Shown here: positions 1 to 64,000 of the stretch, piece by piece
Layout: every line of letters begins with the position of its first letter
How positions within the stretch are numbered: position 1 is the first letter of the stretch
DNA from: a virus
DNA: 64,000 nucleotides
Direction: 5' to 3' (one strand)
Virus record (IMG/VR): IMGVR_UViG_3300044970_001685
The notes under the pieces: generated by a model
Databases searched by the model: none
Told to the model about the DNA's origin: nothing
The model's input: only the letters and a program-made list of their open reading frames with translations
Made by a program: the position numbers and the translations under genes

Positions 1-357
1 CAACCATTCCCTGGATTCCCATCAACCATACTTGCTCCTGCGATACCTGCACCAATAAGACCACGATGGTCTCCTACTGTAGGACCAACAGGATATTTTG
101 GCGGTGGCGGCGGCGGAGCAAATTATTATACTACTACAGTTCGACCTTTAGGTGGTGTTGGTGGCGGCGGAGAAGGTGGTGGTGGTATAAATCGAGGTCC
201 AGTTGGTGAGTATGATAACGGAGATCCTGGTGTTAATTTCACCGGTGGTGGAGGAGGTGGTGCAAATTATGTTACTAGTACTACTAATCCACTCAACCCA
301 ACTCCTGGTGCTGGTGGAGATGGTGGACACGGTATTGTGATTGTCAGATATCAATAA
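1..357 (+). CDS. Glycine-rich tail-fibre tip/adhesin-like protein, C-terminal part (5' truncated)
   Basis: Frame 1 is open to TAA 355-357. It has GGGGG runs and ends HGIVIVRYQ, like the other Gly-rich paralogues here. Not in the ORF track. Confidence 0.85.
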   Translation, partial: QPFPGFPSTILAPAIPAPIRPRWSPTVGPTGYFGGGGGGANYYTTTVRPLGGVGGGGEGGGGINRGPVGEYDNGDPGVNFTGGGGGGANYVTSTTNPLNPTPGAGGDGGHGIVIVRYQ

Positions 358-393
358 ATTGGTGTATAATAAATGTAAGTAAAGTATTTTATT

Positions 394-1197
394 ATGATCT
401 TTGGTGGAAAAAAATATTATTTTCTTTCTGGATTACCTAGATCTGGAAATACTTTACTTGGATCTATTCTCAACCAAAATAAAAACATATGTGTAACTGC
501 TAATAGTCCAGTTGCAGATGTTTTTTATGAGATAGAAAATTTAAAAAACACTGATCCAAAATTTGTAAACTTTCCAGATACAAAATCAATAGATAATATA
601 AGTAAAAAAATATTCTGTAATTATTATCGTGACTGGAAGTTTAAGTATATTATCGATAGGTCTTGTTGGGGAACTCCTGATAATTTAGAACTACTCAAAA
701 AGTATTGTCCTAATGAAATAAAAGTAGTTGTATTAATTAGAGATTTAAACGAGATATTAGCATCTTTCCTTTATTGGTCTGAAAATAATAAAGGTAATTT
801 TTTAGAAGAATTCAATACAACTGAAAAAAAGTGTGAAGTTTTAATGGACAGCAACGGACAGATTATGAAATCTTTACACTCTTTATATAATTTAAATAAA
901 AGCGAAAATAAAAGACACGCACTTTTCGTAAAGTATGAAGATCTTGTTTCTGATACTGAAAATAAGATAAATCAAATTTATAAGTTTTTAGGAATAAAAA
1001 AATATCATCATCAACTAGAAAATATTTCTAATTTTAAATCTAATGAAATTGAATATAATGATATTGTTTTTGGACGTAATTTACACCGAGTAAAAAGTAA
1101 AATAAAAAAAACCGAATATAACTATCAAGATTATGTTCCAAAATCAATCATTGAAAAGTATAAAAATTATAACTCATTGTATCTTTCATTAAAATGA
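394..1197 (+). CDS. Sulfotransferase family protein
   Basis: N-terminal PAPS-binding loop GLPRSGNTLL; LIRD..EILAS 3'-PB-like motif; VKYEDLV. Confidence 0.85.
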   Translation: MIFGGKKYYFLSGLPRSGNTLLGSILNQNKNICVTANSPVADVFYEIENLKNTDPKFVNFPDTKSIDNISKKIFCNYYRDWKFKYIIDRSCWGTPDNLELLKKYCPNEIKVVVLIRDLNEILASFLYWSENNKGNFLEEFNTTEKKCEVLMDSNGQIMKSLHSLYNLNKSENKRHALFVKYEDLVSDTENKINQIYKFLGIKKYHHQLENISNFKSNEIEYNDIVFGRNLHRVKSKIKKTEYNYQDYVPKSIIEKYKNYNSLYLSLK

Positions 1198-1721
1198 ACT
1201 TTAACTATCAGTTTGTTGGAAAATTAAATTTCTTTCAGAGAATAAAAATAATCAGAAAGGTTAAAAAAATTTCAAAGTTAGAGTGGGGAGAATTTGATTT
1301 TAGACAAAAAACATTTGAAGCTCATAAGTTTACTCAAACTGTTCCTGTTATCTTTGATAAAAATTTTCAAAGTACAAAAACAAAATGGTATGATTTATTT
1401 CAAAAAGAACTAAAAGATATTGAAAATATCTGTGTGAGACACTATGGGCAAGGAAAAATTGTTCGTGTTATTTTGACAAAACTGTATTCGCAAAAATCAA
1501 TACCACCACATATAGATTCTGGTCATTTACTTGAAGGAATTCGAAGAATACATATTCCGTTAATATCAAATAAAAAAGTTTTATTTGTAGTTGATGATGA
1601 AGTTAAAAATATGAAAGTTGGTGAAATGTGGGAAATTAATAATACAAATAAAATACACTCTGTAAATAACAACAGTGATATTGATAGGGTGCATTTTATA
1701 GTTGATTTTATAAATACCTAA
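1194..1721 (+). CDS. Asp/Asn beta-hydroxylase-like 2OG-Fe(II) oxygenase
   Basis: IPPHID...RIHIPL...GEMWEINN...HSV.N....RVHFIVD. Confidence 0.85.
   Translation: MNFNYQFVGKLNFFQRIKIIRKVKKISKLEWGEFDFRQKTFEAHKFTQTVPVIFDKNFQSTKTKWYDLFQKELKDIENICVRHYGQGKIVRVILTKLYSQKSIPPHIDSGHLLEGIRRIHIPLISNKKVLFVVDDEVKNMKVGEMWEINNTNKIHSVNNNSDIDRVHFIVDFINT
1709..1716 (+). promoter_or_regulatory. T4-type late promoter TATAAATA (representative of many)
   Basis: Exact TATAAATA here and at 9433. ATAAATA/CTAAATA also at 2129, 2790, 4969, 7538, 9160, 12018, 12759, 16176, 22860, 30866, 39605, 42444 and 50071, each just upstream of a gene. Confidence 0.8.
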
Positions 1722-1730
1722 AAACCTCCA

Positions 1731-2132
1731 ATGGCATACATCGGAAGACCACAACAAACTGGTCCATACATTAAACTTGATGATATTTCAGATCAGTTTG
1801 ACGGAACTAAAACCACTTTTAATTTGACACTTGGTGGTCAACCATACTTTACATCAAATCCTTATACATTACTTTTATCACTTGATGGTGTCATTCAAGA
1901 ACCCGTCGTTTCTTATGTCATTAGTGAGAATCAAATCACCTTTGCTGCTGCTCCTACATCAACAGGAAGATTTTACTGTATTGTGTTTGGAACTACTCTA
2001 AACACCGCTGCACTAACAAGTCTGACAATAGGAACCAGAACAACTGCTGCAACACTACCATTAAATGGCGAACAACTTGGAGTTTTACAAAGAGATGGAA
2101 CCAAAGGATTCATTGCATTTAATGTGGCATAA
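1731..2132 (+). CDS. Small tail-fibre/baseplate-associated structural protein
   Basis: MAYIG..P start and a KLDDIS..FDG....F.L...LLSLDGVIQEP repeat shared with 5919..7541. Confidence 0.7.
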   Translation: MAYIGRPQQTGPYIKLDDISDQFDGTKTTFNLTLGGQPYFTSNPYTLLLSLDGVIQEPVVSYVISENQITFAAAPTSTGRFYCIVFGTTLNTAALTSLTIGTRTTAATLPLNGEQLGVLQRDGTKGFIAFNVA

Positions 2133-2157
2133 ATAATCAAAAGACTATTCAGATATA

Positions 2158-2793
2158 ATGGCGAATAGATATCCGCTGATTTATAACTCCAATGCGAATC
2201 AACTTCAAGAACTCCAAGCAGGAGATAATCTTGATTTAGGTGGTTCGGGGATTAGTAGCGTAGGTAATATTAGTAATGTAGGTAATATAAACTCAACGGG
2301 TATTATCACTGCAACTTCTTTCAGTGGGACTTTTAGTGGCACTTCAACACTTGCATCGGGACTAACTGGTTCTCCAAGTATTGTTGTAAATAATCTTTAT
2401 ACATCTGGCATAAGCACTTTCACCCAAAACATAAATCTTCGTGATAATGTTAAGGCAAACTTTGGTGATGGTGATGATCTCAGAATCTATCACGATGGAA
2501 CAAACAGTTATGTAGAAGATACGGGAACTGGAAACTTATATCTTTCTGGTTCAACTGATGTCATCATTCAGCATCACAGCACTGGTGAAACGATGGCAAA
2601 GTTCACTGGCAATGGTGCCTCTGAACTTTATTATGATAATAGTAAAAAGTTTGAAACCGTTAGTGCTGGTGCTACGGTCACTGGAACTTTATATGCTACA
2701 AATTTTGTTGGTAATGGTTCACAACTAACTGGTATTGCTGCTGGTGGTGGTGAAGGTTCTTACAATGAACTTGATGGTATGCTTTTTGGATAA
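2158..2793 (+). CDS. Tail-fibre segment protein
   Basis: GIITATSF and FGDGDDLRIYHDG fibre repeats; MANR.PL N-terminus shared with 12786. Confidence 0.7.
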   Translation: MANRYPLIYNSNANQLQELQAGDNLDLGGSGISSVGNISNVGNINSTGIITATSFSGTFSGTSTLASGLTGSPSIVVNNLYTSGISTFTQNINLRDNVKANFGDGDDLRIYHDGTNSYVEDTGTGNLYLSGSTDVIIQHHSTGETMAKFTGNGASELYYDNSKKFETVSAGATVTGTLYATNFVGNGSQLTGIAAGGGEGSYNELDGMLFG

Positions 2794-2816
2794 ATAACTT
2801 AAAAAAGAACAATACG

Positions 2817-3224
2817 ATGTCACTCAAAAGAACTAAACTACTGGGAATACAATCAGTCACTGGTATTGCAACAGTAGGTATTTTGACAGTTGGAACAACT
2901 CAAACTGCTGGTGGAGTTGGAATTGCATCAACCACTTATGTTCGTGGTGTGATAATGCACAATACTGGATTTGCAACTTGCACTTCATCTCTTTATGTGT
3001 ATCCAAGTAGTGTCGCTTCTCCTGTGACAGGTGTTGGACAAACTGCTTATCGTTTAGCAAGAGTAGACTTATCGCAGAATGAAACTTTTTTCTTTGAAAT
3101 GAATTATCCTTTGGTTCTTACAAATCAAGAAAAGATCGTTGTGGAAGTTATACCACCAGGGTCGGGAGGAGCAGGTATTGGTAGTGTCGTGAACTATCAA
3201 ATTCTTGGTGATACTGATATCTGA
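2817..3224 (+). CDS. Small beta-rich structural/adaptor protein
   Basis: Late promoter upstream; precedes a Gly-rich gene, as 39636..40007 does. Confidence 0.6.
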   Translation: MSLKRTKLLGIQSVTGIATVGILTVGTTQTAGGVGIASTTYVRGVIMHNTGFATCTSSLYVYPSSVASPVTGVGQTAYRLARVDLSQNETFFFEMNYPLVLTNQEKIVVEVIPPGSGGAGIGSVVNYQILGDTDI

Positions 3225-3239
3225 TAAGAGGTAAATAGA

Positions 3240-4370
3240 ATGGGTGCAAAAAGTTCAGACAAAGGACCTAAAGGTGTTGGTAATAATAAAAGGTTAGATC
3301 AACATCTTGTTGAATATTTCAGTACAAAAAGAACGAGTGGAATATCGACAAATTATGTTCCTCCATTACCAAGTATAAATGCTACTGGAGGAACAATTAC
3401 CACTTGGAATGATTACACAATACATTCTTTTCCTGGTGGATCACTTGATAGTTCAAATCCATACACGTTTACTATTCCTGCAAATGCAACACCAATAATA
3501 CCGTCAACTAATTTTGACATTATTCTAGTCGCTGGTGGTGGTACTGGTGGAGATGATCAACCGGGTTCATATGGAGGAGGTGGTGGTGGAGCTGGTGGAG
3601 TAAGATTTATTCCACAAATATCATTACCTGTTGGGTCATATCCAATTGGTGTTGGTGGCGGTGCTGCAGCTGCTGCGGACGGCGCACAGGGACAACCAAC
3701 AGTTTTTAATGCCCCAAACGGTAATGGTGTTCCATCAATTACAGTTCATGGTGGAGGATATGGTGGAGCAGGTGGAGGAGGTGGTGGTGGAAACGGCGGT
3801 TGTGGTGGAGGAAAAGATTATCCCGGTCCAACAGCTCAATTTGGTGCAGGAAATAATGGAGCAGGAAATAGTCCAGAACCAAGAGCAAGTGGACCAACAT
3901 CACCCATTGGCGATACTAGATTCCAAGGAAGTCCTGGAAACGCAACTGCCTCTGATACATCTTACTCTGGTGGTGGCGGTGGTGGAGCAAGATATAGTCC
4001 ACCAACATATTACTCTTCACCAATACCAGGACCTGGTATCACTGTTCCTGCTCCCGCAGCTTCTTTTAGAGCGCAAGGTGGTGATGGAATTGATTTTAGT
4101 CCTATAATTGGACCAAGAGCAACTAATGGATTTGGTGATAGTAATTATCCAACAGAAGCTTGGTTTGGTGGTGGAGGTCATGGAGGTCAATACCCAGGAG
4201 GAACTGGTGCTCCTGGCACGGGAGGAAAAGGTGGTGGAGGTGGAGCTCCTCAACCATCAAAAAATGGACAACCAAATACTGGTGGAGGTGGAGCAGTTTA
4301 TCAGGGAAATGGTGGTCCAGGAATTGTATTAATCAGATACAAAAATACTGGAGGATCTACTGGATCTTAA
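3240..4370 (+). CDS. Glycine-rich tail-fibre tip/adhesin-like protein
   Basis: ATGG...YTIHSF, LVAGGG, poly-Gly runs, GPGIVLIRY near the C-terminus. Confidence 0.75.
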   Translation: MGAKSSDKGPKGVGNNKRLDQHLVEYFSTKRTSGISTNYVPPLPSINATGGTITTWNDYTIHSFPGGSLDSSNPYTFTIPANATPIIPSTNFDIILVAGGGTGGDDQPGSYGGGGGGAGGVRFIPQISLPVGSYPIGVGGGAAAAADGAQGQPTVFNAPNGNGVPSITVHGGGYGGAGGGGGGGNGGCGGGKDYPGPTAQFGAGNNGAGNSPEPRASGPTSPIGDTRFQGSPGNATASDTSYSGGGGGGARYSPPTYYSSPIPGPGITVPAPAASFRAQGGDGIDFSPIIGPRATNGFGDSNYPTEAWFGGGGHGGQYPGGTGAPGTGGKGGGGGAPQPSKNGQPNTGGGGAVYQGNGGPGIVLIRYKNTGGSTGS

Positions 4371-4396
4371 ATATAAAACTTTTGCTTTAAAATATC

Positions 4397-4972
4397 ATGA
4401 GAGAATTTTTTGTGCTGGATAATTTTTTTGAAGATCCAGATGAGGTTAGAAAAAGAGCTTTAAATTATTTTAGATTTTATAATTCAACAGATCATCCAGA
4501 TCCTCAACATCTATTGCAGTTTCCTGGATTGAGAACCAATTATATTAATCTTCAAGATACTGAATTATCTAAAATGATTATTGAAAAACAAGCGGCAATA
4601 ACAAACTTTATTACAAATAATTGCGTAGATTGGTCGCATGAAGACAATAGAGTGTGGAATACTTTTTCACTTACTTTTAAAAATATAAACAAGCAGTTAC
4701 CTCAATGGCATCAAGATTTTATTGGAGAAAATGATAATAAGTGTGAGTATTATTATGCTGGTGTTGTTTATTTAAATAAAAATGTAAGAAAAGGGAGAGG
4801 AACAAAAATAAAACTTTCTTCTGGTGAAATTGTAAATATTGAGAATAAGTATAATCGTTTTGTAATATACAATTCAAAACTTCCACATACGATTGCAAAA
4901 TCTTTTGGATGGAATAAAGATAATGGTAGACTTGTAATGTCTCAATTTTTTTCTTTCAATCTAAAAAAATAA
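4397..4972 (+). CDS. 2OG-Fe(II) oxygenase (DUF6445-like)
   Basis: LDNFF..PD.VR; PG.RT; HQD; AGVVYL; NRFVIY...H; distal R. Confidence 0.75.
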   Translation: MREFFVLDNFFEDPDEVRKRALNYFRFYNSTDHPDPQHLLQFPGLRTNYINLQDTELSKMIIEKQAAITNFITNNCVDWSHEDNRVWNTFSLTFKNINKQLPQWHQDFIGENDNKCEYYYAGVVYLNKNVRKGRGTKIKLSSGEIVNIENKYNRFVIYNSKLPHTIAKSFGWNKDNGRLVMSQFFSFNLKK

Positions 4973-4996
4973 ATAGATAAAACAAGAAGGGCAACG

Positions 4997-5383
4997 ATGT
5001 TTAATTTTGCGAGAGTTAATTCCAATAACAAAGTTGTAGATGTTGTCTTTGTATTTGATGATATTGTAACAGATGATGATGGCAATTTATATGAACATTG
5101 GGCATACACTTACTTGTATGAAAAATATCCAGATTCAAAAAAAGATTATTGGGTAATGATTGATAATAAAAAAAATTGGGGATACATAGGTAATACCTTT
5201 GATAAGTTTAAAGATGGATTTATTTCTGAAAAACCATATCCATCGTGGACATTGGATGAAAACACTTTGAAGTGGACTCCACCTGTACCAGAACCAATTT
5301 TAACTGATGAAGAAAAAGAAGTTTCAACTAATTTAAACTGGAATGAAGAACTTCAAGTATGGGAAAAATATACCTTAATATGA
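4997..5383 (+). CDS. Tail-fibre-associated small protein
   Basis: FARV...N.VV.V and KPYPSW.LDE....W.PPVP; paralogue of 5429..5851. Confidence 0.65.
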   Translation: MFNFARVNSNNKVVDVVFVFDDIVTDDDGNLYEHWAYTYLYEKYPDSKKDYWVMIDNKKNWGYIGNTFDKFKDGFISEKPYPSWTLDENTLKWTPPVPEPILTDEEKEVSTNLNWNEELQVWEKYTLI

Positions 5384-5428
5384 TATAATAAATATTTTAA
5401 AATAACATCAATTAATATAAAGAAAACA

Positions 5429-5851
5429 ATGGCACACTTTGCACAACTAGATGAAAACAACGTGGTAACTCAGGTCATTGTAGTTGCCAATGAAGATACT
5501 TCGGATGTAAACGGAAACGAAGTAGAAGAAATCGGTGTAGCATTCTGTAAGAAACTTCTGGGTGCTGATACCAACTGGAAGCAGACTTCATACAACAATA
5601 CTTTCCGTGTGAGATATGCAGGTATCGGTTACTCCTACAATGCAGAACTGGATGCTTTCATTGCACCAAAGACCTTTGAGTCTTGGGTTCTCAACACAGA
5701 AACCGCTGACTGGGAATCGCCAGTTGGTCCTGCTCCTGCATTGACCGAAGCAGAGATTGAAGCACGTTCATTCTATCGCTGGGACGAAGAAGCAGGTGCT
5801 TGGGAACTCTTTACTCCCGAACCACCAGCAGAAGAAACACCTGCCGAATGA
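5429..5851 (+). CDS. Tail-fibre-associated small protein
   Basis: MAHFAQLDENNVVTQVIVV...WKQTSYN..FR..YAGIG...DAFI.P..F.SW. Confidence 0.7.
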   Translation: MAHFAQLDENNVVTQVIVVANEDTSDVNGNEVEEIGVAFCKKLLGADTNWKQTSYNNTFRVRYAGIGYSYNAELDAFIAPKTFESWVLNTETADWESPVGPAPALTEAEIEARSFYRWDEEAGAWELFTPEPPAEETPAE

Positions 5852-5856
5852 TACGC

Positions 5857-5880
5857 AAGGAGGGGCAACCCTCTTTTTTT
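5857..5880 (+). terminator. Intrinsic terminator
   Basis: AAGGAGGG-GCAA-CCCTCTTT hairpin plus T-tract after the stop at 5851. Confidence 0.85.
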
Positions 5881-5918
5881 ATAACTAAATAATAGCAACG
5901 CAGATCATCTATAAATCA

Positions 5919-7541
5919 ATGCCCCTTATCGGCAATCCTTATGTCGTTGGAGATACGACAGGAAACTTTAAGAAACTTGATAATCTTTCGTCATACACTT
6001 TGACGTTTGATCCGTCAGTTAAAGTATCTCTCACAAACGACACAATCACTGAAATAGATCATAGGTTCGTTACAGGACAGAGAGTCACCTATACGCACGG
6101 CGGTGGAAGTGCAATCGGTGGTCTGACTTCTGGAAGTGCTTATTATATTGTAAAAGAAGATGTAAATACGGTTAAACTTGCTTCAACATATGCAGATGCG
6201 CTTGCAAGCAATACAATCAATCTGACTTCTGTTGGATCGGGAACTGCTCATACACTAAATCTTGCTTTTGATGGGATTAACACAAGATTTAGAGCGACTT
6301 ATAATAATGGAACAGGAGCAAGAATCACAAATGCTTCTCAACTGACCATTTCAATCAATGGTGTTCTACAACAACCATTTGAGACTGCAACACCTTCAGA
6401 AGGTTATGGTATTGAGCATCCTGGTGTTATTGTTTTTTCAGTTGCTCCTGGTAGTGGCGATGTCTTCTGGGGAAACATTATTGCCAATAATTTCCCAACT
6501 TATGATATTAGTGATAATAAGGTTGATACTTTCACCGCAAATGGTGTAGATACTGATTTTACACTCTCCCAAGTAGCACCAAATAATGAAAGCGTTCTTG
6601 TAACGATTGATGGTGTTACACAATATCCAAGTGATAATGATACTGCAAGATCATATTCAATCTATGGTAGTGTTCTAAGTTTTACTGAGGCACCATCTCC
6701 TGGGGCATATATTCAGGCAAGACACATTGGTTTTGCTGGTGCCACAAGTAGTGCAGTCACTGGATTTAATGGAAGAACTGGTAATGTTGGACTAAGAACT
6801 GGTGATCCATTAGTCGGTGTTGGTATTCAATCTGGTGGACTCGTAGTTGGAACTGGTGTTACCATTCTAAACTTTGTAGGAACTGGAAATACTTTTGCCG
6901 TTGTCGGTGATCGTGTCGACATCAGCATTCAAGGTGGTGGAGGTAGTGGTTCACTTGTTGCCAAACAATCATTTACGATCACATCTACTCAGTCAGTTTT
7001 CACATTAACTGAGGAATATGATGCTGGAATGGTTGATGTTTATGTGAATGGTGTACGTCTACCTTCTGGTGATTTTACAGAAACTATTCCAAATATAGTC
7101 ACACTTGGAACAGCAGCAGAGGCAGGGGACATAGTTGAATTTATTTCATATAGTCAAAGAATTGAGAACACAGTTTTACAGTCAACACTTACAAATCTTC
7201 GTGTAACTGGCATTAGTTCTGTTGGCACTGGTATTACAATGACTGCTTCTTCTGGAAGCATAAGCGCAACAACATATTATGGTGATGGATCAAATCTAAC
7301 AAATCTAAAAGCGGGTGTAGGGACAAATGTTTCTACTGTAGATGGATTTACTTATATTGATCAAAGTGGAAAATTAATCACATCAAATATAGTATTTGAT
7401 ACAACAAACTCTGGAACTTCTGACTCTTATGTTCTATTGAAAGATCAAAAAATGACTATAAACACTGGTGTTGGAGTTACTATTGGTGATGGAAAACTTT
7501 TAATAATCAATGCTTTTGACTTACCAAATCCACTCACATAA
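5919..7541 (+). CDS. Tail-fibre/baseplate-wedge-like structural protein
   Basis: Repeated (I/V)(N/D)GV.Q.P beta-domains and fibre motifs. Confidence 0.7.
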   Translation: MPLIGNPYVVGDTTGNFKKLDNLSSYTLTFDPSVKVSLTNDTITEIDHRFVTGQRVTYTHGGGSAIGGLTSGSAYYIVKEDVNTVKLASTYADALASNTINLTSVGSGTAHTLNLAFDGINTRFRATYNNGTGARITNASQLTISINGVLQQPFETATPSEGYGIEHPGVIVFSVAPGSGDVFWGNIIANNFPTYDISDNKVDTFTANGVDTDFTLSQVAPNNESVLVTIDGVTQYPSDNDTARSYSIYGSVLSFTEAPSPGAYIQARHIGFAGATSSAVTGFNGRTGNVGLRTGDPLVGVGIQSGGLVVGTGVTILNFVGTGNTFAVVGDRVDISIQGGGGSGSLVAKQSFTITSTQSVFTLTEEYDAGMVDVYVNGVRLPSGDFTETIPNIVTLGTAAEAGDIVEFISYSQRIENTVLQSTLTNLRVTGISSVGTGITMTASSGSISATTYYGDGSNLTNLKAGVGTNVSTVDGFTYIDQSGKLITSNIVFDTTNSGTSDSYVLLKDQKMTINTGVGVTIGDGKLLIINAFDLPNPLT

Positions 7542-7564
7542 ATAACTAAAAAAGAAGCGTAAAG

Positions 7565-8227
7565 ATGTCGCAGTTAAATGTTGATACTATAAAAAATAAA
7601 GCAGGTACTGGCGGACCTACTTTACAAGCATTGACAGTAACAACTGATGCAACGGTTACTGGTGTTGTAACTGCTTCTAGTTTTGTTGGACCAGTAACTG
7701 GAAATGTAACTGGAAATATTAACTCTTCAGGTGTTTCTACGCTAACAACTCTAAACGGAACATCAGGTCTTGTAAGTCTTGGATCAACAATCAAGACCAA
7801 AGGATTTGTAGAAACTCAAACTTCTGCAACGACGACATCAAATGTTCTTTCCCTCGATGCATCAAACGGGACAGTATTTACTCATACGACAACTTCACAG
7901 ATTGGTATTGTTTCATTCAGAGGTATAAGAACAGAAACAGCAGGAACTCAAACATTCTCAGTTCTTGTAACACAAGGTGCATCACCAACCAATACAACAG
8001 GTGCGACAGGAATTGGAACTCAACTTGCAACTGTTGTAACAACTGGTGGAGTTGGATATAGCACTCATATTAAGGTTGGTGCAGGATCTTCAATTGTACT
8101 CACAGGAACTGCGGGTGCTCTGGATCTTCTGACCTTCATTGTTTCTTATGATGGAACCACACCTTCTAACAGTGCATTTAGAGTTGTAGGGTTTGCTGCA
8201 ACTGATTTCAGAAACGCTATTGTTTGA
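7565..8227 (+). CDS. Fibre adaptor protein
   Basis: MSQLNVDTIKNKAGTGGP N-terminus; C-domain resembles 12786. Confidence 0.65.
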   Translation: MSQLNVDTIKNKAGTGGPTLQALTVTTDATVTGVVTASSFVGPVTGNVTGNINSSGVSTLTTLNGTSGLVSLGSTIKTKGFVETQTSATTTSNVLSLDASNGTVFTHTTTSQIGIVSFRGIRTETAGTQTFSVLVTQGASPTNTTGATGIGTQLATVVTTGGVGYSTHIKVGAGSSIVLTGTAGALDLLTFIVSYDGTTPSNSAFRVVGFAATDFRNAIV

Positions 8228-8239
8228 TTGGTATAAGTT

Positions 8240-9163
8240 ATGGCACCGTTAACGACTGGGGCGATTAAAGCGATTATTCAAGAGATTTCGCAACAAAGAG
8301 CAGGAAGAGGGCGTTATGCTTCTGCCGGCGGTGGCAGACAGGCTTTAACAGCAACTGGTGGATCTAAAACAACATCTGGTTTGTATACTATTCATACATT
8401 CACTTCATCTCAAGATTTTGTTGTTAGTTCTGGATTAGATACAATAGAATATTTAGTTATTGCTGGTGGTGGTGGAGGAGGAGGATATGGTGGGGGATTA
8501 TTTGGTGGTGGAGGAGGTGCCGGTGGATATAGAACTAATGTTCTAGGACAAACATCTGGAGGAAATTCTCCTGCTGAACCAATATCTACCAACATTGCTC
8601 CAGGAACATATCCAGTTATAGTTGGTGGTGGAGGAGCATCAGAAACGAGAGGGAGTCAATCTCATTTTGGTTCGGGAACTTCATTTCCAATACTTACAAC
8701 TGGTGGGGGGTGTGGTCTTAGAGGTTCTACAAACCCTGAATTTTCTGGTGGTTCTGGTGGTGGTGGACTTTGGCCTGGAGGATCTGGAGGACCAGGAACA
8801 CCAGGACAAGGATTTCCTGGTGGAACAACCGCAACTGGTCCCGGAGATCCAACACTTAATTTTGCGGGTGGTGGTGGATCCGGTGGAGCAGGAGAAAATG
8901 GTTCTTCTGGTATAAGTGGAGTAGGTGGTGCAGGTCTTGATTCAAATATTACCGGTTCAACAGTAAGAAGAGCAAGTGGTGGTAGTGGTGGAACATACAA
9001 TCAGAGTTTAGCACAACAAACTCCAGGAGGAGGTGGTAGAGGTGGAAGATATAGCCCTGGTGTATCGGAAACTAATGGAACTGCAAACACAGGAGGAGGT
9101 GGTGGTGGTGGAGTAACCAGTGGAGGTTCTGGATTTGTTGTTATTCGTTATCTTACAACATAA
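8240..9163 (+). CDS. Glycine-rich tip/adhesin-like protein
   Basis: MAP start, ATGG...YTIHTF, YLVIAGGGGG, GGSGFVVIRY end. Confidence 0.75.
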   Translation: MAPLTTGAIKAIIQEISQQRAGRGRYASAGGGRQALTATGGSKTTSGLYTIHTFTSSQDFVVSSGLDTIEYLVIAGGGGGGGYGGGLFGGGGGAGGYRTNVLGQTSGGNSPAEPISTNIAPGTYPVIVGGGGASETRGSQSHFGSGTSFPILTTGGGCGLRGSTNPEFSGGSGGGGLWPGGSGGPGTPGQGFPGGTTATGPGDPTLNFAGGGGSGGAGENGSSGISGVGGAGLDSNITGSTVRRASGGSGGTYNQSLAQQTPGGGGRGGRYSPGVSETNGTANTGGGGGGGVTSGGSGFVVIRYLTT

Positions 9164-9180
9164 ATATCTAAAAACCTTCA

Positions 9181-9429
9181 ATGTCAAAGGCAAGAGATAT
9201 ATCAAAATTTGGTGATGAGCGTGGAGTTGGATCTCCTATACAAACAGGAGACCCAGGATCAATCTTTGCATCAGTTAGCACTGCTGCAACAGTCACTTCA
9301 AATACGGATCTATCTTCTGGTGGTCCTTTTATTGTCGCACAAGAAAAAGATCTTCACGTTGAGACTGGTATAAATTTAACTGTTGGAGATGGTAAAACAT
9401 TAGTAGTCAATTCTTTACAATTACCTTAA
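9181..9429 (+). CDS. Small structural linker protein
   Basis: MSKARD start; C-terminus LTVGDGKTLVVNSLQLP matches the C-terminus of 5919. Confidence 0.65.
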   Translation: MSKARDISKFGDERGVGSPIQTGDPGSIFASVSTAATVTSNTDLSSGGPFIVAQEKDLHVETGINLTVGDGKTLVVNSLQLP

Positions 9430-9459
9430 CTCTATAAATACCTAAAAAGATAAAGTGCA

Positions 9460-10089
9460 ATGTCCAATATAAATGTTGACACTATTAAGAATAGATCTGG
9501 GGCAGGAGCACCCAGTTTTCCTAATGGTTTAACCGTAACTGGTGTTGCGACTGCGACGACTTTTAGTGGTAATCTTACAGGAAATGCAACTGGACTCACT
9601 GGTTCTCCAAGCATTTCAGTTTCTGGTGTCAACAATACTGGTATTTCAACTTTAACTGACACAAGACTTTCATCTATTGCAGATAAAACAACTCTTGTAT
9701 CTGGTAACTCTGTAAGTCTTGTTTATAATACTGGTGGTGGTAATGTTGCGATCTGTACAAATCCAACAGGACCCATCACACTGAATGTAACTGGTATTCC
9801 AACTGATAGTTCTTTTGATAATCGTGCAATCTCATTTGCAGTAATCGTTCAGCAAGGTGCAACTGCTTATGGTTGTACGAGCGTTACATTAAACGGTGTT
9901 GCGTTTGGTGCAAATGCTGCTGCTGGTGTTCAGACTGCAATCTCTTATGTGTCTGGAACAGTCGCAACTGGAAGCACCACTGGTTATGATGTCTTTAACT
10001 TTACTGGCATTAATACAGTTGGTTCTGCGGCATCAACACTTAACTACAAACTACTCTCAAACGTAAGCGGCGGATATAGAAGGTACTGA
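9460..10089 (+). CDS. Fibre adaptor protein
   Basis: MSNINVDTIKNRSGAGAP; C-domain homologous to 16212. Confidence 0.65.
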   Translation: MSNINVDTIKNRSGAGAPSFPNGLTVTGVATATTFSGNLTGNATGLTGSPSISVSGVNNTGISTLTDTRLSSIADKTTLVSGNSVSLVYNTGGGNVAICTNPTGPITLNVTGIPTDSSFDNRAISFAVIVQQGATAYGCTSVTLNGVAFGANAAAGVQTAISYVSGTVATGSTTGYDVFNFTGINTVGSAASTLNYKLLSNVSGGYRRY

Positions 10090-10092
10090 TTT

Positions 10093-12021
10093 ATGGCTCC
10101 TATTGTTACTTCTCTGGCATCGATTGTAAAACAGTTTGGTATTGGCGCTGTCCTTGCTGCTCCTTCTGGTGGTGGAACAACTGGTTATGCTGGTGCAAGT
10201 GGAGGTGTTATTAGTGATTATCCAGGACCAGGATCTGGTGGACCATATTATAGAGCACACATCTTTACTTCATCGGGAACTTTTACGGTTACTGATCCTA
10301 CGATTGACTTTGTTGACTATCTTGTAGTTGGTGGTGGAGGAGGAGGTGGTGGATCTTATGGTGGAGGAGGAGGTGCTGGTGCATTTAGAACTGCAACAGC
10401 ATTTCCCGTATCATCTTCTCCTGGATCTTATACAGTCACTATTGGCGCTGGTGGTCTTGGTGGATTCCCTGGTGGTGGATCTCCATATTACCCACCTTCT
10501 CCTGGTGTGTATGTATATCCAAGTGGAACATATGCAACAGGAGGTCCAGGTGGACAATCAGTTTTTGGTCCTATTACCAGTGCTGGTGGCGGTGGAGGTG
10601 GAGCTCGTGCAACTGCTGGTGGACCTTCGCCAGGACCAACAGGAGGTTCTGGGGGTGGAGCAGGAGATGGATATCCAACTGGTTCATTATCGGGAGGTTC
10701 AGGTGGAACTTATGGAAATCCTGGTGGAACTGGTAAAGTTGGTGCTGGTCCAACATATGGAGGTGGTGGCGGAGGTGGTTCTGGTGGTGCTGGAAGTCCA
10801 GAAGGTTCTGGAAGAACTGGTGGTTCGGGAACCGCAAATGTTTATGCGTATGGACCAACAAATCCAGTAACTTATGCTGGCGGTGGTGGGGGCGGTGCTT
10901 TTAGTGGTGCTAGTCCAGCTGCTGGTGGACCTGGTGGTGGAGGTTCTGGTGGTGGTACTGCTAATGCAACTGCTGGAACATATTCTCTTGGTGCCGGCGG
11001 CGGTGGTGGACCTGACACAAATAATACTGCTGGTGCAAATGGTGGTTCAGGTATTGTAGTCGTTCGTTATGCACTTCCTGCATCTACTGGAACCGCAAAG
11101 GCAACTGGTGGTTCTATCAGTTATTATGGTGGTCAAACGATTCATACCTTTACGAGTTCTGGTACTTTCCAAACAACATCAGCAATTCCAACAGCAGAAG
11201 TATTCATAGTCGCAGGTGGTGGTTCCGGTGGTCCTGGTTCTAATCCAACCAATTATGCATCAGGTGGTGGAGGTGGTGCTGGTGGTGTTGTTTATCATCC
11301 AGGTCTTTCTTTCCCATCACCATCAACTTATACGATTACTGTTGGTGCAGGTGGTCAAGCACCAAGAGGAAGTTCCCCTACCAATAGAGGAACTGATGGT
11401 AATGATACAACAGTAACTCACCCATCAGGTCCTTATGTAGCATATGGTGGTGGTGCTGGCGGTGCTGGATATCCGGGTGTTGGGTCAAATACTGGTGGTT
11501 CATCGGGTGGTGCTGGTAATAGTGGAACTGCTGCTCCGGCAGCACAACCAGCAACGAACTCCGGCGCAACGGAATATGGAAATCCTGGTGGTTCTGCCTC
11601 AGGTCCCGGATCACCAGCATATGGTTCTGGTGGAGGTGGTGGTGCTGGCGGTGTCGGTGGAACTGGTACTCCCAGCATCGGTGGACACGGTGGCATAGGA
11701 TTACAAGTACCTTCATCTTTTAGAGATCCCAATTCATCAGTTGGTTCTTCTGGTCCAGGTGGAGGCGGATATTGGTTTGCTGGTGGAGGCGGTGGTGGAA
11801 TTTATAATGGAACATCAACTGCTAAAGGTGGAGGTCCTGGTGGTCCTTATGCTGGTGCTGGAGATGGTGGTGGTGGTGGAAGTCCTTCGGGTGGTAATGG
11901 ATCTAATGCCTTAGAAAATACTGGATCTGGCGGTGGTGGAGCAAGTGAAACAGCAACTCCAGGAACTTTTTCTGGTGGCAATGGTGGTTCAGGAATCGTT
12001 ATGATCGCCTACCCAACATAA
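10093..12021 (+). CDS. Glycine-rich tip protein with two tandem Gly-rich domains
   Basis: Two units, each with H.FTSSGTF...poly-G...GGSGIV(V/M)(V/I)(R/A)Y. Confidence 0.75.
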   Translation: MAPIVTSLASIVKQFGIGAVLAAPSGGGTTGYAGASGGVISDYPGPGSGGPYYRAHIFTSSGTFTVTDPTIDFVDYLVVGGGGGGGGSYGGGGGAGAFRTATAFPVSSSPGSYTVTIGAGGLGGFPGGGSPYYPPSPGVYVYPSGTYATGGPGGQSVFGPITSAGGGGGGARATAGGPSPGPTGGSGGGAGDGYPTGSLSGGSGGTYGNPGGTGKVGAGPTYGGGGGGGSGGAGSPEGSGRTGGSGTANVYAYGPTNPVTYAGGGGGGAFSGASPAAGGPGGGGSGGGTANATAGTYSLGAGGGGGPDTNNTAGANGGSGIVVVRYALPASTGTAKATGGSISYYGGQTIHTFTSSGTFQTTSAIPTAEVFIVAGGGSGGPGSNPTNYASGGGGGAGGVVYHPGLSFPSPSTYTITVGAGGQAPRGSSPTNRGTDGNDTTVTHPSGPYVAYGGGAGGAGYPGVGSNTGGSSGGAGNSGTAAPAAQPATNSGATEYGNPGGSASGPGSPAYGSGGGGGAGGVGGTGTPSIGGHGGIGLQVPSSFRDPNSSVGSSGPGGGGYWFAGGGGGGIYNGTSTAKGGGPGGPYAGAGDGGGGGSPSGGNGSNALENTGSGGGGASETATPGTFSGGNGGSGIVMIAYPT

Positions 12022-12038
12022 ATACCTAAAAACCTAAA

Positions 12039-12755
12039 ATGGCATTCACAAAGATACTTGGACCTGGTATTGCATCGGACACCAACGTACAGATAGGTAT
12101 CTTAACTGCTACAAATGGAATAAAAGGTATTGGTATTTACTCTGGTGGATATGCCATACACAGTGGTATTATAACGGCATTAAATTTCATTGGTGTCGGA
12201 AACACTTTTATCGTTCATGATAATCGAATTGATATTAGTATTTCTGGTTCTGGCGGAGGCGTTGGATTAGGAACACCTCTTAGTGAAGATACTGATAATC
12301 CATTAAATAAAATTTATTATACTGATTCTATTTTAAGTATTGGACAAACAGTTACCATTGATGTTCCTAATTCTACACAAGTTGCTTATACACAGTATGT
12401 TGATCTTGCAATTGAAGAAGGTGCTGATTTAATTATTGCTGATGGTGATGAATTTGTTGCTGATATTTTAGGTCTTTCTACGGAAGGAATGCAATCAATC
12501 TCTGGTGTTGGTGGAAGAGTTCGTGCTGATACTTTTACAAACAAAGCAGGAACTGGTGCTCCAACATTTCCAAGTGGAGTTCAAGTCGTTGGTGTTGCTA
12601 CCGCAACAAGTTTTAGTGGCGATGGATCTCAACTGACAGGACTTTCTAGAACTTTAACCATTGGAGTGAGAACTGGTACAGCAGTAACATTTAATATCAC
12701 AGGTTCATCTTTTAATGTAAATGGAAGAAGTGGTAATATTTCAATTGGTATCTAA
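12039..12755 (+). CDS. Fibre linker protein (fusion of several junction motifs)
   Basis: Contains LNFIGVGNTF (shared with 5919), RVRADTFTNKAGTGAP, and a C-terminal LTIGVRT. Confidence 0.65.
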   Translation: MAFTKILGPGIASDTNVQIGILTATNGIKGIGIYSGGYAIHSGIITALNFIGVGNTFIVHDNRIDISISGSGGGVGLGTPLSEDTDNPLNKIYYTDSILSIGQTVTIDVPNSTQVAYTQYVDLAIEEGADLIIADGDEFVADILGLSTEGMQSISGVGGRVRADTFTNKAGTGAPTFPSGVQVVGVATATSFSGDGSQLTGLSRTLTIGVRTGTAVTFNITGSSFNVNGRSGNISIGI

Positions 12756-12785
12756 AACATAAATATTTAAAACTAATTTATTAAA

Positions 12786-13622
12786 ATGGCCAATAGATTT
12801 CCGTTAGTTGCCAATCCAAGTTCTAATCAAATACAGGAAATTCCTGCACTTGATAACTTAGATTTGGCAAGCTGTGGTATTGTTAATGTTGGTGATATTC
12901 AATCTGTTGGAAATTTAACTGTATCTGGAAACTTAACCGTCAATGGAACCACAACGACCATTGATACTGTAAATCTTACAATCGAAGATAAGAATATTGG
13001 TATTGGAACAACGACTTCACCATCAAACTCTACGGCAGATGGTGGTGGTATTACGATCTTCGGTGGTTCTGATGGAGATAAGACGTTAACTTGGGAAAGA
13101 GGAAGTAGTTCCTTTGTTTATTCCGATCCGAATAAGTTTAAGGGAGTTATTGAAACTGTTTCTGCCGCAACGACTTATAACAGTGGAAACAATCTAGTTC
13201 TTGAACTGGATGTAAGAAACGCAACGACTTATACTTATACAATTCCAACGGGTGCAAACATTGGTATTGTGTCGTTTAAGAATATGCCTGCCTTTACTGG
13301 TAATGCAAACGGTACAACGATTACTTGCATCTTTACTCAGATGTCCACAACTCCTGCTGGAACAGGAAACACAACTGGAACAACTGGTATTGGAACTAAC
13401 TGCACTGTGATTGGGTATGAAAACGGAGCAGCAGTTACAGGTATTTCAACCAGAGCATTAGTTGGTTCCGCAACGACTGTCACTCTATCTTCAACCGTAA
13501 ATGATAGAGATTTTGTTTCGTTCTTTGTACATTATACTGGTGGTTCTAATACCAATGCAACAAGTTATCAGATTTATGCAACCAAGAACGGCGGATTTAG
13601 ACAAGGTAACGTAGGAGTTTGA
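12786..13622 (+). CDS. Fibre adaptor protein
   Basis: MANRFPL start, GNLTVNGTTTTI...EDKNI fibre motif, C-domain like 7565. Confidence 0.65.
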   Translation: MANRFPLVANPSSNQIQEIPALDNLDLASCGIVNVGDIQSVGNLTVSGNLTVNGTTTTIDTVNLTIEDKNIGIGTTTSPSNSTADGGGITIFGGSDGDKTLTWERGSSSFVYSDPNKFKGVIETVSAATTYNSGNNLVLELDVRNATTYTYTIPTGANIGIVSFKNMPAFTGNANGTTITCIFTQMSTTPAGTGNTTGTTGIGTNCTVIGYENGAAVTGISTRALVGSATTVTLSSTVNDRDFVSFFVHYTGGSNTNATSYQIYATKNGGFRQGNVGV

Positions 13623-13626
13623 TATT

Positions 13627-14343
13627 ATGGCACCAATTTTTACTGGCGGTAGAATGGGTTTTGGTAGAGTTGATGCTCCTACTGGTACTGCTGCTGTTCC
13701 ATTTTCCGCTACTGGTGGAAGTAAATCAAATCCAGGTGATGGATATGTATATCATGTATTTGACAGCTCAAGTAGTTTCTTAGTTCAATCTGGAAGTAGT
13801 CAAATTGAAGTTCTTCTTCAAGGTGGCGGTGGCGGTGGTCAGTCCATAGGTGGATCTGGAAGTAACTCACCGGGAGGCGCAGGTGGTGGTGGAGGTGCCA
13901 CCGGTGTTTGGTCTGTATCTTTAACTCCTGGAACATATCCAGTTTCTGTTGCTGGTGCAGGTGATGGCAGTCAACTCACAAATGTAAATAGTACTTTCAT
14001 ATCTGCTGGTGGTCCTGGTGGAAGTAATTCTACTCCTTGGCCTGGGGCATCTCTTACGGAAAATTATCCAGGACCAGCTGCCCCAGGTCGACCAGGTAGT
14101 TTTAGTGGAACTCCGGGAAACCCGGCGGGAGGAGTTCCACAACCAGGATCTCTTTGGTGGAGACCATATATATCGCCAGGATTTGGTGGGAATGGTGGTA
14201 ATCATGGTCAACCAGATTCAGCAACTCCTGGACAACCCTATGGCGGTGGAGGAGGTGGAGGTGCTGGTTCATTTGATGGTGGACCAGGTGGAACAGGAAA
14301 ACCAGGCGCACCAGGAAGAGTTGTAATTAGATATCAAATATAG
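13627..14343 (+). CDS. Glycine-rich tip/adhesin-like protein
   Basis: MAP start, ATGG...YVYHVF, GRVVIRY end. Confidence 0.75.
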   Translation: MAPIFTGGRMGFGRVDAPTGTAAVPFSATGGSKSNPGDGYVYHVFDSSSSFLVQSGSSQIEVLLQGGGGGGQSIGGSGSNSPGGAGGGGGATGVWSVSLTPGTYPVSVAGAGDGSQLTNVNSTFISAGGPGGSNSTPWPGASLTENYPGPAAPGRPGSFSGTPGNPAGGVPQPGSLWWRPYISPGFGGNGGNHGQPDSATPGQPYGGGGGGGAGSFDGGPGGTGKPGAPGRVVIRYQI

Positions 14344-14370
14344 TATAATTAGATTACTTAAATTTTTATT

Positions 14371-14937
14371 ATGAATTTTATAGAAAAATATGATAATATA
14401 CTTACAAAAGATGAATGCGAGTATTTAATTAATCTTTTTGAATCTTGTCCATTTCATGTTGAAGGACGTGCAGGAGGAGAAGTTAATTATGAAAAGAAAA
14501 AAGGAATAGGTATTGATTTATTCTTTAAGACTGATGGGGAAAATATTGTCACTGAAGGTAATCAAAGAATAAATGAAATTATTTTACCATCAGTGATTGA
14601 ATGTTTGAAGGAATATAAAAAAAAATACCCATTAATAGATAAAGTTTCCTCCTGGAACGTTGATAATTATTATCACATTCAAAGATTTAAAGAGAATGAG
14701 GGATATTATATAATTCATTGTGAACAGGAGGGTATTACATCAAAAAGAATGTTAGTATGGATGATTTATCTTAATGATGCAAAAAGCGGAACTAGGTTTT
14801 ATCATCAAAAACTAGATATGAAAGCAAAAGTAGGAAGAATAGTGATTTGGCCTGCTGCATGGACTCATATGCATTCTGGTATTATCCCCAATAAAGGAAC
14901 TAAGTATATTGCAACTGGTTGGTTTTCTTATGATTAA
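14371..14937 (+). CDS. Prolyl-4-hydroxylase-like 2OG-Fe(II) oxygenase
   Basis: HCE...RMLVWMIYLND..SGT.F...WPA.WTH.H.G.....KYIATGW. Confidence 0.85.
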   Translation: MNFIEKYDNILTKDECEYLINLFESCPFHVEGRAGGEVNYEKKKGIGIDLFFKTDGENIVTEGNQRINEIILPSVIECLKEYKKKYPLIDKVSSWNVDNYYHIQRFKENEGYYIIHCEQEGITSKRMLVWMIYLNDAKSGTRFYHQKLDMKAKVGRIVIWPAAWTHMHSGIIPNKGTKYIATGWFSYD

Positions 14938-15538
14938 AGTAATTGATAATTTTTTACCTGATCCATATTTTGTAAGAAAGGAAGCTTTCAAGAGTAAAAT
15001 AAAAGATAATTATCTTACGCATCCAGGCACAAGAAAAATCATTCCAACAAAAATTGAAAATTTGGTACTAAATCTTTTAAAAAAAGAGTTAAATGAAGAT
15101 ATTAGAGTTGCTGAGTGTGGATTTGATTTTATTGATGAGAAATATGTTACTGGTATTCCGCATTCAGATTCTGGAAAAAATGGATATGATGGATTTAAAT
15201 ATTCTGCTGTAATATATCTAAACGAAAACCCACCAGAAAAAACAGGTATAGAAATATATGATTATGCAAAAAATAACAGACATTTATATTTTCATACGCA
15301 AAATGCCACAGATTTAAAAGAAGGATTTTTTGCATCCAAAAAAAGTTTTGTGGATAAATTTATCTGGAAAAATTTGATAGTAAAGAGATGTACAAAGGGT
15401 CTTAAGAATAAAATAGAAATATCAAATAAATTTAATAGAATGGTGGTTTTTGATTCTGATAGAATACATAGACCTCAAAATTATTTTGGAACTAATAAAG
15501 AAAACTGCAGATTGTCCATGATATTTTTTTTAAAATGA
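14930..15538 (+). CDS. 2OG-Fe(II) oxygenase (DUF6445-like)
   Basis: IDNFLPDP, HSD, SAVIYL, NRMVVFDS..IH, RL. ATG 14930 preferred over the TTG start of the track ORF. Confidence 0.75.
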   Translation: MIKVIDNFLPDPYFVRKEAFKSKIKDNYLTHPGTRKIIPTKIENLVLNLLKKELNEDIRVAECGFDFIDEKYVTGIPHSDSGKNGYDGFKYSAVIYLNENPPEKTGIEIYDYAKNNRHLYFHTQNATDLKEGFFASKKSFVDKFIWKNLIVKRCTKGLKNKIEISNKFNRMVVFDSDRIHRPQNYFGTNKENCRLSMIFFLK

Positions 15539-16029
15539 ATTTTCCAATAAAATCAAAGTTGTATATTAATCCTATTTACAAATATTTTCTGTTTCAATAT
15601 ATTAAAAATAACTTGTACTCTCATATAAGTTGTATGGGAGATTCATACTCAACTTTTGAATATGAAAGATATTTGCATAGAAAAAAATTATTTAAAAAAT
15701 TATCAAATTCAATTCAAAATAAAGTTGAAACACTTCTGGAATGTGAAGGATACATGCACAGCATGTGGTTTAATGTAAATAGAATAGGATCAAAAACTAC
15801 ATTACATCACCATAATGATCAAAAGTCAGACAATAAATTTTCTGGAGTATACTATTTTTCAAAACCAAAAAATTCTGGCAATTTTATTTTTTACGATCCT
15901 CAGTTGACAACATTAGAAGTAAAAACTAATGACATCATAATATTTAATGCAAGTTTGTTGCATGAAACCGAAGTTAATGATTCAAATAATGATAGGATAG
16001 TTTGTGGATTTAATTTTATGAAATTCTAG
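15535..16029 (+). CDS. 2OG-Fe(II) oxygenase (TIGR02466-like)
   Basis: W.N.N...H.H...SGVYY...IIFNA.L.H....N....R....FN. Confidence 0.8.
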   Translation: MNFPIKSKLYINPIYKYFLFQYIKNNLYSHISCMGDSYSTFEYERYLHRKKLFKKLSNSIQNKVETLLECEGYMHSMWFNVNRIGSKTTLHHHNDQKSDNKFSGVYYFSKPKNSGNFIFYDPQLTTLEVKTNDIIIFNASLLHETEVNDSNNDRIVCGFNFMKF

Positions 16030-16078
16030 ACTTACAGACATTTCTCAAAAACTCATATATAATATCACTGAATGCATT

Positions 16079-16162
16079 TTTGATAGTAATAATTTTCACG
16101 ATAGCAGTTCACCATTTCAACAAGATTTTAGATGTGTAATCAATATAGTTTCAAAATTTTAA
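16079..16162 (+). pseudogene. C-terminal remnant of a 2OG-Fe(II) oxygenase
   Basis: Reads FDSNNFHDSSSPFQQDFRCVINIVSKF*, matching the distal His...Arg strand of 18052..18567; no start codon. Confidence 0.55.
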
Positions 16163-16211
16163 TTTATTTTTGTGAATAAATACTTTTAATATTGGACAGT
16201 CTTATAATCTA

Positions 16212-17045
16212 ATGTCAAGAATTAGAGCAGACAAAATAGTTAATCGTGCGGGAACCGGTGCTCCACAACTAACCTATGGCGCTGAAATTCCTTCTGGGCA
16301 AGAATTAACTGGTGCTGGTAATATTAATATTGCAGGCATAGCGACGGCTGTTAGTTTTAGTGGTAATTTAGTTGGTAATGTAACAGGTATTGCAACAACT
16401 GCTTATGGACTAACTGGAAGTCCTAATATTACAGTTGGTTCTATCACAGCTTCTAGTGCATCGATTAGTGGCAATGTTTCTATTGCTGGAACTTTAACTT
16501 ATGAAGATGTAACTAATATTGATTCTATTGGTCTTGTTACTGCAAGAACGGGAATAAATGTAACTGCTGGCGGAGTTAATGTTACTTCTGGTGGTTTAAA
16601 CATAACTGCTGGAGTTTCTACATTCTCCGGAGCAATGAGAGTTACATCTGGAATGGAAAAAGTTCATAGACATTCTGGAAATACTGTCACACTAACATAT
16701 AATTCTACATCAAGTTCAAATGTTGGGTACGCAATAAATCCAAGTGGAAATATTACAGTCAATGTTGTAGGTATTCCAACATCAAGTGATTATGATGATC
16801 ACTCAATTTCTTTTGCTGTGATTGTAAACAATACAGGAACTGCAAGAACTTGCACTGCTGTTAACTTGAATGGTGTTCCAGAAACGATTCGTTGGGCAGG
16901 TGGTTCATTAGAAACAGCACTTTCTGGTGTTACAACAACGACAGGACATACAATCTTTAGTTTCACTGGAATTAATACTATTGGTTCTGCATCAACAGCA
17001 GCAAATTATCAAGTTCTTGGAGTAGTTAGTGGAGGTTTCTGGTAA
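16212..17045 (+). CDS. Fibre adaptor protein
   Basis: MSRIRADKIVNRAGTGAP; GTLTYEDVTNIDSIG fibre motif; C-domain homologous to 9460. Confidence 0.65.
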   Translation: MSRIRADKIVNRAGTGAPQLTYGAEIPSGQELTGAGNINIAGIATAVSFSGNLVGNVTGIATTAYGLTGSPNITVGSITASSASISGNVSIAGTLTYEDVTNIDSIGLVTARTGINVTAGGVNVTSGGLNITAGVSTFSGAMRVTSGMEKVHRHSGNTVTLTYNSTSSSNVGYAINPSGNITVNVVGIPTSSDYDDHSISFAVIVNNTGTARTCTAVNLNGVPETIRWAGGSLETALSGVTTTTGHTIFSFTGINTIGSASTAANYQVLGVVSGGFW

Positions 17046-17047
17046 TT

Positions 17048-18043
17048 ATGGCACCTTTATTGGGAAGACTTGGTGTAGATAGAAGTGGTTTTGGATTTGG
17101 CGGTAGAAGAAAACTTTTAAGTACATTAGTTTTTGTACCAAAAGAATACGTATTTTTTGGTACAACAGGATCAAGCACAACAGGAACTTTACCAGATTTA
17201 TCTGGTTATACCACAATAAAAGTATCTGGTGTTGGTGCTGGTGGTGATGGAAATCCTAGTCATCCAGGGGGATGTTGTCCTGGTCGAGGTGGTGGTGGAG
17301 GCGCTGCGGCAAATATTCGTGGTGATAGTTTTCCTGTTCCCGGAAATGGTATTACAAGCATTTATTATTCAGTTGGTGGGTCTAATGGCGCAGACACTTT
17401 CATTCAAATAAATGGTCCTGGTGGGACTGATTTAATCAGATTTCGTGGAGGATCTCCAAATACGGGAGAAACTGCGGGACCAGGTGGACCTTCAACAGGA
17501 GGTGGACCAAATTGTGTATCTGGCAGTCCTGGTGGTGCTGGTGCTCCTAGATTTTCCAACGGCAATCCTGCACCCGGAGCAACTAATGCATGTGGAGGTG
17601 GTGGGGGTTCTGGTGGAGCAGTAGACAATGGACAACCAGGAACTACCGGTGGTAGTGGTGGTCCTAGTAATTTTACACCAATTGCACCTAATGTAATTAC
17701 TACAACTGCTTTTGGTCCTGCACCAACAACATGGAGTATTGGTCCGGCAGGTCCACATGCTGGCGGTGGTGGTGGATATGGATCTACCGCAGGTACTAGT
17801 AATGGAACAGATGCCGGTGACGTATCATGGGCAGAAGGTGGTGGAGGTGCTGGGTATCCTATCGGACCTGGATCTGGAGCTCCAGGATCAGGTGGTGCAG
17901 GTGCGGGTATTAGATGGACTGATCCTTCGGATCCAATAAATAATGGCAAATTTTTTGGTGGAGGTGGAGGAGGTATTGGTGGAAGCATTAACCCAGTAGA
18001 TGGATATGGTGGCAAAGGATTTTTAATTATTCAACTTTCTTAA
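17048..18043 (+). CDS. Glycine-rich tip/adhesin-like protein
   Basis: MAP start, poly-Gly/Pro, GGKGFLIIQL end. Confidence 0.75.
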   Translation: MAPLLGRLGVDRSGFGFGGRRKLLSTLVFVPKEYVFFGTTGSSTTGTLPDLSGYTTIKVSGVGAGGDGNPSHPGGCCPGRGGGGGAAANIRGDSFPVPGNGITSIYYSVGGSNGADTFIQINGPGGTDLIRFRGGSPNTGETAGPGGPSTGGGPNCVSGSPGGAGAPRFSNGNPAPGATNACGGGGGSGGAVDNGQPGTTGGSGGPSNFTPIAPNVITTTAFGPAPTTWSIGPAGPHAGGGGGYGSTAGTSNGTDAGDVSWAEGGGGAGYPIGPGSGAPGSGGAGAGIRWTDPSDPINNGKFFGGGGGGIGGSINPVDGYGGKGFLIIQLS

Positions 18044-18051
18044 ATATAAAA

Positions 18052-18567
18052 ATGATTACTGAAATTTATACCGGATCAGAGTCCGTTTCTATTGCTGATC
18101 GTGAATTGTTAAAGGACATATTTACATCAGATACTTTTCAATGGTATTACAATCCAACTACAATATCTGACAATAAAATAAACAGATCTCAATTTACTCA
18201 TAGAATATATCAGAATGATACTGTTTGTTCTGACCATTATTCTATTATTCACGAAATTTTTTCATATAAAATTCCAGAATTTCATACACATAAACTGAAT
18301 AGAATTAAAGCAAATCTTAATATTGCACATTCAAATAGAAAAATCCTTCCCCCCCACAGAGATCTAAGTGGAGGAGAAGGAGTTGTTTACATTTATTATG
18401 TTGATGATTCTGATGGACATACCATCCTTTATGATGGTTGGAAAAAAATTAAAGTAGAACCAAAAAAAGGTAAATTGATCAGATTTCCTGCAACTATGTT
18501 ACACACAGGAAATGTGCCAAGAAAATATGATAGAAGAACTGTAATTAACTTTGTATTTGAAGATTAA
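18052..18567 (+). CDS. 2OG-Fe(II) oxygenase
   Basis: RIKANL...PHRD...IYYV.DSDG.T...PKKG....F.....H......RR.VINF. Confidence 0.8.
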   Translation: MITEIYTGSESVSIADRELLKDIFTSDTFQWYYNPTTISDNKINRSQFTHRIYQNDTVCSDHYSIIHEIFSYKIPEFHTHKLNRIKANLNIAHSNRKILPPHRDLSGGEGVVYIYYVDDSDGHTILYDGWKKIKVEPKKGKLIRFPATMLHTGNVPRKYDRRTVINFVFED

Positions 18568-19186
18568 CTGTTGAATCCATGTTTCCGATTTTTCCTGTCG
18601 GAAAAAGATTAAAAGCAACTGACACTCTTTCGGGGTCCTTATAATTTCTATCTATTTTATGATACAAATAACTTGGGAAAATAAGAAGTTGATTCTTTTT
18701 AGGTAGAAAATCCCATGTTTTAGAATTCCATATATTCCACTCTTTTGGTTCAGTTAATGAAAGTTGTCTTGGAGCAAGATTGTAACTTTCAAATTCTATT
18801 GGAGTATTGGCATCTTCAAAATAGAAAACTCCACTATACATAGAGTTTGAATGTTGATGAAATTGTCCATAGGAACCTCTTATAGTTCTAGTTGCCCAAG
18901 AAGTTGTAATTTCAAATTTATCTTCATATGCTTTCATTACGTTATTTTTATAGTAATGATTAAAAACTTCTAAAAATATTTCTTTTTCCCTTGGAAATTT
19001 ATTTAAAATATACCTGTCTATTGATATTTCTTGTCCATAGGATCCACTGGAACTTATTGATTGAAAATCAAGATTTTTTACACCATTTTCAAATGCTGAG
19101 AAATCTTCATTTATAATCAACTTCAAAACTGTGGATGGGAAGAGTGGATAAATTTCTTCGGATATTCTATTTTCAGAATTGTTCAT
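18545..19186 (-). CDS. 2OG-Fe(II) oxygenase (TIGR02466-like), inverted
   Basis: LFPS..., SW..., HQHSNSMYSGVFY, IFPSYLYH, RVSVAFN. Confidence 0.85.
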   Translation of the reverse strand: MNNSENRISEEIYPLFPSTVLKLIINEDFSAFENGVKNLDFQSISSSGSYGQEISIDRYILNKFPREKEIFLEVFNHYYKNNVMKAYEDKFEITTSWATRTIRGSYGQFHQHSNSMYSGVFYFEDANTPIEFESYNLAPRQLSLTEPKEWNIWNSKTWDFLPKKNQLLIFPSYLYHKIDRNYKDPERVSVAFNLFPTGKIGNMDSTVNLQIQS

Positions 19187-19234
19187 GGTATTTTAAGCAA
19201 GTATAATATATATTATATCAACTAAAAGTCAAAT

Positions 19235-19528
19235 ATGATTAAAATATTTACATATTTAGATCAAGGATGTGAACCTTGTAAACATGTTTTGAATAATTTA
19301 AAACAGATTGAAAATTGGAAAAATTATTTTGAAATAGTTGACATATGTGTAGATTCTAGCAAAGAAGTCAAAAGTACACAAGAATCTGCATTTTCTGAAC
19401 AAGCGTTAAAATATAATATCACACAGGGACCAACTATTGTAATTGTTGATGGAGATAATTTTAGTATTGAAAATGTAAAGCCAGATAGCATGTCAGAAGA
19501 TTATCTGAGATCATTGATTGATCAATAA
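19235..19528 (+). CDS. Thioredoxin-fold protein
   Basis: CEPC motif; YNITQGPT cis-Pro loop. Confidence 0.7.
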   Translation: MIKIFTYLDQGCEPCKHVLNNLKQIENWKNYFEIVDICVDSSKEVKSTQESAFSEQALKYNITQGPTIVIVDGDNFSIENVKPDSMSEDYLRSLIDQ

Positions 19529-19624
19529 ATGGTTATCATTTATCTACGCAGATTTCGTAGGAGCAAAAGAAAACCACAATAATCTGTTATAATATACATA
19601 AAATAAAAACATTTACGAAACTAT

Positions 19625-19861
19625 ATGAATTTTACAGTTTATTCAAAAACAGGTTGTCCATACTGTGATAAGGTCAAGAATGTGCTTGACTTGACAGAAC
19701 AGAAGTATGTGATTTATACTCTTAATCAGGACTTTACAAGAGAAGAGTTCTATGCAGAGTTTGGGGAAGGATCAACATTTCCACAGGTAATTTGTAATGA
19801 CAAAAAAATCGGAGGATCAGTCGAAACAATCAAATTCCTCAAAGAACAGAAAATCGTCTGA
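19625..19861 (+). CDS. nrdC: Glutaredoxin (NrdC-like)
   Basis: GCPYC, TFPQV, IGG. Confidence 0.85.
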   Translation: MNFTVYSKTGCPYCDKVKNVLDLTEQKYVIYTLNQDFTREEFYAEFGEGSTFPQVICNDKKIGGSVETIKFLKEQKIV

Positions 19862-20072
19862 CACAAACATAAATAAACCAGAAGACCACTTTAACCGTGG
19901 CATTGAACTTATTCTTAATGGAGGGAAAAGAAAGCAGACTCAACCATTCCACATTATCTTTGAGAAGATAGTTTGCTTTCTGAATCGGGAAGTAACTATC
20001 TATTTTGAATTTTCCTTAAAGTCAAGGAAGAAAAAAGTAGTTTCCCGGAGAAAAAGAAATGTTAGCAGTTAG
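19797..20072 (+). CDS. Hypothetical protein (start uncertain)
   Basis: ORF overlapping the glutaredoxin 3' end. Confidence 0.45.
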   Translation: MTKKSEDQSKQSNSSKNRKSSDTNINKPEDHFNRGIELILNGGKRKQTQPFHIIFEKIVCFLNREVTIYFEFSLKSRKKKVVSRRKRNVSS

Positions 20073-20289
20073 CTTAGTATTCGGTTCATTTCTAACCATA
20101 TTGTTTCTTATAGTGGGACTTGTAACAGGTTGGGTGGCAAGAGAATATATGATGAACTATCGGGAAATTCCAAGACCACATCCTGAGATGTTTGACCATC
20201 AGGGAAACCTGATACCTGACGAAGTAATTGCATTTAATTTTGAGAACTATCATGACTACGACGAAGAAGACGACAGCAGCGACGACTAA
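20059..20289 (+). CDS. Small membrane protein, cyanophage-type
   Basis: N-terminal TM helix, HPEMFD..GN motif, acidic tail. Confidence 0.7.
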   Translation: MLAVSLVFGSFLTILFLIVGLVTGWVAREYMMNYREIPRPHPEMFDHQGNLIPDEVIAFNFENYHDYDEEDDSSDD

Positions 20290-20884
20290 AACAAAAACTA
20301 CCGCAACAAAGAAACCAGCAGCACCAAAGGCAAAAGTAATTGCAGAAGCGATTCCTGAACTTCCTGCAAATCCTTTTATCTTTGAGATCTTTAATGCTGC
20401 TTCAAAGCAAAGATCTAATGCTAAGAAGGTAGAGGTTCTTCAAAAGTACTCTCATCCTGCTCTTAAAGCATTGTTCATTTGGAATTTTGATGAGACTATC
20501 ACATCAGCACTTCCTCCTGGAGATGTTCCATACTCTGCTGTAAATGAGATGGATTCATTCAAAGGAACTTTGAGTGAAAAGATTGCTGATGCAGTTGAAA
20601 AAATGGAAGAACTTGGTTCTAATTCACTTGGATCACAAGATCAAGGACGTTCTTCTATTCGTAAGGAATATCAAAAGTTTTATAACTTTATCAAAGGTGG
20701 AAACGATGGACTGAGTTCTCTTCGTAGAGAAACGATGTTTATCAACTTGCTTCAAGGTCTACATCCACTAGAAGCAGAGATTATTTGTCTAGTAAAAGAT
20801 AAAAATCTGGAATCAAAATACAAGATTACAAAAGAAATTGCTTCACAAGCATACCCCGATATTATTTGGGGAGGACGTTCGTGA
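20252..20884 (+). CDS. Conserved T4-like cyanophage protein (DUF6433-like)
   Basis: LPPGDVPY...RRETMFI.LL.GLHP.EAE. Confidence 0.7.
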   Translation: MTTTKKTTAATTKTKTTATKKPAAPKAKVIAEAIPELPANPFIFEIFNAASKQRSNAKKVEVLQKYSHPALKALFIWNFDETITSALPPGDVPYSAVNEMDSFKGTLSEKIADAVEKMEELGSNSLGSQDQGRSSIRKEYQKFYNFIKGGNDGLSSLRRETMFINLLQGLHPLEAEIICLVKDKNLESKYKITKEIASQAYPDIIWGGRS

Positions 20885-21219
20885 ATCAAGTTATTGATAA
20901 AGTACAGGAAAAGCACATGGATCATTGGACATCAGCAGAAAAAGAAACTTGTAAGTCACGTTACGGTTGCGAAATTATGATTGAAAATGGTTCATATTCT
21001 GATGTATGTACAAAAGAAGCACCTAATGATGCATACATTATTAAGTATCTTGTAGAAGATAAAATCTGTTTTGACCTTACACGAGGTTCTAAAATTAAAC
21101 TTTTTGATATGTACTGGGATAAGTTTCGTGAGAACTTGAAGAGTATTGACTTTGGATATGGTAGAATCAATCCAAAACTCTGGGGATATAAATCACCCGA
21201 AAAGAAAAAGAGAAAGTGA
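20881..21219 (+). CDS. Conserved cyanophage hypothetical protein
   Basis: GTG start overlapping the upstream stop; FDMYWDK...GYG.INPKLWG. Confidence 0.65.
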   Translation: MNQVIDKVQEKHMDHWTSAEKETCKSRYGCEIMIENGSYSDVCTKEAPNDAYIIKYLVEDKICFDLTRGSKIKLFDMYWDKFRENLKSIDFGYGRINPKLWGYKSPEKKKRK

Positions 21220-21228
21220 TTTCAAAAA

Positions 21229-21257
21229 TGCTGGGAAAAAATCCCGGCAATTTTTTT
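21229..21257 (+). terminator. Intrinsic terminator
   Basis: TGCTGGGA-AAAAA-TCCCGGCA followed by ATTTTTTT. Confidence 0.75.
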
Positions 21258-21279
21258 ACCCCATAAGATTTTATAAAAC

Positions 21280-21295
21280 TGTATCGCATTATACA
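21280..21295. promoter_or_regulatory. NtcA-binding site
   Basis: TGTA-TCGCATTA-TACA matches TGTA-N8-TACA, just upstream of a sigma70 promoter. Confidence 0.7.
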
Positions 21296-21303
21296 GTGTA
21301 AAC

Positions 21304-21332
21304 TTGCTATATACTTTCAATAGGTCTATAAT
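21304..21332 (+). promoter_or_regulatory. sigma70-type promoter
   Basis: TTGCTA-17 nt-TATAAT; predicted TSS ~21339, at the first aptamer base. Confidence 0.8.
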
Positions 21333-21339
21333 GACCTTA

Positions 21340-21390
21340 CGTTCATTCGCTATTTGCGAATAGCGAACGGAAGTAAGCCGACTCGGAACG
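21340..21390 (+). ncRNA. Glutamine riboswitch-like aptamer 1 (glnA/Downstream-peptide class)
   Basis: P1 CGTTC/GAACG; P2 TTCGCTATT-TGCG-AATAGCGAA; joining region CGGAAGTAAGCCGACTCG. Confidence 0.75.
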
Positions 21391-21394
21391 AAGC

Positions 21395-21566
21395 CGTTCA
21401 TCTATGGAAGCATTTTTTTTAACTTGCCTTCAAGCTAATTTTATCATTGGAAGAGTAACTACTCATCCAAGATTAGATGCCCAGCAAAAAAATGATATTG
21501 TTTGGGAAGTAAAGCAAGTTACAAAAAAAGGTTGTTTCATAGACGCAAAAGCCGACTGAAGGAACG
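21395..21566 (+). ncRNA. Glutamine riboswitch-like aptamer 2 with a ~120-nt P2 loop insertion
   Basis: CGTTCA...CGCAAAAGCCGACTGAAGGAACG; P2 TCTATGGAAGCA (21401-12) pairs with TGTTTCATAGA (21533-43). Confidence 0.7.
21404..21559 (+). CDS. 51-aa ORF nested inside aptamer 2
   Basis: MEAFFLTCLQANFIIGRVTTHPRLDAQQKNDIVWEVKQVTKKGCFIDAKAD*. Confidence 0.6.
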   Translation: MEAFFLTCLQANFIIGRVTTHPRLDAQQKNDIVWEVKQVTKKGCFIDAKAD

Positions 21567-21599
21567 CTCTTTAATTTAAAAACCTAAGGAGAAAACCTA

Positions 21600-21737
21600 A
21601 TGTCTAAAGTAGTATATCGCGGCGTTGAATACGATACGCAAAAGCGTTTGGAGTATCAACAGCAGATGATGCAGCAACCCCAACAATACAACGAAACCTA
21701 TCGTGGTGTTAAGTTTGTAAAGGAGGGGCATAAGTGA
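21600..21737 (+). CDS. DUF4278-like peptide, Gln-rich
   Basis: AAGGAG RBS; MSKVVYRGVEYDTQKRLEYQQQMMQQPQQYNETYRGVKFVKEGHK with two YRGV motifs. Confidence 0.8.
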   Translation: MSKVVYRGVEYDTQKRLEYQQQMMQQPQQYNETYRGVKFVKEGHK

Positions 21738-21838
21738 TGAATACTTATTTTGTGCGTTATCTTAAAACAAAAGCAAAGAAGGAAAAACTTCTAAAAGCGG
21801 CTCAAATTAATATGGCAATGCAACCACAAGTTGCTTGA
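21737..21838 (+). CDS. 33-aa basic peptide
   Basis: TGATG coupling to the upstream gene; MNTYFVRYLKTKAKKEKLLKAAQINMAMQPQVA. Confidence 0.6.
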   Translation: MNTYFVRYLKTKAKKEKLLKAAQINMAMQPQVA

Positions 21839-21841
21839 AGT

Positions 21842-21879
21842 AAAGGAGGGTTGATCCCCTCCTTTTTTTATGTTAAAAT
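21842..21879 (+). terminator. Terminator whose loop is the -35 of the next promoter
   Basis: AAAGGAGGG-TTGATC-CCCTCCTTT plus T-tract; TTGATC-17 nt-TAAAAT with a TG extension. Confidence 0.8.
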
Positions 21880-21900
21880 AGATCGAGAGAACAATATCTT

Positions 21901-22074
21901 ATGGACAAAGACAAACTAAAACTCATCGTCCGTAATCTGGAACTTTTGGTAGATTCTCTGAAAGCAGAAATTTACTCTGATACACAGAGTTATCTTAACT
22001 ATGATGAAGTAAAAAAAGGATTACACCACGATTATGACGAAATCTTTGAAGACGATGATGGATACCCGGATTAA
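21901..22074 (+). CDS. Conserved cyanophage hypothetical protein (57 aa)
   Basis: MDKDKLKLIVRNLELLVDSLKAEIYSD...DYDEIFEDDDGYPD; below the track cutoff. Confidence 0.75.
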   Translation: MDKDKLKLIVRNLELLVDSLKAEIYSDTQSYLNYDEVKKGLHHDYDEIFEDDDGYPD

Positions 22075-22231
22075 TAGAGCAAAAAAACTTGTTAAGTTAC
22101 TTGAAAGACTTGTAAAACAAGAGCATCTCTATACAGCAGAAAAAATCATAGAGATGAAATCACAACTGCGAGTAGTTAAAGAAGAGATCGCAGAATTAGA
22201 AAAGAAAACTTCAAAAGGATTTGGTAAATGA
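22034..22231 (+). CDS. Coiled-coil hypothetical protein
   Basis: Ends KGFGK and is coupled to thyX; true start probably ~22055. Confidence 0.6.
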   Translation: MTKSLKTMMDTRINRAKKLVKLLERLVKQEHLYTAEKIIEMKSQLRVVKEEIAELEKKTSKGFGK

Positions 22232-22863
22232 GCGTAAAACTAATTAGTGTAACACCCGATGCTGAGCAAACAATGGCATATGTTGCTAGGGTCTCTAATC
22301 CTAGTAACCAAGACAATGAGAACTATGCAGGGTTACTGCGTTATTGTATTAAGCATAATCATTGGTCTGTTTTTGAGCAGGCATTTATGACGCTGGAAAT
22401 TGAAACAAATCGTGGTATAGCAGCTCAAATTTTGCGTCATAGATCATTTACATATCAGGAATTTTCGCAACGCTATGCAGATTCATCTCTTCTAGCAGAT
22501 TACATTCCAGTTCCAGATCTTCGTCGTCAGGATACAAAGAATCGACAAAATTCGATTGATGATATTGGAGATTATGAAAAACTAACACTTCAAAGCAAAA
22601 TTCAAGAGCATTTTGCGGAAGGTATGCGCCTCTACAAGGAACTTCTCTCTCACGGAGTGGCAAAGGAGTGTGCAAGGTTTGTATTGCCCTTAGCAACGCC
22701 CACACGTATCTATATGACCGGTTCTTGCAGGTCATGGATACATTATATCAATCTTCGTTCTGCAAACGGAACTCAGAAAGAACATATGGACATTGCTCTG
22801 GAATGTAAGAATGTGTTTTCCGAACAATTCCCAACAGTTGCAGAAGCTCTTGAATGGATCTAA
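22228..22863 (+). CDS. thyX: FAD-dependent thymidylate synthase
   Basis: RHRSFTYQEFSQRY signature. Confidence 0.95.
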   Translation: MSVKLISVTPDAEQTMAYVARVSNPSNQDNENYAGLLRYCIKHNHWSVFEQAFMTLEIETNRGIAAQILRHRSFTYQEFSQRYADSSLLADYIPVPDLRRQDTKNRQNSIDDIGDYEKLTLQSKIQEHFAEGMRLYKELLSHGVAKECARFVLPLATPTRIYMTGSCRSWIHYINLRSANGTQKEHMDIALECKNVFSEQFPTVAEALEWI

Positions 22864-22887
22864 ATAAAATATCTTGAAATTATAACA

Positions 22888-23136
22888 ATGCCAACGTACC
22901 CCGTAGTGAATACAAAAACTGGTGAACAGAAAGAAGTGGAAATGAGTATCCACGACTGGGACCAGTGGAAAAATGATAATCCAGACTGGACTCGTGATTG
23001 GTCCGACCCATCAACTTGCCCTAGTGCAGGAGAAGTTGGTGAATGGAAGGATAAACTCGTTGCAAGAAATCCTGGTTGGAATGACATTTTACATAAAGCA
23101 TCAAAAGCACCTGGTTCAAAAGTAAAAAAGATCTAA
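22888..23136 (+). CDS. Conserved cyanophage protein (MPTY-start family)
   Basis: MPTYPV.N..TGE; lies between thyX and phoH. Confidence 0.7.
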   Translation: MPTYPVVNTKTGEQKEVEMSIHDWDQWKNDNPDWTRDWSDPSTCPSAGEVGEWKDKLVARNPGWNDILHKASKAPGSKVKKI

Positions 23137-23137
23137 T

Positions 23138-23896
23138 ATGGCAAGAAGAAAAAGAGGCAACACTGATCAACCAATCGGAGTTGGTTTGACCGCAAAACAA
23201 ATGAAGAGGAGAAAGCCTCTGAGTTCTGATTACTTAATTGATATTGAACCTCTTACAAATAATCAAAAAAGACTTTTTGATTCTTATACTGAGGGTAAGC
23301 ATCTAGTTGCTTACGGTTGTGCTGGAACTGGTAAAACCTTTATTACTCTTTATAATGCCCTTCAAGATGTTCTGGATGAACAATCTCCTTATGAAAGAAT
23401 CTATTTGGTTCGTTCTCTTGTAGCAACTCGTGAGATTGGATTTCTTCCTGGATCTCATGAGGACAAAGCAGATATTTACCAGATTCCTTATAAGAATATG
23501 GTGAAGTATATGTTCCAAATGCCTTCTGATGCAGACTTTGAAATGCTTTATGGTAACTTAAAGTCACAAGAAACTATCAAGTTTTGGAGCACCTCATTCC
23601 TTCGTGGAACTACTCTTGATAATTCAATTATTATTGTAGATGAATTTCAGAATTTAAACTTTCACGAACTAGATTCAATTATTACTCGTGTTGGTGAAAA
23701 TACTAAAATTTGTTTCTGTGGAGATGCTTCTCAGTCTGATTTACAAAAAACAAATGAGCGCAATGGTATCATAGACTTTATGTCAGTGTTGCGTAAAATG
23801 CCTTCATTTGATATAATTGAATTTGGTGTAGATGATATTGTTCGTTCTGGACTTGTCAAAGAATACATTCTTGCAAAAATGGATGCTGGTTTTTAA
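23138..23896 (+). CDS. phoH: PhoH-like ATPase
   Basis: GCAGTGKT, IGFLPG, FLRGTT, DEFQN, GD..QSD. Confidence 0.95.
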   Translation: MARRKRGNTDQPIGVGLTAKQMKRRKPLSSDYLIDIEPLTNNQKRLFDSYTEGKHLVAYGCAGTGKTFITLYNALQDVLDEQSPYERIYLVRSLVATREIGFLPGSHEDKADIYQIPYKNMVKYMFQMPSDADFEMLYGNLKSQETIKFWSTSFLRGTTLDNSIIIVDEFQNLNFHELDSIITRVGENTKICFCGDASQSDLQKTNERNGIIDFMSVLRKMPSFDIIEFGVDDIVRSGLVKEYILAKMDAGF

Positions 23897-24576
23897 TGTT
23901 TAATCACATTGATATTGATCTCCCTCAGTTGGAGCGTGAAACAATTGATGGTGTAAGGTACTACAAAGTACCCACAGAAGAAGAACTCCTCCGACTGGTC
24001 TCCATCACTTCGGTGACCAGTCATTTTAATAAAGAAATTTTTATTAACTGGCGCAAAAAAGTTGGAGAAGAAGAAGCAGAGCGTGTTACAAAAGCGGCAA
24101 CAAGTCGTGGAACTGATATGCACCTTCTAGTAGAACATCATCTTAAAAATGAAAGTCTTCCAGAAGTTCAACCAATCTCAGATTTTCTTTTTAAAATTGC
24201 AAAAACAGACCTGAACCGTATAAATAATATTTACGCCCTAGAAGGGTCCCTATATAGTAAGCAATTAGGTATTGCTGGGACAGTTGATTGTATCGCTGAA
24301 TATGACGGCGAGTTAGCAATAATTGACTTTAAAACTTCTAAAAAACCAAAACCACGAGAGTGGATCGAACATTATTTTGTTCAATGTATGGCATATGGAT
24401 GTATGCTTTACGAACTGACTGGTATTTCAGTTAAAAAACTTGTAATCATTATGGCTTGCGAAAATGGAGAATGCGTCGTTTATGAAGAAAGAGACAAATC
24501 AAAGTACATCAAACTTCTCACAGAATACATTAGAAAGTTTGTTAGAGATAAACTGGAACTCTATGGAACCAAATAA
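23896..24576 (+). CDS. PD-(D/E)xK exonuclease
   Basis: RGT.MH; AGTVDCIAEY....IIDFKTS; Q..AY. Confidence 0.9.
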   Translation: MFNHIDIDLPQLERETIDGVRYYKVPTEEELLRLVSITSVTSHFNKEIFINWRKKVGEEEAERVTKAATSRGTDMHLLVEHHLKNESLPEVQPISDFLFKIAKTDLNRINNIYALEGSLYSKQLGIAGTVDCIAEYDGELAIIDFKTSKKPKPREWIEHYFVQCMAYGCMLYELTGISVKKLVIIMACENGECVVYEERDKSKYIKLLTEYIRKFVRDKLELYGTK

Positions 24577-24823
24577 AGAACTAGAACAGGCAATAGAAAA
24601 TAAGTTTTTAACACCTTCTAAATTTGCTCTTGAAATTGAGAACATTGTTGCATTAGAAGGTTTTAATTATATTGATGCAATCTGCCACTATTGTGAAATC
24701 AATTCACTTGAGGTAGAATCGGTTACGAAACTTATTTCAAAACCACTAAAAGAAAAGTTAAAGTGGGACGCAACTCGTCTTAACTTTATGAAGAGAACTT
24801 CGAGAGCAAAATTGCCTTTATGA
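24563..24823 (+). CDS. gp33: Late transcription coactivator gp33
   Basis: YIDAI.HYCE...LISKPLKEKL..DA..LNF; synteny with gp59 and gp32. Confidence 0.85.
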   Translation: MEPNKELEQAIENKFLTPSKFALEIENIVALEGFNYIDAICHYCEINSLEVESVTKLISKPLKEKLKWDATRLNFMKRTSRAKLPL

Positions 24824-25416
24824 TTGTGACTCCATTTGAAACTTATCAACATTATTTGTCACTCAAAAATCATTTCACAAATCCAAAATACGACTTCTTT
24901 AAATATGGCGCGAAAACTCGCGCCAGTATTACATCCTTTAACAAAAGGCGTGATAAATACTGGTTCGAAAAGACTTCACGCAAGTATTCTGATAAAGAAG
25001 TCGTAGATTTTTTAGTATCAAACTTTGTAGCATCAGATTCCCCTAGTAACTTATGGATTGGAGAAATTATCAATTCTGGCGAAAGAACTTACGCAGAATG
25101 GATGCGGAGACAACAGAGTTTGACTTACTTGTTCAAAGAACAAAGCAACGAATTGTTCTCGGAGAACGAATTACAGGATGTTTTCAACTGTTCCAAAGGA
25201 CATCCGAAAGTTCTCAAAAAGTTTCTAAGCGGGCAATTGTCGCTAGAAACTTTCACAATATACGAAAAAATATTTGGTTTCTCAAAAACTTTTGATAAGA
25301 AACTTGATGATCCTGTGTGGGAAACCGTAAGTTTGAAATTAAAAAAATATATGCCATTCCTAAATATTGATGTGTTCTCTTTTAAAAAGATTTTACGGGA
25401 AATCATAGATGAGTAA
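24820..25416 (+). CDS. gp59: Helicase loader gp59
   Basis: YLSLKNHF....YDFFKY...F.KR.DKYWFEK. Confidence 0.85.
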   Translation: MIVTPFETYQHYLSLKNHFTNPKYDFFKYGAKTRASITSFNKRRDKYWFEKTSRKYSDKEVVDFLVSNFVASDSPSNLWIGEIINSGERTYAEWMRRQQSLTYLFKEQSNELFSENELQDVFNCSKGHPKVLKKFLSGQLSLETFTIYEKIFGFSKTFDKKLDDPVWETVSLKLKKYMPFLNIDVFSFKKILREIIDE

Positions 25417-25741
25417 CTTTTTTGACTCCGATATTATTCAAGAAGAACTGAAAGAAATCAACAAGTTGCAAGAGGAGATTTACGGAAGTATTCTCACTTT
25501 TGGTATGATGGACCGTGAAACAAAACTGGAACATATTGAAAAACTGGAGCTCTTGCTAGAAAAGCAGAGAGTGATGTATACTAGGTTATCCCTTTCAGAC
25601 GACCCAACAGCGGTCGAAATGAAAGAGAATCTACGCAAATCAGTTGCCCTGATGGGTTTTCCACCAGAAACTGATCTGCAAGTTTTATTCAGTAGTATGA
25701 ACAAAACAATCGAATCCCTCAAGCAATATATTGACCGCTGA
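25409..25741 (+). CDS. DUF1825-like protein
   Basis: FF.SDIIQEE...YTRLSLSDDP.A. Confidence 0.7.
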   Translation: MSNFFDSDIIQEELKEINKLQEEIYGSILTFGMMDRETKLEHIEKLELLLEKQRVMYTRLSLSDDPTAVEMKENLRKSVALMGFPPETDLQVLFSSMNKTIESLKQYIDR

Positions 25742-25759
25742 GGAAATCCCTGTTATACT
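25731..25759 (+). promoter_or_regulatory. sigma70 promoter for gp32
   Basis: TTGACC-17 nt-TATACT with TG extension. Confidence 0.8.
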
Positions 25760-25802
25760 ATCCGAGTAATCCCCCGAATCCAATTAATCCGAGGTAATCC
25801 AA

Positions 25803-26738
25803 ATGTCGTTTTCCGACCTTAAAAAGCAATCTAAACTTGGCAATCTTACTGCCAAACTGGTTAAAGAAGTTGAAAAAATGAATAATGCAGGTGGCGGTTC
25901 TTCTGATGACCGTCTCTGGAAACTGGAATGTGATAAGAGTGGCAATGGTTATGCCGTTATCCGTTTCCTGCCTGCTCCGAATGGTGAGGACCTGCCATTC
26001 GTGAAACTTTACAGTCACGCATTCCAAGGTCCTGGTGGTTGGTATATTGAGAACTCTCTAACTACTCTGGGTCAGAAGGATCCAGTTTCGGAACTGAACT
26101 CCGAACTGTGGAACAACGGAACCGATGCTGGTAAGGAACTGGCACGTAAGCAGAAGCGTAAACTGACTTACATTTCTAACATCTACGTTGTGAAAGATCC
26201 TGCTAATCCCTCCAACGAAGGTAAAGTCTTCTTGTTTAAGTATGGTAAGAAGATCTTTGACAAACTCACCGCTGCAATGCAACCTGAGTTTGAAGATGAG
26301 GAAGCAATTGATCCGTTTGATTTTTGGCAGGGTGCTAATTTCAAACTGAAAGCAAAGAACGTTGCTGGTTATCGTAACTATGATTCCAGTGAGTTTGCCG
26401 CTGCTTCTACTCTACTAGACGATGATGATGCAATGGAAGCAATCTGGAAGAAGCAATATTCTCTTGCTGAACTTGTTGCTGCTGATCAGTTCAAGACTTA
26501 TGATGAACTGAAAAAGCGTCTAGACTATGTTGTTGGTAACAAGGGCACTCCTCGTTATCAGGATCCTGAAGATCTTGATGAAGAAGATAACACTCGCGGT
26601 TCTGTCAAGGATCTTGATGACGATCTTCGCAGTGAACTCAACAACCTTCAACCCACCCGCCGAGTTTCTACTCCTGTGGTTGAGGAAGATGAGGACGATG
26701 ATGCACTCAGTTACTTCGCCCGCTTGGCAGAAGACTGA
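25803..26738 (+). CDS. gp32: ssDNA-binding protein gp32
   Basis: DKSGNGYAVIRFLP, WYIENSLTT, GANFKLK, acidic tail. Confidence 0.95.
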   Translation: MSFSDLKKQSKLGNLTAKLVKEVEKMNNAGGGSSDDRLWKLECDKSGNGYAVIRFLPAPNGEDLPFVKLYSHAFQGPGGWYIENSLTTLGQKDPVSELNSELWNNGTDAGKELARKQKRKLTYISNIYVVKDPANPSNEGKVFLFKYGKKIFDKLTAAMQPEFEDEEAIDPFDFWQGANFKLKAKNVAGYRNYDSSEFAAASTLLDDDDAMEAIWKKQYSLAELVAADQFKTYDELKKRLDYVVGNKGTPRYQDPEDLDEEDNTRGSVKDLDDDLRSELNNLQPTRRVSTPVVEEDEDDDALSYFARLAED

Positions 26739-26780
26739 TCAGGTGCTATAATGAGGGGAGTGGACCTCCCCTCTTTTTTT
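26724..26780 (+). terminator. gp32 terminator overlapped by a sigma70 promoter
   Basis: TTGGCA-17-TATAAT (26724-52), then GAGGGGAG-TGGAC-CTCCCCTC-T7. Confidence 0.75.
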
Positions 26781-27398
26781 ATGAAATCTGATTACTATAT
26801 TGATAGGATTTCTAAGAAGGATGCGAAAGAACTTCTACTGACCTATCATTATCTAAAAGATTTTTCAAAAGGTTACAAATCAGGATATAACTATGGTTTG
26901 TTCCGAAAGAATGACTTTTCTCCCTTGAATATTGGAGGACCAGTCGGCGTTTGTATTTTTACTGGACTTCCAGTTCCAGAAGTAGCACAAGGAGCATTTG
27001 GACTAGCAAGAAATGAACAAGAAGGACTCTTTGAACTTTCACGACTTTGCATACACCCTGACACCCAACAGGGAGAGTATAATATCACTTCTTGGTTCGT
27101 TTCAAGAGCGATTAAACAGTTACGAAAGGATACAGAAGTTAAAGCAATCATCTCTTACGCTGATAACGATTTTCATACTGGCACAATCTATCGCGCTTGT
27201 AACTTTAAGTATTGTGGTCTTACAGATGCAAAAAAAGATTTCTATTATGCAGACGGCACCAAACATTCAAGAGGTAAAATGAAAGGTGCTGCAGGAGAGT
27301 GGAGAGAACGCTCCCGCAAGCACCGATATGTGATGATGTTTGATAAGAATCTAAAACTCTTATGGACCGATGAGACGAGTGTTCTCAGTGCGGATTAG
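26781..27398 (+). CDS. Mom-like (GNAT-fold) DNA modification protein
   Basis: HYL...YGL...ELSRLC...IISYAD...HTGTIYRACNF.YCG. Confidence 0.65.
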   Translation: MKSDYYIDRISKKDAKELLLTYHYLKDFSKGYKSGYNYGLFRKNDFSPLNIGGPVGVCIFTGLPVPEVAQGAFGLARNEQEGLFELSRLCIHPDTQQGEYNITSWFVSRAIKQLRKDTEVKAIISYADNDFHTGTIYRACNFKYCGLTDAKKDFYYADGTKHSRGKMKGAAGEWRERSRKHRYVMMFDKNLKLLWTDETSVLSAD

Positions 27399-28061
27399 TT
27401 TCTTGTCAACATACTGAGAACTTCTATCATAATGCATAATCACTCTCATATCATTTAAGAATTGTTGTAAATATCCAGATTTTAAAATATAAATTTCTCT
27501 TTTATCTTCATTCAAATTTATTTCATATTCATAATTTGTGACTCCTATAACTGGATTTATTTCTCCAGTAGAGTCTGGTGTAAAAACTTGATTATCATAA
27601 GCACCAACACCAATATAAGTTGATCCAGAAGAAACGGTTATTTTAAAATTAGAGTCAACTTTTTGTCCTTTTGGTAGAATGAGTCTACCTTTTTGATCTT
27701 TAACTTCTATTGTTTCATAATGATGAATCGCATTTAAATTTTGAGTAGTATATTTGTTTTCTGCATAAACATATAGATCACGATTTGATAGTGGCCACTG
27801 ATCTCTAACGTTTATAATTCCAGCAGTTAACAGAACAACCCAATCATAATCTGCTTGACCATAAACTAATTGAGCAACAGTATCTGGTCTACCACCTTCT
27901 TGAATTTGAAATTTATTAAACAGAGTTGCTTTATCTTGTAACCAGTCTAAAAGTTTAACTCTACGAAATAAATTTTTAACCCTTACATAATCTTGTGAAG
28001 AGTTTTTATGAGGGAGTGGAGACTGATATTCTAAATCTGGTAGTTCTCTGAAATATGGCAT
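27360..28061 (-). CDS. gp53: Baseplate wedge subunit gp53
   Basis: YF..LP, KNLFRR, RPD.VA...YG....W.VLL, WP, HHYET. Confidence 0.9.
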   Translation of the reverse strand: MPYFRELPDLEYQSPLPHKNSSQDYVRVKNLFRRVKLLDWLQDKATLFNKFQIQEGGRPDTVAQLVYGQADYDWVVLLTAGIINVRDQWPLSNRDLYVYAENKYTTQNLNAIHHYETIEVKDQKGRLILPKGQKVDSNFKITVSSGSTYIGVGAYDNQVFTPDSTGEINPVIGVTNYEYEINLNEDKREIYILKSGYLQQFLNDMRVIMHYDRSSQYVDKKLIRTENTRLIGP

Positions 28062-28062
28062 T

Positions 28063-29064
28063 TTAGTAACCTACTCCATCCATTGCTTCTGGTTGATCAT
28101 AATCTTCACTGTAAACAGGATTAATTTCTTTAAACGTTAAAGACATTTGCAAATGAACTGGTGCTCCATCTTCATATGTTGCATAAGTTCCTGATGCTGT
28201 ATAATTTACAGAAATGTCAGTTAATGCACAAGGTTTGAATGTATTTAAAAAACTATGTTTTGCAGGTCCTGTTTTATAAGTCAGTTGATAAACGCTTGGA
28301 GCACTAATAAAAAGACCAGCATTTGTATTACTGCCCGTTCCTGCACCACCATTTCTGGCAGACATTGTTTGCTTTAAAACTTTAATTATACCTTTGATTT
28401 CTTCTGCTTCCTGTCTAGATCTAGGAGCAAGGTCAAATATAAATGGGAAAGATCTTAAATTAACACCTTGAAAAAGCAATTCTAAGTTTGAATTTAAAAC
28501 TTGGCCAGTTGCTCTTGATATTAAAGATTCTGGACTAACGTTAGTGCCAAGCACATTAACTGCTCTGGCAGTAACATATGCGCTTAAAGCATTTTTTTGA
28601 TCGGTAGTAATATTTGGTAAATTTTTTAAATTGTTAACTGCTTTGGTAAAAGCGGCTGATGGTCCTTCCTTAATACCAGATTCACCCAATGCTATTAATG
28701 CACCTTCAATAGGATTAATAGTATCATCTCCCCAAGTTACTGAGTTTGTATCACTAATATTCTGTGGTATTGGTAAAATAATATAATGAGTTGGACTAAC
28801 TTTATTTGCTTTTTGTCGTTGCTGCATTGTTTTTGTTTGAACTGGCGGACCAAGTTCAAAACTACCACCAATATAATCAAATATTTTAATCTCTAAGTAA
28901 TCAGAAGTATTATCTAATCTTTTTAGTGGATATCTAAAAGTTGTTTTACCACCACTTTTGTTTTGTGATGTGGTTGCACCTGCATAAGCATTTGCATATG
29001 CATTTTGAGTGGATGCGATAGTAGATGCTTCACTCCCTATTGGAGCCCCGACATTGAGTGGCAT
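28063..29064 (-). CDS. gp48: Baseplate tail-tube cap gp48
   Basis: YP; LPIP; N.ELLF.G..LR.F.F.F...PR...EA; C.L....VNY; L.FKE. Confidence 0.85.
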   Translation of the reverse strand: MPLNVGAPIGSEASTIASTQNAYANAYAGATTSQNKSGGKTTFRYPLKRLDNTSDYLEIKIFDYIGGSFELGPPVQTKTMQQRQKANKVSPTHYIILPIPQNISDTNSVTWGDDTINPIEGALIALGESGIKEGPSAAFTKAVNNLKNLPNITTDQKNALSAYVTARAVNVLGTNVSPESLISRATGQVLNSNLELLFQGVNLRSFPFIFDLAPRSRQEAEEIKGIIKVLKQTMSARNGGAGTGSNTNAGLFISAPSVYQLTYKTGPAKHSFLNTFKPCALTDISVNYTASGTYATYEDGAPVHLQMSLTFKEINPVYSEDYDQPEAMDGVGY

Positions 29065-29077
29065 TTATAATACTTTT

Positions 29078-29518
29078 TTAGTTATTTATTCGGAAATTTG
29101 CAAAAGGTATTGCTTGTAAGTCTTTTATTTCTGATGGGTAAACTTCATACAAAGACCCTACCACTTCATTCCAAGTGTATTGGCGTACTTCTCCCCAATG
29201 CATATTCAACCCTTTGAATCCCCATTGAAAGACATCCGTTACTGCAACTAATGGATTTTGATCGTATCTTAGTTGTGGTGTTTTCGCGTTATAAACAAAA
29301 ATATAAAATTTACCTGCCTGAGGAACTTTTCCACTTTCCGAAACTACTTCCAGAAGTTCCAACATTAAATCATCACCGCTTTCTTTTCCTGTGATTCCAT
29401 TAAGAACAGAACGAACTCGGTTTTGATTGCTATCAGTGTCTGTTGGTTGTTTCTTTGCTTTTTGTTCGGCAAGTTTTCTTTTTTGGGATTGGAGAAGAGT
29501 CTCTCTCTTTTCTGCCAT
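29078..29518 (-). CDS. gp2-like DNA end protector family protein
   Basis: GKFY.F.Y.AKT....YD..PLV...GF.GLN.H; lies next to gp4. Confidence 0.6.
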   Translation of the reverse strand: MAEKRETLLQSQKRKLAEQKAKKQPTDTDSNQNRVRSVLNGITGKESGDDLMLELLEVVSESGKVPQAGKFYIFVYNAKTPQLRYDQNPLVAVTDVFQWGFKGLNMHWGEVRQYTWNEVVGSLYEVYPSEIKDLQAIPFANFRINN

Positions 29519-29955
29519 TACTTGATACCTAGTTCGTTTTCTGTTAGAACTTTAAATTCATAACCACGATCTGCACACCATTCTCTTGCTGCTTCCCATT
29601 TTGCTTGATTTTTAGCATATTCATATGCTTCACTGATATATCCTTTTGTTTGCCTTTTTTGTTTTGGTGGAGGAACAGTTTGTCTTTTTGGTTTGATCTC
29701 AATCACATATTTTTTAATTGAACCATTTTCTTCTTTTACCTTAATAATGAAGTCGGGAAAATATCTATGAACTTTTCCATCTATTGGTGATCTATATGGA
29801 ATACATTTCTCTTCTGATGCCCATTCTAATACTTTTTCATTTAAATCACAATAAACACAAAACTTTCTTTCCCATAAAGAACGATATATGATGTTTGTTG
29901 GATCTCCTTTGTATTTTTGTGGATAAGATGGTTTATATTTTCCCTTGTATGACAT
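29518..29955 (-). CDS. gp4: Head completion nuclease gp4
   Basis: KYKGD...I.YRS.WE, W.SE, HRYFPDF, EIKP, N.AKW. Confidence 0.92.
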   Translation of the reverse strand: MSYKGKYKPSYPQKYKGDPTNIIYRSLWERKFCVYCDLNEKVLEWASEEKCIPYRSPIDGKVHRYFPDFIIKVKEENGSIKKYVIEIKPKRQTVPPPKQKRQTKGYISEAYEYAKNQAKWEAAREWCADRGYEFKVLTENELGIK

Positions 29956-29990
29956 CTAAATAACTAAAATACTCATAATAGGTATTTAGA
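29955..29990. promoter_or_regulatory. Divergent pair of late promoters
   Basis: Inverted repeat TCTAAATA (29955-62) / TATTTAGA (29983-90) between divergent genes. Confidence 0.7.
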
Positions 29991-30869
29991 GTGCCTGCAC
30001 CAAGACCAAGGAAAATATCAGAGTTTAAACCACTTTTTACCAATCTTGCACAAACCTCACATTATCAGGTAATTTTTGGTGGATTATCTGGTTCATTAAG
30101 ATCTTATCTTAGACTAAGAGGAGTTGATTCTCGTTTTATTGGAGAATCCGTTGGATTGCTTTGCAATTCTGCTTCTTTGCCAGGAAGTTCTTTTGCAACA
30201 GCAGATATTGTTGGTAATTATACTGGAGTTGCCGAAAAAATGGCACATACCAGAACATTTACCCAAATTGATTTAGAATTTTATGTTGACAGATCTTATA
30301 GAACTATAAAATTTTTAGAGCACTGGATGGAATTTGTGAGTAGTGGATCAAGAGAACAACCATATCAAGATGGATATTATTTTAGAATGAGATATCCTGA
30401 TGAATATAAATGTAATGCAACAAGAATTGTAAAATTTGACAGAGATTATAAAAATTATATTGAATATACTTTCTATGGATTATTTCCATTAACTTTAAAT
30501 TCTACTGCTATATCTTATGAATCGTCTGGAATTTTAAAGGCAAGTGCTTCTTTCAGTTATGAAAGATATGTTTGTGGGAGAACTTATAGCATTGATATTG
30601 CTAGAAATGCAGATAATAACTTAGTACCAGAGTTGGCAACTAATTTCTTAAATGAAACAAATTTAAATAAACCAGTTTATGTTCCAGTATCTCCTGGTGC
30701 AGCGTCTGCAAGTGGAGTTAGATTTAGACCAGTCAATGTTTCAACTGGTGAAGCAATAGTTACTGGTCAACTTTATAATACTCTTTCGGGAGGAATTTCA
30801 AACGGATATTTCAGTTCCAGTAAATCAAGTTCGACTAATTCGGTAATTGGAACTAGAAGAGTGATCTAA
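29991..30869 (+). CDS. Tail-tube initiator (gp54/gp19-like)
   Basis: LLC.SASLPG, FYVD, F.E.W, FP..., F.Y.RY. Confidence 0.75.
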   Translation: MPAPRPRKISEFKPLFTNLAQTSHYQVIFGGLSGSLRSYLRLRGVDSRFIGESVGLLCNSASLPGSSFATADIVGNYTGVAEKMAHTRTFTQIDLEFYVDRSYRTIKFLEHWMEFVSSGSREQPYQDGYYFRMRYPDEYKCNATRIVKFDRDYKNYIEYTFYGLFPLTLNSTAISYESSGILKASASFSYERYVCGRTYSIDIARNADNNLVPELATNFLNETNLNKPVYVPVSPGAASASGVRFRPVNVSTGEAIVTGQLYNTLSGGISNGYFSSSKSSSTNSVIGTRRVI

Positions 30870-30898
30870 ATATTTTTATCTGAATTGTAAGGATTATT

Positions 30899-31618
30899 AT
30901 GCCTTTACCCAAAATTTCCACACCAACTTATGAGTTGGAAATTCCTTCGTCAAAAAAGACGATTAAATATAGACCTTTTCTTGTTAAAGAAGAAAAGGTT
31001 TTAATTATTGCAATGGAAAGTGAAGATAGTAAGCAGATTGCAAACGCAGTTAAAGAAGTTATTTCTGCTTGCATTTTAACAAGAGGTGTAAAAGTAGAAG
31101 AACTTTCTACTTTTGATATTGAATATCTTTTTCTAAACATTCGTGGTAAATCTGTTGGTGAAGATGTAGAAGTTTTAATTACTTGTCCAGATGATAATAT
31201 TACTCAGGTTCCCACATTAATCAATCTTGATGAGATTAAAGTTCAAGTTTCTGATGATCATTCAAGAGATATTAAACTAGACGATAATCTAATCCTAAGA
31301 ATGAAATATCCTTCAATGGATGAGTTTATTAAGAGTAATTTCACTGCTGGAACTGAAATTGGTGTAACAGAAACTTTTGATCTTATTGCTTCTTGTATTG
31401 AACAGGTTTATTCTGAAGAAGAATCTTGGTCTGCAAAAGATTGTACTAAAAAAGAACTTTTAGAATTTATTGAACAATTGAGTTCAAAACAATTTAAAGA
31501 AATTGAAACTTTCTTTGACACGATGCCAAAACTTTCTCATACTATTAAAGTTAAAAATCCAAAAACCGATGTTGAAAGTGAAGTTGTATTGGAGGGACTT
31601 ACTTCTTTTTTCGGGTAA
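30899..31618 (+). CDS. gp26: Baseplate hub assembly chaperone gp26
   Basis: MPLP....PTYEL..PS....YRPFLVKEEK; DIEYLFL.IR.KSVGE; ends EGL.SFF. Confidence 0.9.
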   Translation: MPLPKISTPTYELEIPSSKKTIKYRPFLVKEEKVLIIAMESEDSKQIANAVKEVISACILTRGVKVEELSTFDIEYLFLNIRGKSVGEDVEVLITCPDDNITQVPTLINLDEIKVQVSDDHSRDIKLDDNLILRMKYPSMDEFIKSNFTAGTEIGVTETFDLIASCIEQVYSEEESWSAKDCTKKELLEFIEQLSSKQFKEIETFFDTMPKLSHTIKVKNPKTDVESEVVLEGLTSFFG

Positions 31619-31620
31619 GT

Positions 31621-31794
31621 ATGGCTCACGAAGATCTTGAGTCATACTACAAGGTTAATTTTGCCTTAATGCAACATCATAAATATAGCTTGACAGAGTT
31701 AGAAAATATGATACCTTGGGAGAGAGAAATTTATCTTTCTCTTCTCAAACAGTATATTGAAGAGGAAAATCTAAAACAAGGAATAAATGGCTGA
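31621..31794 (+). CDS. gp51: gp51-like hub assembly catalyst (57 aa)
   Basis: YYKVNFALMQHHKYSLTELENMIPWEREIY; below the track cutoff. Confidence 0.85.
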   Translation: MAHEDLESYYKVNFALMQHHKYSLTELENMIPWEREIYLSLLKQYIEEENLKQGING

Positions 31795-33394
31795 GATAAA
31801 ATCGCCACTATCGGGAGGATTAAGAGTTGCTAGAAAAACGGTGTCTGCGGATGCTTTCAGAGCAGCAGCAGCGCCACCTCCTGCTCAGCCAGATCCAGTT
31901 ACAACATCATTAATACAAAGAAACTCATTAGCACTAAACACGGTTTCTGAACAGTTATCTGCATTAACGCAACAAGTTAACTCATTAAACGTTGCGATGC
32001 AGAATGTTTATGGGAATGTTATCCAAAGTGCTGCATTAGAAAGAAGACAAACTGCTCAGGAACAAGATCAAGAAAGAAGACTTGCTGAGCAACAATTAAG
32101 AGAAGGAAAAGAGAGTATTATTGAAAGAAAGATACAAAATGCTCTTGTATATCCTGTACAAAAAGTTGCAGCGAAAGCATCATTTACTCTTTCTCGTTTG
32201 ATGCAATTTTTTACCACTCTTCTGGGTGGTTGGTTATTGCAGCAAGGTATAGAGACTATCAAGGCTCTTGGTGACGGAAATAGGCAAAAGTTAGAAGAAA
32301 TTAAAAATAGTGTCATTAAAAATCTTGGCATTATTGGTGGAGTATATGCTGGAATTAGGTTTGGATTAACTTCTGTATTCAATATACTAACAAGAGTTGC
32401 TGCTAGGGTTACAACTGCTGTTGCAGTTGGATTATTTTTAAGACCAGTTCAAGCACTTCTTGATGGTGTTAAAGGTGCAGCAAATAGAATTATACCTAAA
32501 ATAAAAAATATTCTTCCTGGATTTTCAAGATCTGGTGGTGGGGGGAATCCACCTCCTGCTGGTGGAAATCCACCTCCTGCTGGACCAGCAAGAACAGTAG
32601 CAGAAGCAGAACAAAGAGTTTCGGGGCAAGGAATAAACAGATTTGGATTGACTTCTATACTTACTGGTGCCGCATTAGGGACTGGTTTAGACATTGCTGG
32701 AGGAGAAGATCCTGCAAGAGCAGCAGCAGGTAATCTTGGTGGTGCCACTATGGCAGCAGGTGCAGCAAATCTATTCTCAAGATTTGCACCAGGTCCTCTT
32801 AAACTTCCCGCTGCTCTCGCTGCTGGATTTTTTAGTTATGGTCCAGCAACAGATTTGTTCAAAGGATTTTATGATAAGTCAACTGAAATGTTTAGTGGTG
32901 GAGCATTTGGTGGTCCAGGTGTAGATAAAAACTTACTATCACAAACATCACAAAACAAAATTACAAATATTGCTTTTGGATCTAATAATTTAATGGGTGA
33001 TGGAAAACAAACTTCCGATGTTGCATCACAATCTGAAAATCAAGATTTTAGCAAACCAGCACAATATGGAGAAATTAATGTTGCTCAGTTGATGGGTGTA
33101 GAAGGAATTAACTTACAAGATGCATTTAGTTCTTCTACATTAAAGACTCCCATTGCTGATATAACTCCAATAAAACAGGAAGCAACAATGAAGGCAGAAA
33201 GTGTTGGTCCTTTACCAGAACCAGCACCGACAATTATTCCATTACCAATGGGCGGAACACAAGTTGCCGCAAAACAAGGAGCATCTGGTCAAAATACTGG
33301 ACCAGCAAACAATGTTCCAAGTATTGATCCAGAAAATCATAATAATTTTTATGTTGTTTATGCTCACTCAGTGTACAATGTACCGATGACATAA
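31787..33394 (+). CDS. Baseplate hub/tape-measure-like protein
   Basis: Coiled coil plus Ala/Gly-rich hydrophobic helices; follows the chaperone pair. Confidence 0.55.
   Translation: MAEIKSPLSGGLRVARKTVSADAFRAAAAPPPAQPDPVTTSLIQRNSLALNTVSEQLSALTQQVNSLNVAMQNVYGNVIQSAALERRQTAQEQDQERRLAEQQLREGKESIIERKIQNALVYPVQKVAAKASFTLSRLMQFFTTLLGGWLLQQGIETIKALGDGNRQKLEEIKNSVIKNLGIIGGVYAGIRFGLTSVFNILTRVAARVTTAVAVGLFLRPVQALLDGVKGAANRIIPKIKNILPGFSRSGGGGNPPPAGGNPPPAGPARTVAEAEQRVSGQGINRFGLTSILTGAALGTGLDIAGGEDPARAAAGNLGGATMAAGAANLFSRFAPGPLKLPAALAAGFFSYGPATDLFKGFYDKSTEMFSGGAFGGPGVDKNLLSQTSQNKITNIAFGSNNLMGDGKQTSDVASQSENQDFSKPAQYGEINVAQLMGVEGINLQDAFSSSTLKTPIADITPIKQEATMKAESVGPLPEPAPTIIPLPMGGTQVAAKQGASGQNTGPANNVPSIDPENHNNFYVVYAHSVYNVPMT
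32546..32583 (+). repeat. 21-bp-period tandem duplication (GGNPPPA x2)
   Basis: AATCCACCTCCTGCTGG at 32546 and 32567. Confidence 0.8.
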
Positions 33395-33395
33395 T

Positions 33396-35318
33396 ATGGC
33401 ACAAAATCTTCAAGGGACTTTAATAAAATCAACAATAGGTGTAGATAAAATTAAAAAGTCTGTAATGACTTTTAATAAGAGTATTAACACTACTCAAAAA
33501 ACGGCAATGAAGATTAATACTTCACTGTCAAATAGTAATCGCCAAAAACAACAATCAATAAGACTTTCCGTATCCAACTTTCAGAAAAGGAGAGAAGCAG
33601 TTAGAAGAAGAGAAAGAGAAGATATAATTGAAGCATCTGGAATTAGTGGGGCAATTAGAAGACAGGGTAAAGTAATATCATCTAGCACAAAAGGTTTTCT
33701 TGGTAGAATATTAGATTTTATTGGAACTTTAATGGTTGGTTGGTTATTAAATAATCTTCCAACAATTATTAGACTTGGTGAACAACTCATAACGAGAATG
33801 GGTAAATTGTATGTTGTTTTAAGATCTTTTGTGGGTAACGTTACAACTATACTTTCTGGATTTGGAAGTCTTTTAACGGGAACTTTTAGAAATTTAATTG
33901 CTTTTGATTTCAGTACTCAGAAGCAATTAATTGATAGTAGTTTGTCTACAATTCAAAATGGAATGTTAGGTATTGAAATGGACTTTAATAGAGCAATAGA
34001 TCTTCTTTCTCAACCACTTGATCTTGGATTTGATGAACTAGATATTCCAGAAGAAAGGGGTGAAGCACCACCTGCTGCACCAGAAGATGTTCCTACTGGT
34101 GCTGGTGGTATGCAGGCAATATTAGATGTAATTGGTGATGCAGAATCCCCTGGAAAGGGATATACTGCAATTGCACCCGGAGATTATAATCCAAATCTTA
34201 CAAAAATGACAATTGCAGAAGCAAATAAGGCAATTGGTGTTAAAGGTGGTAGAGGTGCAATTGGTAGATATCAACTTACAAACCCAATAGGTCAAGCAAG
34301 GGCAGCAGGTCTAAATCCTGATAAAGATTTGTTTAGTCCAGAAAATCAAGATAAGATAGCACTTCACTTAATAAAATCAAGGGGTGTTACTCTTGATATG
34401 ATCAAGAATAATCCAGAAGAAGCATCGGTTCGTTTGAGTGCTGAATGGGCAGGTCTTCCAATGTTGAAAGTTTCAGGCCCATACGCAAGAAAAGTCGGAG
34501 ATAGTTATTATCAAGGTTATAATGGAAATAGATCGACAATTTCTGTTGATAGACTAAGAAAAGCATTTTCTCAGGCAGTTACTACACCAGCAACAACACC
34601 AACACCATCTACTCCATTACCAAGATCTCGTGTCAAGGATGAGATTAATGTATCTGGTCCTTCTGGTGGAACACCCTCTGTTGGTCTTTCGGGAGGTGGT
34701 GGTAATTATGGAGCATATAGATCATCTACAAGAAGTCATGCAGGTATTGACATAGGAACTAGCGGACAGAAAGGATGGTTAGTTGGTTTTAAATCATCTG
34801 GAGTAGTAACCTATGCTGGTCAAGGTGGTGGATATGGAAATCTAGTCATCATTAAATCTGGTAATACTGAATATTACTTTGCACACCTTGCAAGAATCTT
34901 TGTTAAACTTGGACCCTATAATGGAGAAGTGATTGGAGAAATTGGAAATACTGGTTCTGGTTATGGAATACACTTACACTATGAAGTTCGCCCAAATGGA
35001 AGACCAATTGATCCAAAACCATATTTAAATCTCTTAGATATTGGAAGACAGACTATTGCACCCCAAACTGCTGCAAAACCAGCAACTCCAACAGGAATAC
35101 AAATTGCTAGTGCAACACCAGCATCGACTCAAACTGCAACACAAGTCACACCAGAAAGAAAGGGTCAAACTATATTAGTACCAATGCAAGAACCAACACA
35201 AGTTGCACAGGCACCTGCACCATCTTCCAGAGGTGGTAGTGGTTTAAGTGGATCAAGTTCTGATAAAAGTGGATTAAATAGATATATCGAACAAAGTCAG
35301 TATCTTTCCCTAGCGTAA
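33396..35318 (+). CDS. Tail-associated protein with lysozyme-like and M23 peptidase domains
   Basis: AES...Y...A.GRYQ...FSPENQDKIA...W..LP; HAGIDI...GYGN...AHL...HLHYE. Confidence 0.8.
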   Translation: MAQNLQGTLIKSTIGVDKIKKSVMTFNKSINTTQKTAMKINTSLSNSNRQKQQSIRLSVSNFQKRREAVRRREREDIIEASGISGAIRRQGKVISSSTKGFLGRILDFIGTLMVGWLLNNLPTIIRLGEQLITRMGKLYVVLRSFVGNVTTILSGFGSLLTGTFRNLIAFDFSTQKQLIDSSLSTIQNGMLGIEMDFNRAIDLLSQPLDLGFDELDIPEERGEAPPAAPEDVPTGAGGMQAILDVIGDAESPGKGYTAIAPGDYNPNLTKMTIAEANKAIGVKGGRGAIGRYQLTNPIGQARAAGLNPDKDLFSPENQDKIALHLIKSRGVTLDMIKNNPEEASVRLSAEWAGLPMLKVSGPYARKVGDSYYQGYNGNRSTISVDRLRKAFSQAVTTPATTPTPSTPLPRSRVKDEINVSGPSGGTPSVGLSGGGGNYGAYRSSTRSHAGIDIGTSGQKGWLVGFKSSGVVTYAGQGGGYGNLVIIKSGNTEYYFAHLARIFVKLGPYNGEVIGEIGNTGSGYGIHLHYEVRPNGRPIDPKPYLNLLDIGRQTIAPQTAAKPATPTGIQIASATPASTQTATQVTPERKGQTILVPMQEPTQVAQAPAPSSRGGSGLSGSSSDKSGLNRYIEQSQYLSLA

Positions 35319-35324
35319 TTATAA

Positions 35325-36692
35325 ATGGCAGCAATCGACAGGTCAATATACGAAACACTTATTCTCGAGTCAAGAGATGGCAAAAAAACTGTCGATGTTA
35401 GATTAGGAACAGTATCTATCGATTATTATGAGGACATTTTTTCACCAACAGTTACCGCAACAATAGTGATTACAAACTCTGGTAACTCTGTTCCAAAATC
35501 AGATAATCAAGGCAATCCAGATCTCGTTTGTATGACACCTGATGGTGAAATGCAATCAATTTATCAGGGTCTTCCTCTAAGAGGTGGTGAAAAGGTTTCT
35601 ATTAAAATAGCAGGAAATTCTCCAACTAATCCTGGATTAGATTTCGCAACTAATCCAGAAGATAATCTTTATGTTTCGAGTATTGGGAATGTTATTAGTG
35701 AAAACCAAAGGGAGACATTTGTTTTATACCTATCTTCAAAAGAAGCAATTATAAATGAAACTCAAAATGTTACTAAAAAGTATCCAACTTCATCCCCAAT
35801 ATCAGCATCTGCCGAAAATATAATTAAAGAATATATTAGAACCAATAAACCAGTTCAAATTGATCAAACCTCAAATAAGTATGGATTTGTAGGTAATTCA
35901 AAAAAACCATTTAGTCTTTTAGTAACTTTAGCATCAAAGTCAGTTCCAGAGATATCAAAAGAAAATTCAACTGCTGGATTTGTTTTCTTTCAAACAAAAG
36001 ACGGTTTCTTTTTTAAATCCTTGGATAGTTTAATTACACAAGAACCAAAGGCATCTTACACTTATACTGAAATTAACAAACATTCTTCCGAAAGAAATAA
36101 TGATTTTAATATCTTATCATATACTACAAGTAAAAATCAAAAATTATTAGAAAATCTAAGAATGGGGGCATTTGCGTCTGAAAGAATTGTTTTTGATCCT
36201 TCAACTTTTAGAACAACCATTATAAACTTTGATAAAAATCAATATGCTGGAAAATCAAAAAATCTTGGAACAAAGATAGAACCTCCTAAGATTTCTTTTT
36301 CAGATGCGGTTGATCTAGATCTCGGAGAAACTACATCAAGAATAGTTGCAACGATTGCAGACATTGGAACATTTGATCCAGAAGTTTCATTAAATCAAAA
36401 TGCAAACTCAATAAATTATCAGGCACAATCTCTAATGAGATATAATACATTGTTTACGCAAGTATTAAATGCAACTATTCCATCAAATACAAATTTGAGA
36501 GCAGGAGATATTATTGAGTGCCAGTTTCCAAAAACAACTATTTCTAAAAAGAAAGAATTTGATCAGGAACAAAGTGGTCTATATATGATTAAAGCATTGT
36601 GTCATCATTTTGATACCACTGGATCATATACATCTTTGAAACTAATTAGAGATACTTTTGGAAAATTCGGAACTAATAATAAGGTAGATTAA
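35325..36692 (+). CDS. Baseplate hub protein (gp27-like)
   Basis: YYEDIFSP, LPLRGGE, FFQTKDGF.FKS.D, LRAGD.I, SGLYMI..L.H.F; precedes gp5. Confidence 0.65.
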   Translation: MAAIDRSIYETLILESRDGKKTVDVRLGTVSIDYYEDIFSPTVTATIVITNSGNSVPKSDNQGNPDLVCMTPDGEMQSIYQGLPLRGGEKVSIKIAGNSPTNPGLDFATNPEDNLYVSSIGNVISENQRETFVLYLSSKEAIINETQNVTKKYPTSSPISASAENIIKEYIRTNKPVQIDQTSNKYGFVGNSKKPFSLLVTLASKSVPEISKENSTAGFVFFQTKDGFFFKSLDSLITQEPKASYTYTEINKHSSERNNDFNILSYTTSKNQKLLENLRMGAFASERIVFDPSTFRTTIINFDKNQYAGKSKNLGTKIEPPKISFSDAVDLDLGETTSRIVATIADIGTFDPEVSLNQNANSINYQAQSLMRYNTLFTQVLNATIPSNTNLRAGDIIECQFPKTTISKKKEFDQEQSGLYMIKALCHHFDTTGSYTSLKLIRDTFGKFGTNNKVD

Positions 36693-36695
36693 GGA

Positions 36696-38813
36696 ATGTT
36701 AGATCAGTCTCTAATAAAAAGTAATTTTATAGGAAAAGATGGATTTATATGGTGGATTGGACAAATTCCACCAGAGGAAAATCATCAAGGACAAATTAAT
36801 GGTGCTGGTTGGGGACACAGATATAAAGTTCGCATTTTAGGATATGATTCTCCTAGAACATCAGAACTTTCAAATGATGAACTTCGTTGGGCGCAAGTTA
36901 TGCTCCCAACAACCGCTGGATCTGGTGCAGCAAACCAGGCAACAACTGTCTCAATCTCGCCAGGTGATTGGGTTTTTGGATTTTTCTTAGATGGATCACC
37001 AGATTATAGTTTACCAGTAATCCTTGGTGTATTTGGCAGAACATCACTAGTTGGAACTAATCAATACATAGCACCTTTTCAACCCTATACTGGATATACA
37101 AATAAGGTTGATAATGATGGTGCTAACCTCATAAAAAATGAGGCAAATGAAAATAATGCGAATTCGCAAAAATCACCAAGACACGTATCACCAAATCAAG
37201 CAAAGAAAATTGGTCCAGATGAAAGATCTTATTATAGTGCAATTGGAGACACTATAAAAGCAGCAACTGGATCTACTTCAAGTACAATTGAAAAAATATC
37301 AACTGAAGTTGATAACTTTGTAAATAAAATACAATCAATTTCTGATAATGTAACCGGAGCAATTGGAAAAACAAAAGCATTAATTAACGCAGAAATTGCA
37401 AACATAACAGCAAAAATACAAAAAATTGCAAGTGGAATTGTTAATAATGTAATTAACAATTTATATAAAGCATTAGAACCAGTATTAAACGCTGGATTGA
37501 AATTGCTTTATAAAACAGTTTATGCAATTGTTTTTGCCGCAACTCAAAATGATCCAATAGCACATCAGGCAGGAGTTGCAGCACAAGCAGCAATGATCGC
37601 ACCAGTTCAAGCAATTGAAGAAGCGTTGCCTTGCATTGCCAATTCAATATTAGGATCTATTGGTAATGTAATTAAAAATCTTTTAAGTTCAGTTGCAGAT
37701 AATGTTGCTAATTTTGTGAGTTGTATTTCAGAACAATTTATTGGCGGGTTATTAAATCATATCATTGGTGGAATAGATTCAATACTTACACCTCTTCTTG
37801 GTGGAGTTGAAAAGATTTTAATGGGATTTAATCTAATTTCATTTTTGAGATCAAGTGCAGAAGGACTATTAAGTAGAAATTTCAGACGCTCTTGTAATGA
37901 AATTGCTCCAAATTATAATTCCCCAACAAATCAGTGGGTTATTGGCAAAGGTGCAAAAGAAGAACCTGGTATTCCTATAAACGCTATTTTAGAATCTGCT
38001 AATCTAGCAGCATCGATAGCAGAATCTTTCATCAATACGGGAGAAGCAATAGATGACTTTGTAAAAGATGTTGGATCTCTTGACTTCTTAGGAAAAGGAT
38101 TCTCAAATCCAGGATTCAAAGGTCTCGTTTCCGATTGTTATGGTGGTCCACCATTAAATTGTGGAGGAGTTAAAGTTAAGATATTTGGAAGCAATGGATC
38201 AGGAGCATCTGCAAGAGCAATTATTGGTTCATTAGTTGGTGATGGACCAATTGTAACTGGAAGTATTGTTGGATTTGAAATAGATGATGGTGGGTCTAAT
38301 TATGATTTCCCACCATTTGTAGAAATTATTGATGATTGCAAACAAGGATATGGGGCTGTGGCAAGATCAGTCATAGATTATGATGAAGAGTCTCCAACTT
38401 ATGGACAAGTGATTGAAATTTACATTGTTTCTGAGGGTGAAAATTATCCTGTTAGTGGAACAGTTGAAGCAACGAGTCCAGAACCACCGTATGTTATTGA
38501 TGATATTGTTATTATTGAACCTGGAACTGGATATACGAATACCGATACAGTTATAAATGTATCTACTCTTGATGCTGTTGGTATTTCCACTACGAGTCCT
38601 ATTTCATATAAAATACAGGTTGGTGATAATGGAGAGATTACTAAAGTATTCCCAATAAATAGTCAATTGAATAATGTTTTAGAAGTTAATGATTTGCCAG
38701 TTCTTAAAGTGATAAGTGAAACTGGTTATGGAGCAACTCTCAAAGCAAGACTAAAACCGAGAAAACAATATCAAGGTGAAGTTAAACAACAAATAGATTG
38801 TATCGGTAAGTAA
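36696..38813 (+). CDS. gp5: Baseplate hub gp5, N-terminal OB part
   Basis: G.DGF.WWIGQ, RYKVRI.G, L.WA.V..P, V.GFFLDG. Confidence 0.8.
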   Translation: MLDQSLIKSNFIGKDGFIWWIGQIPPEENHQGQINGAGWGHRYKVRILGYDSPRTSELSNDELRWAQVMLPTTAGSGAANQATTVSISPGDWVFGFFLDGSPDYSLPVILGVFGRTSLVGTNQYIAPFQPYTGYTNKVDNDGANLIKNEANENNANSQKSPRHVSPNQAKKIGPDERSYYSAIGDTIKAATGSTSSTIEKISTEVDNFVNKIQSISDNVTGAIGKTKALINAEIANITAKIQKIASGIVNNVINNLYKALEPVLNAGLKLLYKTVYAIVFAATQNDPIAHQAGVAAQAAMIAPVQAIEEALPCIANSILGSIGNVIKNLLSSVADNVANFVSCISEQFIGGLLNHIIGGIDSILTPLLGGVEKILMGFNLISFLRSSAEGLLSRNFRRSCNEIAPNYNSPTNQWVIGKGAKEEPGIPINAILESANLAASIAESFINTGEAIDDFVKDVGSLDFLGKGFSNPGFKGLVSDCYGGPPLNCGGVKVKIFGSNGSGASARAIIGSLVGDGPIVTGSIVGFEIDDGGSNYDFPPFVEIIDDCKQGYGAVARSVIDYDEESPTYGQVIEIYIVSEGENYPVSGTVEATSPEPPYVIDDIVIIEPGTGYTNTDTVINVSTLDAVGISTTSPISYKIQVGDNGEITKVFPINSQLNNVLEVNDLPVLKVISETGYGATLKARLKPRKQYQGEVKQQIDCIGK

Positions 38814-38814
38814 T

Positions 38815-39357
38815 ATGGCACAAAGACCTTTCGAAAAACAAAATTGGCAAAGAAGAAAGTATCATTCTTTTAGTCCTCATTTCAGAATTGATACTGGTAA
38901 CCCTCAAATGGGTTTAAATGGTAGTGATGTTTATAATTTATATGGTGTAAATGATGAAAGAGATGTTTCTCTTGTAGGAATGTCTTTTGGTGGAATGTTT
39001 CATATTTACAATGATCAATCGATTGAAATTATAGGTGGTCAAAAAAGTACCACAACTGGAGTTGATATTATTATTACTGGAAAAAATGGTGATATCTGGA
39101 TTACTGCTGAGAAAAATGGACAAGTTAGAATTCGTGGAGCAAATGTTGTAGTAGATGCGGATGAAAATCTAACGTTAAAAGCAGGAAATAGTGTTAAAAT
39201 TGAAGCAGGCAATAAAATAGATCTTAAATCAAATATTGCAAACTGTGATGCTCTTTCGGGTAATTTGGCACCAGAGAATGCAACCTTTATGAATGGTGTG
39301 TTTAGAGGAACTTATGTAGCAGATAAAGCGTTAGGAACTCTTGGTGGTTTCTTATAA
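38815..39357 (+). CDS. gp5 C-terminal beta-helix/spike protein
   Basis: Beta-helix repeats (I.I.A..G.V.I.G..V.V.A..NL.L.AG). Confidence 0.65.
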   Translation: MAQRPFEKQNWQRRKYHSFSPHFRIDTGNPQMGLNGSDVYNLYGVNDERDVSLVGMSFGGMFHIYNDQSIEIIGGQKSTTTGVDIIITGKNGDIWITAEKNGQVRIRGANVVVDADENLTLKAGNSVKIEAGNKIDLKSNIANCDALSGNLAPENATFMNGVFRGTYVADKALGTLGGFL

Positions 39358-39368
39358 GGAGTTAAAAA

Positions 39369-39605
39369 ATGGCATTTACAGATTCAGAAAACTTATCAGA
39401 TTTAAAAGTTTTTAATGATGAAGTTTGGTTTAATGAAGATGTCAGATTCTACAAAAACGTTGTAGTTTCTGGAACTTTATTTTACAATAACGCTCAACTT
39501 TCTCCATCTTCTGGTGGTGGAGGAGGAGGTGGTGGTGGAGGTGGATCTTTACCATCAGGATCTAATGGTGGATTTAGTGCAGTAACTTGGATTTTATCCA
39601 CCTAA
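39369..39605 (+). CDS. Small structural protein with a poly-Gly linker
   Basis: Run of ten Gly; AGGAG RBS. Confidence 0.6.
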   Translation: MAFTDSENLSDLKVFNDEVWFNEDVRFYKNVVVSGTLFYNNAQLSPSSGGGGGGGGGGGSLPSGSNGGFSAVTWILST

Positions 39606-39635
39606 TAAATAAAAAAATATCATTGTTTTTAACTA

Positions 39636-40007
39636 ATGACATCTCCTAATATTGTATCTACAACCAGCATATATGGTGTGACAACTGCTGGTGAATTAAC
39701 AACATCAACTGTTTCTTTGCTTTCTAATGCGACTTCTAGTGGAAAGTTATATAGAGTAAATACAATTATTGTAACAAACGTTGATGGAACAAATAGTGCT
39801 AACGTAACAATCTCATACAATACCGCAGAGGAAGGTGGTGGAGATAATTACGAAATTGCATCAACAATTGCGGTTTTACCGGACTCTACATTAGTTGTTT
39901 TAGGAAAAGATTCTTCAATTTATTTACAAGAAGATAGATCAATTACAGGTCTTGCATCAGCAAATTCTGATTTAAAATATATCATTTCATATGAAGAAAT
40001 ATCGTAA
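39636..40007 (+). CDS. Small beta-rich adaptor protein
   Basis: PNIV....IYG...NVDGTN.A...IYL.ED.SI...SYEEIS. Confidence 0.7.
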   Translation: MTSPNIVSTTSIYGVTTAGELTTSTVSLLSNATSSGKLYRVNTIIVTNVDGTNSANVTISYNTAEEGGGDNYEIASTIAVLPDSTLVVLGKDSSIYLQEDRSITGLASANSDLKYIISYEEIS

Positions 40008-40015
40008 TAAAAAAT

Positions 40016-40834
40016 ATGGTTAAATTTATAGGAAATCGGATTGGAAGTTCAGTAACTAATGCACTATCTCAATCGGGAATTTTTAATTTATTCTCTCAGG
40101 AATATTTAAATAGAAGTTCAAATTGGGATACTCAATCTAGATATCATTATTTTACTTCTCCTGGATCAATTGATGTTTCATCATACTATCCAAAGATATC
40201 AAGAATAGATTTTTTTGGAGTTACTGGTGGTGGCGGTGGAGGTTCTGGAGCTCCTGGAATTCCTAGGTCAGCAGATGGGGGCGCGGGTGGAACTGGTGGA
40301 TCTAGTGGAACAATTACAGTTTACTTAAACGCTCCAAAAGCACCATATTCTCCAGGAACTATACCAGTAAGTGTTGGATCTAATTTTCCAACACCTGTCT
40401 CAGGTCCAAATCCTGGACCAGGAGGATCTGTGTTATCAGTTCCACAATCAATAAAAACTGTATTTTCTAGTTATGGTATAAACACATTTCCAACAGCAGC
40501 AACTGGTTACGGTGAAGGTGGTTTTGCAGGAGATGGTGGATTTGGTGGTGCAGGAGGAGTTGCCTTTAATAAATCAACTTCTGAACCAGCACCTTTAGTA
40601 CCAGAAATACCGTTCGTTCAGGGTACAAAAGGTTCAAATGGAAACTACGTAGTCAGTGCTGGTGGAAATGCTATTCGTACTGGCGGTGAAGGAGGAGATG
40701 GTGGTTTTGGATATGGTGGAGGCGGCGGTGGAGGCGGCGGCGGTGCTGAATATGATGGAAATACTTCATCAGGAGGTCCTGGACAACCTGGATCGCCAGG
40801 ACTAATCGTTGTAAAAATTACATATCAATATTAA
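40016..40834 (+). CDS. Glycine-rich tip/adhesin-like protein
   Basis: FTSPG, GGGGGGSG, GLIVVKI end. Confidence 0.7.
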   Translation: MVKFIGNRIGSSVTNALSQSGIFNLFSQEYLNRSSNWDTQSRYHYFTSPGSIDVSSYYPKISRIDFFGVTGGGGGGSGAPGIPRSADGGAGGTGGSSGTITVYLNAPKAPYSPGTIPVSVGSNFPTPVSGPNPGPGGSVLSVPQSIKTVFSSYGINTFPTAATGYGEGGFAGDGGFGGAGGVAFNKSTSEPAPLVPEIPFVQGTKGSNGNYVVSAGGNAIRTGGEGGDGGFGYGGGGGGGGGGAEYDGNTSSGGPGQPGSPGLIVVKITYQY

Positions 40835-40869
40835 TATATTAAAAATAAATAATTAAAAATTTTCTTACT

Positions 40870-41331
40870 ATGAGAATTACCGTAAGAGTTGAAGATAATT
40901 ATATCTCAATAGATGGTCAATATCTTTCAAATATAAAAACGGATTTATCCTGGATTCCTTCTGGAATTATATCTTTAGAATGGTATAATGACTATGGAGA
41001 AATAGAGTATGAAGATAGGAAAGAAAACACAACAGAATTTGAAATTTTTCAACAATGTGTGGATGTTTTTTACACAGAATTGCAAAGAATTGAATATGAA
41101 AGAGTAACAATAAAACCAGTAGAAGTTGATTATTGGAGAGAACTTAGAAATAGAAGAAATTACATTTTACAAATGACAGACTGGACACAGTGTAGAGATA
41201 TTTTCCTTGAAAATGATGAGGAGTGGAAAGTTTATCGACAAGAATTAAGAGATCTACCAAAAAATATTGAAGATCCACAACCTTTAATGCTTGATAAAAA
41301 CCATCCAGACTGGCCCACGCCACCCTCTTGA
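40870..41331 (+). CDS. Tail-fibre assembly chaperone
   Basis: W..LR..RN..L..TDWTQ..D......W..YRQ.LRDLP...WP.PP. Confidence 0.8.
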   Translation: MRITVRVEDNYISIDGQYLSNIKTDLSWIPSGIISLEWYNDYGEIEYEDRKENTTEFEIFQQCVDVFYTELQRIEYERVTIKPVEVDYWRELRNRRNYILQMTDWTQCRDIFLENDEEWKVYRQELRDLPKNIEDPQPLMLDKNHPDWPTPPS

Positions 41332-41356
41332 CACCAGACCCAAGACCCCCTATAAT
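41328..41356 (+). promoter_or_regulatory. Consensus sigma70 promoter
   Basis: TTGACA-17 nt-TATAAT. Confidence 0.85.
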
Positions 41357-41381
41357 ATGGGGGTAATCAACGGAACACCAA

Positions 41382-41582
41382 ATGAGCACCGCACAAGAAA
41401 CCGTACAGGGTATTGTGATTGATGTCTGCACCCGCACTTTCCTCCTTCTCAGTGATCAGGGCAGTGAGCGCCTGGTTGAGTGTGAGACTGTTCAAGAGTT
41501 TATGAACGTGTTGGAAGTTGTCACTGCTCAACTTGATCCTGAGCAGATTGAGTATGCTGATCTTGCAATTTATGGTGAGTGA
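41382..41582 (+). CDS. Conserved cyanophage hypothetical protein
   Basis: ORF downstream of the promoter; C.T..EFMNVL. Confidence 0.7.
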   Translation: MSTAQETVQGIVIDVCTRTFLLLSDQGSERLVECETVQEFMNVLEVVTAQLDPEQIEYADLAIYGE

Positions 41583-41612
41583 TGCTATAATATAAATATC
41601 CGAAAGAAATCA

Positions 41613-41786
41613 ATGGAAATTTTCACGGTGCAAGAATTTCAAGAAAGATTTGATGAACTGATTGAAAGAGTGGAAAACGGAGAGCATATAGGAATCGTGG
41701 ATGAAAATGGTAAAGCAGCAGTTATGATACCTGCGGATGATGACCTCATACGAATACACACTGAGTTAAATAACGAGGCATCATAA
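41613..41786 (+). CDS. Phd/YefM-like antitoxin-fold protein (57 aa)
   Basis: MEIFTVQEFQERFDELIERVENGEHIGIVDENGKAAVMIPA. Confidence 0.6.
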   Translation: MEIFTVQEFQERFDELIERVENGEHIGIVDENGKAAVMIPADDDLIRIHTELNNEAS

Positions 41787-41792
41787 AAGCAA

Positions 41793-41864
41793 GGGAGCAT
41801 AGCTTAATGGTCAGAGCGGCCTGCTTATAACGGGTTAGTCTGGGTTCAACTCCCAGTGTTCCCA
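41793..41864 (+). tRNA. tRNA-Ile(TAT)
   Basis: Acceptor GGGAGCA/TGTTCCC; anticodon arm GCCTG-CTTATAA-CGGGT; TTCAACT T-loop. Confidence 0.9.
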
Positions 41865-41866
41865 TT

Positions 41867-41939
41867 GCTCGTTTAGCAATCTGGTGAATGCACCGATCTC
41901 ATAAATCGGCATAGGTGGGATCGTTCCCCACAACGAGCA
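41867..41939 (+). tRNA. tRNA-Met/Ile2(CAT)
   Basis: GCTCGTT/AACGAGC; CCGAT-CTCATAA-ATCGG; atypical T-loop ATCGTTC. Confidence 0.8.
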
Positions 41940-41941
41940 CT

Positions 41942-42021
41942 TGCCGTGGTTCATAACTTATGATAGAATCCAGTGGGGCATCTATCAAACGGTTTTGATT
42001 TAGTCTCACAAACACACGGCA
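41942..42021 (+). ncRNA. Candidate structured ncRNA in the tRNA cluster
   Basis: Closing stem TGCCGTG/CACGGCA, three internal hairpins and a potential pseudoknot. Confidence 0.5.
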
Positions 42022-42029
42022 TCAAACAA

Positions 42030-42113
42030 GCGAGTATGGTGGAATCGGTAGACACACCAGACTTAAAATCTGTTGGGGGCAACCTCGTGGGAGTTCAAGT
42101 CTCCCTACTCGCA
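42030..42113 (+). tRNA. tRNA-Leu(TAA)
   Basis: GCGAGTA/TACTCGC; CTTAAAA loop; long variable arm; TTCAAGT. Confidence 0.92.
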
Positions 42114-42144
42114 TAAAAATAAATATAAGATATGGGAAAACCCT

Positions 42145-42447
42145 ATGTCTTATCGTATCGATCACGCATACTGCTGGTACAATAATGGCAGTATGATTGT
42201 GAAGATGTATTTTATCAATCACATTCCTTTTACGTTTGACGAACTTCCAGATGGTCACTTATATGATCAAGATCTTTGTAGAGCAGCAGATAAAAATCGT
42301 ACATTTGAACCCGAAGATTTATACAGAAACTCATTCTATTTGATAGACGAAGAGGTCCATCCTTGCTTTTTTCCAGTTGAGTTAGAGAATCCAGAAGATA
42401 TGCCTGATGATGTTATTGAATATGATGAGGAGGATTTAATGGGATAA
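42145..42447 (+). CDS. Conserved cyanophage hypothetical protein
   Basis: MSYRIDHAYCWY...MYFI..IPFTFDEL; the track start overlaps tRNA-Leu, so ATG 42145 is used. Confidence 0.75.
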   Translation: MSYRIDHAYCWYNNGSMIVKMYFINHIPFTFDELPDGHLYDQDLCRAADKNRTFEPEDLYRNSFYLIDEEVHPCFFPVELENPEDMPDDVIEYDEEDLMG

Positions 42448-42482
42448 ATAAAGCATAGAAATATCTTGGCGAATATAATCCG

Positions 42483-45400
42483 ATGCCTCTTAATAAGCTA
42501 GAGAATTTTATCAAGAATACAGAAGGTCGTATTCTTTATGTTAACCCCAATGATCTTGATGCTACTGATGGTATTGAGAATCAGGGTAACTCATTAACAA
42601 AACCATTTAAAACGATTCAGAGAGCATTAATTGAGTCTGCTAGATTCTCGTATCTAAGAGGAAATGATAATGATATTACAGAAAAAACAACAATTCTTTT
42701 ATTTCCTGGCGAACACCTAGTTGATAATAGACCTGGTTATGCAATCAAAGATAATGGTGGAGTTGCAACGGCAGTTTCTCCAACAGGTGCAGAATCTTTT
42801 GCTGGTGCAGAATTAACTTTAACACTTAATTCTAACTTTGATCTTACACAATCGGACAATATTCTCTATAAGTTTAATAGTATTTACGGTGGAGCAGTTG
42901 TTCCAAGAGGAACTTCAATCGTTGGTCTTGATTTAAGAAAGACTAAAATTCGACCAAAATACGTTCCAAATCCCACGGATTCTAACGCACCGACTAGTGC
43001 CATTTTTAGAATTACTGGTGCTTGTTATTTTTGGCAGTTTTCTATTTTTGATGGAAATGAACTTGGTCTTGTCTATACTGACCCGTCTGATTTTTCTGCG
43101 AATAATCAGTCCAGACCAACATTTTCACACCATAAGCTGACTTGTTTCGAATATGCTGATGGTGTAAATTTACCAAGTGGTTATGCCATTACAGATCTTG
43201 ATATGTATTATAGCAAGGTCGGTAATGCTTTTAATAGAGCATCTGGAAGGGAAATTGATCAAAAATATCCATCTGAACCAAATTCATTTGCTAAGCAAAG
43301 ACCAGAATGGGAAATTGTTGGAGCATTTGCTGCTGATCCAATTACCATTTCTTCAATCATTTCTGGTGATGGTGCAACACCAGGAACAGTTGTCACAGTT
43401 ACAACACAAACGCCACACGGATTGACTGGTGGAACTCCAATTAAGATCCGTGGAATTAACGTTAATGATTATAATATTTCAACAAAAGTTTCTTCTGTTA
43501 TTAGTAGCACTACATTCACTTATTCACTATCAAACGTAAGAGCGAACTTACCAGCAGGTCCAGCAGCAGGATTGGCACCTGGTCCAACCGCAGCAGTTAT
43601 TATTGAAACTGACACTGTATCTGGTGCTTCCCCATACGTATTCAACGTATCCTTACGCTCTGTATGGGGTATGAATGGAATGCACGCTGATGGTGCAAAA
43701 GCATCAGGTTTCCGTTCAATGGTCGTCGCACAGTTTACTGCTGTATCTCTACAAAAAGATGACCGTGCTTTTGTAAAATATAATCCATCAAATAGAACGT
43801 ATGATAGCATTGGGATTACAAAAGTAACTGGTGAAGCTCTTTCATCAGAATCATCATCAATTAATCAGGCATTTGTTTATCACCTTGATCCCGACGCAAT
43901 TTATAGACAAGGTTGGGAGATTAGTCACATTAAGATGTCAAACGATGCGTTTATTCAAATCGTTTCCGTCTTTGCTATTGGATTTACTTATCATTTCGAT
44001 ACTCGTAGTGGTGGTGATGCTTCGATTACAAACTCTAACTCTAACTTTGGTCAAGTATCACTTCTTGCTGATGGATTTAAAGCAGAAGCATTTACAAAAG
44101 ATAACAAGGGATATATTACATCAATTGTTTCTCCAAGAGCAATTGTTAAGGATGAATCCCAAATCGAATGGGTTCAATTTGATGTAAGCAAAACAAAATC
44201 AGTTGGAATTAGCAATCATCTATACTTATTAGGATACAACAAACTAGATATTGCACCTCCGATTATTTCTCAGGGTTATAGAATTGGTGCAAGAGTTAAT
44301 GATGCTGTATATGTTTCAACATATAAAGCAAATATTTTAATGACCAATGGTCCGATCGTTTCTCCTGCTACAACGATTTCTGGATCAGATAGTTCTGCCA
44401 AAGTTTATAAAACAACACTATCAAATACTTCTAACGGGACAGTTTATACGATTCCCACAGGACATTCACTGAGAAACGGTGAATCCATTCGTATTTTCAG
44501 TGAAACTGGTGATCTACCCGAAGGCATTGAAGAGAATACGTTATATTATGCAGTAACTTCGGAAAAGAAAACCACATTAGGTGCCACTGAAATTCAAATT
44601 GCTTCTTCAAGAACAAATGCATCATCACAAACACCATTAACAATTACTGCTTATGGTGGGCAACAACTTAGAATTGAAAGTAGAGTTTCTGACAAAGAGT
44701 CTGGGGAACTAGGTCATCCTATTCAGTGGGATCCAAATCAAAATCAGTGGTTTGTTCATGTAAGTGCTAATAGTGAACTTTATACTTATATTAATGGTCT
44801 TACAATTCCGGAAACAGATATTTCTTATGTTTTAAGAAAAGAAGACGATAGAAGTTTAGATGAAAAAATTTATAAACTTCGTTATGTAATTCCAAAAGAA
44901 CTTTCAAATGGTAGAGCTCCTAGCGAAGGATTTGTCATACAAGAATCAAGTTCTACTTCGGTTAGAGAAAACTCCGACTTCTCTTTAACATCACTGACAA
45001 GATCAGATTATGATTATGATCGTAATCCAAGATTTATTTCAACTTGCACATTTAATTCTGGAACTGCAACAGTCACTGTTAGAGCAGACTCCACTCACGA
45101 TTTGAGAGTTGGTGATAAAATTATTGTCACAAACGCCCAGAGCACTACTAATACGTCTGGAACAAAGAATATTGGGTATAATGGAACATTTGCAGTTTCT
45201 GCAATTACTGATGATAAAACTTTCTCATACAGCTCCACCGACATATTCGGAGTAACTCATAATCCTGGAACATTTACAAGTAATACTAATACCAGAACAA
45301 AAGATCTTCCCAGATTCACTAGATCTGATGTAATTGACAATTTCTATGTTTACAGATCAGAAGTTGTTACACCATACATTTACAATGTTCAGGATGGTGT

Positions 45401-48035
45401 TTATTACTTATATGTCCTAAATTCTGGAACTGCAATTCCTGTTGAATTTACAGATTTTAAATGTTCACAAAGAGTATCTGATCTATATCCACAACAAGAT
45501 AGAGATAATCACGAAGATAATCCACCAGCAGCGAAAAGCTTTACTAAAAGACATCCAAAGGGAGATGTTTCCACAAATGATTTAAAGAGAAGTATAACAA
45601 GAGAAACACTTGATAAATTTGTTGATACATTCTCTCACGGTAGAAAAATTACTGGTGTTTCAGATTCTGGAACTGCTGCAACACTGACATTTGATGGAGA
45701 GCATCAACTTGGTGGTATTAAAGCATACACCACACTCAATGGTGGATCTGGACATACAAATGGTACATATTATAATGTAAGATTATTTAATAGTAATGCT
45801 GCACCATCATCAGCAGTTTGGGATGGAGCCACTGCAAATGTAACAGTTAGTGGTGGTGCTGTTACTGCTGCAACTCTTGTTGAAGCAGGTTCGGGATATA
45901 CTGATGGCGAACAACTTTATTTTGATAGTAGTGTAATTGGTGGAACACCTCAGGCAAATGTTGTAATTAATAGTGTCGGTATTTCAACAGCAGTTGATAA
46001 TTATGTTCAAGTTACTGGTATTGGAACGACCGCTGGTGGATATTTTAGAATTACTTCTGCATCAAACAAGAGTGCAATTTCTATCGCAAAAACAGCAGGT
46101 GATCCATTAATTGTTGCAAATCAATATGCTCTTAATATTGGTCCAGCAATTACGATTAGACAAACCGAATACGATAGTACAATTGGTATTGCAACTTATC
46201 AATCACTCAGTTCTCCTCACGGACTGCTTGCTGGTAATGCACTTAGAATATTAGATAGTAGTAATAATAATCTAGGTGATTATATTGTCAATAACGTCAA
46301 TAGTGTTAATGAATTCACAGTAAAAACACCAATTTCATTGGCAGACGCTAGATGGTCATTAAAACATGGTATGTCTGCAAATAGTGCAAGTGCAGATAAT
46401 CTTGGAGAAAATCTTGGTGTAAGATCTCTTGCAATTTATGATAATGAACTTTTAATTCTTGGTGAAACAATTACAAGTGATGAAGAATTCATCGTAGATC
46501 TTCCAGGTGCTGGTATTGGAACTGCAGCAAGATTCCCACTAGGTTCTTATATTCAAATTGACAATGAAATTATGCGAGTTAAGAGTAATACTCTTACTGG
46601 TGCTGGTTCAAATGAACTTCAAGTAATTCGTGGTTCAATGGGAACTATTATTGAATCTCATAATAGTGGTGCATTAATTAAAAAAATTAGACTAACCCCA
46701 ATCGAATTCCGCAGACCATCGATTGTTCGTGCCTCTGGTCACACATTCGAATACCTTGGATACGGTCCTGGTAACTATTCAACTGGTCTTCCACAAGTTC
46801 AAGTTAAAACTTTAAGCGAAAAAGAAGATTTCCTTGCACAAGCACAAGAAACATCGTGCGGATCTGTTCTTTACACTGGTATGAATAGTGATGGTGATTT
46901 CTACATTGGAAACACCAAATATTCAGCACAGTCCGGTGAGCAAACAACTTTTGACGTTCCTACACCAACAATTACTGGTGAAGATCCAAATCGTTTAAGT
47001 GTTGTATTTGATGAAGTTATCGTTAAAGAAAGAATTCTTGTAGAGGGTGGAAACTCTGGTCAGATTCTTTCACAATTTGACGGACCAGTCACATTTAATG
47101 GTGACGTGAGAATGAATCAACAACTTATTCTCAATGACAATTTAAGAGTTTCTGGGCACATTGAAGTAAAAAATGACACAGAATCTACGAGTTGTACAAC
47201 TGGTGCTCTTACTGTTGCTGGTGGAGTTGGCATTTCAAAGAGATTAAATGTTTGCGGTGACGTTAAATTTAACTCTACAACAGAATCTACATCAATTACA
47301 ACTGGATCGCTTGTTGTTAGTGGTGGTGTTGGCATAGGAAGTACTTTAAGTGTAGGCGCTGATATTTTCGTCAAAACTGACCGAAAAATTATATTAGGAG
47401 ATTCACAGCAACTTCAAATTTATACTGATAATACAAACAGTTATATTACTGAATCTAGTTCAGGAGCACTACAAATAAACACCAGTGCTCTACAAATCAA
47501 AAACGCAGCAGGATCAGAAACATTACTTACTGCAACAGAAAATGATGCTGTTGCACTATACTATGATAATGTTTCTAGACTTCAAACATCTTCTTCTGGA
47601 ATCACAGTTTCTGGTGATGCTTCGATTAGTGGATCTATCTCTGGATCTTCATTATCAATTTCAGGTTCAGCTACCGTAGGTCCTTTAACAGTTAATGGAT
47701 CTATTCAAGCAACTGGTGACATAAGTGCATTTGTTTCTGATGATAGACTGAAAACCGATAGAGTTATAATTGCAAATGCTCTTGAAAAAGTATGTTCTTT
47801 AAATGGATTTACCTACAGATTCAATGATCTTGCTGGCCAGTTTGGGTTGAATACAGAAGAAACACACGTCGGTGTTTCTGCCCAAGAGGTTTATGAAGTT
47901 CTTCCAGAAGTAACAGGACCAGCTCCAATTAATTCTGAATATATTACTGTAAAATATGATAAGTTGGTTCCCCTACTTATTGAGGCAATTAAAGAACTTA
48001 AAAAAGAAATCGAAGAATTAAAATCTTCCAAATAA
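42483..48035 (+). CDS. Large virion structural/tail-fibre protein with a C-terminal S74-type chaperone
   Basis: 1850 aa; PFKTIQRAL near the N-terminus; SDDRLK...G.SAQEV...P...V.YDKL.PLLIEAIKEL. Confidence 0.8.
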   Translation: MPLNKLENFIKNTEGRILYVNPNDLDATDGIENQGNSLTKPFKTIQRALIESARFSYLRGNDNDITEKTTILLFPGEHLVDNRPGYAIKDNGGVATAVSPTGAESFAGAELTLTLNSNFDLTQSDNILYKFNSIYGGAVVPRGTSIVGLDLRKTKIRPKYVPNPTDSNAPTSAIFRITGACYFWQFSIFDGNELGLVYTDPSDFSANNQSRPTFSHHKLTCFEYADGVNLPSGYAITDLDMYYSKVGNAFNRASGREIDQKYPSEPNSFAKQRPEWEIVGAFAADPITISSIISGDGATPGTVVTVTTQTPHGLTGGTPIKIRGINVNDYNISTKVSSVISSTTFTYSLSNVRANLPAGPAAGLAPGPTAAVIIETDTVSGASPYVFNVSLRSVWGMNGMHADGAKASGFRSMVVAQFTAVSLQKDDRAFVKYNPSNRTYDSIGITKVTGEALSSESSSINQAFVYHLDPDAIYRQGWEISHIKMSNDAFIQIVSVFAIGFTYHFDTRSGGDASITNSNSNFGQVSLLADGFKAEAFTKDNKGYITSIVSPRAIVKDESQIEWVQFDVSKTKSVGISNHLYLLGYNKLDIAPPIISQGYRIGARVNDAVYVSTYKANILMTNGPIVSPATTISGSDSSAKVYKTTLSNTSNGTVYTIPTGHSLRNGESIRIFSETGDLPEGIEENTLYYAVTSEKKTTLGATEIQIASSRTNASSQTPLTITAYGGQQLRIESRVSDKESGELGHPIQWDPNQNQWFVHVSANSELYTYINGLTIPETDISYVLRKEDDRSLDEKIYKLRYVIPKELSNGRAPSEGFVIQESSSTSVRENSDFSLTSLTRSDYDYDRNPRFISTCTFNSGTATVTVRADSTHDLRVGDKIIVTNAQSTTNTSGTKNIGYNGTFAVSAITDDKTFSYSSTDIFGVTHNPGTFTSNTNTRTKDLPRFTRSDVIDNFYVYRSEVVTPYIYNVQDGVYYLYVLNSGTAIPVEFTDFKCSQRVSDLYPQQDRDNHEDNPPAAKSFTKRHPKGDVSTNDLKRSITRETLDKFVDTFSHGRKITGVSDSGTAATLTFDGEHQLGGIKAYTTLNGGSGHTNGTYYNVRLFNSNAAPSSAVWDGATANVTVSGGAVTAATLVEAGSGYTDGEQLYFDSSVIGGTPQANVVINSVGISTAVDNYVQVTGIGTTAGGYFRITSASNKSAISIAKTAGDPLIVANQYALNIGPAITIRQTEYDSTIGIATYQSLSSPHGLLAGNALRILDSSNNNLGDYIVNNVNSVNEFTVKTPISLADARWSLKHGMSANSASADNLGENLGVRSLAIYDNELLILGETITSDEEFIVDLPGAGIGTAARFPLGSYIQIDNEIMRVKSNTLTGAGSNELQVIRGSMGTIIESHNSGALIKKIRLTPIEFRRPSIVRASGHTFEYLGYGPGNYSTGLPQVQVKTLSEKEDFLAQAQETSCGSVLYTGMNSDGDFYIGNTKYSAQSGEQTTFDVPTPTITGEDPNRLSVVFDEVIVKERILVEGGNSGQILSQFDGPVTFNGDVRMNQQLILNDNLRVSGHIEVKNDTESTSCTTGALTVAGGVGISKRLNVCGDVKFNSTTESTSITTGSLVVSGGVGIGSTLSVGADIFVKTDRKIILGDSQQLQIYTDNTNSYITESSSGALQINTSALQIKNAAGSETLLTATENDAVALYYDNVSRLQTSSSGITVSGDASISGSISGSSLSISGSATVGPLTVNGSIQATGDISAFVSDDRLKTDRVIIANALEKVCSLNGFTYRFNDLAGQFGLNTEETHVGVSAQEVYEVLPEVTGPAPINSEYITVKYDKLVPLLIEAIKELKKEIEELKSSK

Positions 48036-48052
48036 TTAGGAGTAAATATCAA

Positions 48053-50059
48053 ATGACTTTACAAGGCTCTGGCACAATAAGGTTTTCTGATATCACTAAT
48101 GAATTTGGAACTCCCCCAAATAGAAATATTGGGGCTTATCGAGTTAGTGAATCATTTAGTGGACTTACAAATATGCCACTTGATGATGGAATTCCACAAT
48201 CTGGTAGAATTAATTTTAGTGATTTTTATAATAAAAAACTTAATATGGTTGTCGATTGTTTTAGTAGTTCTGGTTCAATACCATCTCAGTTTCATTTCGA
48301 CACGATGCAAGCACTTGAAACTGGTTTAAGAGATGTATGGTTTAGAGTTGATAATTCATCAACAACTCCAACAGTATATTTGGAGTCATTTGGATCTGGT
48401 GTTGCTACTGTTCCTATTAGAATTAGAATAAATGATGATCCATCATCTCAAGGATCTTCTTTTGGAAGTATAACATTTCAACAACATAATGCAAGTAACA
48501 TCACTGTAAATTTTTCGAATGGTCTAGATACAACTATTAATGTTCAAATAAGTGATTCTCCACTAGTAGTTACTTTTTCAGGACTGATAGAAAATTTAAG
48601 ATTTCTTGATATGGTAACTGAGAATAGTTTGGTAATATCTCCCCCACCAGGAGATAGTGCATTACCAAATCTTGCGAAAGGTTTGGCTTTAAGAGATAGA
48701 GGTGGTAGTGATGCCAAAACAAAAATAACAATTGGAACTGCATCTGCTGTAAGTGGAAACAATACCAGAGTTGCTGATCGACAATTGTATCCATATAAAC
48801 CAGATCCTTATCGTTATCCAGCAAACGCAGAAGTATCAGATGCAAATTTTGTGTCCAGATATGCAGTTACTTATTATAATGTTTATGATACTTCGAATAA
48901 TTATGCTGTAATTAATAATCCAACACCTGCTGGTGAATTTACCTGGACTTATGCAAGAGTAACATTCCCATCAAATACTTATTATAGAATTAAATGTGTA
49001 GTAGATGATAATGCAACCATTACTATTGGTAGTGTATTTACTTTTAATGCAGGATTTAATCCAATAGGTTCTCCTGGTATATTCAATGCTTACGACAATA
49101 CAACTTTCATATCAGCAGGAACTTATGATATACGTGTCACATACCGTCAGGGTCCAAATGGTCCAATATCAGGGGGAAATTTATCCTATTTTGCATTAAC
49201 AATTGATACGGCAACTAGCACTCCATCATTATCATCATCGGCAATAGATAAATGTGGATTAAAATCTAGATATAATAATCTAGCAAATTCAACTCGAGTT
49301 ATTGGTGGATTTAAAGGAAAACCATCTTCAACTTCTGGAACAAAAGTATGGGCAGATGTTAATACAACAATTTACAATAGCACACAAAGAACAGGAACTA
49401 CAACAGCAGCGTTTAGAACAGGAATATGGGATTCTGGTACAGAATTAATAGTTAATGTTGGTCCAAGTGGTCAAATATATGGATATGGTGGAATTGGGGG
49501 AAGAGGTGGTGGATCTTTTGGTCCAGCAATATCAGGAGAACCAGCAGGATGTGCATTTTCAGCACAAACATCTTGCACACTTCGAAATTATGGTCTGATT
49601 GTTCAAGGATATGGAGGAGGTGGTGGTGGAAATGGTGCTTCTTTCACTACACAAGTTTGTACATCAAGAACAGTTGGTACTGGTAGAAATCGAAGAACAG
49701 TAACTAGTTGTACAACATATGCAAACTACTCTACCGGTGGTGGAGGAGGTGGAGGTAGAGGATATCCTGCGGGAACTGGTGGTGCTGCTGGCGGAGGTGC
49801 ATACGGTCCAAGTGGAACTACTGGAGGATCTGGTGGTGTTGGATCATTAAGTAGTGGAGGATCTGGTGGTGGAGGTGGAACCAATGCTAGCCCTGGTGGT
49901 AATGGAAGACCAGGATCTCCCGGAGCAAGTCCTAATGGTGCAGCAGGTGGTGAAAATGGAGCAGCAATTACAACAGCTCCTGGTGTTTCTGTTACTCTTC
50001 AAAACTATGGACAAATATTTGGAAGAACTCTTAGCGATATCAACACAATATTGTATTGA
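48053..50059 (+). CDS. Fibre-tip/adhesin protein with a gp38-like Gly-rich C-terminus
   Basis: SG.I.FSDI.NEFG...GIPQSG.INFSDFY; G.IYGYGG.GG.GG; NYG.I..GYGGGGGG. Confidence 0.65.
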   Translation: MTLQGSGTIRFSDITNEFGTPPNRNIGAYRVSESFSGLTNMPLDDGIPQSGRINFSDFYNKKLNMVVDCFSSSGSIPSQFHFDTMQALETGLRDVWFRVDNSSTTPTVYLESFGSGVATVPIRIRINDDPSSQGSSFGSITFQQHNASNITVNFSNGLDTTINVQISDSPLVVTFSGLIENLRFLDMVTENSLVISPPPGDSALPNLAKGLALRDRGGSDAKTKITIGTASAVSGNNTRVADRQLYPYKPDPYRYPANAEVSDANFVSRYAVTYYNVYDTSNNYAVINNPTPAGEFTWTYARVTFPSNTYYRIKCVVDDNATITIGSVFTFNAGFNPIGSPGIFNAYDNTTFISAGTYDIRVTYRQGPNGPISGGNLSYFALTIDTATSTPSLSSSAIDKCGLKSRYNNLANSTRVIGGFKGKPSSTSGTKVWADVNTTIYNSTQRTGTTTAAFRTGIWDSGTELIVNVGPSGQIYGYGGIGGRGGGSFGPAISGEPAGCAFSAQTSCTLRNYGLIVQGYGGGGGGNGASFTTQVCTSRTVGTGRNRRTVTSCTTYANYSTGGGGGGGRGYPAGTGGAAGGGAYGPSGTTGGSGGVGSLSSGGSGGGGGTNASPGGNGRPGSPGASPNGAAGGENGAAITTAPGVSVTLQNYGQIFGRTLSDINTILY

Positions 50060-50097
50060 TGTGTATAAGGATAAATAACTAGAAAATCCCATATAAG

Positions 50098-52152
50098 ATG
50101 TCAAATATTAGAAAGCAGTTTAACTTTCGCAATGGACTACAAGTTGATGATGATAATTTAGTTATAAGTCCAGCTGGTTTGGTTGGTATTGGCACGACAA
50201 TTCCAACAGAAACCTTAGACATTCGTGGGATTAGTCCAGCACAAGCGACTGTAAAAGTAGTTGGATTGGTAACTGCAAATCAAATTTATACTCCTACATT
50301 AACTGCTACTAATGTTTCAATTAATAGTTTATCTGTAAATAGTATTCTTGGTGCAGGTTTAAGTTTATCAAGCGGAATTGTAACCGCATCTTCTGTATCT
50401 GGAATCGTAACTTATTATGGTGATGGTGGAAAACTACTTAACCTACCAACTTCACAATGGTTGGATGTTGATGTTGGTTTAGGATTTACCAGCATATATG
50501 CTCAGGGATTTGTTGGTGTTGCAACAAATGATCCTAGATTTGCTTTCCAAGTTGGTGGAAATAACTTAGTATCATCGTTCGAAAATGGTGTAGGTATTAA
50601 TAATTTGGGTGAAATTTATGCCACTGGCATAGTTACTGCTTCAAAATTTGTCGGAATTGGTTCAAATTTAACTCTCATTAATGCTGATAATATTTCTTCT
50701 GGTACTATTAGTACTGACAGAATTCCGCAATTACCAAACAGTAAATTACCTTTAAATATTAATTCATCTGGAATAATTACTGCTTCTGGTGGATTTATTG
50801 GTAATTTAACAGGAAACGTAACTGGTAATCTAGTTGGTATTGCCTCAACAGCAAGAGATTTAACTTCTGATGCTAGATTGAATATTAACAGTATTTCCTG
50901 TAACGTTTCAAATATTGGTGTATCAACAATAGGAACGAGACTAGATGTAATTGGATCTGTTGGCGTAGGAACTAGTGGTGCTTCTGGTTATCAAAGTGAC
51001 ATTCACGTTTCCAGAACAGGAATATCATCTATTCAAATTTCTTCCCAAAACTCAGAATCTTATATTACTTTAAGTAGAGGATTCAATCAAAATTTAAATG
51101 CTGCAGCATTTAAATATGGAAATCAAATTGGCATTTACCCATACAGCACGATTAACTCTCTTGATATTATAAACTATGATGCTGGAAATGTAAACAACTA
51201 TATTCATCTCGGAGTATCAACTGGCATCTCGACAGGTGGATTTAATTGGATCTATGGAAAAGATTCAACAAATACATTAATGACTTTGACCTATACCGGA
51301 AATTTAGGTTTAGGTAATACAAATCCAACAGTTAAGTTAGATGTAGTTGGTGATGCTTCAATTAGTGGTACTTTAAACGCTAATGATAATGTTTCTGTTG
51401 GTTCAAGTTTAACTGTCAACAATTTATATGTAACTGGAACGGCATCAATTCCTGGGTTAACCACTTCTTCTGGTGGAACAACAATTACAGAGAACTTTAA
51501 TTTAACCTCAGGTGTATCAACAGCATTTAATTTAGATGTCTCTGGTAGTAGATTATTCTTACCATTTAATTCTTCGATTGGTATTGGAACAACACAACCA
51601 ACCTCAGACATTCAAATTGGAATTGGTGAGGGATCTGTTGTCATTAGTAGTGGTGGAATAGGAATTGGAACAACATCTATTCCTATTGGAATTGGATTAG
51701 ATGCAAGGAATACAATAGGATTATTTGAATCTATTGGTCTTGGGACAGATTTCCCAGTAAGTTCTGTTGATTTCGCTCTTGCAGGAGTTGGTGTCAATAC
51801 CGCAGGAAGATTCCTACGTCTTCCAACTATTACCAGTTCTGTTAGAACAACTATAAATTCTGAAAATGATGATGTAGATGTACAAGGTGGTATTGTTTTC
51901 AATTCTTCAACAAATACTTTTGAGGGATTTGTTGGAGCAGGAAGCAGTTGGGTCAATCTTGGTATTCAGACATCAAGAATAAATTCTGATGAAATTAAAG
52001 TTGGTACAGGTGTAACAGTAAATTCAGGAATTGTTACTGCAACAAATGGATTTAATAGTGGTATAGGAACTGCTGTCAAAATAACCACAGTTGGGAACAG
52101 AATTTTCTTCACTGTTCCAGGAGTTGGATCAACTTCCCTTGTTTTATATTAA
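50098..52152 (+). CDS. Tail-fibre-like protein
   Basis: FNFRNG.QVD.DN; repeated VGIGTT.P and GIVTA motifs. Confidence 0.75.
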   Translation: MSNIRKQFNFRNGLQVDDDNLVISPAGLVGIGTTIPTETLDIRGISPAQATVKVVGLVTANQIYTPTLTATNVSINSLSVNSILGAGLSLSSGIVTASSVSGIVTYYGDGGKLLNLPTSQWLDVDVGLGFTSIYAQGFVGVATNDPRFAFQVGGNNLVSSFENGVGINNLGEIYATGIVTASKFVGIGSNLTLINADNISSGTISTDRIPQLPNSKLPLNINSSGIITASGGFIGNLTGNVTGNLVGIASTARDLTSDARLNINSISCNVSNIGVSTIGTRLDVIGSVGVGTSGASGYQSDIHVSRTGISSIQISSQNSESYITLSRGFNQNLNAAAFKYGNQIGIYPYSTINSLDIINYDAGNVNNYIHLGVSTGISTGGFNWIYGKDSTNTLMTLTYTGNLGLGNTNPTVKLDVVGDASISGTLNANDNVSVGSSLTVNNLYVTGTASIPGLTTSSGGTTITENFNLTSGVSTAFNLDVSGSRLFLPFNSSIGIGTTQPTSDIQIGIGEGSVVISSGGIGIGTTSIPIGIGLDARNTIGLFESIGLGTDFPVSSVDFALAGVGVNTAGRFLRLPTITSSVRTTINSENDDVDVQGGIVFNSSTNTFEGFVGAGSSWVNLGIQTSRINSDEIKVGTGVTVNSGIVTATNGFNSGIGTAVKITTVGNRIFFTVPGVGSTSLVLY

Positions 52153-52157
52153 ATGAC

Positions 52158-52187
52158 TTGACAGAACCCCTCAAATCACAGTAGAAT
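52158..52187 (+). promoter_or_regulatory. sigma70 promoter
   Basis: TTGACA-18 nt-TAGAAT. Confidence 0.65.
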
Positions 52188-52213
52188 CGCTTTGTTGCCG
52201 TTGAAGAGAAGGA

Positions 52214-52798
52214 ATGAGATTCAGCTTAGCTATTGGTAATCCTCCATATGGTGTTGGTGGTAATCTTGCTATAAAGTTCTTGAATAAGACTGCTGAGATT
52301 ACTGATGACATAAGGTTTGTATTACCAACTTCTGTACGCAAACCTTCTTCTTTGAATAAAATTAAAGGTCACCTTCATTGTGTTGTTGATGAAGATTTAG
52401 ATCCTTCCACATTTCCTGGTGGGATTAGTGCTGTAAAACAGTACTGGGAAGTTAGAAATACGTCTAGATTTAGGGTTGGAGTCGGAGAAATTCCGATGAT
52501 GCGTGAGCATTCTGACTTTGAGTTTCTTTCTTATGAGAGAAGATTTGAAGCAGATGTGTTTGTGGGTGAGTATGGTTGTGGACCCAGTGGTAGAGTTAAA
52601 ACTGAGAACTTTACTCATTATGCAAAGGGACATCACTTTCTCAAAGTTCGTTCACCAGATGTAATACAAAATCTCGTTGAGTTTGCGCCTGTGTTTAGAG
52701 AGGTTGCAAATCAGTGCAATGGACGGTATCATTTTGGTAAGAACGATCTAATCTCGACGTATGTGAGGTGTCTAGAAGAGAAAAATGGCAAAGAATAA
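52214..52798 (+). CDS. DNA amino-methyltransferase, catalytic (NPPY) half
   Basis: IGNPPY at residues 7-12; LAIKFLNK, FVLP; no SAM-binding motif I. Confidence 0.7.
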   Translation: MRFSLAIGNPPYGVGGNLAIKFLNKTAEITDDIRFVLPTSVRKPSSLNKIKGHLHCVVDEDLDPSTFPGGISAVKQYWEVRNTSRFRVGVGEIPMMREHSDFEFLSYERRFEADVFVGEYGCGPSGRVKTENFTHYAKGHHFLKVRSPDVIQNLVEFAPVFREVANQCNGRYHFGKNDLISTYVRCLEEKNGKE

Positions 52799-53186
52799 AC
52801 ATAATCTAGAAGTTGGATCTACGATTGAAAGATCCGATGAAAGAATTAAAGAAACACAAGAAGTTTTTACCCCACAAGAACTTGTCGAGAATATGATTGA
52901 TGAAATTCCTTTGGAATTACTTCAAGATCCGAGCAGTACTTTCATCGATAACTCGGCAGGGTCTGGTAATTTTCTTCTAGGATTAAAGAATCGTTTGTGT
53001 CAATATCATAGTGAAGAATATGTTTTGAATCATATGCTTTATGCTGTTGAGATGATGGAAGATAATCATAAAGAGTTATGCACTAGACTTGGAGTATCTG
53101 TTGATCATCCACACTATGTTTGTGCCGATGCTCTGGAATATGATTACTCATTTGGAGAACTTATCGGTATTGAAAAGTTTTTCTAA
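52785..53186 (+). CDS. DNA methyltransferase, SAM-binding half
   Basis: EVFTP (motif X), DNSAGSGNFL (motif I), YAVE, CADAL; no NPPY. Confidence 0.7.
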   Translation: MAKNKHNLEVGSTIERSDERIKETQEVFTPQELVENMIDEIPLELLQDPSSTFIDNSAGSGNFLLGLKNRLCQYHSEEYVLNHMLYAVEMMEDNHKELCTRLGVSVDHPHYVCADALEYDYSFGELIGIEKFF

Positions 53187-53197
53187 TCATTCGGGGG

Positions 53198-53226
53198 TTG
53201 ACGGCAAGGGAGATCCATCGTATATT
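53198..53226 (+). promoter_or_regulatory. sigma70 promoter
   Basis: TTGACG-17 nt-TATATT. Confidence 0.6.
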
Positions 53227-53260
53227 AAGCGGGTGGTTGAGGCACACTGCCAAAACCGAA

Positions 53261-54319
53261 ATGGACAAATTGCCGAATCTTATGACTTTCACTGAATTTA
53301 ACATCAATATTCCTTCTGACTATCAACCGCATCCGCAAGATGATGCTGTTCTGCGTCTTGTAGAAGAAATTCGTTCCTATCCTATTCCTGACCAATACGA
53401 AACTCTGGAATATGTGGAAACTCGTGCTATTAATGTAAATACCGTTCAAAAACCTGGTAAAGCAAACGTTGGTCGCTTTCGTGGTATCACCAAAACTTCT
53501 TATGAAACTGTTGACCGTTCGATGTCGAAGGGTTGGAAGTTTGGTAAGCGACCTGCCTGTATGCTTGAAGGTGAAGATTGGTTGCTGAATGGTAATCATC
53601 GTCTCCGTTGGTATAAGGAAAATGGTTATACCTGGATGCCTGTTGATATCTTCCGCCCCAAAGAAAATTATAGTGTTGGTGACGTAATCGATGAGATTGG
53701 TCTACTTCACCAACCCCAACCTGATGGAACTGCTGCTTGTTTCGAAGACTACAAAGCACGTGGTATTCTTTTCATTGAGCGAAAGAAAAATGAGGGTGTA
53801 GAAGTTACTTCCGAACTTGTGAGTGCTTGGGTAGAAAAGTTTGCTCCTAATGAGACCAAACTCTCCCGCAGCAATCTCAAAAAAGCAATCTTCAATAACA
53901 CTGGAAAGAGCGCATTTCTTGCTTCTATTTCCCGAAATGAAGTTATTGATATGCTTATTTTAGACAAGGGTTTTGTAATTCGTGAATGTGATTTCAAACT
54001 TGAAGATGATGTAAAAGTTGTACATCGCCTTTATGAGGCAAGTCAAAAGGTTTTCCTCCGCGATTTCTTGCCTATCTTCTTTGATGCTGCTTCTAAGGGA
54101 ATCAAGACTGTTGTCCACTTCTATGTGACTACCTCTAACGTAAAAGATGGTAATGATCTTCGCAAAGTTGTAGAAACACGCAAGCAAGAAGCATATCGTG
54201 TGATCTCTTCTCTTGAAACTTTTAACACTCACAATTCTTCTTTGCGCGATTATCTTGAATTTGGATACCGTGCTCCTCAGATTTGTGGGATGGATGGGGA
54301 AGAACTGGTTAAACTCTGA
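53261..54319 (+). CDS. ParB/Srx-like domain protein
   Basis: S...GW....P.....WLLNGNHRL; start placed downstream of the promoter (53261 or 53282). Confidence 0.5.
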   Translation: MDKLPNLMTFTEFNINIPSDYQPHPQDDAVLRLVEEIRSYPIPDQYETLEYVETRAINVNTVQKPGKANVGRFRGITKTSYETVDRSMSKGWKFGKRPACMLEGEDWLLNGNHRLRWYKENGYTWMPVDIFRPKENYSVGDVIDEIGLLHQPQPDGTAACFEDYKARGILFIERKKNEGVEVTSELVSAWVEKFAPNETKLSRSNLKKAIFNNTGKSAFLASISRNEVIDMLILDKGFVIRECDFKLEDDVKVVHRLYEASQKVFLRDFLPIFFDAASKGIKTVVHFYVTTSNVKDGNDLRKVVETRKQEAYRVISSLETFNTHNSSLRDYLEFGYRAPQICGMDGEELVKL

Positions 54320-54376
54320 TCCACTTTCATAACTGTCACAGGGGGGCTTTGGTTCCCCTGTTTTTTGCTGTATAAT
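54318..54376 (+). promoter_or_regulatory. Palindrome + hairpin + -10 early promoter element
   Basis: GATCCACTT-TCAT-AACTGTCAC, CAGGGG/CCCCTG plus T6, TATAAT. Confidence 0.7.
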
Positions 54377-54395
54377 AACTGTATTGAAACGCAAG

Positions 54396-55625
54396 ATGAT
54401 GTTCCAACTTCGCCCTCACCAACAACGTGCTCTGGATGCCCTTGCCAAGTACCTGAAAGGGCAAGTGATTATCCCCACTGGCGGCGGCAAGACTAATGTT
54501 GCTATCTTTGATGCTATTCGTGAGTTTCTTAAGAATATTCCCCAGACTATCGTGGTCGTGGCACCGCGCATCCTCCTGGCAGAGCAATTGTCCAGTGAGT
54601 TCTTGGAGTTCATCACCAATGCTTCTGTGCTGCACGTTCACAGTGGTGAAACTCATCACCAGAGCACCACTCGCCCGAATGAGATTCGTAACTGGGTGGA
54701 TCAGACTCGTGGTAACAAACTGATCTTCACCACCTACAACTCTCTGCAACGCCTGCAACAGGCAGACGTTCACGTCAATACCATTTACTTCGATGAAGCA
54801 CACAACTCTGTCCAGCGCCATTTCTTCCCTGCCACCGAGCATTTCGCTTCTACTGCTGACCGCTGCTATTTCTTCACTGCTACTCCTAAGCATTCTGCTA
54901 CTATTTCCAAACCTGGGATGAACGACGCTGCCGTTTATGGCAACGTGATCTGCAACGTACCTGCTCCTGAACTGGTAGAAGGTGGTTTCATTGTTCCTCC
55001 TAAGGTTGTTGTGCAGCAGTTTGAGATGCTCTCTAAGGATCAGATTGTTGCTGATGTTGACTGTGAGAACCTGATTGCTACCATCGATGCTCAGGAAGTG
55101 GAGAAGGTTCTGATTTGTGCAAAAGCAACCAAACAGATTCAGAATCTGGTTTCTCAAACTGATTTCTGCACTCAACTGGAAGATCGTGGTTTCTCTTGGA
55201 TGTATATCACCAGCAAGACTGGCGCTATCATCGATGGGCAGAAGGTCAACCGTGAGGTGTTTTTTGATACTCTCAGTGCTTGGGGTAAGGATGACTCTAA
55301 GAAGTTTGTGGTTCTTCATCACAGCATTCTTTCTGAGGGAATCAATGTTTCTGGTCTGGAAGCAGTTCTCTTTATGCGTTCGATGGATTACATTGGCGTC
55401 TCCCAAACCATCGGTCGTGTGATTCGCCTCCACCAGAGCGACGCAGCGGCACTCAGGAGCGGCGCTATTGCCCCTGGAAACCTTTCCGAGTATACTAAGT
55501 CCTTTGGGTTGGTCTGCATCCCTGTGTACTCTTCTGTGGGCATCAGCACCGCTAAGAAGGTGCAAGCGGTGGTGGACACCGTGTTCAATCAAGGTCAACC
55601 TGCAATTTCGGTAGTGAAGCGATGA
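54396..55625 (+). CDS. SF2 DEAH-box helicase
   Basis: LRPHQ, PTGGGKT, DEAH, TATP, LSEGIN, QTIGRVIR. Confidence 0.9.
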   Translation: MMFQLRPHQQRALDALAKYLKGQVIIPTGGGKTNVAIFDAIREFLKNIPQTIVVVAPRILLAEQLSSEFLEFITNASVLHVHSGETHHQSTTRPNEIRNWVDQTRGNKLIFTTYNSLQRLQQADVHVNTIYFDEAHNSVQRHFFPATEHFASTADRCYFFTATPKHSATISKPGMNDAAVYGNVICNVPAPELVEGGFIVPPKVVVQQFEMLSKDQIVADVDCENLIATIDAQEVEKVLICAKATKQIQNLVSQTDFCTQLEDRGFSWMYITSKTGAIIDGQKVNREVFFDTLSAWGKDDSKKFVVLHHSILSEGINVSGLEAVLFMRSMDYIGVSQTIGRVIRLHQSDAAALRSGAIAPGNLSEYTKSFGLVCIPVYSSVGISTAKKVQAVVDTVFNQGQPAISVVKR

Positions 55626-56440
55626 ATCAATTATTTCAAGGAGATTGTATTGAGATTATGTCCACACTTCCTGAGGGTTGTGTGGATATGGTCTTTGCTG
55701 ACCTCCCTTACGGAACCACTATGAACGAGTGGGATTGTTTGATTCCATTTGATCAACTGTGGGAACAGTATCATCGTGTCGTAAAGGAAAATGGTGCAAT
55801 TGTTCTCACTGCACAACCACCTTTTGATAAGGTTCTTGCCTGTTCTAACTTGAAATATTTCAAATATGAGTGGATCTGGGAAAAGAACAAGGCAACTGGG
55901 CACCTGAATGCAAAGAAGATGCCTATGAAGGCACACGAAAATGTGCTGGTGTTTTATCGTAAGTTGCCAACATACAATCCCCAAATGACACATGGGCATA
56001 AACCCATGAATGCGGTGCTGCCGAAGGACCAGTTGCCCCCTCCCGACAGAAAACGCAATTATAACCATGTTGAGAGGCGCCTGGGCAATCCTGGTGGTTC
56101 AACGACAAGATATCCCCGTGATGTTCTGCAATTTCCTGTCATTAACAACGATGATCCGTTAAAGTTTCATCCAACACAGAAACCTGTGCCTCTAATTGAA
56201 TACTTCATCAAGACATACAGCAATGAAGGTGACATTATCCTAGATAATTGTATGGGTTCTGGATCAACTATCATTGCCTGTAAGAATACTAATCGTCAAT
56301 ACATCGGAATTGAGAACGATTCAGAATATTTTGAAAAAGCACGGGAGTGGGTGGGTTCCTACGATAAAATCGATCCCTTTGTGACGGATGAAGAAGTGGC
56401 ACAACCCATCATGAACCCTCTGCTTTCTGCATTAAAATAA
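55622..56440 (+). CDS. Beta-class N4C/N6A DNA methyltransferase
   Basis: GDC, DLPY, HPTQKP, LDNCMGSGST. Confidence 0.9.
   Translation: MNQLFQGDCIEIMSTLPEGCVDMVFADLPYGTTMNEWDCLIPFDQLWEQYHRVVKENGAIVLTAQPPFDKVLACSNLKYFKYEWIWEKNKATGHLNAKKMPMKAHENVLVFYRKLPTYNPQMTHGHKPMNAVLPKDQLPPPDRKRNYNHVERRLGNPGGSTTRYPRDVLQFPVINNDDPLKFHPTQKPVPLIEYFIKTYSNEGDIILDNCMGSGSTIIACKNTNRQYIGIENDSEYFEKAREWVGSYDKIDPFVTDEEVAQPIMNPLLSALK
56381..56438 (+). promoter_or_regulatory. Palindromic early promoter element
   Basis: GTGACGGAT-GAAG-AAGTGGCAC, with TAAAAT about 30 nt downstream. Confidence 0.6.
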
Positions 56441-56462
56441 ACAGGTAATCAGGAGAAATCCA

Positions 56463-56606
56463 ATGCGTTGCAAAGTTCAACTCTACGTTGCTGGTAAGGT
56501 CTTTGATGAGATCGTGGAAGCACGTGATTATCAGGATGCAAAAAGAACTGCACTCGCTCGTAATCCTAGTGCAAAAGTAATTGGAGTAACTGCGGTATTT
56601 GGATGA
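56463..56606 (+). CDS. Small conserved cyanophage protein (47 aa)
   Basis: AGGAG RBS; MRCKVQLYVAGKVF...ARDYQDAK.TALARNP.AKV. Confidence 0.75.
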   Translation: MRCKVQLYVAGKVFDEIVEARDYQDAKRTALARNPSAKVIGVTAVFG

Positions 56607-56851
56607 CTGAAAAGTTTTTAAAACCTTTTATTCCCCGTCCTGGTGTTTTAGATCCTAAACCAGGAGATCCACAAGGATATGTAACCAAGGATGGAATGTG
56701 GGCAGCAGTTCCTTTTGGAAAAAAGTTTGCCATTATACATAATGGGCAGCAAGTTCATGTTGCTAACAACTATAAATCGGCAAGAACTTACATCTCAAAA
56801 GAGATTAAAGCAGCAAAAAATGTAACAAATACGTTAGAAAAGTTTCTATGA
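56603..56851 (+). CDS. Hypothetical protein
   Basis: ATGA-coupled ORF; GYVTKDGMWAAVP. Confidence 0.7.
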   Translation: MTEKFLKPFIPRPGVLDPKPGDPQGYVTKDGMWAAVPFGKKFAIIHNGQQVHVANNYKSARTYISKEIKAAKNVTNTLEKFL

Positions 56852-57084
56852 AACTCATACCAATTTTTCTACTTACTTTATTTCCAATACCAGCACAAGC
56901 AATCACCTGGCAAGAATTTTGGGAACCATTTGTCTATGAAAGACCCTATTATAATTATAGAGAATACATTCCAATTTGTAGAGAACGCATTCTTCACGAA
57001 GAATATGTTCCTGGTAATCGGTGGAGATCTGGTTATGTTAGGAGGTGGACAGAAGTTGTAAGAGTTCCTTGTGACCCTTATTAA
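56848..57084 (+). CDS. Secreted-type hypothetical protein
   Basis: Signal peptide (AQA); C...EEYVPG....GYV.......VPC. Confidence 0.65.
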   Translation: MKLIPIFLLTLFPIPAQAITWQEFWEPFVYERPYYNYREYIPICRERILHEEYVPGNRWRSGYVRRWTEVVRVPCDPY

Positions 57085-57107
57085 ATAGTACAACTACAAC
57101 GAAAATT

Positions 57108-57287
57108 ATGGACAAAGCAGAAAAACGTCACCGTGCTCTGGGACTTTTTGTAGAGAGTGTTTTAAAACCAGATCACGAACTTAGACAGTGTGCCCATAAT
57201 CAAAAATGTTACAATGAACTCCTTGAATGGAGAGAAGAAGTGTTAGAATATCTAAACTCCCGTAGATCTCAGGAGTTTGGACAATGA
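57108..57287 (+). CDS. Hypothetical protein (59 aa)
   Basis: MDKAEKRHRALGLFVESVLKPDHELRQCAHNQKCYNELL; below the track cutoff. Confidence 0.7.
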   Translation: MDKAEKRHRALGLFVESVLKPDHELRQCAHNQKCYNELLEWREEVLEYLNSRRSQEFGQ

Positions 57288-57517
57288 CTTCTTATTACAT
57301 ATGGATATTATTTTTTGCAGTGGTCGCTTATCTGATTGCAACAGATAATAGCGTTGCCGCTGCTTTTTATTATGTTTCTAAGTTAGCAAAATCTAACTTT
57401 GAGAAGCAAAAGTGGTGGTTATTGAATAATCCACGCAATCCCGTGGTAAAATATTTAATGTGGCGTCGTTCTATGAAACTTGCAAAAGAGTTGATGAACG
57501 AATACGAAAATAAATAA
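57284..57517 (+). CDS. Membrane hypothetical protein
   Basis: N-terminal TM segment; coupled start. Confidence 0.65.
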   Translation: MTSYYIWILFFAVVAYLIATDNSVAAAFYYVSKLAKSNFEKQKWWLLNNPRNPVVKYLMWRRSMKLAKELMNEYENK

Positions 57518-57536
57518 CACATACTTGGAGTAGGTT

Positions 57537-57857
57537 ATGTTATCAACCCAGTATCGTCTTCGTTTAGAGGCAATCTGTGAAAGGATCGTGCTTCACGAAG
57601 AGGTAAGTTTAGAAGATATGATTTGGGCAGAGAAGCTTGCAAAAGCAAATAGAACTGCTGCTACAATATTACGCCAAGCAAGGAGAAAATCGGAGAATCC
57701 TGATATGCAGGATGGTGATCTTGATGATTTTATGAATCAACTTGATCTTGGTGGATTTGGTAATGAACGCTTTGGTAAGCGTGGATTTGATAGTGTTGAT
57801 GATATGATTGACTGGTGGACTGAGGATCGCCCAGACGATTGGAGGACTCGGGATTGA
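57537..57857 (+). CDS. Conserved cyanophage hypothetical protein
   Basis: GGAG RBS; MLSTQYRLRLE.IC. Confidence 0.75.
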   Translation: MLSTQYRLRLEAICERIVLHEEVSLEDMIWAEKLAKANRTAATILRQARRKSENPDMQDGDLDDFMNQLDLGGFGNERFGKRGFDSVDDMIDWWTEDRPDDWRTRD

Positions 57858-58057
57858 CATACAACGAGTTTGTAAACAAGGGCACTGAATTCTACATGGA
57901 AATGGTGCGTCTTGTTGATGTTAAACTCAAATATCGTATGGAATTCACGGAAGAAGAAAAAGAAATAAAAGATCATATTATGGAGTTTCAGCATCAGGTT
58001 AAGTTAAATGAGTTAAGAGACAAGTTTGAGAAGTGCCTGGATATTGACAACACTTGA
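57839..58057 (+). CDS. Hypothetical protein
   Basis: ORF in a tightly packed run. Confidence 0.6.
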   Translation: MEDSGLTYNEFVNKGTEFYMEMVRLVDVKLKYRMEFTEEEKEIKDHIMEFQHQVKLNELRDKFEKCLDIDNT

Positions 58058-58072
58058 CAAATCCCCTATAAT
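58044..58072 (+). promoter_or_regulatory. Consensus sigma70 promoter
   Basis: TTGACA-17 nt-TATAAT, with a second TTGACAA 10 nt after the first. Confidence 0.8.
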
Positions 58073-58094
58073 ACCTTTACGTAAACCTTTCATC

Positions 58095-58298
58095 ATGAAC
58101 TACAAACCATACTCAATGGAATGGAGTAGACGGCGATATCTTGCCGAAGCAATCCAACAGTATTTTGACACTGACGCATCTTTGGATGTGGTTTTGGATG
58201 ATATTGTAAGTGTATTAGAAGAAAATGTAGAGAATCATAAGAGTCGTGCCGAACGCTTTCAGGAAGTTCTGAATGGTTTGAAATCTCTTCCTTACTGA
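58095..58298 (+). CDS. Hypothetical protein
   Basis: MNYKPYSMEW, downstream of the promoter. Confidence 0.7.
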   Translation: MNYKPYSMEWSRRRYLAEAIQQYFDTDASLDVVLDDIVSVLEENVENHKSRAERFQEVLNGLKSLPY

Positions 58299-58299
58299 T

Positions 58300-58485
58300 A
58301 TGAAACCCAACTTTCGTAAAGTATTAGAAATGGCACTGGAAGAAGGTGTCCGTTATGGGTATAATCGTGCTCATAAACACGTAGAGAATCCACACGAAGA
58401 TGCTGTTGTTGATTGTGTGGTTGAGGGTGCTATGAATTCTATATACGAATGGTTTGACTTTGAGGATGAGTTTAAAGATGTCTGA
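58300..58485 (+). CDS. Hypothetical protein
   Basis: EEGV..GY.RAHKH...P. Confidence 0.7.
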   Translation: MKPNFRKVLEMALEEGVRYGYNRAHKHVENPHEDAVVDCVVEGAMNSIYEWFDFEDEFKDV

Positions 58486-58672
58486 TAGAGCGCAAGAGTT
58501 TATGAATGCGGTATGGCAGCGTAGAAACGAAGGTGCTGATACTGAGGAAAAATTGGTTGCTGCAATCCTTTCTCTTGCAGCAGAAGCAGTGAAATATTAC
58601 AATGCTCAAAACGATATGATAGTCTTGGATAAGATTGATCTGCTACAACTTGCAGAGGAACTTACGCAATGA
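58478..58672 (+). CDS. Hypothetical protein
   Basis: Coupled ORF; weakly similar to 61305..61517. Confidence 0.6.
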   Translation: MSDRAQEFMNAVWQRRNEGADTEEKLVAAILSLAAEAVKYYNAQNDMIVLDKIDLLQLAEELTQ

Positions 58673-58968
58673 ATTTAATTAAATTTAATAAACGCAAATT
58701 TTTGATTAAGTACAATCATCGTGAAGATTTTGGTCACGAATGGTATGTTCAGATTTTCAATATCAAGCGTTGGAGTTTGCTTCAAGCATCTGTAAGTTGG
58801 AATGATTATCCATCTTGGCCTTATCTACAAATCAAGTCTGGATCTGGTGATGTTTTGAGTATTCTATTTTGGGCATATAAGTTTGGATTTGATATTGATT
58901 TTATCTCTCGCACTTGGAACTGGGATCATTTGGAGGAACTAGATGAAGACGAAACTGAACTGGTTTGA
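58669..58968 (+). CDS. Hypothetical protein
   Basis: Aromatic beta-rich; resembles 60840..61100. Confidence 0.65.
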   Translation: MNLIKFNKRKFLIKYNHREDFGHEWYVQIFNIKRWSLLQASVSWNDYPSWPYLQIKSGSGDVLSILFWAYKFGFDIDFISRTWNWDHLEELDEDETELV

Positions 58969-59290
58969 ATATTACTTTGGTCATTGTTTCCAGACTGGTT
59001 GGAGAGAAATCTGGAATAACTTTAAGATGTGGAGAGATCTTATCAGTGGTAACTACGCTGATTATGCTCTACTGAGTAGTGATGATCCGTATGAAGAATG
59101 TTATCAGTGGTTCTGGTGCAGCATCAATATGGATGAAACATATCCAAAAGAATTTCTAGAATATCTGATGGAAATGTGTGACAGAATTGATCGGGGTGAA
59201 GAGAAATTGATTCCATTAGATGAAGATTTCTTTGATAGAATAAAAGAACTTACTGATGGTGTGGAGTTAAATGATGAAGACTTTACCTGA
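58943..59290 (+). CDS. Hypothetical protein
   Basis: Coupled ORF; DDPYEEC..WFW. Confidence 0.65.
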   Translation: MKTKLNWFEYYFGHCFQTGWREIWNNFKMWRDLISGNYADYALLSSDDPYEECYQWFWCSINMDETYPKEFLEYLMEMCDRIDRGEEKLIPLDEDFFDRIKELTDGVELNDEDFT

Positions 59291-59468
59291 TAAGAAAGCA
59301 CTGGATATTATGTGGACGGTGGCGACCTCGACCAGTATCGAAACTGGCACAAGACCCCACTACGGATTCGCCAAGATGCTGTATGATTACCTCATAGACA
59401 ACAACCCCTATGGACTTTCCATCCCCTATGACTCTCAAAGAGAAGAAGGCACTACTCAAACGACTTGA
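59271..59468 (+). CDS. Hypothetical protein, duplicated at 63766
   Basis: LPDKK.LDIMWTVATSTSIETGTRPH.GFAKMLYD. Confidence 0.7.
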   Translation: MMKTLPDKKALDIMWTVATSTSIETGTRPHYGFAKMLYDYLIDNNPYGLSIPYDSQREEGTTQTT

Positions 59469-59700
59469 ACAGACAGGTACAACCTGTATGGATTGTGGAC
59501 ACAAGTATGGTGTCTATTCAGTCGGTTGTTCATCTGTCTGGAATGGTAAGTGTGGTGTTTGTGGCGAAGACAAACGTGTAACTGAAAGTCGTGACTTTGC
59601 TTATTTTATCACTGGTATTCGCAAACTGAAACTGGAAATTCAAAATGAGAAAAGTAATCGTCAAACCCAAAAGCAGCAAGGCAAAGAACCGCCTTGCTAA
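59428..59700 (+). CDS. Zn-ribbon hypothetical protein
   Basis: CMDC...CGVC. Confidence 0.65.
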   Translation: MTLKEKKALLKRLEQTGTTCMDCGHKYGVYSVGCSSVWNGKCGVCGEDKRVTESRDFAYFITGIRKLKLEIQNEKSNRQTQKQQGKEPPC

Positions 59701-59860
59701 TACAATGGAAGGTAATCCTGTCTGTATTGTAGAACAGGACACTGGTGGTGAGTTGTTCTTAGCATCAGAAAATCGTAAATACTTTTTCTGGGTTAGCACT
59801 CGTACTGGTACTAACCGTTTTGGTGACAAATCTGACGCACATTGGGAGGTTATTGAATGA
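59645..59860 (+). CDS. Hypothetical protein
   Basis: V.PKS.KAKNR.AN.M. Confidence 0.65.
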   Translation: MRKVIVKPKSSKAKNRLANTMEGNPVCIVEQDTGGELFLASENRKYFFWVSTRTGTNRFGDKSDAHWEVIE

Positions 59861-60129
59861 GTTTTTCTAAGACTGTTTCTGTTGTTGCCGCACTTGCAAG
59901 TATTTTTAGTGTTGGTGTGGCAAGTTGGAAAATGTCTGAAGAGATTAAAAAAGAACAAACTAATCCTCTTGAAGAAAAAATTCAACAACTTGAAAAGCAA
60001 CTTGAAGAAGCAACAACACAAAAACCAGTTCAGCAAGTGGCACCACCTCCACAAATAACTGCACCACAACCTGTTATACTACCACCAGTAACACCACCTC
60101 CCCCTGTTCCTGAAAATGACACTCCTTGA
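59857..60129 (+). CDS. Membrane-anchored coiled-coil, Pro-rich protein
   Basis: N-terminal hydrophobic segment, coiled coil, poly-Pro. Confidence 0.65.
   Translation: MSFSKTVSVVAALASIFSVGVASWKMSEEIKKEQTNPLEEKIQQLEKQLEEATTQKPVQQVAPPPQITAPQPVILPPVTPPPPVPENDTP
60022..60080 (+). promoter_or_regulatory. Palindromic early promoter element inside a CDS
   Basis: AAACCAGTT-CAGC-AAGTGGCAC, with TGTTATACT at the conserved spacing. Confidence 0.55.
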
Positions 60130-60343
60130 TACTCTAGAATACTTCATTGATGATACCAGAGCACGACTTTCTGATATTGAGTGGGAAATCCGTGAAGAAA
60201 CTAACTATGATGATGAAGGACATCAAGAACGAATGGATCAATTCTGTGAAGAATATGATGAGATTGAAGCACGATTAGAAGATTTACAAAAGATTAAATC
60301 TATCATTGAAATTATGGAGATTGAAGACAATGAGATTTCGTAA
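60116..60343 (+). CDS. Acidic coiled-coil hypothetical protein
   Basis: ORF in a tightly packed run. Confidence 0.6.
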   Translation: MTLLDTLEYFIDDTRARLSDIEWEIREETNYDDEGHQERMDQFCEEYDEIEARLEDLQKIKSIIEIMEIEDNEIS

Positions 60344-60590
60344 CATTGAGTTCCGTTGGAGCAAATGCAACAACAAATATGAACTCGTCAAGTGGAATCA
60401 ACGCAATGGTTCCGCAGAAGAGACTTGTTATGTGATTGCTTTCTTTGATAAAGGTTCAGAGTGTTATGATATGAGAACTATTGGAGACCGATTTTTTGAG
60501 GATAAAGATGCCTGGGTCGTAGGTAAGTATGGTTTGGAGTTTCTAAATGAAATCTTTGAGATTGAAAGGATTGAAGAGGAACTGAAATAG
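60330..60590 (+). CDS. Hypothetical protein
   Basis: MRFRNIEFRWS...ELV.W...CY.IA. Confidence 0.65.
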   Translation: MRFRNIEFRWSKCNNKYELVKWNQRNGSAEETCYVIAFFDKGSECYDMRTIGDRFFEDKDAWVVGKYGLEFLNEIFEIERIEEELK

Positions 60591-60645
60591 ACACTTGAAG
60601 AACTGGCACAGGGCAGCTCCACAGGTGCCCTTTTTGGTTTATAAT
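60588..60645 (+). promoter_or_regulatory. Palindrome + hairpin + -10 early promoter element
   Basis: TAGACACTT-GAAG-AACTGGCAC, AGGGCA/TGCCCT plus T-tract, TATAAT. Confidence 0.7.
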
Positions 60646-60666
60646 GACTTCATACACAACAACCCG

Positions 60667-60843
60667 ATGAACTACCTCTGCCTTGTTGATGGTGTCGTAG
60701 AATACGGCAGCACAGACCTCAACCAATTCAATCATTATCGTATGGTATATTACGAAGACCACAAAGATGCTGAAAATGTAGAGTATCTTGTGCTGACTGA
60801 TGAAGCATACAACGAAATGTTCCCTGTGGAGGATGAAGAATGA
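60667..60843 (+). CDS. Hypothetical protein
   Basis: MNYLCLVDG, downstream of the promoter. Confidence 0.65.
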   Translation: MNYLCLVDGVVEYGSTDLNQFNHYRMVYYEDHKDAENVEYLVLTDEAYNEMFPVEDEE

Positions 60844-61100
60844 AACTCTTTCAATACGATAAAAAAGTTTGGGAAAATGATGAAACTGACCGTACTTGGC
60901 AGTTTGGTATCATCAACAATCGTTCATTACTTTGGGTGAATTATGAAAATCCTAGTAGTTTAGTCCATAGTAATGGTGGATTTCACATCCTTCTCTCATT
61001 TTTTACTTCTTCTTCTTTGTTTGGAGTAGATTTTCAAGTTGGTAAAGTTGGTTTGAGTCTCAATTTTTTCACAGAATACTTTGATGGGTGGGAAGAATGA
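60840..61100 (+). CDS. Hypothetical protein
   Basis: ATGA-coupled ORF. Confidence 0.6.
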   Translation: MKLFQYDKKVWENDETDRTWQFGIINNRSLLWVNYENPSSLVHSNGGFHILLSFFTSSSLFGVDFQVGKVGLSLNFFTEYFDGWEE

Positions 61101-61312
61101 CTAACGAACAAATCCTTGAACTTGTGAGATTTCACTTTCAAGAGGGTGGATTGAGAGACGATGGTAGTTGTTCTGAATATTTCGGAACTCCCGAAGATTT
61201 TATTGAGTTTGCCCAAGCAATCTACGAAATGGGTAGTGAAAATGGTTGGGAAAGTCACCAAGAAAGTGTATCCCTGAACTCCTCTTATCCTACTGATTAT
61301 AACTATGACTGA
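61088..61312 (+). CDS. Hypothetical protein
   Basis: MTNEQILEL...FAQAIYE. Confidence 0.6.
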   Translation: MGRMTNEQILELVRFHFQEGGLRDDGSCSEYFGTPEDFIEFAQAIYEMGSENGWESHQESVSLNSSYPTDYNYD

Positions 61313-61517
61313 CGCAGCATACAAAGTTTGGGAAGCATTCAAAGCAGAATTGATTGTTGAACCCACAGATGATATGAAAGAAGCACTTGCTACTGCTATT
61401 CGTGAGATTGCTAATCAATATCAATACTATCAGTGTTGTAAAGATGAAGGTGTAGAAGATATGGTAGTTGATGCTCAAAAACTTTATGAACTTTCTTATG
61501 ATGTGGAGGCACTATGA
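61305..61517 (+). CDS. Hypothetical protein
   Basis: Coupled ORF. Confidence 0.6.
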   Translation: MTDAAYKVWEAFKAELIVEPTDDMKEALATAIREIANQYQYYQCCKDEGVEDMVVDAQKLYELSYDVEAL

Positions 61518-61699
61518 CTGAACGAGCAAAATTCAAAACTATCACACGAGTGATTGACCCAAAGACACGCATTCATTATCTTGATGCTGTTGATGAGAAT
61601 GGATACCATTGGACTGCCGAAATGTCTCCACACGAAGAGAGATGGTTGTGTTATACTGATATCTGGAAAAAAGACCCCCAACAACCTTATGACTCTTGA
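61514..61699 (+). CDS. Hypothetical protein
   Basis: IHYLDA.DE.G.HW.AEM. Confidence 0.6.
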   Translation: MTERAKFKTITRVIDPKTRIHYLDAVDENGYHWTAEMSPHEERWLCYTDIWKKDPQQPYDS

Positions 61700-61955
61700 A
61701 GAAATCCTAGAAGAATACGGACAGGAAGTATTAGACACATACTACGAACTGTTCCCAGATAAGAATGTATCAAAGTTTGGTGATAGGTGTTGTGGATTTG
61801 TTGGTGAGTATCGGGATTTTGTGTTAGACTGTTATCATTCAACTGGTAGTGATGAACTGGAAACACTTGAAGACTTTATGAATGGTGTATTCCAAGAGTA
61901 TTATTACTACTGTGAAAAAACAGCAACAGGATTTGTATTTTATAATGAACGATGA
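61689..61955 (+). CDS. Acidic hypothetical protein
   Basis: ATG 61689 in the frame of track ORF 61554. Confidence 0.55.
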   Translation: MTLEEILEEYGQEVLDTYYELFPDKNVSKFGDRCCGFVGEYRDFVLDCYHSTGSDELETLEDFMNGVFQEYYYYCEKTATGFVFYNER

Positions 61956-62560
61956 TTAAACATCCTGCGAATGATTGGGAATGGGAAGAGACTGCTGAGG
62001 TTGCATTTCAGGAGTGGTTCAATGAACTCTATGGACCTTATTCTCATCGTTGTGAATGGTTCTATGGAGATTGTGAAGAATCTGATGAGAAACAACGAAA
62101 GGAAATCTTGATCAAGTGGTTGCACTCTGCCTTCTTGACGGGTTATAATACTGGGAGATGCTCTACCACAATGACTGAATATCAACCAACTCCACAAACA
62201 CCAGAACAAGTTGCAGAAGGACTTCGTGATGCGATGAAACAAGCAAAGAAAGATGGTGTCTTTGATGTGGTTGATGAACCAGATTATTATGATGAAGTAG
62301 AGTGGGATGAGAAGGATAATCCAAAACCTATGGATGAGGTTGTGAATAGGTTGGTGAAAAAATACGAAGCACAAAAACTTTTTAATAGATTGGTAGATGA
62401 ACTTGGTTATGATTTTGATGCTTGTAATGATGTTGTAGATTTGGTAGAAGATTGGTTGCCGAAAGAACAATCAGCAGCAGGAAGTCAGAATGTAAATACT
62501 GAATTACTTGTAGATGGATTTAATCATTGTCTTGAAAAAATTAAAGGGATGCTACGATGA
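61952..62560 (+). CDS. Hypothetical protein (possibly mosaic)
   Basis: Coupled ORF; internal MTEYQPTPQTP resembles a gene start. Confidence 0.6.
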   Translation: MIKHPANDWEWEETAEVAFQEWFNELYGPYSHRCEWFYGDCEESDEKQRKEILIKWLHSAFLTGYNTGRCSTTMTEYQPTPQTPEQVAEGLRDAMKQAKKDGVFDVVDEPDYYDEVEWDEKDNPKPMDEVVNRLVKKYEAQKLFNRLVDELGYDFDACNDVVDLVEDWLPKEQSAAGSQNVNTELLVDGFNHCLEKIKGMLR

Positions 62561-62739
62561 CTGAACGAAACTTCAAGAAAGAACTTCTGTATTCTTCCTA
62601 TATTGATATGGAATATGGGAGGGATACGGAGACGATTGATTATGATGCTTTGATTGGTATTATCACCGAGTTGTGTGATAGAATAGAACAATTGGAGAAG
62701 GACAATGAACTTCTAAAATCTTATGCTTGGGAACAATGA
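62557..62739 (+). CDS. Hypothetical protein
   Basis: Coupled ORF. Confidence 0.6.
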   Translation: MTERNFKKELLYSSYIDMEYGRDTETIDYDALIGIITELCDRIEQLEKDNELLKSYAWEQ

Positions 62740-62909
62740 AGATTGAAATCACTTATACTCCACATCCAACCAAAGGATATACTGCAACAATTTGGGATGG
62801 TCCTGATGGAATTGATGAAGATAGTTTTGTCTGTCGTTCTCTTGGAGAATGTTTTGAACAGATTGTAATGTGGAGAACACTTAACGCACAACAGTATAAA
62901 GATGAATGA
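62736..62909 (+). CDS. Hypothetical protein
   Basis: MKIEI...WDGPDGIDE. Confidence 0.6.
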   Translation: MKIEITYTPHPTKGYTATIWDGPDGIDEDSFVCRSLGECFEQIVMWRTLNAQQYKDE

Positions 62910-63480
62910 AGACATGCCGTGGGTCAATCTCACACAAGAAGAAGTAGAAGAACTTCGCAACAAAAAACACGAACTCACTGAATACGGCAAACAGAGGTTG
63001 AAAGAACTTATCTACAAACAGGATATGCACAAAATGGAAGATGCTGCAAAAGACCTTGTTCTTGAAAATCTTACGCACGAAGAAATGTTGGAAATTGCTG
63101 AAAAAAGAGAGGCAGAAAATAAGGCACTTGCTGCCCTTGATGAACTCTATGAAAAGCACGGTGATGCTATGCTGAAACTTGCTGAGATTGAAAAAGATGA
63201 GTGGGAACGTAGAGAACGTGCTGATACTGTGTTGGCACGATATAATGCTTTCTATAATGATGAATGTTCTGGGATGCCTCACGGCACACCAATCACACCA
63301 GAGCATATGCAGGCAATGACACTTGAATGTATGATTGATGCTCTCCGTTGTGAGAATATGAATATGGAGTATGATGTAATTGCGATTGATGACATCAAGG
63401 ATTTGATTGAAGGATTGTATCGGCAGAGTGATGAGTTTTTGGAACGAGTGAGGAAACTGAAAGAGCAGAATAATGGATGA
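62902..63480 (+). CDS. Hypothetical protein
   Basis: Acidic, helical ORF. Confidence 0.6.
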   Translation: MNEDMPWVNLTQEEVEELRNKKHELTEYGKQRLKELIYKQDMHKMEDAAKDLVLENLTHEEMLEIAEKREAENKALAALDELYEKHGDAMLKLAEIEKDEWERRERADTVLARYNAFYNDECSGMPHGTPITPEHMQAMTLECMIDALRCENMNMEYDVIAIDDIKDLIEGLYRQSDEFLERVRKLKEQNNG

Positions 63481-63766
63481 ACCATTCTATCAATATTATG
63501 TGATTGATTATTATGCAACTGGTGAAGGTCGTTCTGTCTGGTTGCAAATCTGTCGCAATAACTCTCCATCATATCCAGATGATTACTTTCAGAAACGATG
63601 GGAAAAGTTTGTAGATGTTGAGTATTATCTTCAAGGGACAGAAAAACTCACAGAAGAAGAGTTTATGAAAAAGTATCGTGTGTTTATGCCAGGACACATT
63701 AAGAATACTATTGAAGAGAAAAGTATGAGTATCTGGCAATCACATTATCATTTCAATCGTTCATAA
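63473..63766 (+). CDS. Hypothetical protein
   Basis: DYYATGEGR...HFNRS. Confidence 0.65.
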   Translation: MDEPFYQYYVIDYYATGEGRSVWLQICRNNSPSYPDDYFQKRWEKFVDVEYYLQGTEKLTEEEFMKKYRVFMPGHIKNTIEEKSMSIWQSHYHFNRS

Positions 63767-63924
63767 TGAAACCACTACCCGATAAAAAAGAACTGGATAT
63801 TATGTGGACTGTGGCAACCTCAACCAGTATTGAAACTGGCACAAGACCCCACCACGGGTTCGCAAAAATGCTGTATGATGAACTCAACGACATCAAACCA
63901 CCAGTAGGACTTGCTGACAAATGA
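63766..63924 (+). CDS. Hypothetical protein, paralogue of 59271..59468
   Basis: MKPLPDKKELDIMWTVATSTSIETGTRPHHGFAKMLYDEL...; below the track cutoff. Confidence 0.7.
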   Translation: MKPLPDKKELDIMWTVATSTSIETGTRPHHGFAKMLYDELNDIKPPVGLADK

Positions 63925-64000
63925 TTTCCCCTTACAATGTAGTTCCTGGAACTGATATTGTTCATAGTATCACTGACGTTTATGAACTTTGTGATGAAGC

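What the first reader, a model, noticed from the sequence alone, without database searches (positions are those of the whole stretch)
1731..18043. Plug-and-socket code across tail-fibre genes: each C-terminal motif predicts the next gene's N-terminal motif
Three junction pairs recur. (A) Genes ending LTIG.RT..A.T...G....V..R.G (1731, 12039) are each followed by MANR(Y/F)PL..N...NQ.QE..A.DNLDL (2158, 12786). (B) Genes ending T(I/V)GDGK.L..N...LP (5919, 9181) are followed by MS.(L/I)NVDTIKN..G.G.P (7565, 9460), and 12039 carries both halves fused (LIIADGDEF...RVRADTFTNKAGTGAP). (C) Adaptor C-domains (7565~12786; 9460~16212) are followed within 2-12 nt by Gly-rich genes starting MAP. N- and C-modules are shuffled between paralogues. 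Inference: cognate docking domains let fibres be built combinatorially from separate polypeptides, giving several alternative or branched receptor-binding appendages.
Basis: partly seen in the sequence, partly recalled or inferred. Interest (0 to 1): 0.75.

Follow-up and report, generated by a model that had tools for sequence, protein, structure and literature searches.

The report
Matched joints between cyanophage fibre proteins
A T4-like cyanophage encodes its host-binding fibres as chains of two to four small genes whose touching protein ends carry matched, class-specific motifs, and the same pairing recurs in hundreds of uncultured marine phages, so these are probably non-covalent joints like those of the T4 long tail fibre, though binding itself is untested.

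Summary
Window 1731-18043 holds five fibre cassettes: stem, then adaptor, then a glycine-rich tip. Two tail/head motif pairs sit at the stated gene boundaries.

In 1521 distinct adjacent gene pairs from 245 related loci:
- the A tail was followed by the A head in 25 of 25 cases;
- the B tail was followed by the B head in 24 of 32 cases, and 6 of the other 8 were weak B-like heads;
- no cross pairs were seen.

Supporting evidence:
- The B pair also occurs fused in one chain in at least 15 proteins, and the relative of g12039 is split exactly at that point.
- Some A-tail proteins are only 47 aa long.
- Conservation is at protein level; DNA identity is 51-65%.
- The tips fold like the cyanophage Pam3 gp24 glycine-rich domain.

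Limits:
- 57-73% of heads have no tail gene upstream.
- Covariation within a class is weak.
- The A head is never fused.
- No interface could be modelled.
- Branching is not shown.

Verdict: probably end-to-end docking joints that are generic within each class. This is a new variant of the T4 gp34-37/gp38 and Klebsiella docking-peptide principle. Earlier AI reports of this scan describe the same kind of cassette in other genomes.

The parts
1731..2132 (+). Cassette 1 stem (133 aa). It has a root-type N-end and an Ig-like domain. The class-A tail is aa 94-133 (nt 2010-2129).
   Evidence: PHROG tail-fibre and virion-structural hits over aa 1-103. The root domain is the N-terminus of single-chain fibres in pelagiphage HTVC106P and of the S-SRM01 stem. 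The A-tail profile matches it.
2158..2793 (+). Cassette 1 shaft (211 aa). The class-A head is at nt 2158-2247. The C-end motif (nt 2767-2790) is of the type that precedes connector proteins.
   Evidence: Regex and profile match. The tail-to-connector pairing was seen in 24 distinct loci.
2817..3224 (+). Small connector protein (135 aa, phrog_20100) between the shaft and the tip.
   Evidence: PHROG E=3.5e-45. Relatives lie between a shaft and a glycine-rich tip.
3240..4370 (+). Cassette 1 glycine-rich tip (376 aa).
   Evidence: Pfam Gly_rich_2, E=3e-13.
5919..7541 (+). Cassette 2 stem (540 aa) with repeated Ig-like domains. The class-B tail is aa 512-536 (nt 7452-7526).
   Evidence: A terminator-like hairpin lies upstream at 5857-5876.
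7565..8227 (+). Cassette 2 adaptor (220 aa). The class-B head is at nt 7565-7636. Its C-domain is of the g12786 type.
8240..9163 (+). Cassette 2 glycine-rich tip (307 aa). It starts 12 nt after the adaptor stop codon.
   Evidence: Pfam Gly_rich_2. AF2 pLDDT 86. Foldseek matches to Pam3 gp24, the Bxb1 tail tip and the ALK glycine-rich domain.
9181..9429 (+). Cassette 3 minimal stem (82 aa). The class-B tail is at nt 9352-9426.
9460..10089 (+). Cassette 3 adaptor (209 aa). The class-B head is at nt 9460-9531. Its C-domain is of the g16212 type.
10093..12021 (+). Cassette 3 tip (642 aa) with two Gly_rich_2 stretches. It starts 3 nt after the adaptor stop codon.
   Evidence: Pfam E=2e-24, 2 stretches.
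12039..12755 (+). Cassette 4 stem (238 aa). It carries an internal B tail (nt 12408-12476), a 13-aa linker, an internal B head (nt 12516-12581) and a class-A tail (nt 12639-12752).
   Evidence: A homologue in L082/L084/L085 is split exactly at the B junction.
12786..13622 (+). Cassette 4 adaptor (278 aa). The class-A head is at nt 12786-12875. Its C-domain is homologous to that of g7565.
13627..14343 (+). Cassette 4 glycine-rich tip (238 aa). It starts 4 nt after the adaptor stop codon.
   Evidence: Pfam Gly_rich_2, E=3.8e-6.
16212..17045 (+). Cassette 5 adaptor (277 aa). The class-B head is at nt 16212-16283. No tail-bearing gene lies upstream, so it is an 'orphan' head.
17048..18043 (+). Cassette 5 glycine-rich tip-like protein (331 aa). 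It starts 2 nt after the adaptor stop codon.
   Evidence: Composition and alignment with the other tips. It has no Pfam or PHROG hit.

Best explanation
The region encodes five tail-fibre-like appendages of a T4-like cyanomyophage. Each is built from two to four separately translated proteins, encoded in the order in which they join.

Proposed chain:
1. A stem has a root-type N-end, presumably for attachment to the virion, and ends in a class-A or class-B tail.
2. The next protein, a shaft or adaptor, starts with the matching class-A or class-B head.
3. Its C-domain, or a small phrog_20100 connector, carries a glycine-rich tip. The tip is presumed to bind the receptor and has a short N-terminal docking segment.

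I infer that each tail and the head that follows it form a non-covalent end-to-end joint, as between gp34, gp35, gp36, gp37 and gp38 of T-even phages.

Shown here: the class-specific adjacency, the fused and split forms of the B joint, minimal connector proteins, selection at protein level, and the fold of the tip.

Inferred: physical contact, trimeric state and presence in the virion.

The joints appear generic within a class rather than pair-specific. Heads can also occur without an adjacent tail gene, so heads probably also dock to other sites or to stems encoded elsewhere.
For: 1. Tail predicts head. A tail to A head 25/25. B tail to B head 24/32, with 6 of the other 8 being weak B-like heads. 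No cross pairs among 1521 distinct adjacent gene pairs.
2. Within one homologous cluster of 86 adaptor bodies, the upstream tail class followed the head class 28/28. In the window, g7565 and g12786 share a C-domain but differ in head, and their upstream tails differ to match.
3. Rosetta-stone evidence. At least 15 distinct proteins carry the B tail, a 10-15 aa variable linker and the B head in one chain. Split homologues end exactly where the linker begins.
4. Minimal 47-48 aa proteins consist only of a root-type N-end plus an A tail. Their stop codon overlaps the start of the A-head gene.
5. The g1731 root domain is the N-terminus of single-chain fibres elsewhere, so a stem alone would be a fibre without a distal part.
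6. The junction motifs are only 51-65% identical in DNA, with synonymous changes. Heads are the best-conserved part: mean column identity 57% for B heads and 75% for A heads.
7. In complete genomes all B motifs lie inside the fibre cluster, and every B tail is followed directly by a B head.
8. The tip model (pLDDT 86) matches Pam3 gp24. Its N-terminal helix is low-confidence in isolation. In Pam3 gp24 and S16 gp38 the N-terminal helices are the docking element (PMC9608196).
9. Transcription layout parallels T4. Stem and adaptor genes each have a late-promoter-like motif 21-36 nt upstream. Tips have none and start 2-12 nt after the adaptor. In T4, gene 36 has its own late promoter and genes 37-38 are co-transcribed (PMC3004832).
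Against: - There is no direct evidence of binding or of presence in virions.
- 57% of A heads and 73% of B heads have no tail gene upstream. Bellamy has 5 B heads for 3 B tails, and no further B tail anywhere in its genome. Syn1 gp219 has an A head and no upstream gene on its strand.
- The A head is at residues 1-32 in 148 of the 150 best representatives out of 1431 matching clusters, so no fusion evidence exists for junction A.
- Tail-head covariation within class B is weak (Mantel r=0.22; AMI 0.14-0.28). It is no stronger than covariation between the stem body and the head (r=0.27). The tail goes with its own body (r=0.83).
- Adjacent gene ends are tightly linked, so shared descent alone can produce matched pairs.
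- The AF2 monomer model of the fused protein was uninformative.
Confidence: 0.6

Rival explanations
1. Synteny relic. The tails and heads are simply the ends of two protein families that sit side by side because of shared descent, including an old gene fission. The heads' real partner is elsewhere, for example a baseplate site, and tail and head do not touch.
For: Most heads lack a tail gene upstream. B heads outnumber B tails in complete genomes. The A head is strictly N-terminal and never fused. Subtype covariation is weak and no better than linkage. The linker in the fused forms is variable and Gly/Ser/Thr-rich, which is compatible with two independent domains.
Against: Tail classes never cross with head classes (49 of 49), even where adaptor bodies are homologous. 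The 47-aa proteins with only a root-type N-end and an A tail have no obvious role other than bridging. Stems that consist only of a fibre root domain need a distal part. Fragments left by a fission must still assemble to work.
Confidence: 0.2
2. The tail-bearing upstream proteins are assembly chaperones for the downstream fibre and are absent from the virion.
For: Small genes next to fibre genes are often chaperones, for example Pam3 gp25 and T4 gp38/gp57A (PMC9608196, PMC3004832). None of the stems has virion proteomics behind it.
Against: Known fibre chaperones lie downstream and have TFA-type folds. The stems contain fibre-shaft repeats and the Ig-like root domain of structural proteins. 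They range from 47 to 986 aa. In at least 15 cases they are fused in cis to the shaft.
Confidence: 0.1
3. The motifs are DNA-level recombination linkers, conserved sequence at module borders that promotes exchange as proposed for T-even fibre genes, with no structural role of their own.
For: The modules are clearly shuffled. Breakpoints appear to fall between tail and head, since the tail covaries with its own body and the head with its own protein.
Against: The window's junction copies share only 51-65% DNA identity with many synonymous differences, and their intergenic spacers share only 58-62%. Conservation is therefore on the protein. The motif is kept across contigs too diverged for homologous recombination.
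Confidence: 0.05

Closest known systems
T4 long tail fibre: gp34, gp35, gp36 and gp37 joined end to end (PMC3004832, PMC5537660)
   Same: Several fibre segments are encoded by neighbouring genes in the order of assembly and joined non-covalently. Trimeric gp36 binds the N-terminal region of gp37. Some segments have their own late promoter, while the last fibre gene is co-transcribed with the gene that follows it. The layout here is the same.
   Different: No sequence relation to gp34-37 was found with Pfam or PHROGs. Segments here are much smaller, 47-540 aa. The joints fall into recurring, interchangeable motif classes, each present two to four times in this window and at gene ends in many contigs. 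There is no monomeric knee protein.
gp37-gp38 adhesin tip of T2/T6/S16-type phages, and the cyanophage Pam3 fibre gp24 (PDB 6F45, 7YPX, 7YFW; PMC9608196)
   Same: A glycine-rich lattice domain sits at the distal end and is preceded by an N-terminal helical docking segment. In S16 the adhesin is a separate protein attached to the gp37 tip. The window's tip model matches Pam3 gp24 best (Foldseek E=2.7e-4, probability 1.0), and the tips are encoded 2-12 nt after the adaptor.
   Different: TM-scores are low (0.33-0.45) and sequence identity is 15-20%. Pam3 gp24 docks on the baseplate itself and needs the chaperone gp25. Here the tip follows an adaptor C-domain or a phrog_20100 connector, and some tips have two glycine-rich domains.
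Branching domain plus conserved docking peptide of Klebsiella podophages KP32/K11/KP34 (PMC13352976)
   Same: A short conserved N-terminal peptide on one receptor-binding protein docks on a domain of another. The pair is portable between scaffolds and was shown by experiment to be necessary.
   Different: Different phage type, different motifs and geometry. There the second protein branches off the side of the first. Here the data suggest linear end-to-end joints, and no T4 gp10-like branching domain was detected.
PHROG families phrog_28668, phrog_36132, phrog_6002 (N-end) and phrog_20100
   Same: The window's stems, adaptors and connector are members by profile score.
   Different: phrog_28668, phrog_36132 and phrog_20100 are annotated 'unknown function'. 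phrog_6002 is annotated only 'virion structural protein'. None records the pairing of ends.

Membership tests
T4-type multi-subunit long tail fibre (gp34-gp37) | Sequence homology to gp34, gp35, gp36 or gp37 | tested here: not met
   Pfam and PHROG scans of all stems and adaptors gave no gp34-37 family. PHROG 'long tail fiber distal subunit' hits occur only in the separate 1850-aa gene at 42483-48035.
T4-type multi-subunit long tail fibre (gp34-gp37) | Consecutive genes encode segments that join end to end in the virion | not testable with these tools
   Only comparative evidence is available: class-matched adjacency and cis-fused forms.
T4-type multi-subunit long tail fibre (gp34-gp37) | Fibre genes clustered, with separate late promoters for some segments and the last fibre gene co-transcribed with the gene that follows it | tested here: met
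   A late-promoter-like motif lies 21-36 nt before each stem and adaptor start codon and none before the tips. Compare PMC3004832. The promoters are matches to a motif only.
Glycine-rich receptor-binding tip (Pfam Gly_rich_2; Pam3 gp24 / S16 gp38 type) | Pfam Gly_rich_2 above the gathering score | tested here: met
   g3240, g8240, g10093 and g13627 score 27.5-87 bits against a cut-off of 24.3. g17048 does not match.
Glycine-rich receptor-binding tip (Pfam Gly_rich_2; Pam3 gp24 / S16 gp38 type) | Fold: beta-sandwich followed by a glycine-rich lattice, resembling solved examples | tested here: met
   AF2 model of g8240: pLDDT 86, pTM 0.84. Foldseek top hits are 7ypx_A, 9d93_Qb, 7yfw_a and the ALK/LTK glycine-rich domains. 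TM-scores are only 0.33-0.45.
Glycine-rich receptor-binding tip (Pam3 gp24 / S16 gp38 type) | N-terminal helical segment that docks the tip on its carrier | tested here: inconclusive
   A helix is predicted at aa 6-22 with pLDDT about 50. Tip head classes track the upstream C-end class in other loci. No complex model was possible.
Klebsiella-type branching domain / conserved-peptide system | T4 gp10-like branching domain on the primary receptor-binding protein | tested here: not met
   No such Pfam or PHROG domain was found in any stem or adaptor.
Klebsiella-type branching domain / conserved-peptide system | Conserved N-terminal docking peptide on the secondary protein | tested here: met
   The A head is at residues 1-32 in 148 of the 150 best of 1431 representative clusters. 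B heads are at residue 1 in 113 ORFs. This is an analogous feature, not homology.
PHROG phrog_28668 / phrog_36132 / phrog_20100 | Profile match | tested here: met
   phrog_28668: g12039 E=1e-16, plus g9181 and g5919. phrog_36132: g12786 E=1.5e-69, g16212 E=6.5e-31, plus g7565 and g9460. phrog_20100: g2817 E=3.5e-45.

The most novel reading that the evidence does not exclude
Marine T4-like cyanophages and many other aquatic phages share a small set of orthogonal, portable docking interfaces: at least two stem-shaft classes plus several carrier-tip classes. These include free-standing 47-aa bridge peptides. With them, receptor-binding tips, shafts and stems encoded as separate genes can be recombined at gene boundaries and still assemble. 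This would be a general snap-together system underlying host-range evolution of the phages that infect the ocean's main phototrophs.
Probability: 0.45. Interest if true: 0.7.

Novelty: new variant of a known kind. Interest (0 to 1): 0.55.

Why it matters
Tail fibres set the host range of the phages that infect Prochlorococcus and Synechococcus. In T4-like cyanophages they are almost wholly unannotated: three of the four PHROG families matched here are annotated 'unknown function'.

If the matched ends are docking joints, thousands of small hypothetical proteins gain a role. The A head alone is found in 1431 representative clusters. The reading would also explain why fibre clusters recombine at gene boundaries without loss of function. 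It would give defined, portable interfaces for swapping receptor-binding tips in laboratory phage-host work.

The idea can be tested directly in cultured phages such as Bellamy and S-SRM01.

Tried and rejected
- **Near-identical DNA in cultured phages:** none found. No whole genome is held for the window.
- **Sequence search of solved structures** with g12039, g16212 and g8240: nothing meaningful.
- **AF2 monomer of the natural fusion g12039** with a 20-row alignment: pLDDT 48, unusable. No multimer tool was available. I considered a single-chain read-through construct of adjacent in-frame genes but dropped it, because the tool returns no contacts or PAE.
- **Stop-codon read-through or frameshift joining tail and head genes:** rejected. 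Gap lengths are in frame in only 11 of 31 B junctions, the spacers contain several stop codons, and heads start with their own ATG.
- **Recent gene conversion:** rejected from the 51-65% DNA identity.
- **Fused A tail plus A head:** sought in 245 loci and in 1.84 billion representative proteins; none found.
- **Pair-specific coevolution:** Mantel and clustering tests gave only a weak signal.
- **Protein atlas:** only leads (Mtd_N, Phage_phiTE_241_C) at scores of 0.89-0.90, not confirmed by Pfam.
- **Literature:** three full-text searches found no description of cyanomyophage fibre junction motifs.
Full report
**What is there.**
The window comes from a divergent T4-like cyanomyophage. Its baseplate genes are about 67% identical in DNA to S-SRM01, S-SKS1 and P-SSM2. 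No whole genome is held for it.

Between 1731 and 18043, all on the + strand, lie five fibre cassettes:
1. g1731 stem, g2158 shaft, g2817 small connector (phrog_20100), g3240 glycine-rich tip.
2. g5919 stem, g7565 adaptor, g8240 tip.
3. g9181 stem (82 aa), g9460 adaptor, g10093 double tip.
4. g12039 stem, g12786 adaptor, g13627 tip.
5. g16212 adaptor, g17048 tip-like protein.

2OG-Fe(II) oxygenase genes lie between the cassettes.

I name the motifs as follows:
- CA: class-A tail, at 2010-2129 and 12639-12752.
- NA: class-A head, at 2158-2247 and 12786-12875.
- CB: class-B tail, at 7452-7526 and 9352-9426, and internally at 12408-12476.
- NB: class-B head, at 7565-7636, 9460-9531 and 16212-16283, and internally at 12516-12581.

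**Check of the observation.**
Among all six-frame ORFs of the window they match only the stated genes. The A-tail pattern needs gaps, but a profile of the two tails finds 30 distinct relatives, all C-terminal, including intermediate forms. The similarities between adaptor C-domains and the 2-12 nt spacing of the tips are as stated.

**Generalisation.**
I fetched 245 loci. Most are IMG/VR contigs found with g16212, g12039, g2158 and an A-head alignment. I added stretches of the cultured phages Bellamy, Syn1, S-SRM01 and HTVC106P. I called ORFs and scanned them with profiles of the four motifs.

| Upstream tail | A head next | B head next | Other next |
|---|---|---|---|
| CA | 25 | 0 | 0 |
| CB | 0 | 24 | 8 |

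These counts are from 1521 distinct same-strand adjacent gene pairs. Six of the eight 'other' cases are weak B-like heads below the threshold. Fisher p is 1e-36 for A, 6e-24 for B, and 2e-14 for the class match.

Within a single-linkage cluster of 86 homologous adaptor bodies, the upstream tail class followed the head class in 28 of 28 cases. So the tail tracks the head and not the rest of the adaptor. The window shows this with g7565 and g12786.

In whole genomes all B motifs lie inside the fibre cluster, and each B tail is followed directly by a B head. Some cyanomyophages have none.

**Evidence that the two ends belong together physically.**
- At least 15 distinct proteins, g12039 among them, carry the B tail, a variable 10-15 aa linker and the B head in one chain. 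Split homologues stop exactly where the linker starts, and the next gene begins two residues before the conserved core of the head. g12039 aa 1-147 aligns to the very end of a 272-aa protein of L082, and aa 160-187 aligns to residues 3-31 of the next gene's product.
- Six distinct 47-48 aa proteins consist of a root-type N-end and a CA tail only. Their stop codon overlaps the start of an NA gene.
- The root domain of g1731 is the N-terminus of a 458-aa single-chain protein that I read as the fibre (annotated 'hypothetical') in pelagiphage HTVC106P. It is also the N-terminus of a 355-aa S-SRM01 'virion structural protein' that ends in a CB-like tail and is followed by a B-like head.
- Conservation is on the protein. 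Junction copies in the window share only 51-65% DNA identity, with synonymous differences. Gap lengths show no in-frame bias.

**What limits the claim.**
- Heads often stand alone: 39 of 69 A heads and 68 of 93 B heads have no tail gene within 160 nt upstream.
- Bellamy has five B heads and three B tails in its whole genome.
- The A head lies at residues 1-32 in 148 of the best 150 of 1431 representative clusters, so it is never fused.
- Within class B the tail covaries strongly with its own body (Mantel r=0.83) and only weakly with the following head (r=0.22, p=0.002; AMI 0.14-0.28). The head covaries more with its own protein (r=0.42). Recombination therefore often falls between tail and head. 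The joint, if real, must be generic within a class.
- The window's two B pairs are the same subtype.
- The AF2 monomer of g12039 was unusable, and no multimer tool was available.
- Nothing speaks for or against branching.

**The distal junctions.**
The g8240 model is confident (pLDDT 86). It shows a low-confidence N-terminal helix, a beta-sandwich and a glycine-rich region. Foldseek places it next to the cyanophage Pam3 fibre gp24, the Bxb1 tail tip and the ALK/LTK glycine-rich domain. In Pam3 gp24 and S16 gp38 the N-terminal helices are the docking element and the glycine-rich domain recognises the host (PMC9608196).

Across loci, the C-end of the carrier predicts the head of the tip. One adaptor C-end type was followed by one tip head type in 11 of 11 cases, on both NA-headed and NB-headed adaptors. 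Other C-end types pair with their own head variants. Shafts with the g2158-type C-end are followed by phrog_20100 connectors, and the connector's C-end subtype predicts the tip head subtype in 24 distinct loci. In the window itself all four adaptor-linked tips start alike, so this junction does not discriminate here.

**Expression layout.**
A late-promoter-like motif lies 21-36 nt before the start codon of every stem, adaptor and connector gene. None precedes the adaptor-linked tips, which start 2-12 nt after the adaptor. This parallels T4, where gene 36 has its own late promoter and genes 37-38 are co-transcribed (PMC3004832). It also accounts for the conserved 23-36 nt spacers at the A and B junctions.

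**Mechanism proposed.**
- Shown: gene order, motif classes, fused and split forms, and the tip fold.
- Inferred: each cassette makes one fibre. The stem attaches by its root-type N-end. Its tail and the next protein's head form a non-covalent joint. The adaptor C-domain or the connector holds the N-terminal segment of a glycine-rich receptor-binding tip, made in step with it through close translational spacing.
- Orphan heads would dock on stems encoded elsewhere or directly on the baseplate.

I put this at 0.6. The rivals are a synteny relic without contact (0.2), upstream chaperones (0.1) and DNA-level recombination linkers (0.05).

**Comparison and novelty.**
The principle is known from three systems: the T4 gp34-37 joints, the gp37-gp38 tip of T2/S16-type phages, and the experimentally proven branching-domain and docking-peptide pair of Klebsiella podophages (PMC13352976). 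The proteins here show no detectable homology to those joints. The motif classes, the 47-aa bridges and the class-exclusive adjacency were not found in the literature I could search.

Earlier AI reports of this scan describe the same kind of cassette in other genomes. They are not independent evidence.

I rate it a new variant of a known kind, with interest 0.55.

Noticed in passing
window 1710, 2129, 2790, 5885, 7538, 9160, 9434, 12018, 12759, 16176: A T4-late-promoter-like motif (core TAAATA, often overlapping the stop codon of the previous gene) lies 21-36 nt before the start codon of every stem, adaptor and connector gene. None precedes the four adaptor-linked tip genes. Twelve of the 26 core matches in the first 19 kb sit in this position.
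   Followed up: partly
window 394-1721, 4397-4972, 14371-16029, 18052-18567: A sulfotransferase-like gene and six genes of 2OG-Fe(II) oxygenase type or similar sit between the fibre cassettes. They may modify the fibres. Bellamy has the same interleaving (genes 45-48).
   Followed up: no
window 4997-5383, 5429-5851 and 40870-41331: Small paralogous proteins (phrog_7759, function unknown). Similar small proteins recur between fibre cassettes in many contigs and often directly follow a fibre gene, so they may be assembly factors.
   Followed up: no
L183, L191, L194, L195, L204, L243 (about 2855-3001 in most): 47-48 aa genes encode only a root-type N-end plus a class-A tail. Their stop codon overlaps the start of the A-head gene. 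They are easily missed by gene callers.
   Followed up: partly
L247:5709-9236 and L001 (Bellamy genes 31-38, 49-54): The cultured phage Bellamy holds a complete four-protein chain (genes 35-38: stem, shaft, connector, tip). It also holds a version with root and shaft in one chain (genes 31-33). That makes it a usable test system.
   Followed up: partly
window 10093-12021: This tip carries two Gly_rich_2 domains in tandem (642 aa). GC content rises to 0.50 here, against about 0.36 for the window.
   Followed up: no
window 40016-40834 and 42483-52152: Further appendage genes outside the finding. One is a 272-aa glycine-rich protein. Another is an 1850-aa tail fibre (phrog_529) whose C-end resembles the intramolecular chaperone end of endosialidase-type fibres. 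There are also a 668-aa and a 684-aa tail protein.
   Followed up: no
P0001: A 2623-aa representative protein contains 14 partial copies of the central part of the A-head motif. It is the only repeated internal occurrence seen.
   Followed up: no

Follow-up and report, generated by a model that had tools for sequence, protein, structure and literature searches.

A conserved promoter-to-terminator cassette of T4-like cyanophages combines an NtcA-type box, paired glutamine-aptamer units and a gene nested within one of them

In large parts of the ocean and in numerous lakes, the availability of nitrogen is limiting for cyanobacteria and consequently for their phages. A small and sharply bounded locus in a 64-kb stretch of viral DNA (the window; all positions refer to it) would allow direct tests, with one RNA and three micro-proteins, of how a lytic phage senses the nitrogen status of its host. 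Its elements occupy positions 21280–21872 of the plus strand and comprise a palindromic box, a promoter, two glutamine-aptamer units, three short ORFs and a terminator. The nearest relatives of the window are S-SRM01 and S-SKS1, and it is of the T4-like cyanomyovirus type. A first-pass annotation had described the locus as a self-contained phage cassette running from promoter to terminator and had named conservation across cyanophages as a check. All the elements that it listed are present, and the combination of box, two aptamer units and DUF4278-type peptide is kept in well over 100 cyanomyovirus contigs at various genome positions. The relatives were drawn from a viral collection, with at least 120 contigs in each scan, and the cassette is very common in cyanomyoviruses. 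Its neighbourhoods differ among them (before thyX, after nrdB, after pstS, or after speD). The core of aptamer 2 had five matches in prokaryote genomes, four of which are contigs of unrelated MAG bins, whereas the fifth contig equals one of the viral collection in length (189,106 nt); all five are tentatively read as phage DNA and not as host copies. From these sequence comparisons, we consider it likely that the locus is a mobile cassette of T4-like cyanophages, delimited by its own promoter and terminator, in which two or three micro-proteins are expressed according to the nitrogen state of the host. The parts are known from cyanobacteria; the conserved phage arrangement is new.

The gene upstream of the cassette (20866–21219) ends in a terminator-like hairpin (GCUGGGA/UCCCGGC followed by a T-run; 21229–21258, plus strand). 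The hairpin at 21229–21249 with its T-run (dG −12.9, z −3.1) bears out the upstream terminator noted earlier as such, but not as a conserved part of the cassette, since only 6 of 83 relatives have one, compared with 4% of random segments. The promoter is of a host-like sigma-70 type (TTGCTA-17 nt-TATAAT, 21304–21332, plus strand, 10 of 12 matches), with the −35 box at 21304–21309 and the −10 box at 21327–21332. The end of the latter lies 7 nt upstream of the aptamer's first base (21340), which places the predicted start at 21339/21340, as the earlier reading had it. This geometry is conserved: the promoters of the relatives are mostly TTGACT/TATAAT, the spacer measures 17 nt in 54 of 79, and the −10 box ends 7–10 nt before the aptamer. 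The predicted transcript would thus start at the first base of a glutamine-I-like aptamer pair. The inverted repeat AGGTC/GACCT around the −10 hexamer (21322–21337, plus strand) forms a small hairpin. Hairpins of at least 4 bp surround the −10 box in 77 of 80 relatives, with diverse stem sequences, which suggests that some transcripts start further upstream. An alternative −10 box (TATATA/TATACT, 21308–21315), with a start at about 21321 and the palindrome at about −34, was not adopted because both the TTGACT-17-TATAAT arrangement and the 7–10-nt distance are conserved. It would put the TAC of the palindrome 13–15 nt from the −10 box, which is non-canonical as well. Such a start, which some transcripts may use, would account for the RNA-like appearance of the hairpin around TATAAT.

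The palindrome TGTA-N8-TACA (TGTATCGCATTATACA, 21280–21295, assigned to neither strand) is the sole site of its kind in the window. The chance expectation for the whole window is 1.69, so that a single site is not above chance; the significance of the box stems from its conservation among relatives and not from its occurrence here. Of the 82 distinct related upstream regions among the matches listed, 68 have a GTA-N8-TAC that starts 50–75 nt ahead of aptamer 1, where 0.94 would be expected at that offset from the background and 0.8 from shuffles; the box reported in the first reading is therefore both present and conserved in its offset. In the sequence logo of these regions (T-GTA-(A/T)-C-A...G-(T/A)-TAC-A), GTA/TAC and the flanking T/A are fixed and the inner 8 nt are variable. 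An assessment of the box as unconserved chance, made from S-SRM01 alone, where the spacing is 9 nt, was overturned by the 82 upstream regions. In class II promoters, the NtcA box lies near −41.5 in place of the −35 box, and a TAN3T −10 box follows about 22 nt downstream. The region 21280–21332 does not have this geometry: the centre of the box (21287.5) is at about −51.5 from the predicted start, off the classic position as noted before, a good −35 box is present, and 32 nt separate TAC from the −10 box. In Synechocystis, NtcA activates from −41 to −44 in 71% of the induced genes (PMC5714215); by comparison, −51.5 is neither this activating position nor an overlap with the core promoter.

The palindrome might instead be the operator of another dimeric DNA-binding protein of phage or host, or an upstream element of an early promoter, which we regard as rather unlikely. 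T4-type early promoters have conserved A/T-rich regions upstream, which counts for such a reading, as do the 9-nt spacing in S-SRM01 and the position at −51.5 beside a full −35/−10 promoter, atypical for NtcA activation (PMC5714215). However, conservation is confined to GTA and TAC at a distance of 8 nt and to the T/A beside them, with free variation at the inner positions, and GTA-N8-TAC is the defining NtcA consensus (PMC6212724, PMC5714215). With one TGTA-N8-TACA in 64 kb, the box is no general promoter feature here either. Moreover, host DUF4278/gifB genes behind glutamine riboswitches carry NtcA sites, too; NtcA represses gifB, and these host genes are NtcA-repressed (PMC6212724, PMC6316151). 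A 2010 analysis of 16 cyanomyovirus genomes likewise predicted NtcA sites in every one of them (PMC3037559). The box is therefore treated below as a predicted NtcA site.

The three short ORFs listed in the first reading were confirmed on the plus strand at 21404–21559 (51 amino acids), 21600–21737 (45 amino acids) and 21737–21838 (33 amino acids). The second encodes a peptide that carries two YRG motifs and is rich in Gln in its middle part (phrog_5049). Its earlier designation as a DUF4278 peptide holds in the sense of a DUF4278-type sequence: the match to PF14105 (19.1 bits, E 1.7e-3, residues 3–38) lies below the cut-off of 25.3 bits, and each of the 51 homologues sampled has a match with E ≤ 0.01 (best 1.2e-7). 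A homologous peptide follows 29–62 nt after aptamer 2 in at least 121 loci. The motifs read VYRGVEY and TYRGVKF in the window, and Y6, R7, G8, R35 and G36 are invariant in 51 sequences. Between aptamer 2 and this ORF, a leader hairpin (21567–21591, plus strand) pairs CUCUUU (21567–21572) with the Shine-Dalgarno sequence AAGGAG (21586–21591). The hairpin is weak; its sequence is conserved in leaders of the window type, without covariation and with an energy not above that of shuffles (z −0.5); in marine relatives, a different leader replaces the sequestering hairpin. The third ORF encodes a basic helical micro-protein, whose ATG overlaps the preceding stop codon (TGATG) and whose Shine-Dalgarno sequence (AAGGAGG) lies inside the upstream ORF. 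It had no match in Pfam and PHROGs and is conserved in S-SRM01 gp019. The stop/start overlap is found in most relatives, where the product belongs to one of two classes, a basic helix or a hydrophobic peptide. The closing terminator, likewise listed before, is an intrinsic one (GGAGGG/CCCUCC plus U7, 21842–21879, plus strand; hairpin 21842–21865 with T7, dG −15.3, z −3.95), and 100 of 112 relatives have a terminator after the cassette, compared with 8% of random segments. Its loop and T-run double as the −35 box and spacer of the next promoter (TTGATC-17 nt-TAAAAT), an overlap seen in at least 37 of the 112.

The suggestion of the first-pass annotation that the peptides may act on glutamine synthetase fared less well. 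That they dose the inhibition of the host enzyme, as IF17 does, appears improbable to us. In its favour, IF17 contains DUF4278 and gifB is found behind glutamine riboswitches (PMC6212724), the peptide contains Arg and is basic at its end, and the regulatory logic of NtcA plus glutamine is the same as that of gifB. The idea is weak, however, because DUF4278 is the N-terminal moiety of IF17 that was reported to be dispensable for IF17 function (PMC6316151). The phage peptide is this part alone: the match covers residues 3–38 of 45, an IF7-like C-terminal inactivating domain is absent from the peptide, and there is no room for one. A sequence-profile search of the PDB with the peptide yielded no relative. 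A different lead is given by the YRG/YRGxxY motif described in the supplement of PMC2864571, where YRGxxY is a copy of a PII T-loop motif; the window peptide has YRGVEY.

The RNA between the predicted start and these ORFs contains the two CGTTCA...GGAACG aptamers that had been noticed before. Both are present; they are not ordinary tandem units, as the second encloses a conserved coding ORF. Aptamer 1 is compact (21340–21390, plus strand) and consists of P1 (CGUUC/GAACG), P1a (21346–21367), ACGGAAGUA and GCCGAC. Against Rfam RF01739, it scored 30.8 bits (E 1.5e-4 in an 801-nt stretch), less than the gathering score of 35, and is therefore missing from a scan at the gathering threshold. The covariance-model check proposed earlier thus gave a match for aptamer 1 below this threshold and none in Rfam for aptamer 2 as a whole, whose support comes from comparative analysis. 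Our own covariance model R1 detected aptamer 1 with 28.4 bits (E 1.7e-5 over the whole window). Of its compact homologues, those of DSL-LC02 (35.6 bits) and P-TIM68 (35.4 bits) pass the RF01739 threshold, and others reach 33–35. P1a covaries in the relatives (pair 7:25 is UA in 38, AU in 8, GC in 3 and CG in 2). P1 (CGUUC/GAACG) and the single-stranded ACG occur in both aptamers of the window and are invariant in all relatives. In the solved structures, the CGUUC:GAACG helix binds glutamine, a long-range pair caps the helix, and hairpins are preformed; P1 and the ACG strand in its groove are the ligand-contacting nucleotides (PMC6698751). The glutamine-I E-loop motif is represented in each aptamer by a single strand: aptamer 1 has ACGGAAGUA with CUCGG for GAAG, and aptamer 2 has GAAG with CAAAA for GAAGUA. 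P3 is reduced to G-CCGA-C, the flanking pair of which shows no covariation. Among the phage units, aptamer 2 scores better as glutamine-I, and aptamer 1 is borderline glutamine-II.

Aptamer 2 (21395–21566, plus strand, 172 nt) is split. Its 5′ half, CGUUCAUCUAUGGAA (21395–21409), and its 3′ half, UUUCAUAGA-CGCAAAAGCCGACUGAAGGAACG (21535–21566), are joined by a P1a stem that closes a loop of about 125 nt. Both halves are present at every evaluable locus. Since the 5′ half follows aptamer 1 after 3–6 nt, its position is fixed independently of the stem search. Among the matches listed, the split layout was found in 74 of 123 instances with the same 3′ core and, in a wider sample, in 99 instances, with 84 compact ones beside them; the closing stem is kept in the 99 split relatives. 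Standard covariance-model scans thus miss more than half of the aptamers, because the models cannot bridge the inserted ORF. Pairs 3–5 of the split P1a covary (C-G, U-A, A-U and G-U types), 39 of the 40 distinct combinations have pair 5 intact, and the observed stem length was never reached when the partners of the 40 combinations were dealt anew. The minimum-energy fold closes the stem likewise. The hairpin of compact aptamer 2 covaries, too (pair 64:79 is GC in 17, UA in 17 and CG in 14), and the 3′ core of the window scored 34 bits (E 4.6e-7) with our covariance model of compact aptamer-2 copies. This model aligned UGUUUCAU (21533–21540) as a local 5′ half, which we regard as an artefact, since P1a is missing there and the remaining split units do not conserve it.

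A linker of four nucleotides (AAGC, 21391–21394, plus strand) separates the two aptamers, and linkers of 3–6 nt do so in all relatives. Base A21391 belongs to a column that pairs with the linchpin base of aptamer 2 in the relatives. A Watson-Crick pair that caps P1 inside one and the same aptamer, which is a criterion for glutamine-I, was found in neither aptamer of the window, where the corresponding positions are G21370:A21391 and C21546:C21567. Within-aptamer linchpins are formed in 34 of 51 units for each aptamer. In contrast, when the base after ACG of each aptamer is paired with the base after GGAACG of the other, the linchpins are formed in 51 of 51 units at both positions. The window itself has one cross pair of the Watson-Crick type, G21370:C21567, and one that is not, C21546:A21391. 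In two separate lineages, both within-aptamer pairs are broken and both cross pairs intact. The covariation across the aptamers rests on about two independent evolutionary events. This pattern suggests that the two aptamers are not independent of each other and constitute an interlocked double aptamer.

These observations bear on the view that only aptamer 1 works and that aptamer 2 is a decayed copy with an inserted gene, its 5′ half being a mere translation start region and its 3′ half a mere leader part of the DUF4278 gene. Rfam lacks the second aptamer, our own model aligns only the 3′ core along with a spurious local 5′ half, the within-aptamer linchpin is C:C in the window, and a translated loop of 125 nt would rarely be folded. 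Nevertheless, the 5′ half CGUUCAU is invariant, and compensatory changes preserve the far stem across the 40 distinct combinations. Compact and split forms with identical cores interconvert among close relatives, and the same applies to aptamer 1. A dead copy would also lose the covariation between the base following aptamer 2 and a base of aptamer 1, which holds in 51 of 51 units. We therefore judge decay to be quite unlikely and consider aptamer 2 a conserved, split aptamer.

The ORF in the P1a loop (21404–21559, plus strand; phrog_504) belongs to a cluster annotated as T4-GC 430 in P-SSM4 and S-SSM7. Its AUG lies in the 5′ strand of P1a, and its last five codons (DAKAD) and the stop codon UGA (21557–21559) lie in the aptamer core. 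Of 73 nested ORFs, 71 run in frame into the conserved UGA; the products include 69 different ones, and the loops measure 138–195 nt. The idea that the stop triplet is kept only in the cores of split units was refuted, as UGA or UAA is also found in 83 of 84 compact units; the triplet is thus imposed by the aptamer and made use of by the ORF. In a subfamily of 14 members, the differences at the three codon positions number 1435, 739 and 1886, and 36% of the differing codons are synonymous, compared with 14% and 6% in the other frames, which contain 58 and 67 stops. Insertions and deletions in the alignment with S-SRM01 are multiples of three. The protein has 84 homologues, all with the core-encoded tail; Cys8 and Cys44 are invariant in 63 diverse members (36% mean column identity), and the fold model is a soluble helical hairpin (pLDDT 87). 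A lipoprotein or signal peptide, considered because of the hydrophobic N-terminus with its Cys, was rejected: a positive n-region is missing, residues such as D, E or K stand before the Cys, and there are only 7 residues before it in the window. A Foldseek search of the PDB with a cassette protein model gave no match at E ≤ 0.001, and the ESM Atlas search with a cassette protein gave only viral clusters without names. That the ORF is untranslated and conserved for its RNA structure alone is highly improbable: no Shine-Dalgarno sequence belongs to it, its opening codons pair with its closing ones (9–20 contiguous pairs in the window subfamily) and the aptamer dictates the DAKAD tail, but the third-position bias and the synonymous excess are confined to this frame, stops fill the others, indels keep to multiples of three, two Cys are invariant in the 63 diverse members of a family with a confident fold model, and 71 of 73 stay in frame although the loops span 138–195 nt. 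Judged by its sequence evolution, the nested ORF is a real protein-coding ORF in the P1a loop of aptamer 2.

The elements described can be joined in a model of regulation. The complex of host NtcA and 2-oxoglutarate would bind the predicted box and modulate early transcription. In the transcript, glutamine would stabilise the CGUUC:GAACG helices, as in the solved aptamers, and the stabilised helices would turn on the translation of the DUF4278-type peptide and the coupled micro-ORF, by analogy to host gifB and PMM1846; glutamine riboswitches switch on IF17 and PMM1846 (PMC6212724, PMC6316151). Folding of aptamer 2 would bury the nested AUG, and ribosomes on the nested ORF would have to unfold the glutamine pocket, from which reciprocal expression of the nested protein and the downstream peptides would follow. 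Purely by inference, then, the nested ORF might be expressed when glutamine is low and the YRG peptide when it is high. Positive coupling could occur instead, if a ribosome terminating at the UGA opened the Shine-Dalgarno hairpin and thereby linked both ORFs.

A more far-reaching version of this model, which we put forward tentatively, is an interlocked sensor with an ORF inside and a toggle between ribosomes and glutamine, placed on top of the predicted promoter control by NtcA and 2-oxoglutarate. Each glutamine pocket would consist of the aptamer's own 5′ strand and ACG strand together with the GGAACG strand of the other aptamer. The RNA would then form an outer helix of 21340–21344 with 21562–21566 and an inner hairpin of 21386–21390 with 21395–21399. 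The nested start codon would be buried in a stem and the stop codon located in a pocket, so that ribosomes and glutamine would compete for one RNA. Low glutamine would favour the nested Cys-Cys helical-hairpin protein, and high glutamine the YRG peptide and its coupled micro-peptide. If true, the element would be without precedent among natural riboswitches in two respects, the assembly of ligand pockets from strands of both tandem aptamers and the presence of a gene inside an aptamer. For RNA biology, two features are of particular relevance, neither of which is described in the searchable literature: a protein gene inside a riboswitch aptamer, with start and stop codon in functional parts of the fold, and covariation for tandem aptamers that exchange the base pair capping the pocket. 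Published cyanophage notes list the motif only; the NtcA box and the coupled micro-ORF are, like the nested ORFs and the cross-aptamer pairing, without a description in that literature.

The closest known system is the leader of Synechocystis gifB, which encodes IF17, with its type 1 glutamine riboswitch (PMC6212724). The aptamer core CGUUCA-hairpin-ACGG/C...GGAACG, a DUF4278-containing product downstream and an NtcA site in the promoter, predicted in the phage, are shared with it. By this layout, 2-oxoglutarate would be read at transcription and glutamine at translation. In contrast to the single gifB aptamer, the phage aptamers are arranged in tandem, have a reduced P3 and hold half of the E-loop motif each. 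The phage box lies at about −51.5 beside a full sigma-70 promoter, whereas that of gifB overlaps the promoter. The phage product corresponds to the N-terminal DUF4278 part alone and lacks the IF7-like inactivating domain, and the phage has an additional ORF inside an aptamer and a coupled micro-ORF after the peptide. The Downstream-peptide (glutamine-II) elements of Prochlorococcus and Synechococcus, including yfr6 and PMM1846 (PMC2864571, PMC6316151, PMC6698751), are likewise followed by peptides of 35–60 amino acids with YRGxxY, have an NtcA motif nearby and share the C:G linchpin with the marine phage class. They differ in forming a pseudoknot, with P2 derived from the 3′ tail, and in being single in the host, whereas the phage units are tandem; no reports of ORFs inside these host copies were found. 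The 99-nt "riboswitch glnA" in the deposited annotation of S-CREM1 (RF01739; PMC9964418) represents the compact-compact form of the phage tandem, and the suggested exchange of the cap pair in the phage recalls the domain-swapped dimer in the glutamine-II crystal (PMC6698751).

In the tandem glycine riboswitch, which PMC2864571 names as a precedent, two like aptamers adjoin, contact each other and act on one expression platform. Ligand and fold are different there, and the contact in the phage, as suggested by covariation, would consist of the exchanged pair capping the ligand helix and, possibly, of swapped P1 strands. An ORF in a helix loop of a structured RNA is also known from group I introns with homing-endonuclease ORFs, which are common in T4-like phages (PMC3984707). 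The intron ORF, however, is a selfish passenger outside the core, whereas the phage ORF has its start and stop codon within the stem and the ligand-binding core, respectively, which means that translation and RNA function must interfere with each other.

The cassette (21280–21872, plus strand) has a defined anatomy that is conserved among related phages. All elements listed in the first-pass annotation are present in the sequence, and both terminator-like hairpins (21229–21249 and 21842–21865) as well as the promoter TTGCTA-17-TATAAT (21304–21332) were recovered by simple scans. Both of the CGTTCA...GGAACG aptamers it described exist, but the second, as read from the sequence, is split by a gene: a 51-aa ORF (21404–21559) is located between its 5' motif (CGUUCAUCUAUGG, starting at 21395) and its 3' part (CAUAGACGCAAAAGCCGACUGAAGGAACG, ending at 21566). 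The split layout is common to S-SRM01, DSL-LC02, DSL-LC03, P-SSM4, P-HM2, S-SSM7, P-RSM6, and S-SKS1, in whose deposited records the nested ORF is a hypothetical protein (T4-GC 430 in P-SSM4 and S-SSM7). A short hairpin takes the place of the ORF in S-PM2, S-CREM1, and P-TIM68; in the S-CREM1 record, the whole tandem of 99 nt carries the annotation 'riboswitch glnA' (PMC9964418). Scanning a collection of viral contigs with the 3' core yielded at least 120 loci. Among the matches listed, 123 instances were evaluable, comprising 49 compact units with hairpins of 11–22 nt (one of 43 nt) and 74 split units with inserts of 138–215 nt.

The 5' half was found directly behind aptamer 1 in 72 of the 74 split cases (linker 3–5 nt), so that its placement is independent of the stem search. 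Among the distinct combinations, pair 3 of the closing stem was C-G in 26, U-A in 11, and U-G in 3 cases, and pair 4 was C-G in 13, A-U in 10, U-A in 9, and U-G in 8. Pair 5, which the search did not demand, was formed in 39 out of 40. The observed stem length of 6.17 was never reached when the partners were re-dealt (maximum 5.08 in 1000 trials). This pattern indicates that the closing stem of the split aptamer is maintained by compensatory change. The unconstrained minimum-energy fold of 21340–21610 closed the same stem, with the ORF interior folded on itself. GAACGG in the aptamer-1 hairpin strand (21365–21370) can also pair with CCGUUC of the aptamer-2 5' half (21394–21399). The minimum-energy fold favours this pairing, which may represent an alternative, competing fold confined to hairpins of the UUCGC...GCGAA type.

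Comparison with relatives identifies the nested ORF as a real gene. Its ATG is located 9–11 nt past the C of CGUUCA in 73 of 74 split units, and in 71 of these 73 the frame stays open as far as the conserved UGA of GACUGAAGG, giving 69 distinct products of 49–66 aa. Since the aptamer core forms the last five codons (GAC GCA AAA GCC GAC), nearly all products end in DAKAD. The stop triplet (UGA/UAA) is present in 99/99 split units, yet also in 83/84 compact units, which makes it a constraint of the aptamer that is exploited by the ORF. Within the 51-aa subfamily, pairwise differences at codon positions 1, 2, and 3 numbered 1435, 739, and 1886, and the synonymous share of differing codons was 36%, compared with 14% and 6% for the alternative frames, which contained 58 and 67 stops. 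Indels relative to S-SRM01 measured 3 and 6 nt. Only Cys8, Cys44, and the core-encoded tail were invariant across 63 diverse members. The protein, a member of phrog_504 (function unknown), was modelled by AlphaFold as a confident two-helix hairpin (pLDDT 87); structural and atlas searches found no informative relative. A large protein collection contained 84 close homologues; each ends in DAKAD, DAKVD, or DAND, and no free-standing member was found among them. The called gene is often extended upstream across aptamer 1, giving 64–85-aa products from the ATG in TATAATG (homologous proteins P0007–P0081); the frame through aptamer 1 is open in many relatives and closed in the window.

Aptamer 1 is likewise ORF-bearing in other phages, and all four combinations of compact and split units were found. 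Such ORFs occur in P-SSM4 (contig L006, 790–1025; T4-GC 429), contigs L007 and L138, and about 34 other loci, and are absent from the window. They start at an ATG in the stem strand UCCUAUG and stop at a UGA, UAA, or UAG located at or within the facing strand AUAGGA. N-termini resembling signal peptides (MTKALLLLAWVPFLFVSAPQASS...) are seen in some of the products.

An Rfam scan of the window at gathering thresholds reported three tRNAs only and no glutamine riboswitch. In the covariance-model check proposed in the first-pass annotation, the Glutamine riboswitch model RF01739 matched aptamer 1 (21338–21394; core 21340–21390) at permissive thresholds only, with 30.8 bits (E 1.5e-4) against a gathering score of 35, and nothing was reported for the second unit even at these thresholds. 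When 29 compact copies of aptamer 2 were used to build a covariance model, its scan of the whole window gave two significant places only, the aptamer-2 3' core at 21533–21566 (34 bits, E 4.6e-7) and aptamer 1 (28.4 bits, E 1.7e-5). The three tRNA genes are clustered at 41793–42113 (66.1, 48.5, and 58.2 bits), the third with a long variable arm.

In solved structures, glutamine is bound at the CGUUC:GAACG helix (P1). A long-range pair caps this helix, joining the base that follows the ACG strand to the one that follows GGAACG; in glutamine-II it is C19:G41, and glutamine-I has a counterpart (PMC6698751). With these bases denoted x and t, and the aptamers a1 and a2, the tandems fall into the classes (a1x,a1t,a2x,a2t) C,G,C,G; G,G,C,C; G,C,G,C; C,C,G,G (contig L145); and G,U,G,C. 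The window belongs to G,G,C,C, with A for the second G as in contig L037. When 51 distinct compact-compact units were aligned, the two within-aptamer pairs were formed in 34/51 and 34/51, the cross pairs a1x:a2t (CG 30, GC 21) and a2x:a1t (GC 45, CG 5, UG 1) in 51/51 each. The window class and L145 are separate lineages in which both within-aptamer pairs are broken and both cross pairs intact; of the window's own cross pairs, only G21370:C21567 is Watson–Crick. Because independent events are few, linkage of the two aptamers through cross pairs is put forward as a hypothesis. In its simplest structural reading, equally hypothetical, the sequence-identical P1 strands would be swapped: the aptamer-1 5' strand would pair with the aptamer-2 3' strand, and the aptamer-1 3' strand would fold with the aptamer-2 5' strand into a local hairpin across the 3–6-nt linker. 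The division of the E-loop strands (glutamine-I consensus) in the window class, 5' (GAAGUA) in aptamer 1 and 3' (GAAG) in aptamer 2, fits this exchange.

The NtcA-type box (TGTATCGCATTATACA, 21280–21295) is the sole TGTA-N8-TACA in the 64 kb, no more than expected by chance (1.69); the looser GTA-N8-TAC occurs 15 times (10.9 expected). The S-SRM01 alignment alone, with its 9-nt spacer, had suggested an unconserved box, which was overturned by a survey of 82 distinct upstream regions. GTA-N8-TAC was present in 75 of them and started 50–75 nt ahead of aptamer 1 in 68 (background 0.94, shuffles 0.8), with a main mode at −58/−59; the box is thus conserved among relatives. Only T-GTA, TAC-A, and a few inner positions are fixed, a pattern corresponding to the NtcA consensus (PMC6212724, PMC5714215). 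The distance from the box to TTGACT or a near variant is 8 nt in most relatives and 9 nt in the window, followed by a spacer (17 nt in 54/79) and a TAnnnT hexamer, mostly TATAAT. In the relatives this hexamer ends 7–10 nt ahead of the aptamer, so transcription is predicted to start on the first aptamer base or immediately ahead of it, in agreement with the initial proposal. The box centre (−51.5 in the window, −50.5 in most relatives) is indeed off the activating position: in Synechocystis, 71% of the NtcA sites of induced genes are located at −41 to −44, and those of repressed genes range from −69 to +83 (PMC5714215), so that the sign of regulation is not readable from the box position. NtcA represses host gifB, and repression is also suggested for the Prochlorococcus IF17-like (DUF4278) gene, whose start is overlapped by an NtcA site (PMC6212724); by analogy, this gives a weak prior for repression of the cassette promoter. 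A second GTA-N8-TAC (GTAAAGCAAGTTAC, 21509–21522) inside the nested ORF is not conserved in S-SRM01 and is therefore probably due to chance. The −10 hexamer is located in the loop of an inverted repeat, AGGTC TATAAT GACCT (21322–21337). A hairpin of at least 4 bp, ending 0–4 nt ahead of the aptamer, surrounds it in 77 of 80 distinct relatives (contigs L004–L131), with dozens of stem sequences. This covariation points to RNA or single-strand structure; the hairpin may serve to insulate the aptamer when transcription reads through, or transcription may start elsewhere than the promoter predicts.

In 121 loci, aptamer 2 is followed 29–62 nt on by a 35–56-aa peptide (106 distinct sequences) of the pattern M..V(T/V)YRG..YD...YRG. 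Against PF14105 (DUF4278), the window peptide (21600–21737) reached 19.1 bits, short of the 25.3 cut-off; the peptides of all 51 sampled relatives matched at E ≤ 0.01. The earlier suggestion that the peptides act on glutamine synthetase receives no support from this homology, because the DUF4278 moiety of IF17 is reported to be dispensable for its function and to stabilise the protein (PMC6316151). YRGxxY is also the PII T-loop motif (Weinberg and colleagues, supplement, PMC2864571), and the window peptide carries YRGVEY. Its middle is Gln-rich in the window subfamily (QQQMMQQPQQ, 21651–21683), more so in some relatives (RRQQQQQAQQQPQQ), and lacks this feature in marine relatives; such a stretch of Gln codons downstream of a glutamine sensor could in itself act as a readout of Gln-tRNA supply. 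The ATG of the third ORF (21737–21838) overlaps the preceding stop (TGATG) in most relatives, and its products form a basic-helix class, including the window's, and a hydrophobic class. Of the flanking terminators, both present in the window, the closing one recurs in 100/112 relatives (8% of random segments), but the upstream one in 6/83 only. The closing terminator doubles as the next promoter (21842–21879), with a −35 TTGATC in the loop, the T-run as spacer, and TAAAAT 17 nt on. By strict criteria, at least 37 of the 112 relatives carry this composite (contigs L012–L031 and others).

Positions 20000–24000 share 70–77% identity with the T4-like cyanomyoviruses S-SRM01 (freshwater Synechococcus) and S-SKS1, and match several hundred further Synechococcus and Prochlorococcus phage records. 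The upstream neighbour (20866–21219) belongs to phrog_485 (function unknown), and small ORFs separate the cassette from thyX (22228–22863). This neighbourhood varies from phage to phage, and the cassette behaves as a mobile unit. Strong matches to manA RNA (184 and 188 bits; L006 514–699 and L011 1437–1622) are located about 0.5 kb or less from the glutamine cassette in P-SSM4 and P-RSM6, and structured regulatory RNAs seem to be clustered in these phage regions.

By analogy with host systems, NtcA with 2-oxoglutarate would modulate the promoter, and glutamine would stabilise the P1 helices and turn on synthesis of the YRG peptide together with the partner coupled to it (PMC6212724). The nested ORF lacks a Shine–Dalgarno sequence, and its AUG is paired in the folded aptamer, so glutamine should lower its translation. 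The geometry also implies that a ribosome finishing the nested ORF would have to unfold the glutamine pocket. It would come within a few nucleotides of CUCUUU (21567–21572), which pairs with the next Shine–Dalgarno sequence (21586–21591), and positive coupling of the nested and the following ORF is thus an alternative to glutamine-lowered translation. In the literature searched, which included few subscription-journal papers, neither the cassette as a unit nor aptamer-nested ORFs nor cross-aptamer pairing was found to be described. A 2010 analysis predicted NtcA sites in cyanomyovirus genomes without linking them to this riboswitch element (PMC3037559). Already known are glutamine aptamers in cyanophages, their tandem occurrence, the link to DUF4278 peptides in cyanobacteria, and such predicted cyanophage NtcA sites (PMC2864571, PMC6212724, PMC9964418, PMC3037559).

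Follow-up and report, generated by a model that had tools for sequence, protein, structure and literature searches.

A T4-like cyanophage stretch of 64,000 nucleotides (IMG/VR record IMGVR_UViG_3300044970_001685, hereafter the window) carries two neighboring segments that resemble glnA-type glutamine aptamers, and an open reading frame (ORF) starts inside a stem of the second one. This raises the question of how an RNA with the features of a metabolite sensor can hold a gene, i.e. which strands pair with which, whether the ORF is coding, and what the arrangement controls. An earlier note on this DNA had described two aptamers in succession, the second having the same frame as the first but a greatly expanded P2 loop. 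The analysis given here points to a different topology: the RNA is very probably a nested double aptamer, in which an outer aptamer of the glnA type (21340-21567) surrounds a circularly permuted inner core (Table 1). The explanation that best accounts for the locus as a whole, and that is considered probable, is a nested glutamine sensor leading a nitrogen-status operon, with a gene in the inner P2.

The ORFs near the locus, recognized by eye, are presumably thyX-, phoH- and gp32-like, and the closest cultured relatives of the window phage are the Synechococcus phages DSL-LC03, S-SRM01 and DSL-LC02. The layout is common to hundreds of cyanophages, including P-HM1, P-HM2, P-SSM2, P-SSM4, P-SSM7 and Syn1, and occurs in short forms of about 100 nt in S-PM2 and S-CREM1. 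At gathering score, Rfam returns only tRNAs in the window (three tRNA genes at 41793-42113) and no match at the riboswitch locus. The glutamine-I model RF01739, which has no room for an insert, scores 30.8 bits on unit 1 only and thus does not reach its gathering score of 35; in cultured phages, single units score 33-35 bits.

Table 1. Predicted features of the nested element and its operon (positions in the window)
Feature	Position	Strand	Description
Intrinsic-terminator-like hairpin	21229-21249	+	From consensus scan only; separates the unit from the upstream gene
NtcA-type box	21281-21294		GTA-N8-TAC; centered roughly 52 nt upstream of the aptamer start
Sigma-70-type promoter	21304-21332	+	-35 at 21304-21309, 17-nt spacer, -10 at 21327-21332; 10/12 matches
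Outer P1, 5' strand	21340-21344	+	Pairs with 21562-21566; cross-unit assignment
Outer P2 hairpin	21346-21367	+	9 bp, 4-nt loop
Outer junction	21368-21375	+	G22 (21369), linchpin G23 (21370), AGUA E-loop strand (21372-21375)
Shared P3 helix, 5' strand	21376-21383	+	Pairs with 21550-21557 at 6 of 8 positions
Inner P1 hairpin	21385-21400	+	21386-21390 (unit 1 3' strand), linker 21391-21394, 21395-21399 (unit 2 5' strand)
Inner P2	21401-21543	+	9-bp stem 21401-21409/21535-21543, contains AUG, 125-nt coding loop
Nested ORF	21404-21559	+	51 aa, PHROG 504 family, predicted helix hairpin, two invariant Cys
Inner junction	21544-21549	+	G22' (21545), linchpin C23' (21546), no E-loop
P3 3' strand and outer 3' end	21550-21567	+	P3 21550-21557, GAA 21558-21560, P1 21562-21566, C60 21567
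Expression platform	21567-21591	+	7-bp hairpin; first base C60, 3' arm is the DUF4278 Shine-Dalgarno sequence (21585-21591)
DUF4278 (IF17-like) peptide gene	21600-21737	+	45 aa; PF14105 E 0.0017 (weak, below curated cut-off), phrog_5049 E 1e-10
33-aa ORF	21737-21838	+	TGATG overlap with DUF4278 gene; counterpart annotated in S-SRM01
Intrinsic-terminator-like hairpin	21842-21865	+	Ends the unit

In known glnA aptamers, ligand binding joins nucleotides 23 and 60 in a pair (PMC5393176, PMC6212724), and the numbering of the outer aptamer is taken from these studies. Fold statistics were collected over 210 distinct phage loci. In all of these, a Watson-Crick pair links position 23 of the first unit to position 60 of the second (122 C-G, 88 G-C), whereas the same linchpin drawn within either unit is Watson-Crick in only 119. 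The cross-unit linchpin is the top APC-corrected MI column pair, is Watson-Crick in a further 112/112 and 122/122 loci (partly overlapping sets), and changes about nine times on the DUF4278 tree and seven times on the nested-ORF tree, always concordantly. On supported branches, sign tests gave p 0.06 and p 0.125 for the linchpin, which are underpowered, and p 0.03 for the end pair of P3 (T-A 165, G-C 35, T-G 7, A-T 3). The P3 8-mers of the two units pair at six positions with compensatory changes, for example in S-SRM01 and S-CREM1, and the lengths of the two strands covary across units (8/8, 6/6 or 5/5); in the 5-nt forms (Syn1 and about 90 loci), one strand is mostly the exact reverse complement of the other. 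Furthermore, six loci carry a compensatory C-G to G-C change between the 3' strand of unit 1 and the 5' strand of unit 2, with the outer P1 unaltered. The loci are interrelated, many were fetched by fixed RNA motifs and the trees were built on short sequences, so that these counts do not represent independent events. Nevertheless, linchpin, P3 and P1 all covary across units, which argues for the nested fold, and in the models the nested core exceeds the tandem core in stability by 5.6 kcal/mol.

The P1-P2-P3 three-way junction of the outer aptamer is likewise obtained across units. Only across units does its E-loop form, in which the AGUA strand, fixed by the search pattern in homologues, lies opposite a GAA that overlaps the stop codon of the nested ORF and is replaced by AAA in 29 of the 210 loci. 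The E-loop and the G23-C60 linchpin span about 200 nt, and the whole aptamer 228 nt. The predicted outer aptamer fits the structural definition of glutamine-I (glnA). The ligand-contacting bases C1, G2, G22, C58 and G59 are found in both cores of the window, while the search patterns fixed them in homologues. The usual 'doublet' reading, with two independent tandem glnA aptamers of which the second has an expanded P2 loop, draws on the glnA order of each unit, on the Rfam alignments of single units at 30-35 bits and on the glutamine doublets reported elsewhere (157 in PMC9481103). However, linchpins within the units of the window would be G·A and C·C, and neither unit has more than half an E-loop: unit 2 is without the AGUA strand and unit 1 without its GAA partner, contrary to the shared frame that had been assumed for them. 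A within-unit P3 would have 2 bp and be broken in 39/210 loci, a hairpin is impossible for the 5-nt P3 forms, and the P1 swap in the six loci mentioned above would leave mismatches in both units. Contradicted in this way by the covariation of linchpin, P3 and P1 across units, an independent tandem fold is exceedingly improbable.

Within the nested fold, the inner core takes the place of the outer L3: the chain enters at P3, passes through P1' and through P2' with the gene, and returns to P3 by the inner junction. The inner position 60 (21391) is A in the window and G in 204 of the 210 loci, and the inner linchpin is C-G in 204 and G-C in 2 loci, with C·A in the window and two others (3/210). 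Pocket bases and a long-range C-G pair without an E-loop are found in 206/210 homologues, the window with its C·A linchpin departing from them. The order of the pocket bases, the long-range C-G pair of most homologues and the missing E-loop resemble glutamine-II (Downstream-peptide RNA, RF01704; PMC6698751), but the topology is not that of the glutamine-II pseudoknot: of the two pocket strands, the 3' one comes first in the chain and closes a hairpin with the 5' one. With its C·A linchpin, the inner core may bind only weakly in the window phage.

The ORF itself can be read directly in the sequence as had been described, starting at the ATG at 21404 (TCT-ATG-GAA) in the 5' strand of P2 and running for 51 codons to the TGA at 21557-21559 in the 3' glnA-type segment. 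The loop that it crosses was given as about 120 nt and measures 125 nt (21410-21534), compared to 4 nt in the P2 of unit 1; the ORF extends beyond this loop, and its final codons double as the P2 3' strand, as the junction and as a P3 strand. The inner P2 stem covaries with MI values of 0.58-0.85 and is 100% paired, and the A of the AUG is paired in 147/157 loci. Burial of the start codon by folding, and the incompatibility of translation with the fold that had been deduced from it, are both in agreement with this covarying stem. The cross-unit pairing of linchpin, P3 and P1 places the ORF inside both aptamers, so that its translation would break the outer one as well.

A loop of this kind would be stop-free by chance in 2% of shuffled loops. 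Of 157 loci with a long loop (96-208 nt), 150 read in frame from an AUG located 4-7 nt into the 5' strand of P2 to exactly the conserved stop; the same is true of 115/121 loci retrieved by RNA pattern alone. Computed without the RNA-core codons, dN/dS amounts to 0.21, 0.12, 0.45 and 0.21 in four length classes, against 0.8-2.8 in the other two frames, each of which is interrupted by stops in all sequences. The nested ORF is under coding selection and is almost certainly translated. It has no clear Shine-Dalgarno sequence. The peptide matches the phrog_504 profile (E 3e-6), has relatives at 64 viral loci with 45-100% identity and 260 homologues in databases, and contains exactly two Cys in all 146 distinct versions. 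AlphaFold predicts a confident helix hairpin (pLDDT 85). Searches with the peptide gave no match in Pfam, only generic helix hairpins among PDB structures (E of at least 0.6), only cyanophage hypotheticals among viral matches, and only unnamed clusters (below 0.9) in the ESM Atlas. Attenuation through Gln codons of the ORF was considered as well and is unsupported, Gln making up 5% of its residues.

Compared to synonymous recodings, real P2 domains fold more stably, with a mean z of -2.4, negative values in 45/46 and a window z of -1.45. RNAalifold finds no consensus pairing within the coding loop, and the extra folding there is thus not one conserved structure. In S-SRM01 (L065, 12973-13140), a compensatory T-to-G change in P3 abolishes the stop and lengthens the peptide by five residues, which shows that RNA pairing outranked the stop position in this phage. 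The nested ORF is unannotated in the record of P-SSM2 (L418, AY939844 near 245215-245370), and so is its homologue in DSL-LC03.

The sensor does not need the ORF, since 53 of the 210 loci are without it and have a 12-33-nt hairpin in its place. Moreover, 40/205 homologues carry an ORF of 62-69 aa in the outer P2 loop, again with the AUG in the stem, and 27 have both ORFs; in P-HM1 the two loop ORFs are PHM1_179 and PHM1_180. The 214 loci fetched by protein include 192 that parse as the full element and not one with a free-standing gene for the nested peptide; the remaining 22 are contig edges (7), variant elements (13) and partial deletions (2). The most fitting view of the ORF is that of a regulated cargo, carried by a sensor that apparently also exists without it. 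At least two further peptide families of 62-69 aa with a hydrophobic N-terminus and two Cys occupy the outer P2 (L003, L050, L075, L085, L415); one of these corresponds to phrog_6471, and one ends at a TAA within the E-loop strand. A third position for genes is the linker between the inner P1 strands, where a gene of about 200 aa leaves the core pairs intact (L217:1623-2204; L237:5821-6438; L592, L602). Its N-terminus has a GIY-YIG-like motif, and the L217 copy matches the homing endonuclease phrog_314 (E 1.6e-6).

The surroundings of the element form a compact transcription unit. An NtcA-type box occurs within 120 nt in 137/194 homologues, compared to a mean of 6.8 in shuffles and 4-17 in controls with N6, N7, N9 or N10 spacing, and it is mostly centered near -52. 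A TANNNT peak at -13/-14 in homologues agrees with the candidate promoter of the window, and the transcription start is inferred to lie near 21339, at the 5' end of the aptamer. A YRG-type gene lies downstream in 195/210 loci. With its NtcA box, its promoter and terminator-like hairpins on both sides, the locus is best explained as the leader of a self-contained nitrogen-status operon. NtcA sites in cyanophages (PMC3037559) and glnA riboswitch matches in phages (PMC9964418, PMC9004378) were already known. RNA-seq of P-HM2 showed that PHM2_179-181 are transcribed in infection and in the dark change together from the middle cluster to the late one; the neighbors 178 and 182 are unmoved, and 93% of genes keep their class (PMC5082946). 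These three genes are the homologous unit of P-HM2, and the transcribed PHM2_180 is the homologue of the nested ORF. The joint shift fits a separate transcript that responds to the state of the host, and says nothing on translation.

Several minor observations concern this region. A 5-bp inverted repeat flanks the -10 element of the window (21322-21337) and has counterparts with arms of 4-6 bp and differing sequence in 20/194 homologues; it could be an operator or a hairpin. In a minority class (L010, L023, L025), the NtcA box lies near -32 and an A/T-rich motif resembling T4 late promoters takes the place of the sigma-70 promoter; the action of NtcA may therefore be a different one in this class. 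In the DUF4278 peptide, two YRG motifs flank a Gln-rich middle part, and Gln makes up 8.5% of residues across its homologues. The 33-aa ORF has no family match in Pfam or PHROG.

Downstream of the aptamer, an RBS-blocking helix precedes the DUF4278/IF17-like gene (its Pfam match being weak). The same design, with position 60 starting a helix over the RBS, was proposed for gifB (PMC6212724). When the bound state is modelled simply, by holding position 60 and the upstream strand, the Shine-Dalgarno sequence (SD) opens in 75 of 85 C60 loci and closes in 69 of 120 G60 loci, which suggests that the switch comes in an ON and an OFF version, according to linchpin polarity. That the RNA binds glutamine is likely, and both cores are inferred to do so. 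Binding would stabilize P1 and P2 over the AUG and thereby repress the nested gene, and would draw C21567 out of the anti-SD hairpin, raising the DUF4278 gene. A ribosome on the nested ORF would unwind P2' and P3, end on the E-loop adjoining the outer P1, and in this way compete with the bound fold. At low glutamine the nested gene would be translated with the DUF4278 gene off, and at high glutamine the reverse would hold. In the window model, SD pairing falls no further than from 1.0 to 0.68 when C60 is kept unpaired, and the free MFE structure already buries the nested AUG (0.96 paired). Because these effects are modest, reciprocal control of the two genes has about an even chance against a passenger or coupling role of the ORF. 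A more general reading is offered tentatively: the two-site riboswitch would be a modular socket, in which glutamine, possibly bound cooperatively by way of the common P3 helix, silences the genes in the P2 loops and switches the IF17-like gene according to linchpin polarity. If this holds, cyanophages would, together with NtcA, read the nitrogen status of their host during infection.

The same nested fold would also allow the ORF to be a passenger that sits in a tolerant loop and only dampens or delays the switch, with the DUF4278 gene alone under glutamine control; the ORF would then be translated on the nascent RNA, ahead of the synthesis of the distant P2 3' strand. This agrees with the quarter of homologues that lack the inner ORF, its presence or absence changing about 31 times on a noisy tree, with the ORFs in the outer P2 and the homing-endonuclease-like gene in the linker, and with Mycobacterium tuberculosis (Mtb) metE, where removal of the uORF start codon changed the expression level and left B12 sensing unchanged (PMC11260477). 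A mere passenger accords less well with the constant location of the AUG, 4-8 nt into P2 in either loop, and a stop at a fixed core position, with a peptide that is never free-standing among the 214 protein-fetched loci, and with synonymous sites that favor closure of the stem, which together make it a possible but rather unlikely role. A positive coupling is considered clearly less probable still: ribosomes stopping at 21557-21559 would melt the anti-SD hairpin and raise the DUF4278 gene, both genes being up when the RNA is unbound. The stop codon does precede the hairpin by 8 nt and the next AUG by 41 nt, the Mtb ppe2 switch is a known case of coupling that depends on a uORF, and the modelled SD closure in G60 lineages (69/120) would fit joint repression there. 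In the C60 lineage of the window, however, the hairpin is at or beyond the usual leading edge of the ribosome and stays paired in the model (0.97), and ORF-less loci keep the same platform.

In another reading, the glutamine-aptamer fold would bind a different ligand, or serve mainly as a structure for mRNA stabilization or processing. In favor of this are an inner core unlike either known class, the C·A linchpin of the window and a host-type context of IF17 and glutamine synthetase that rests on the weak DUF4278 match. Against this, C1, G2, G22, C58 and G59 are retained in both cores of the window (in homologues they were fixed by the search patterns), and the NtcA box and the DUF4278 gene point to nitrogen status, leaving a different ligand or function very unlikely.

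Several known systems are close to the element. With glutamine-I (RF01739) and the Synechocystis gifB/IF17 leader (PMC6212724), the element has in common the P1-P2-P3 junction, the E-loop, G22, the 23-60 linchpin, the RBS-covering helix that starts at position 60 and the downstream DUF4278 gene, but its outer aptamer is 228 nt long, has L3 exchanged for a permuted core with a gene, and was found in phages. Glutamine-II exchanges strands between molecules in crystals and is functional as a two-piece RNA (PMC6698751), whereas the strand exchange in the phage element would be intramolecular and evolutionarily fixed, giving a permuted junction instead of an H-type pseudoknot. In Yfr6, also glutamine-II, the ORF is downstream and not inside P2. 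Tandem glutamine doublets likewise have two aptamer-like units per leader (PMC2864571; PMC9481103), but are described as successive, pseudo-cooperative units; the review PMC9481103 contains no nested, permuted or helix-sharing glutamine doublet, and some of the doublets counted there may be the nested element. In uMetE2, within the B12 aptamer of M. tuberculosis metE, a translated ORF inside an aptamer also affects the downstream gene (PMC11260477). That ORF comprises about 16 codons, is conserved to a limited extent and lies within one aptamer, unlike the phage ORFs of 50-70 codons for presumably folded proteins, which are under purifying selection in hundreds of genomes, start in a stem and stop in the core.

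Group I introns carry ORFs in their peripheral loops. Like them, the phage element tolerates whole genes in the loops of a structured RNA, including endonuclease-like ORFs, but it has a ligand-sensor fold without a splicing motif, as far as Rfam scans reveal introns.

The element is a new architectural variant of the glutamine riboswitch, with doublets and one short in-aptamer uORF known before. The earlier note knew of no description of such an architecture; this stands for the conserved nested form, and has to be modified for ORFs inside aptamers in general by the published short ORF in the B12 aptamer (PMC11260477). No nested or permuted glutamine aptamer and no phage riboswitch of a DUF4278 gene came up in literature searches, although the alignments and supplements of Ames and Breaker 2011 and Ren 2015 might mention the form. 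The tandem-riboswitch reviews searched describe no nested, helix-sharing or naturally permuted aptamer pair, a pattern that the element breaks. It also breaks the assumption of riboswitch searches that aptamers are non-coding, and sits under the Rfam cut-off in well-studied cyanophages. It provides a direct test of the sensing of host nitrogen by phages and possibly of the modulation of glutamine synthetase, and the 'hypothetical' genes of T4-GC 429, 430 and 541 gain a regulatory context. The short form of about 100 nt is suited to work on structure and cooperativity.

With regard to distribution outside phages, a protein search of genome contigs gave no relative of the nested peptide. A 14-base pattern scan of the same kind of contigs was too loose and returned mostly chance matches, with both units at only two loci, one of them amid T4-like genes. 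A scan of the taxonomic order of the host found no host-chromosome form in the 401 genomes searched, which does not imply that such a form is absent. Its five matches comprise two chance matches and three full elements amid phage-like genes, of which at least one is clearly phage.
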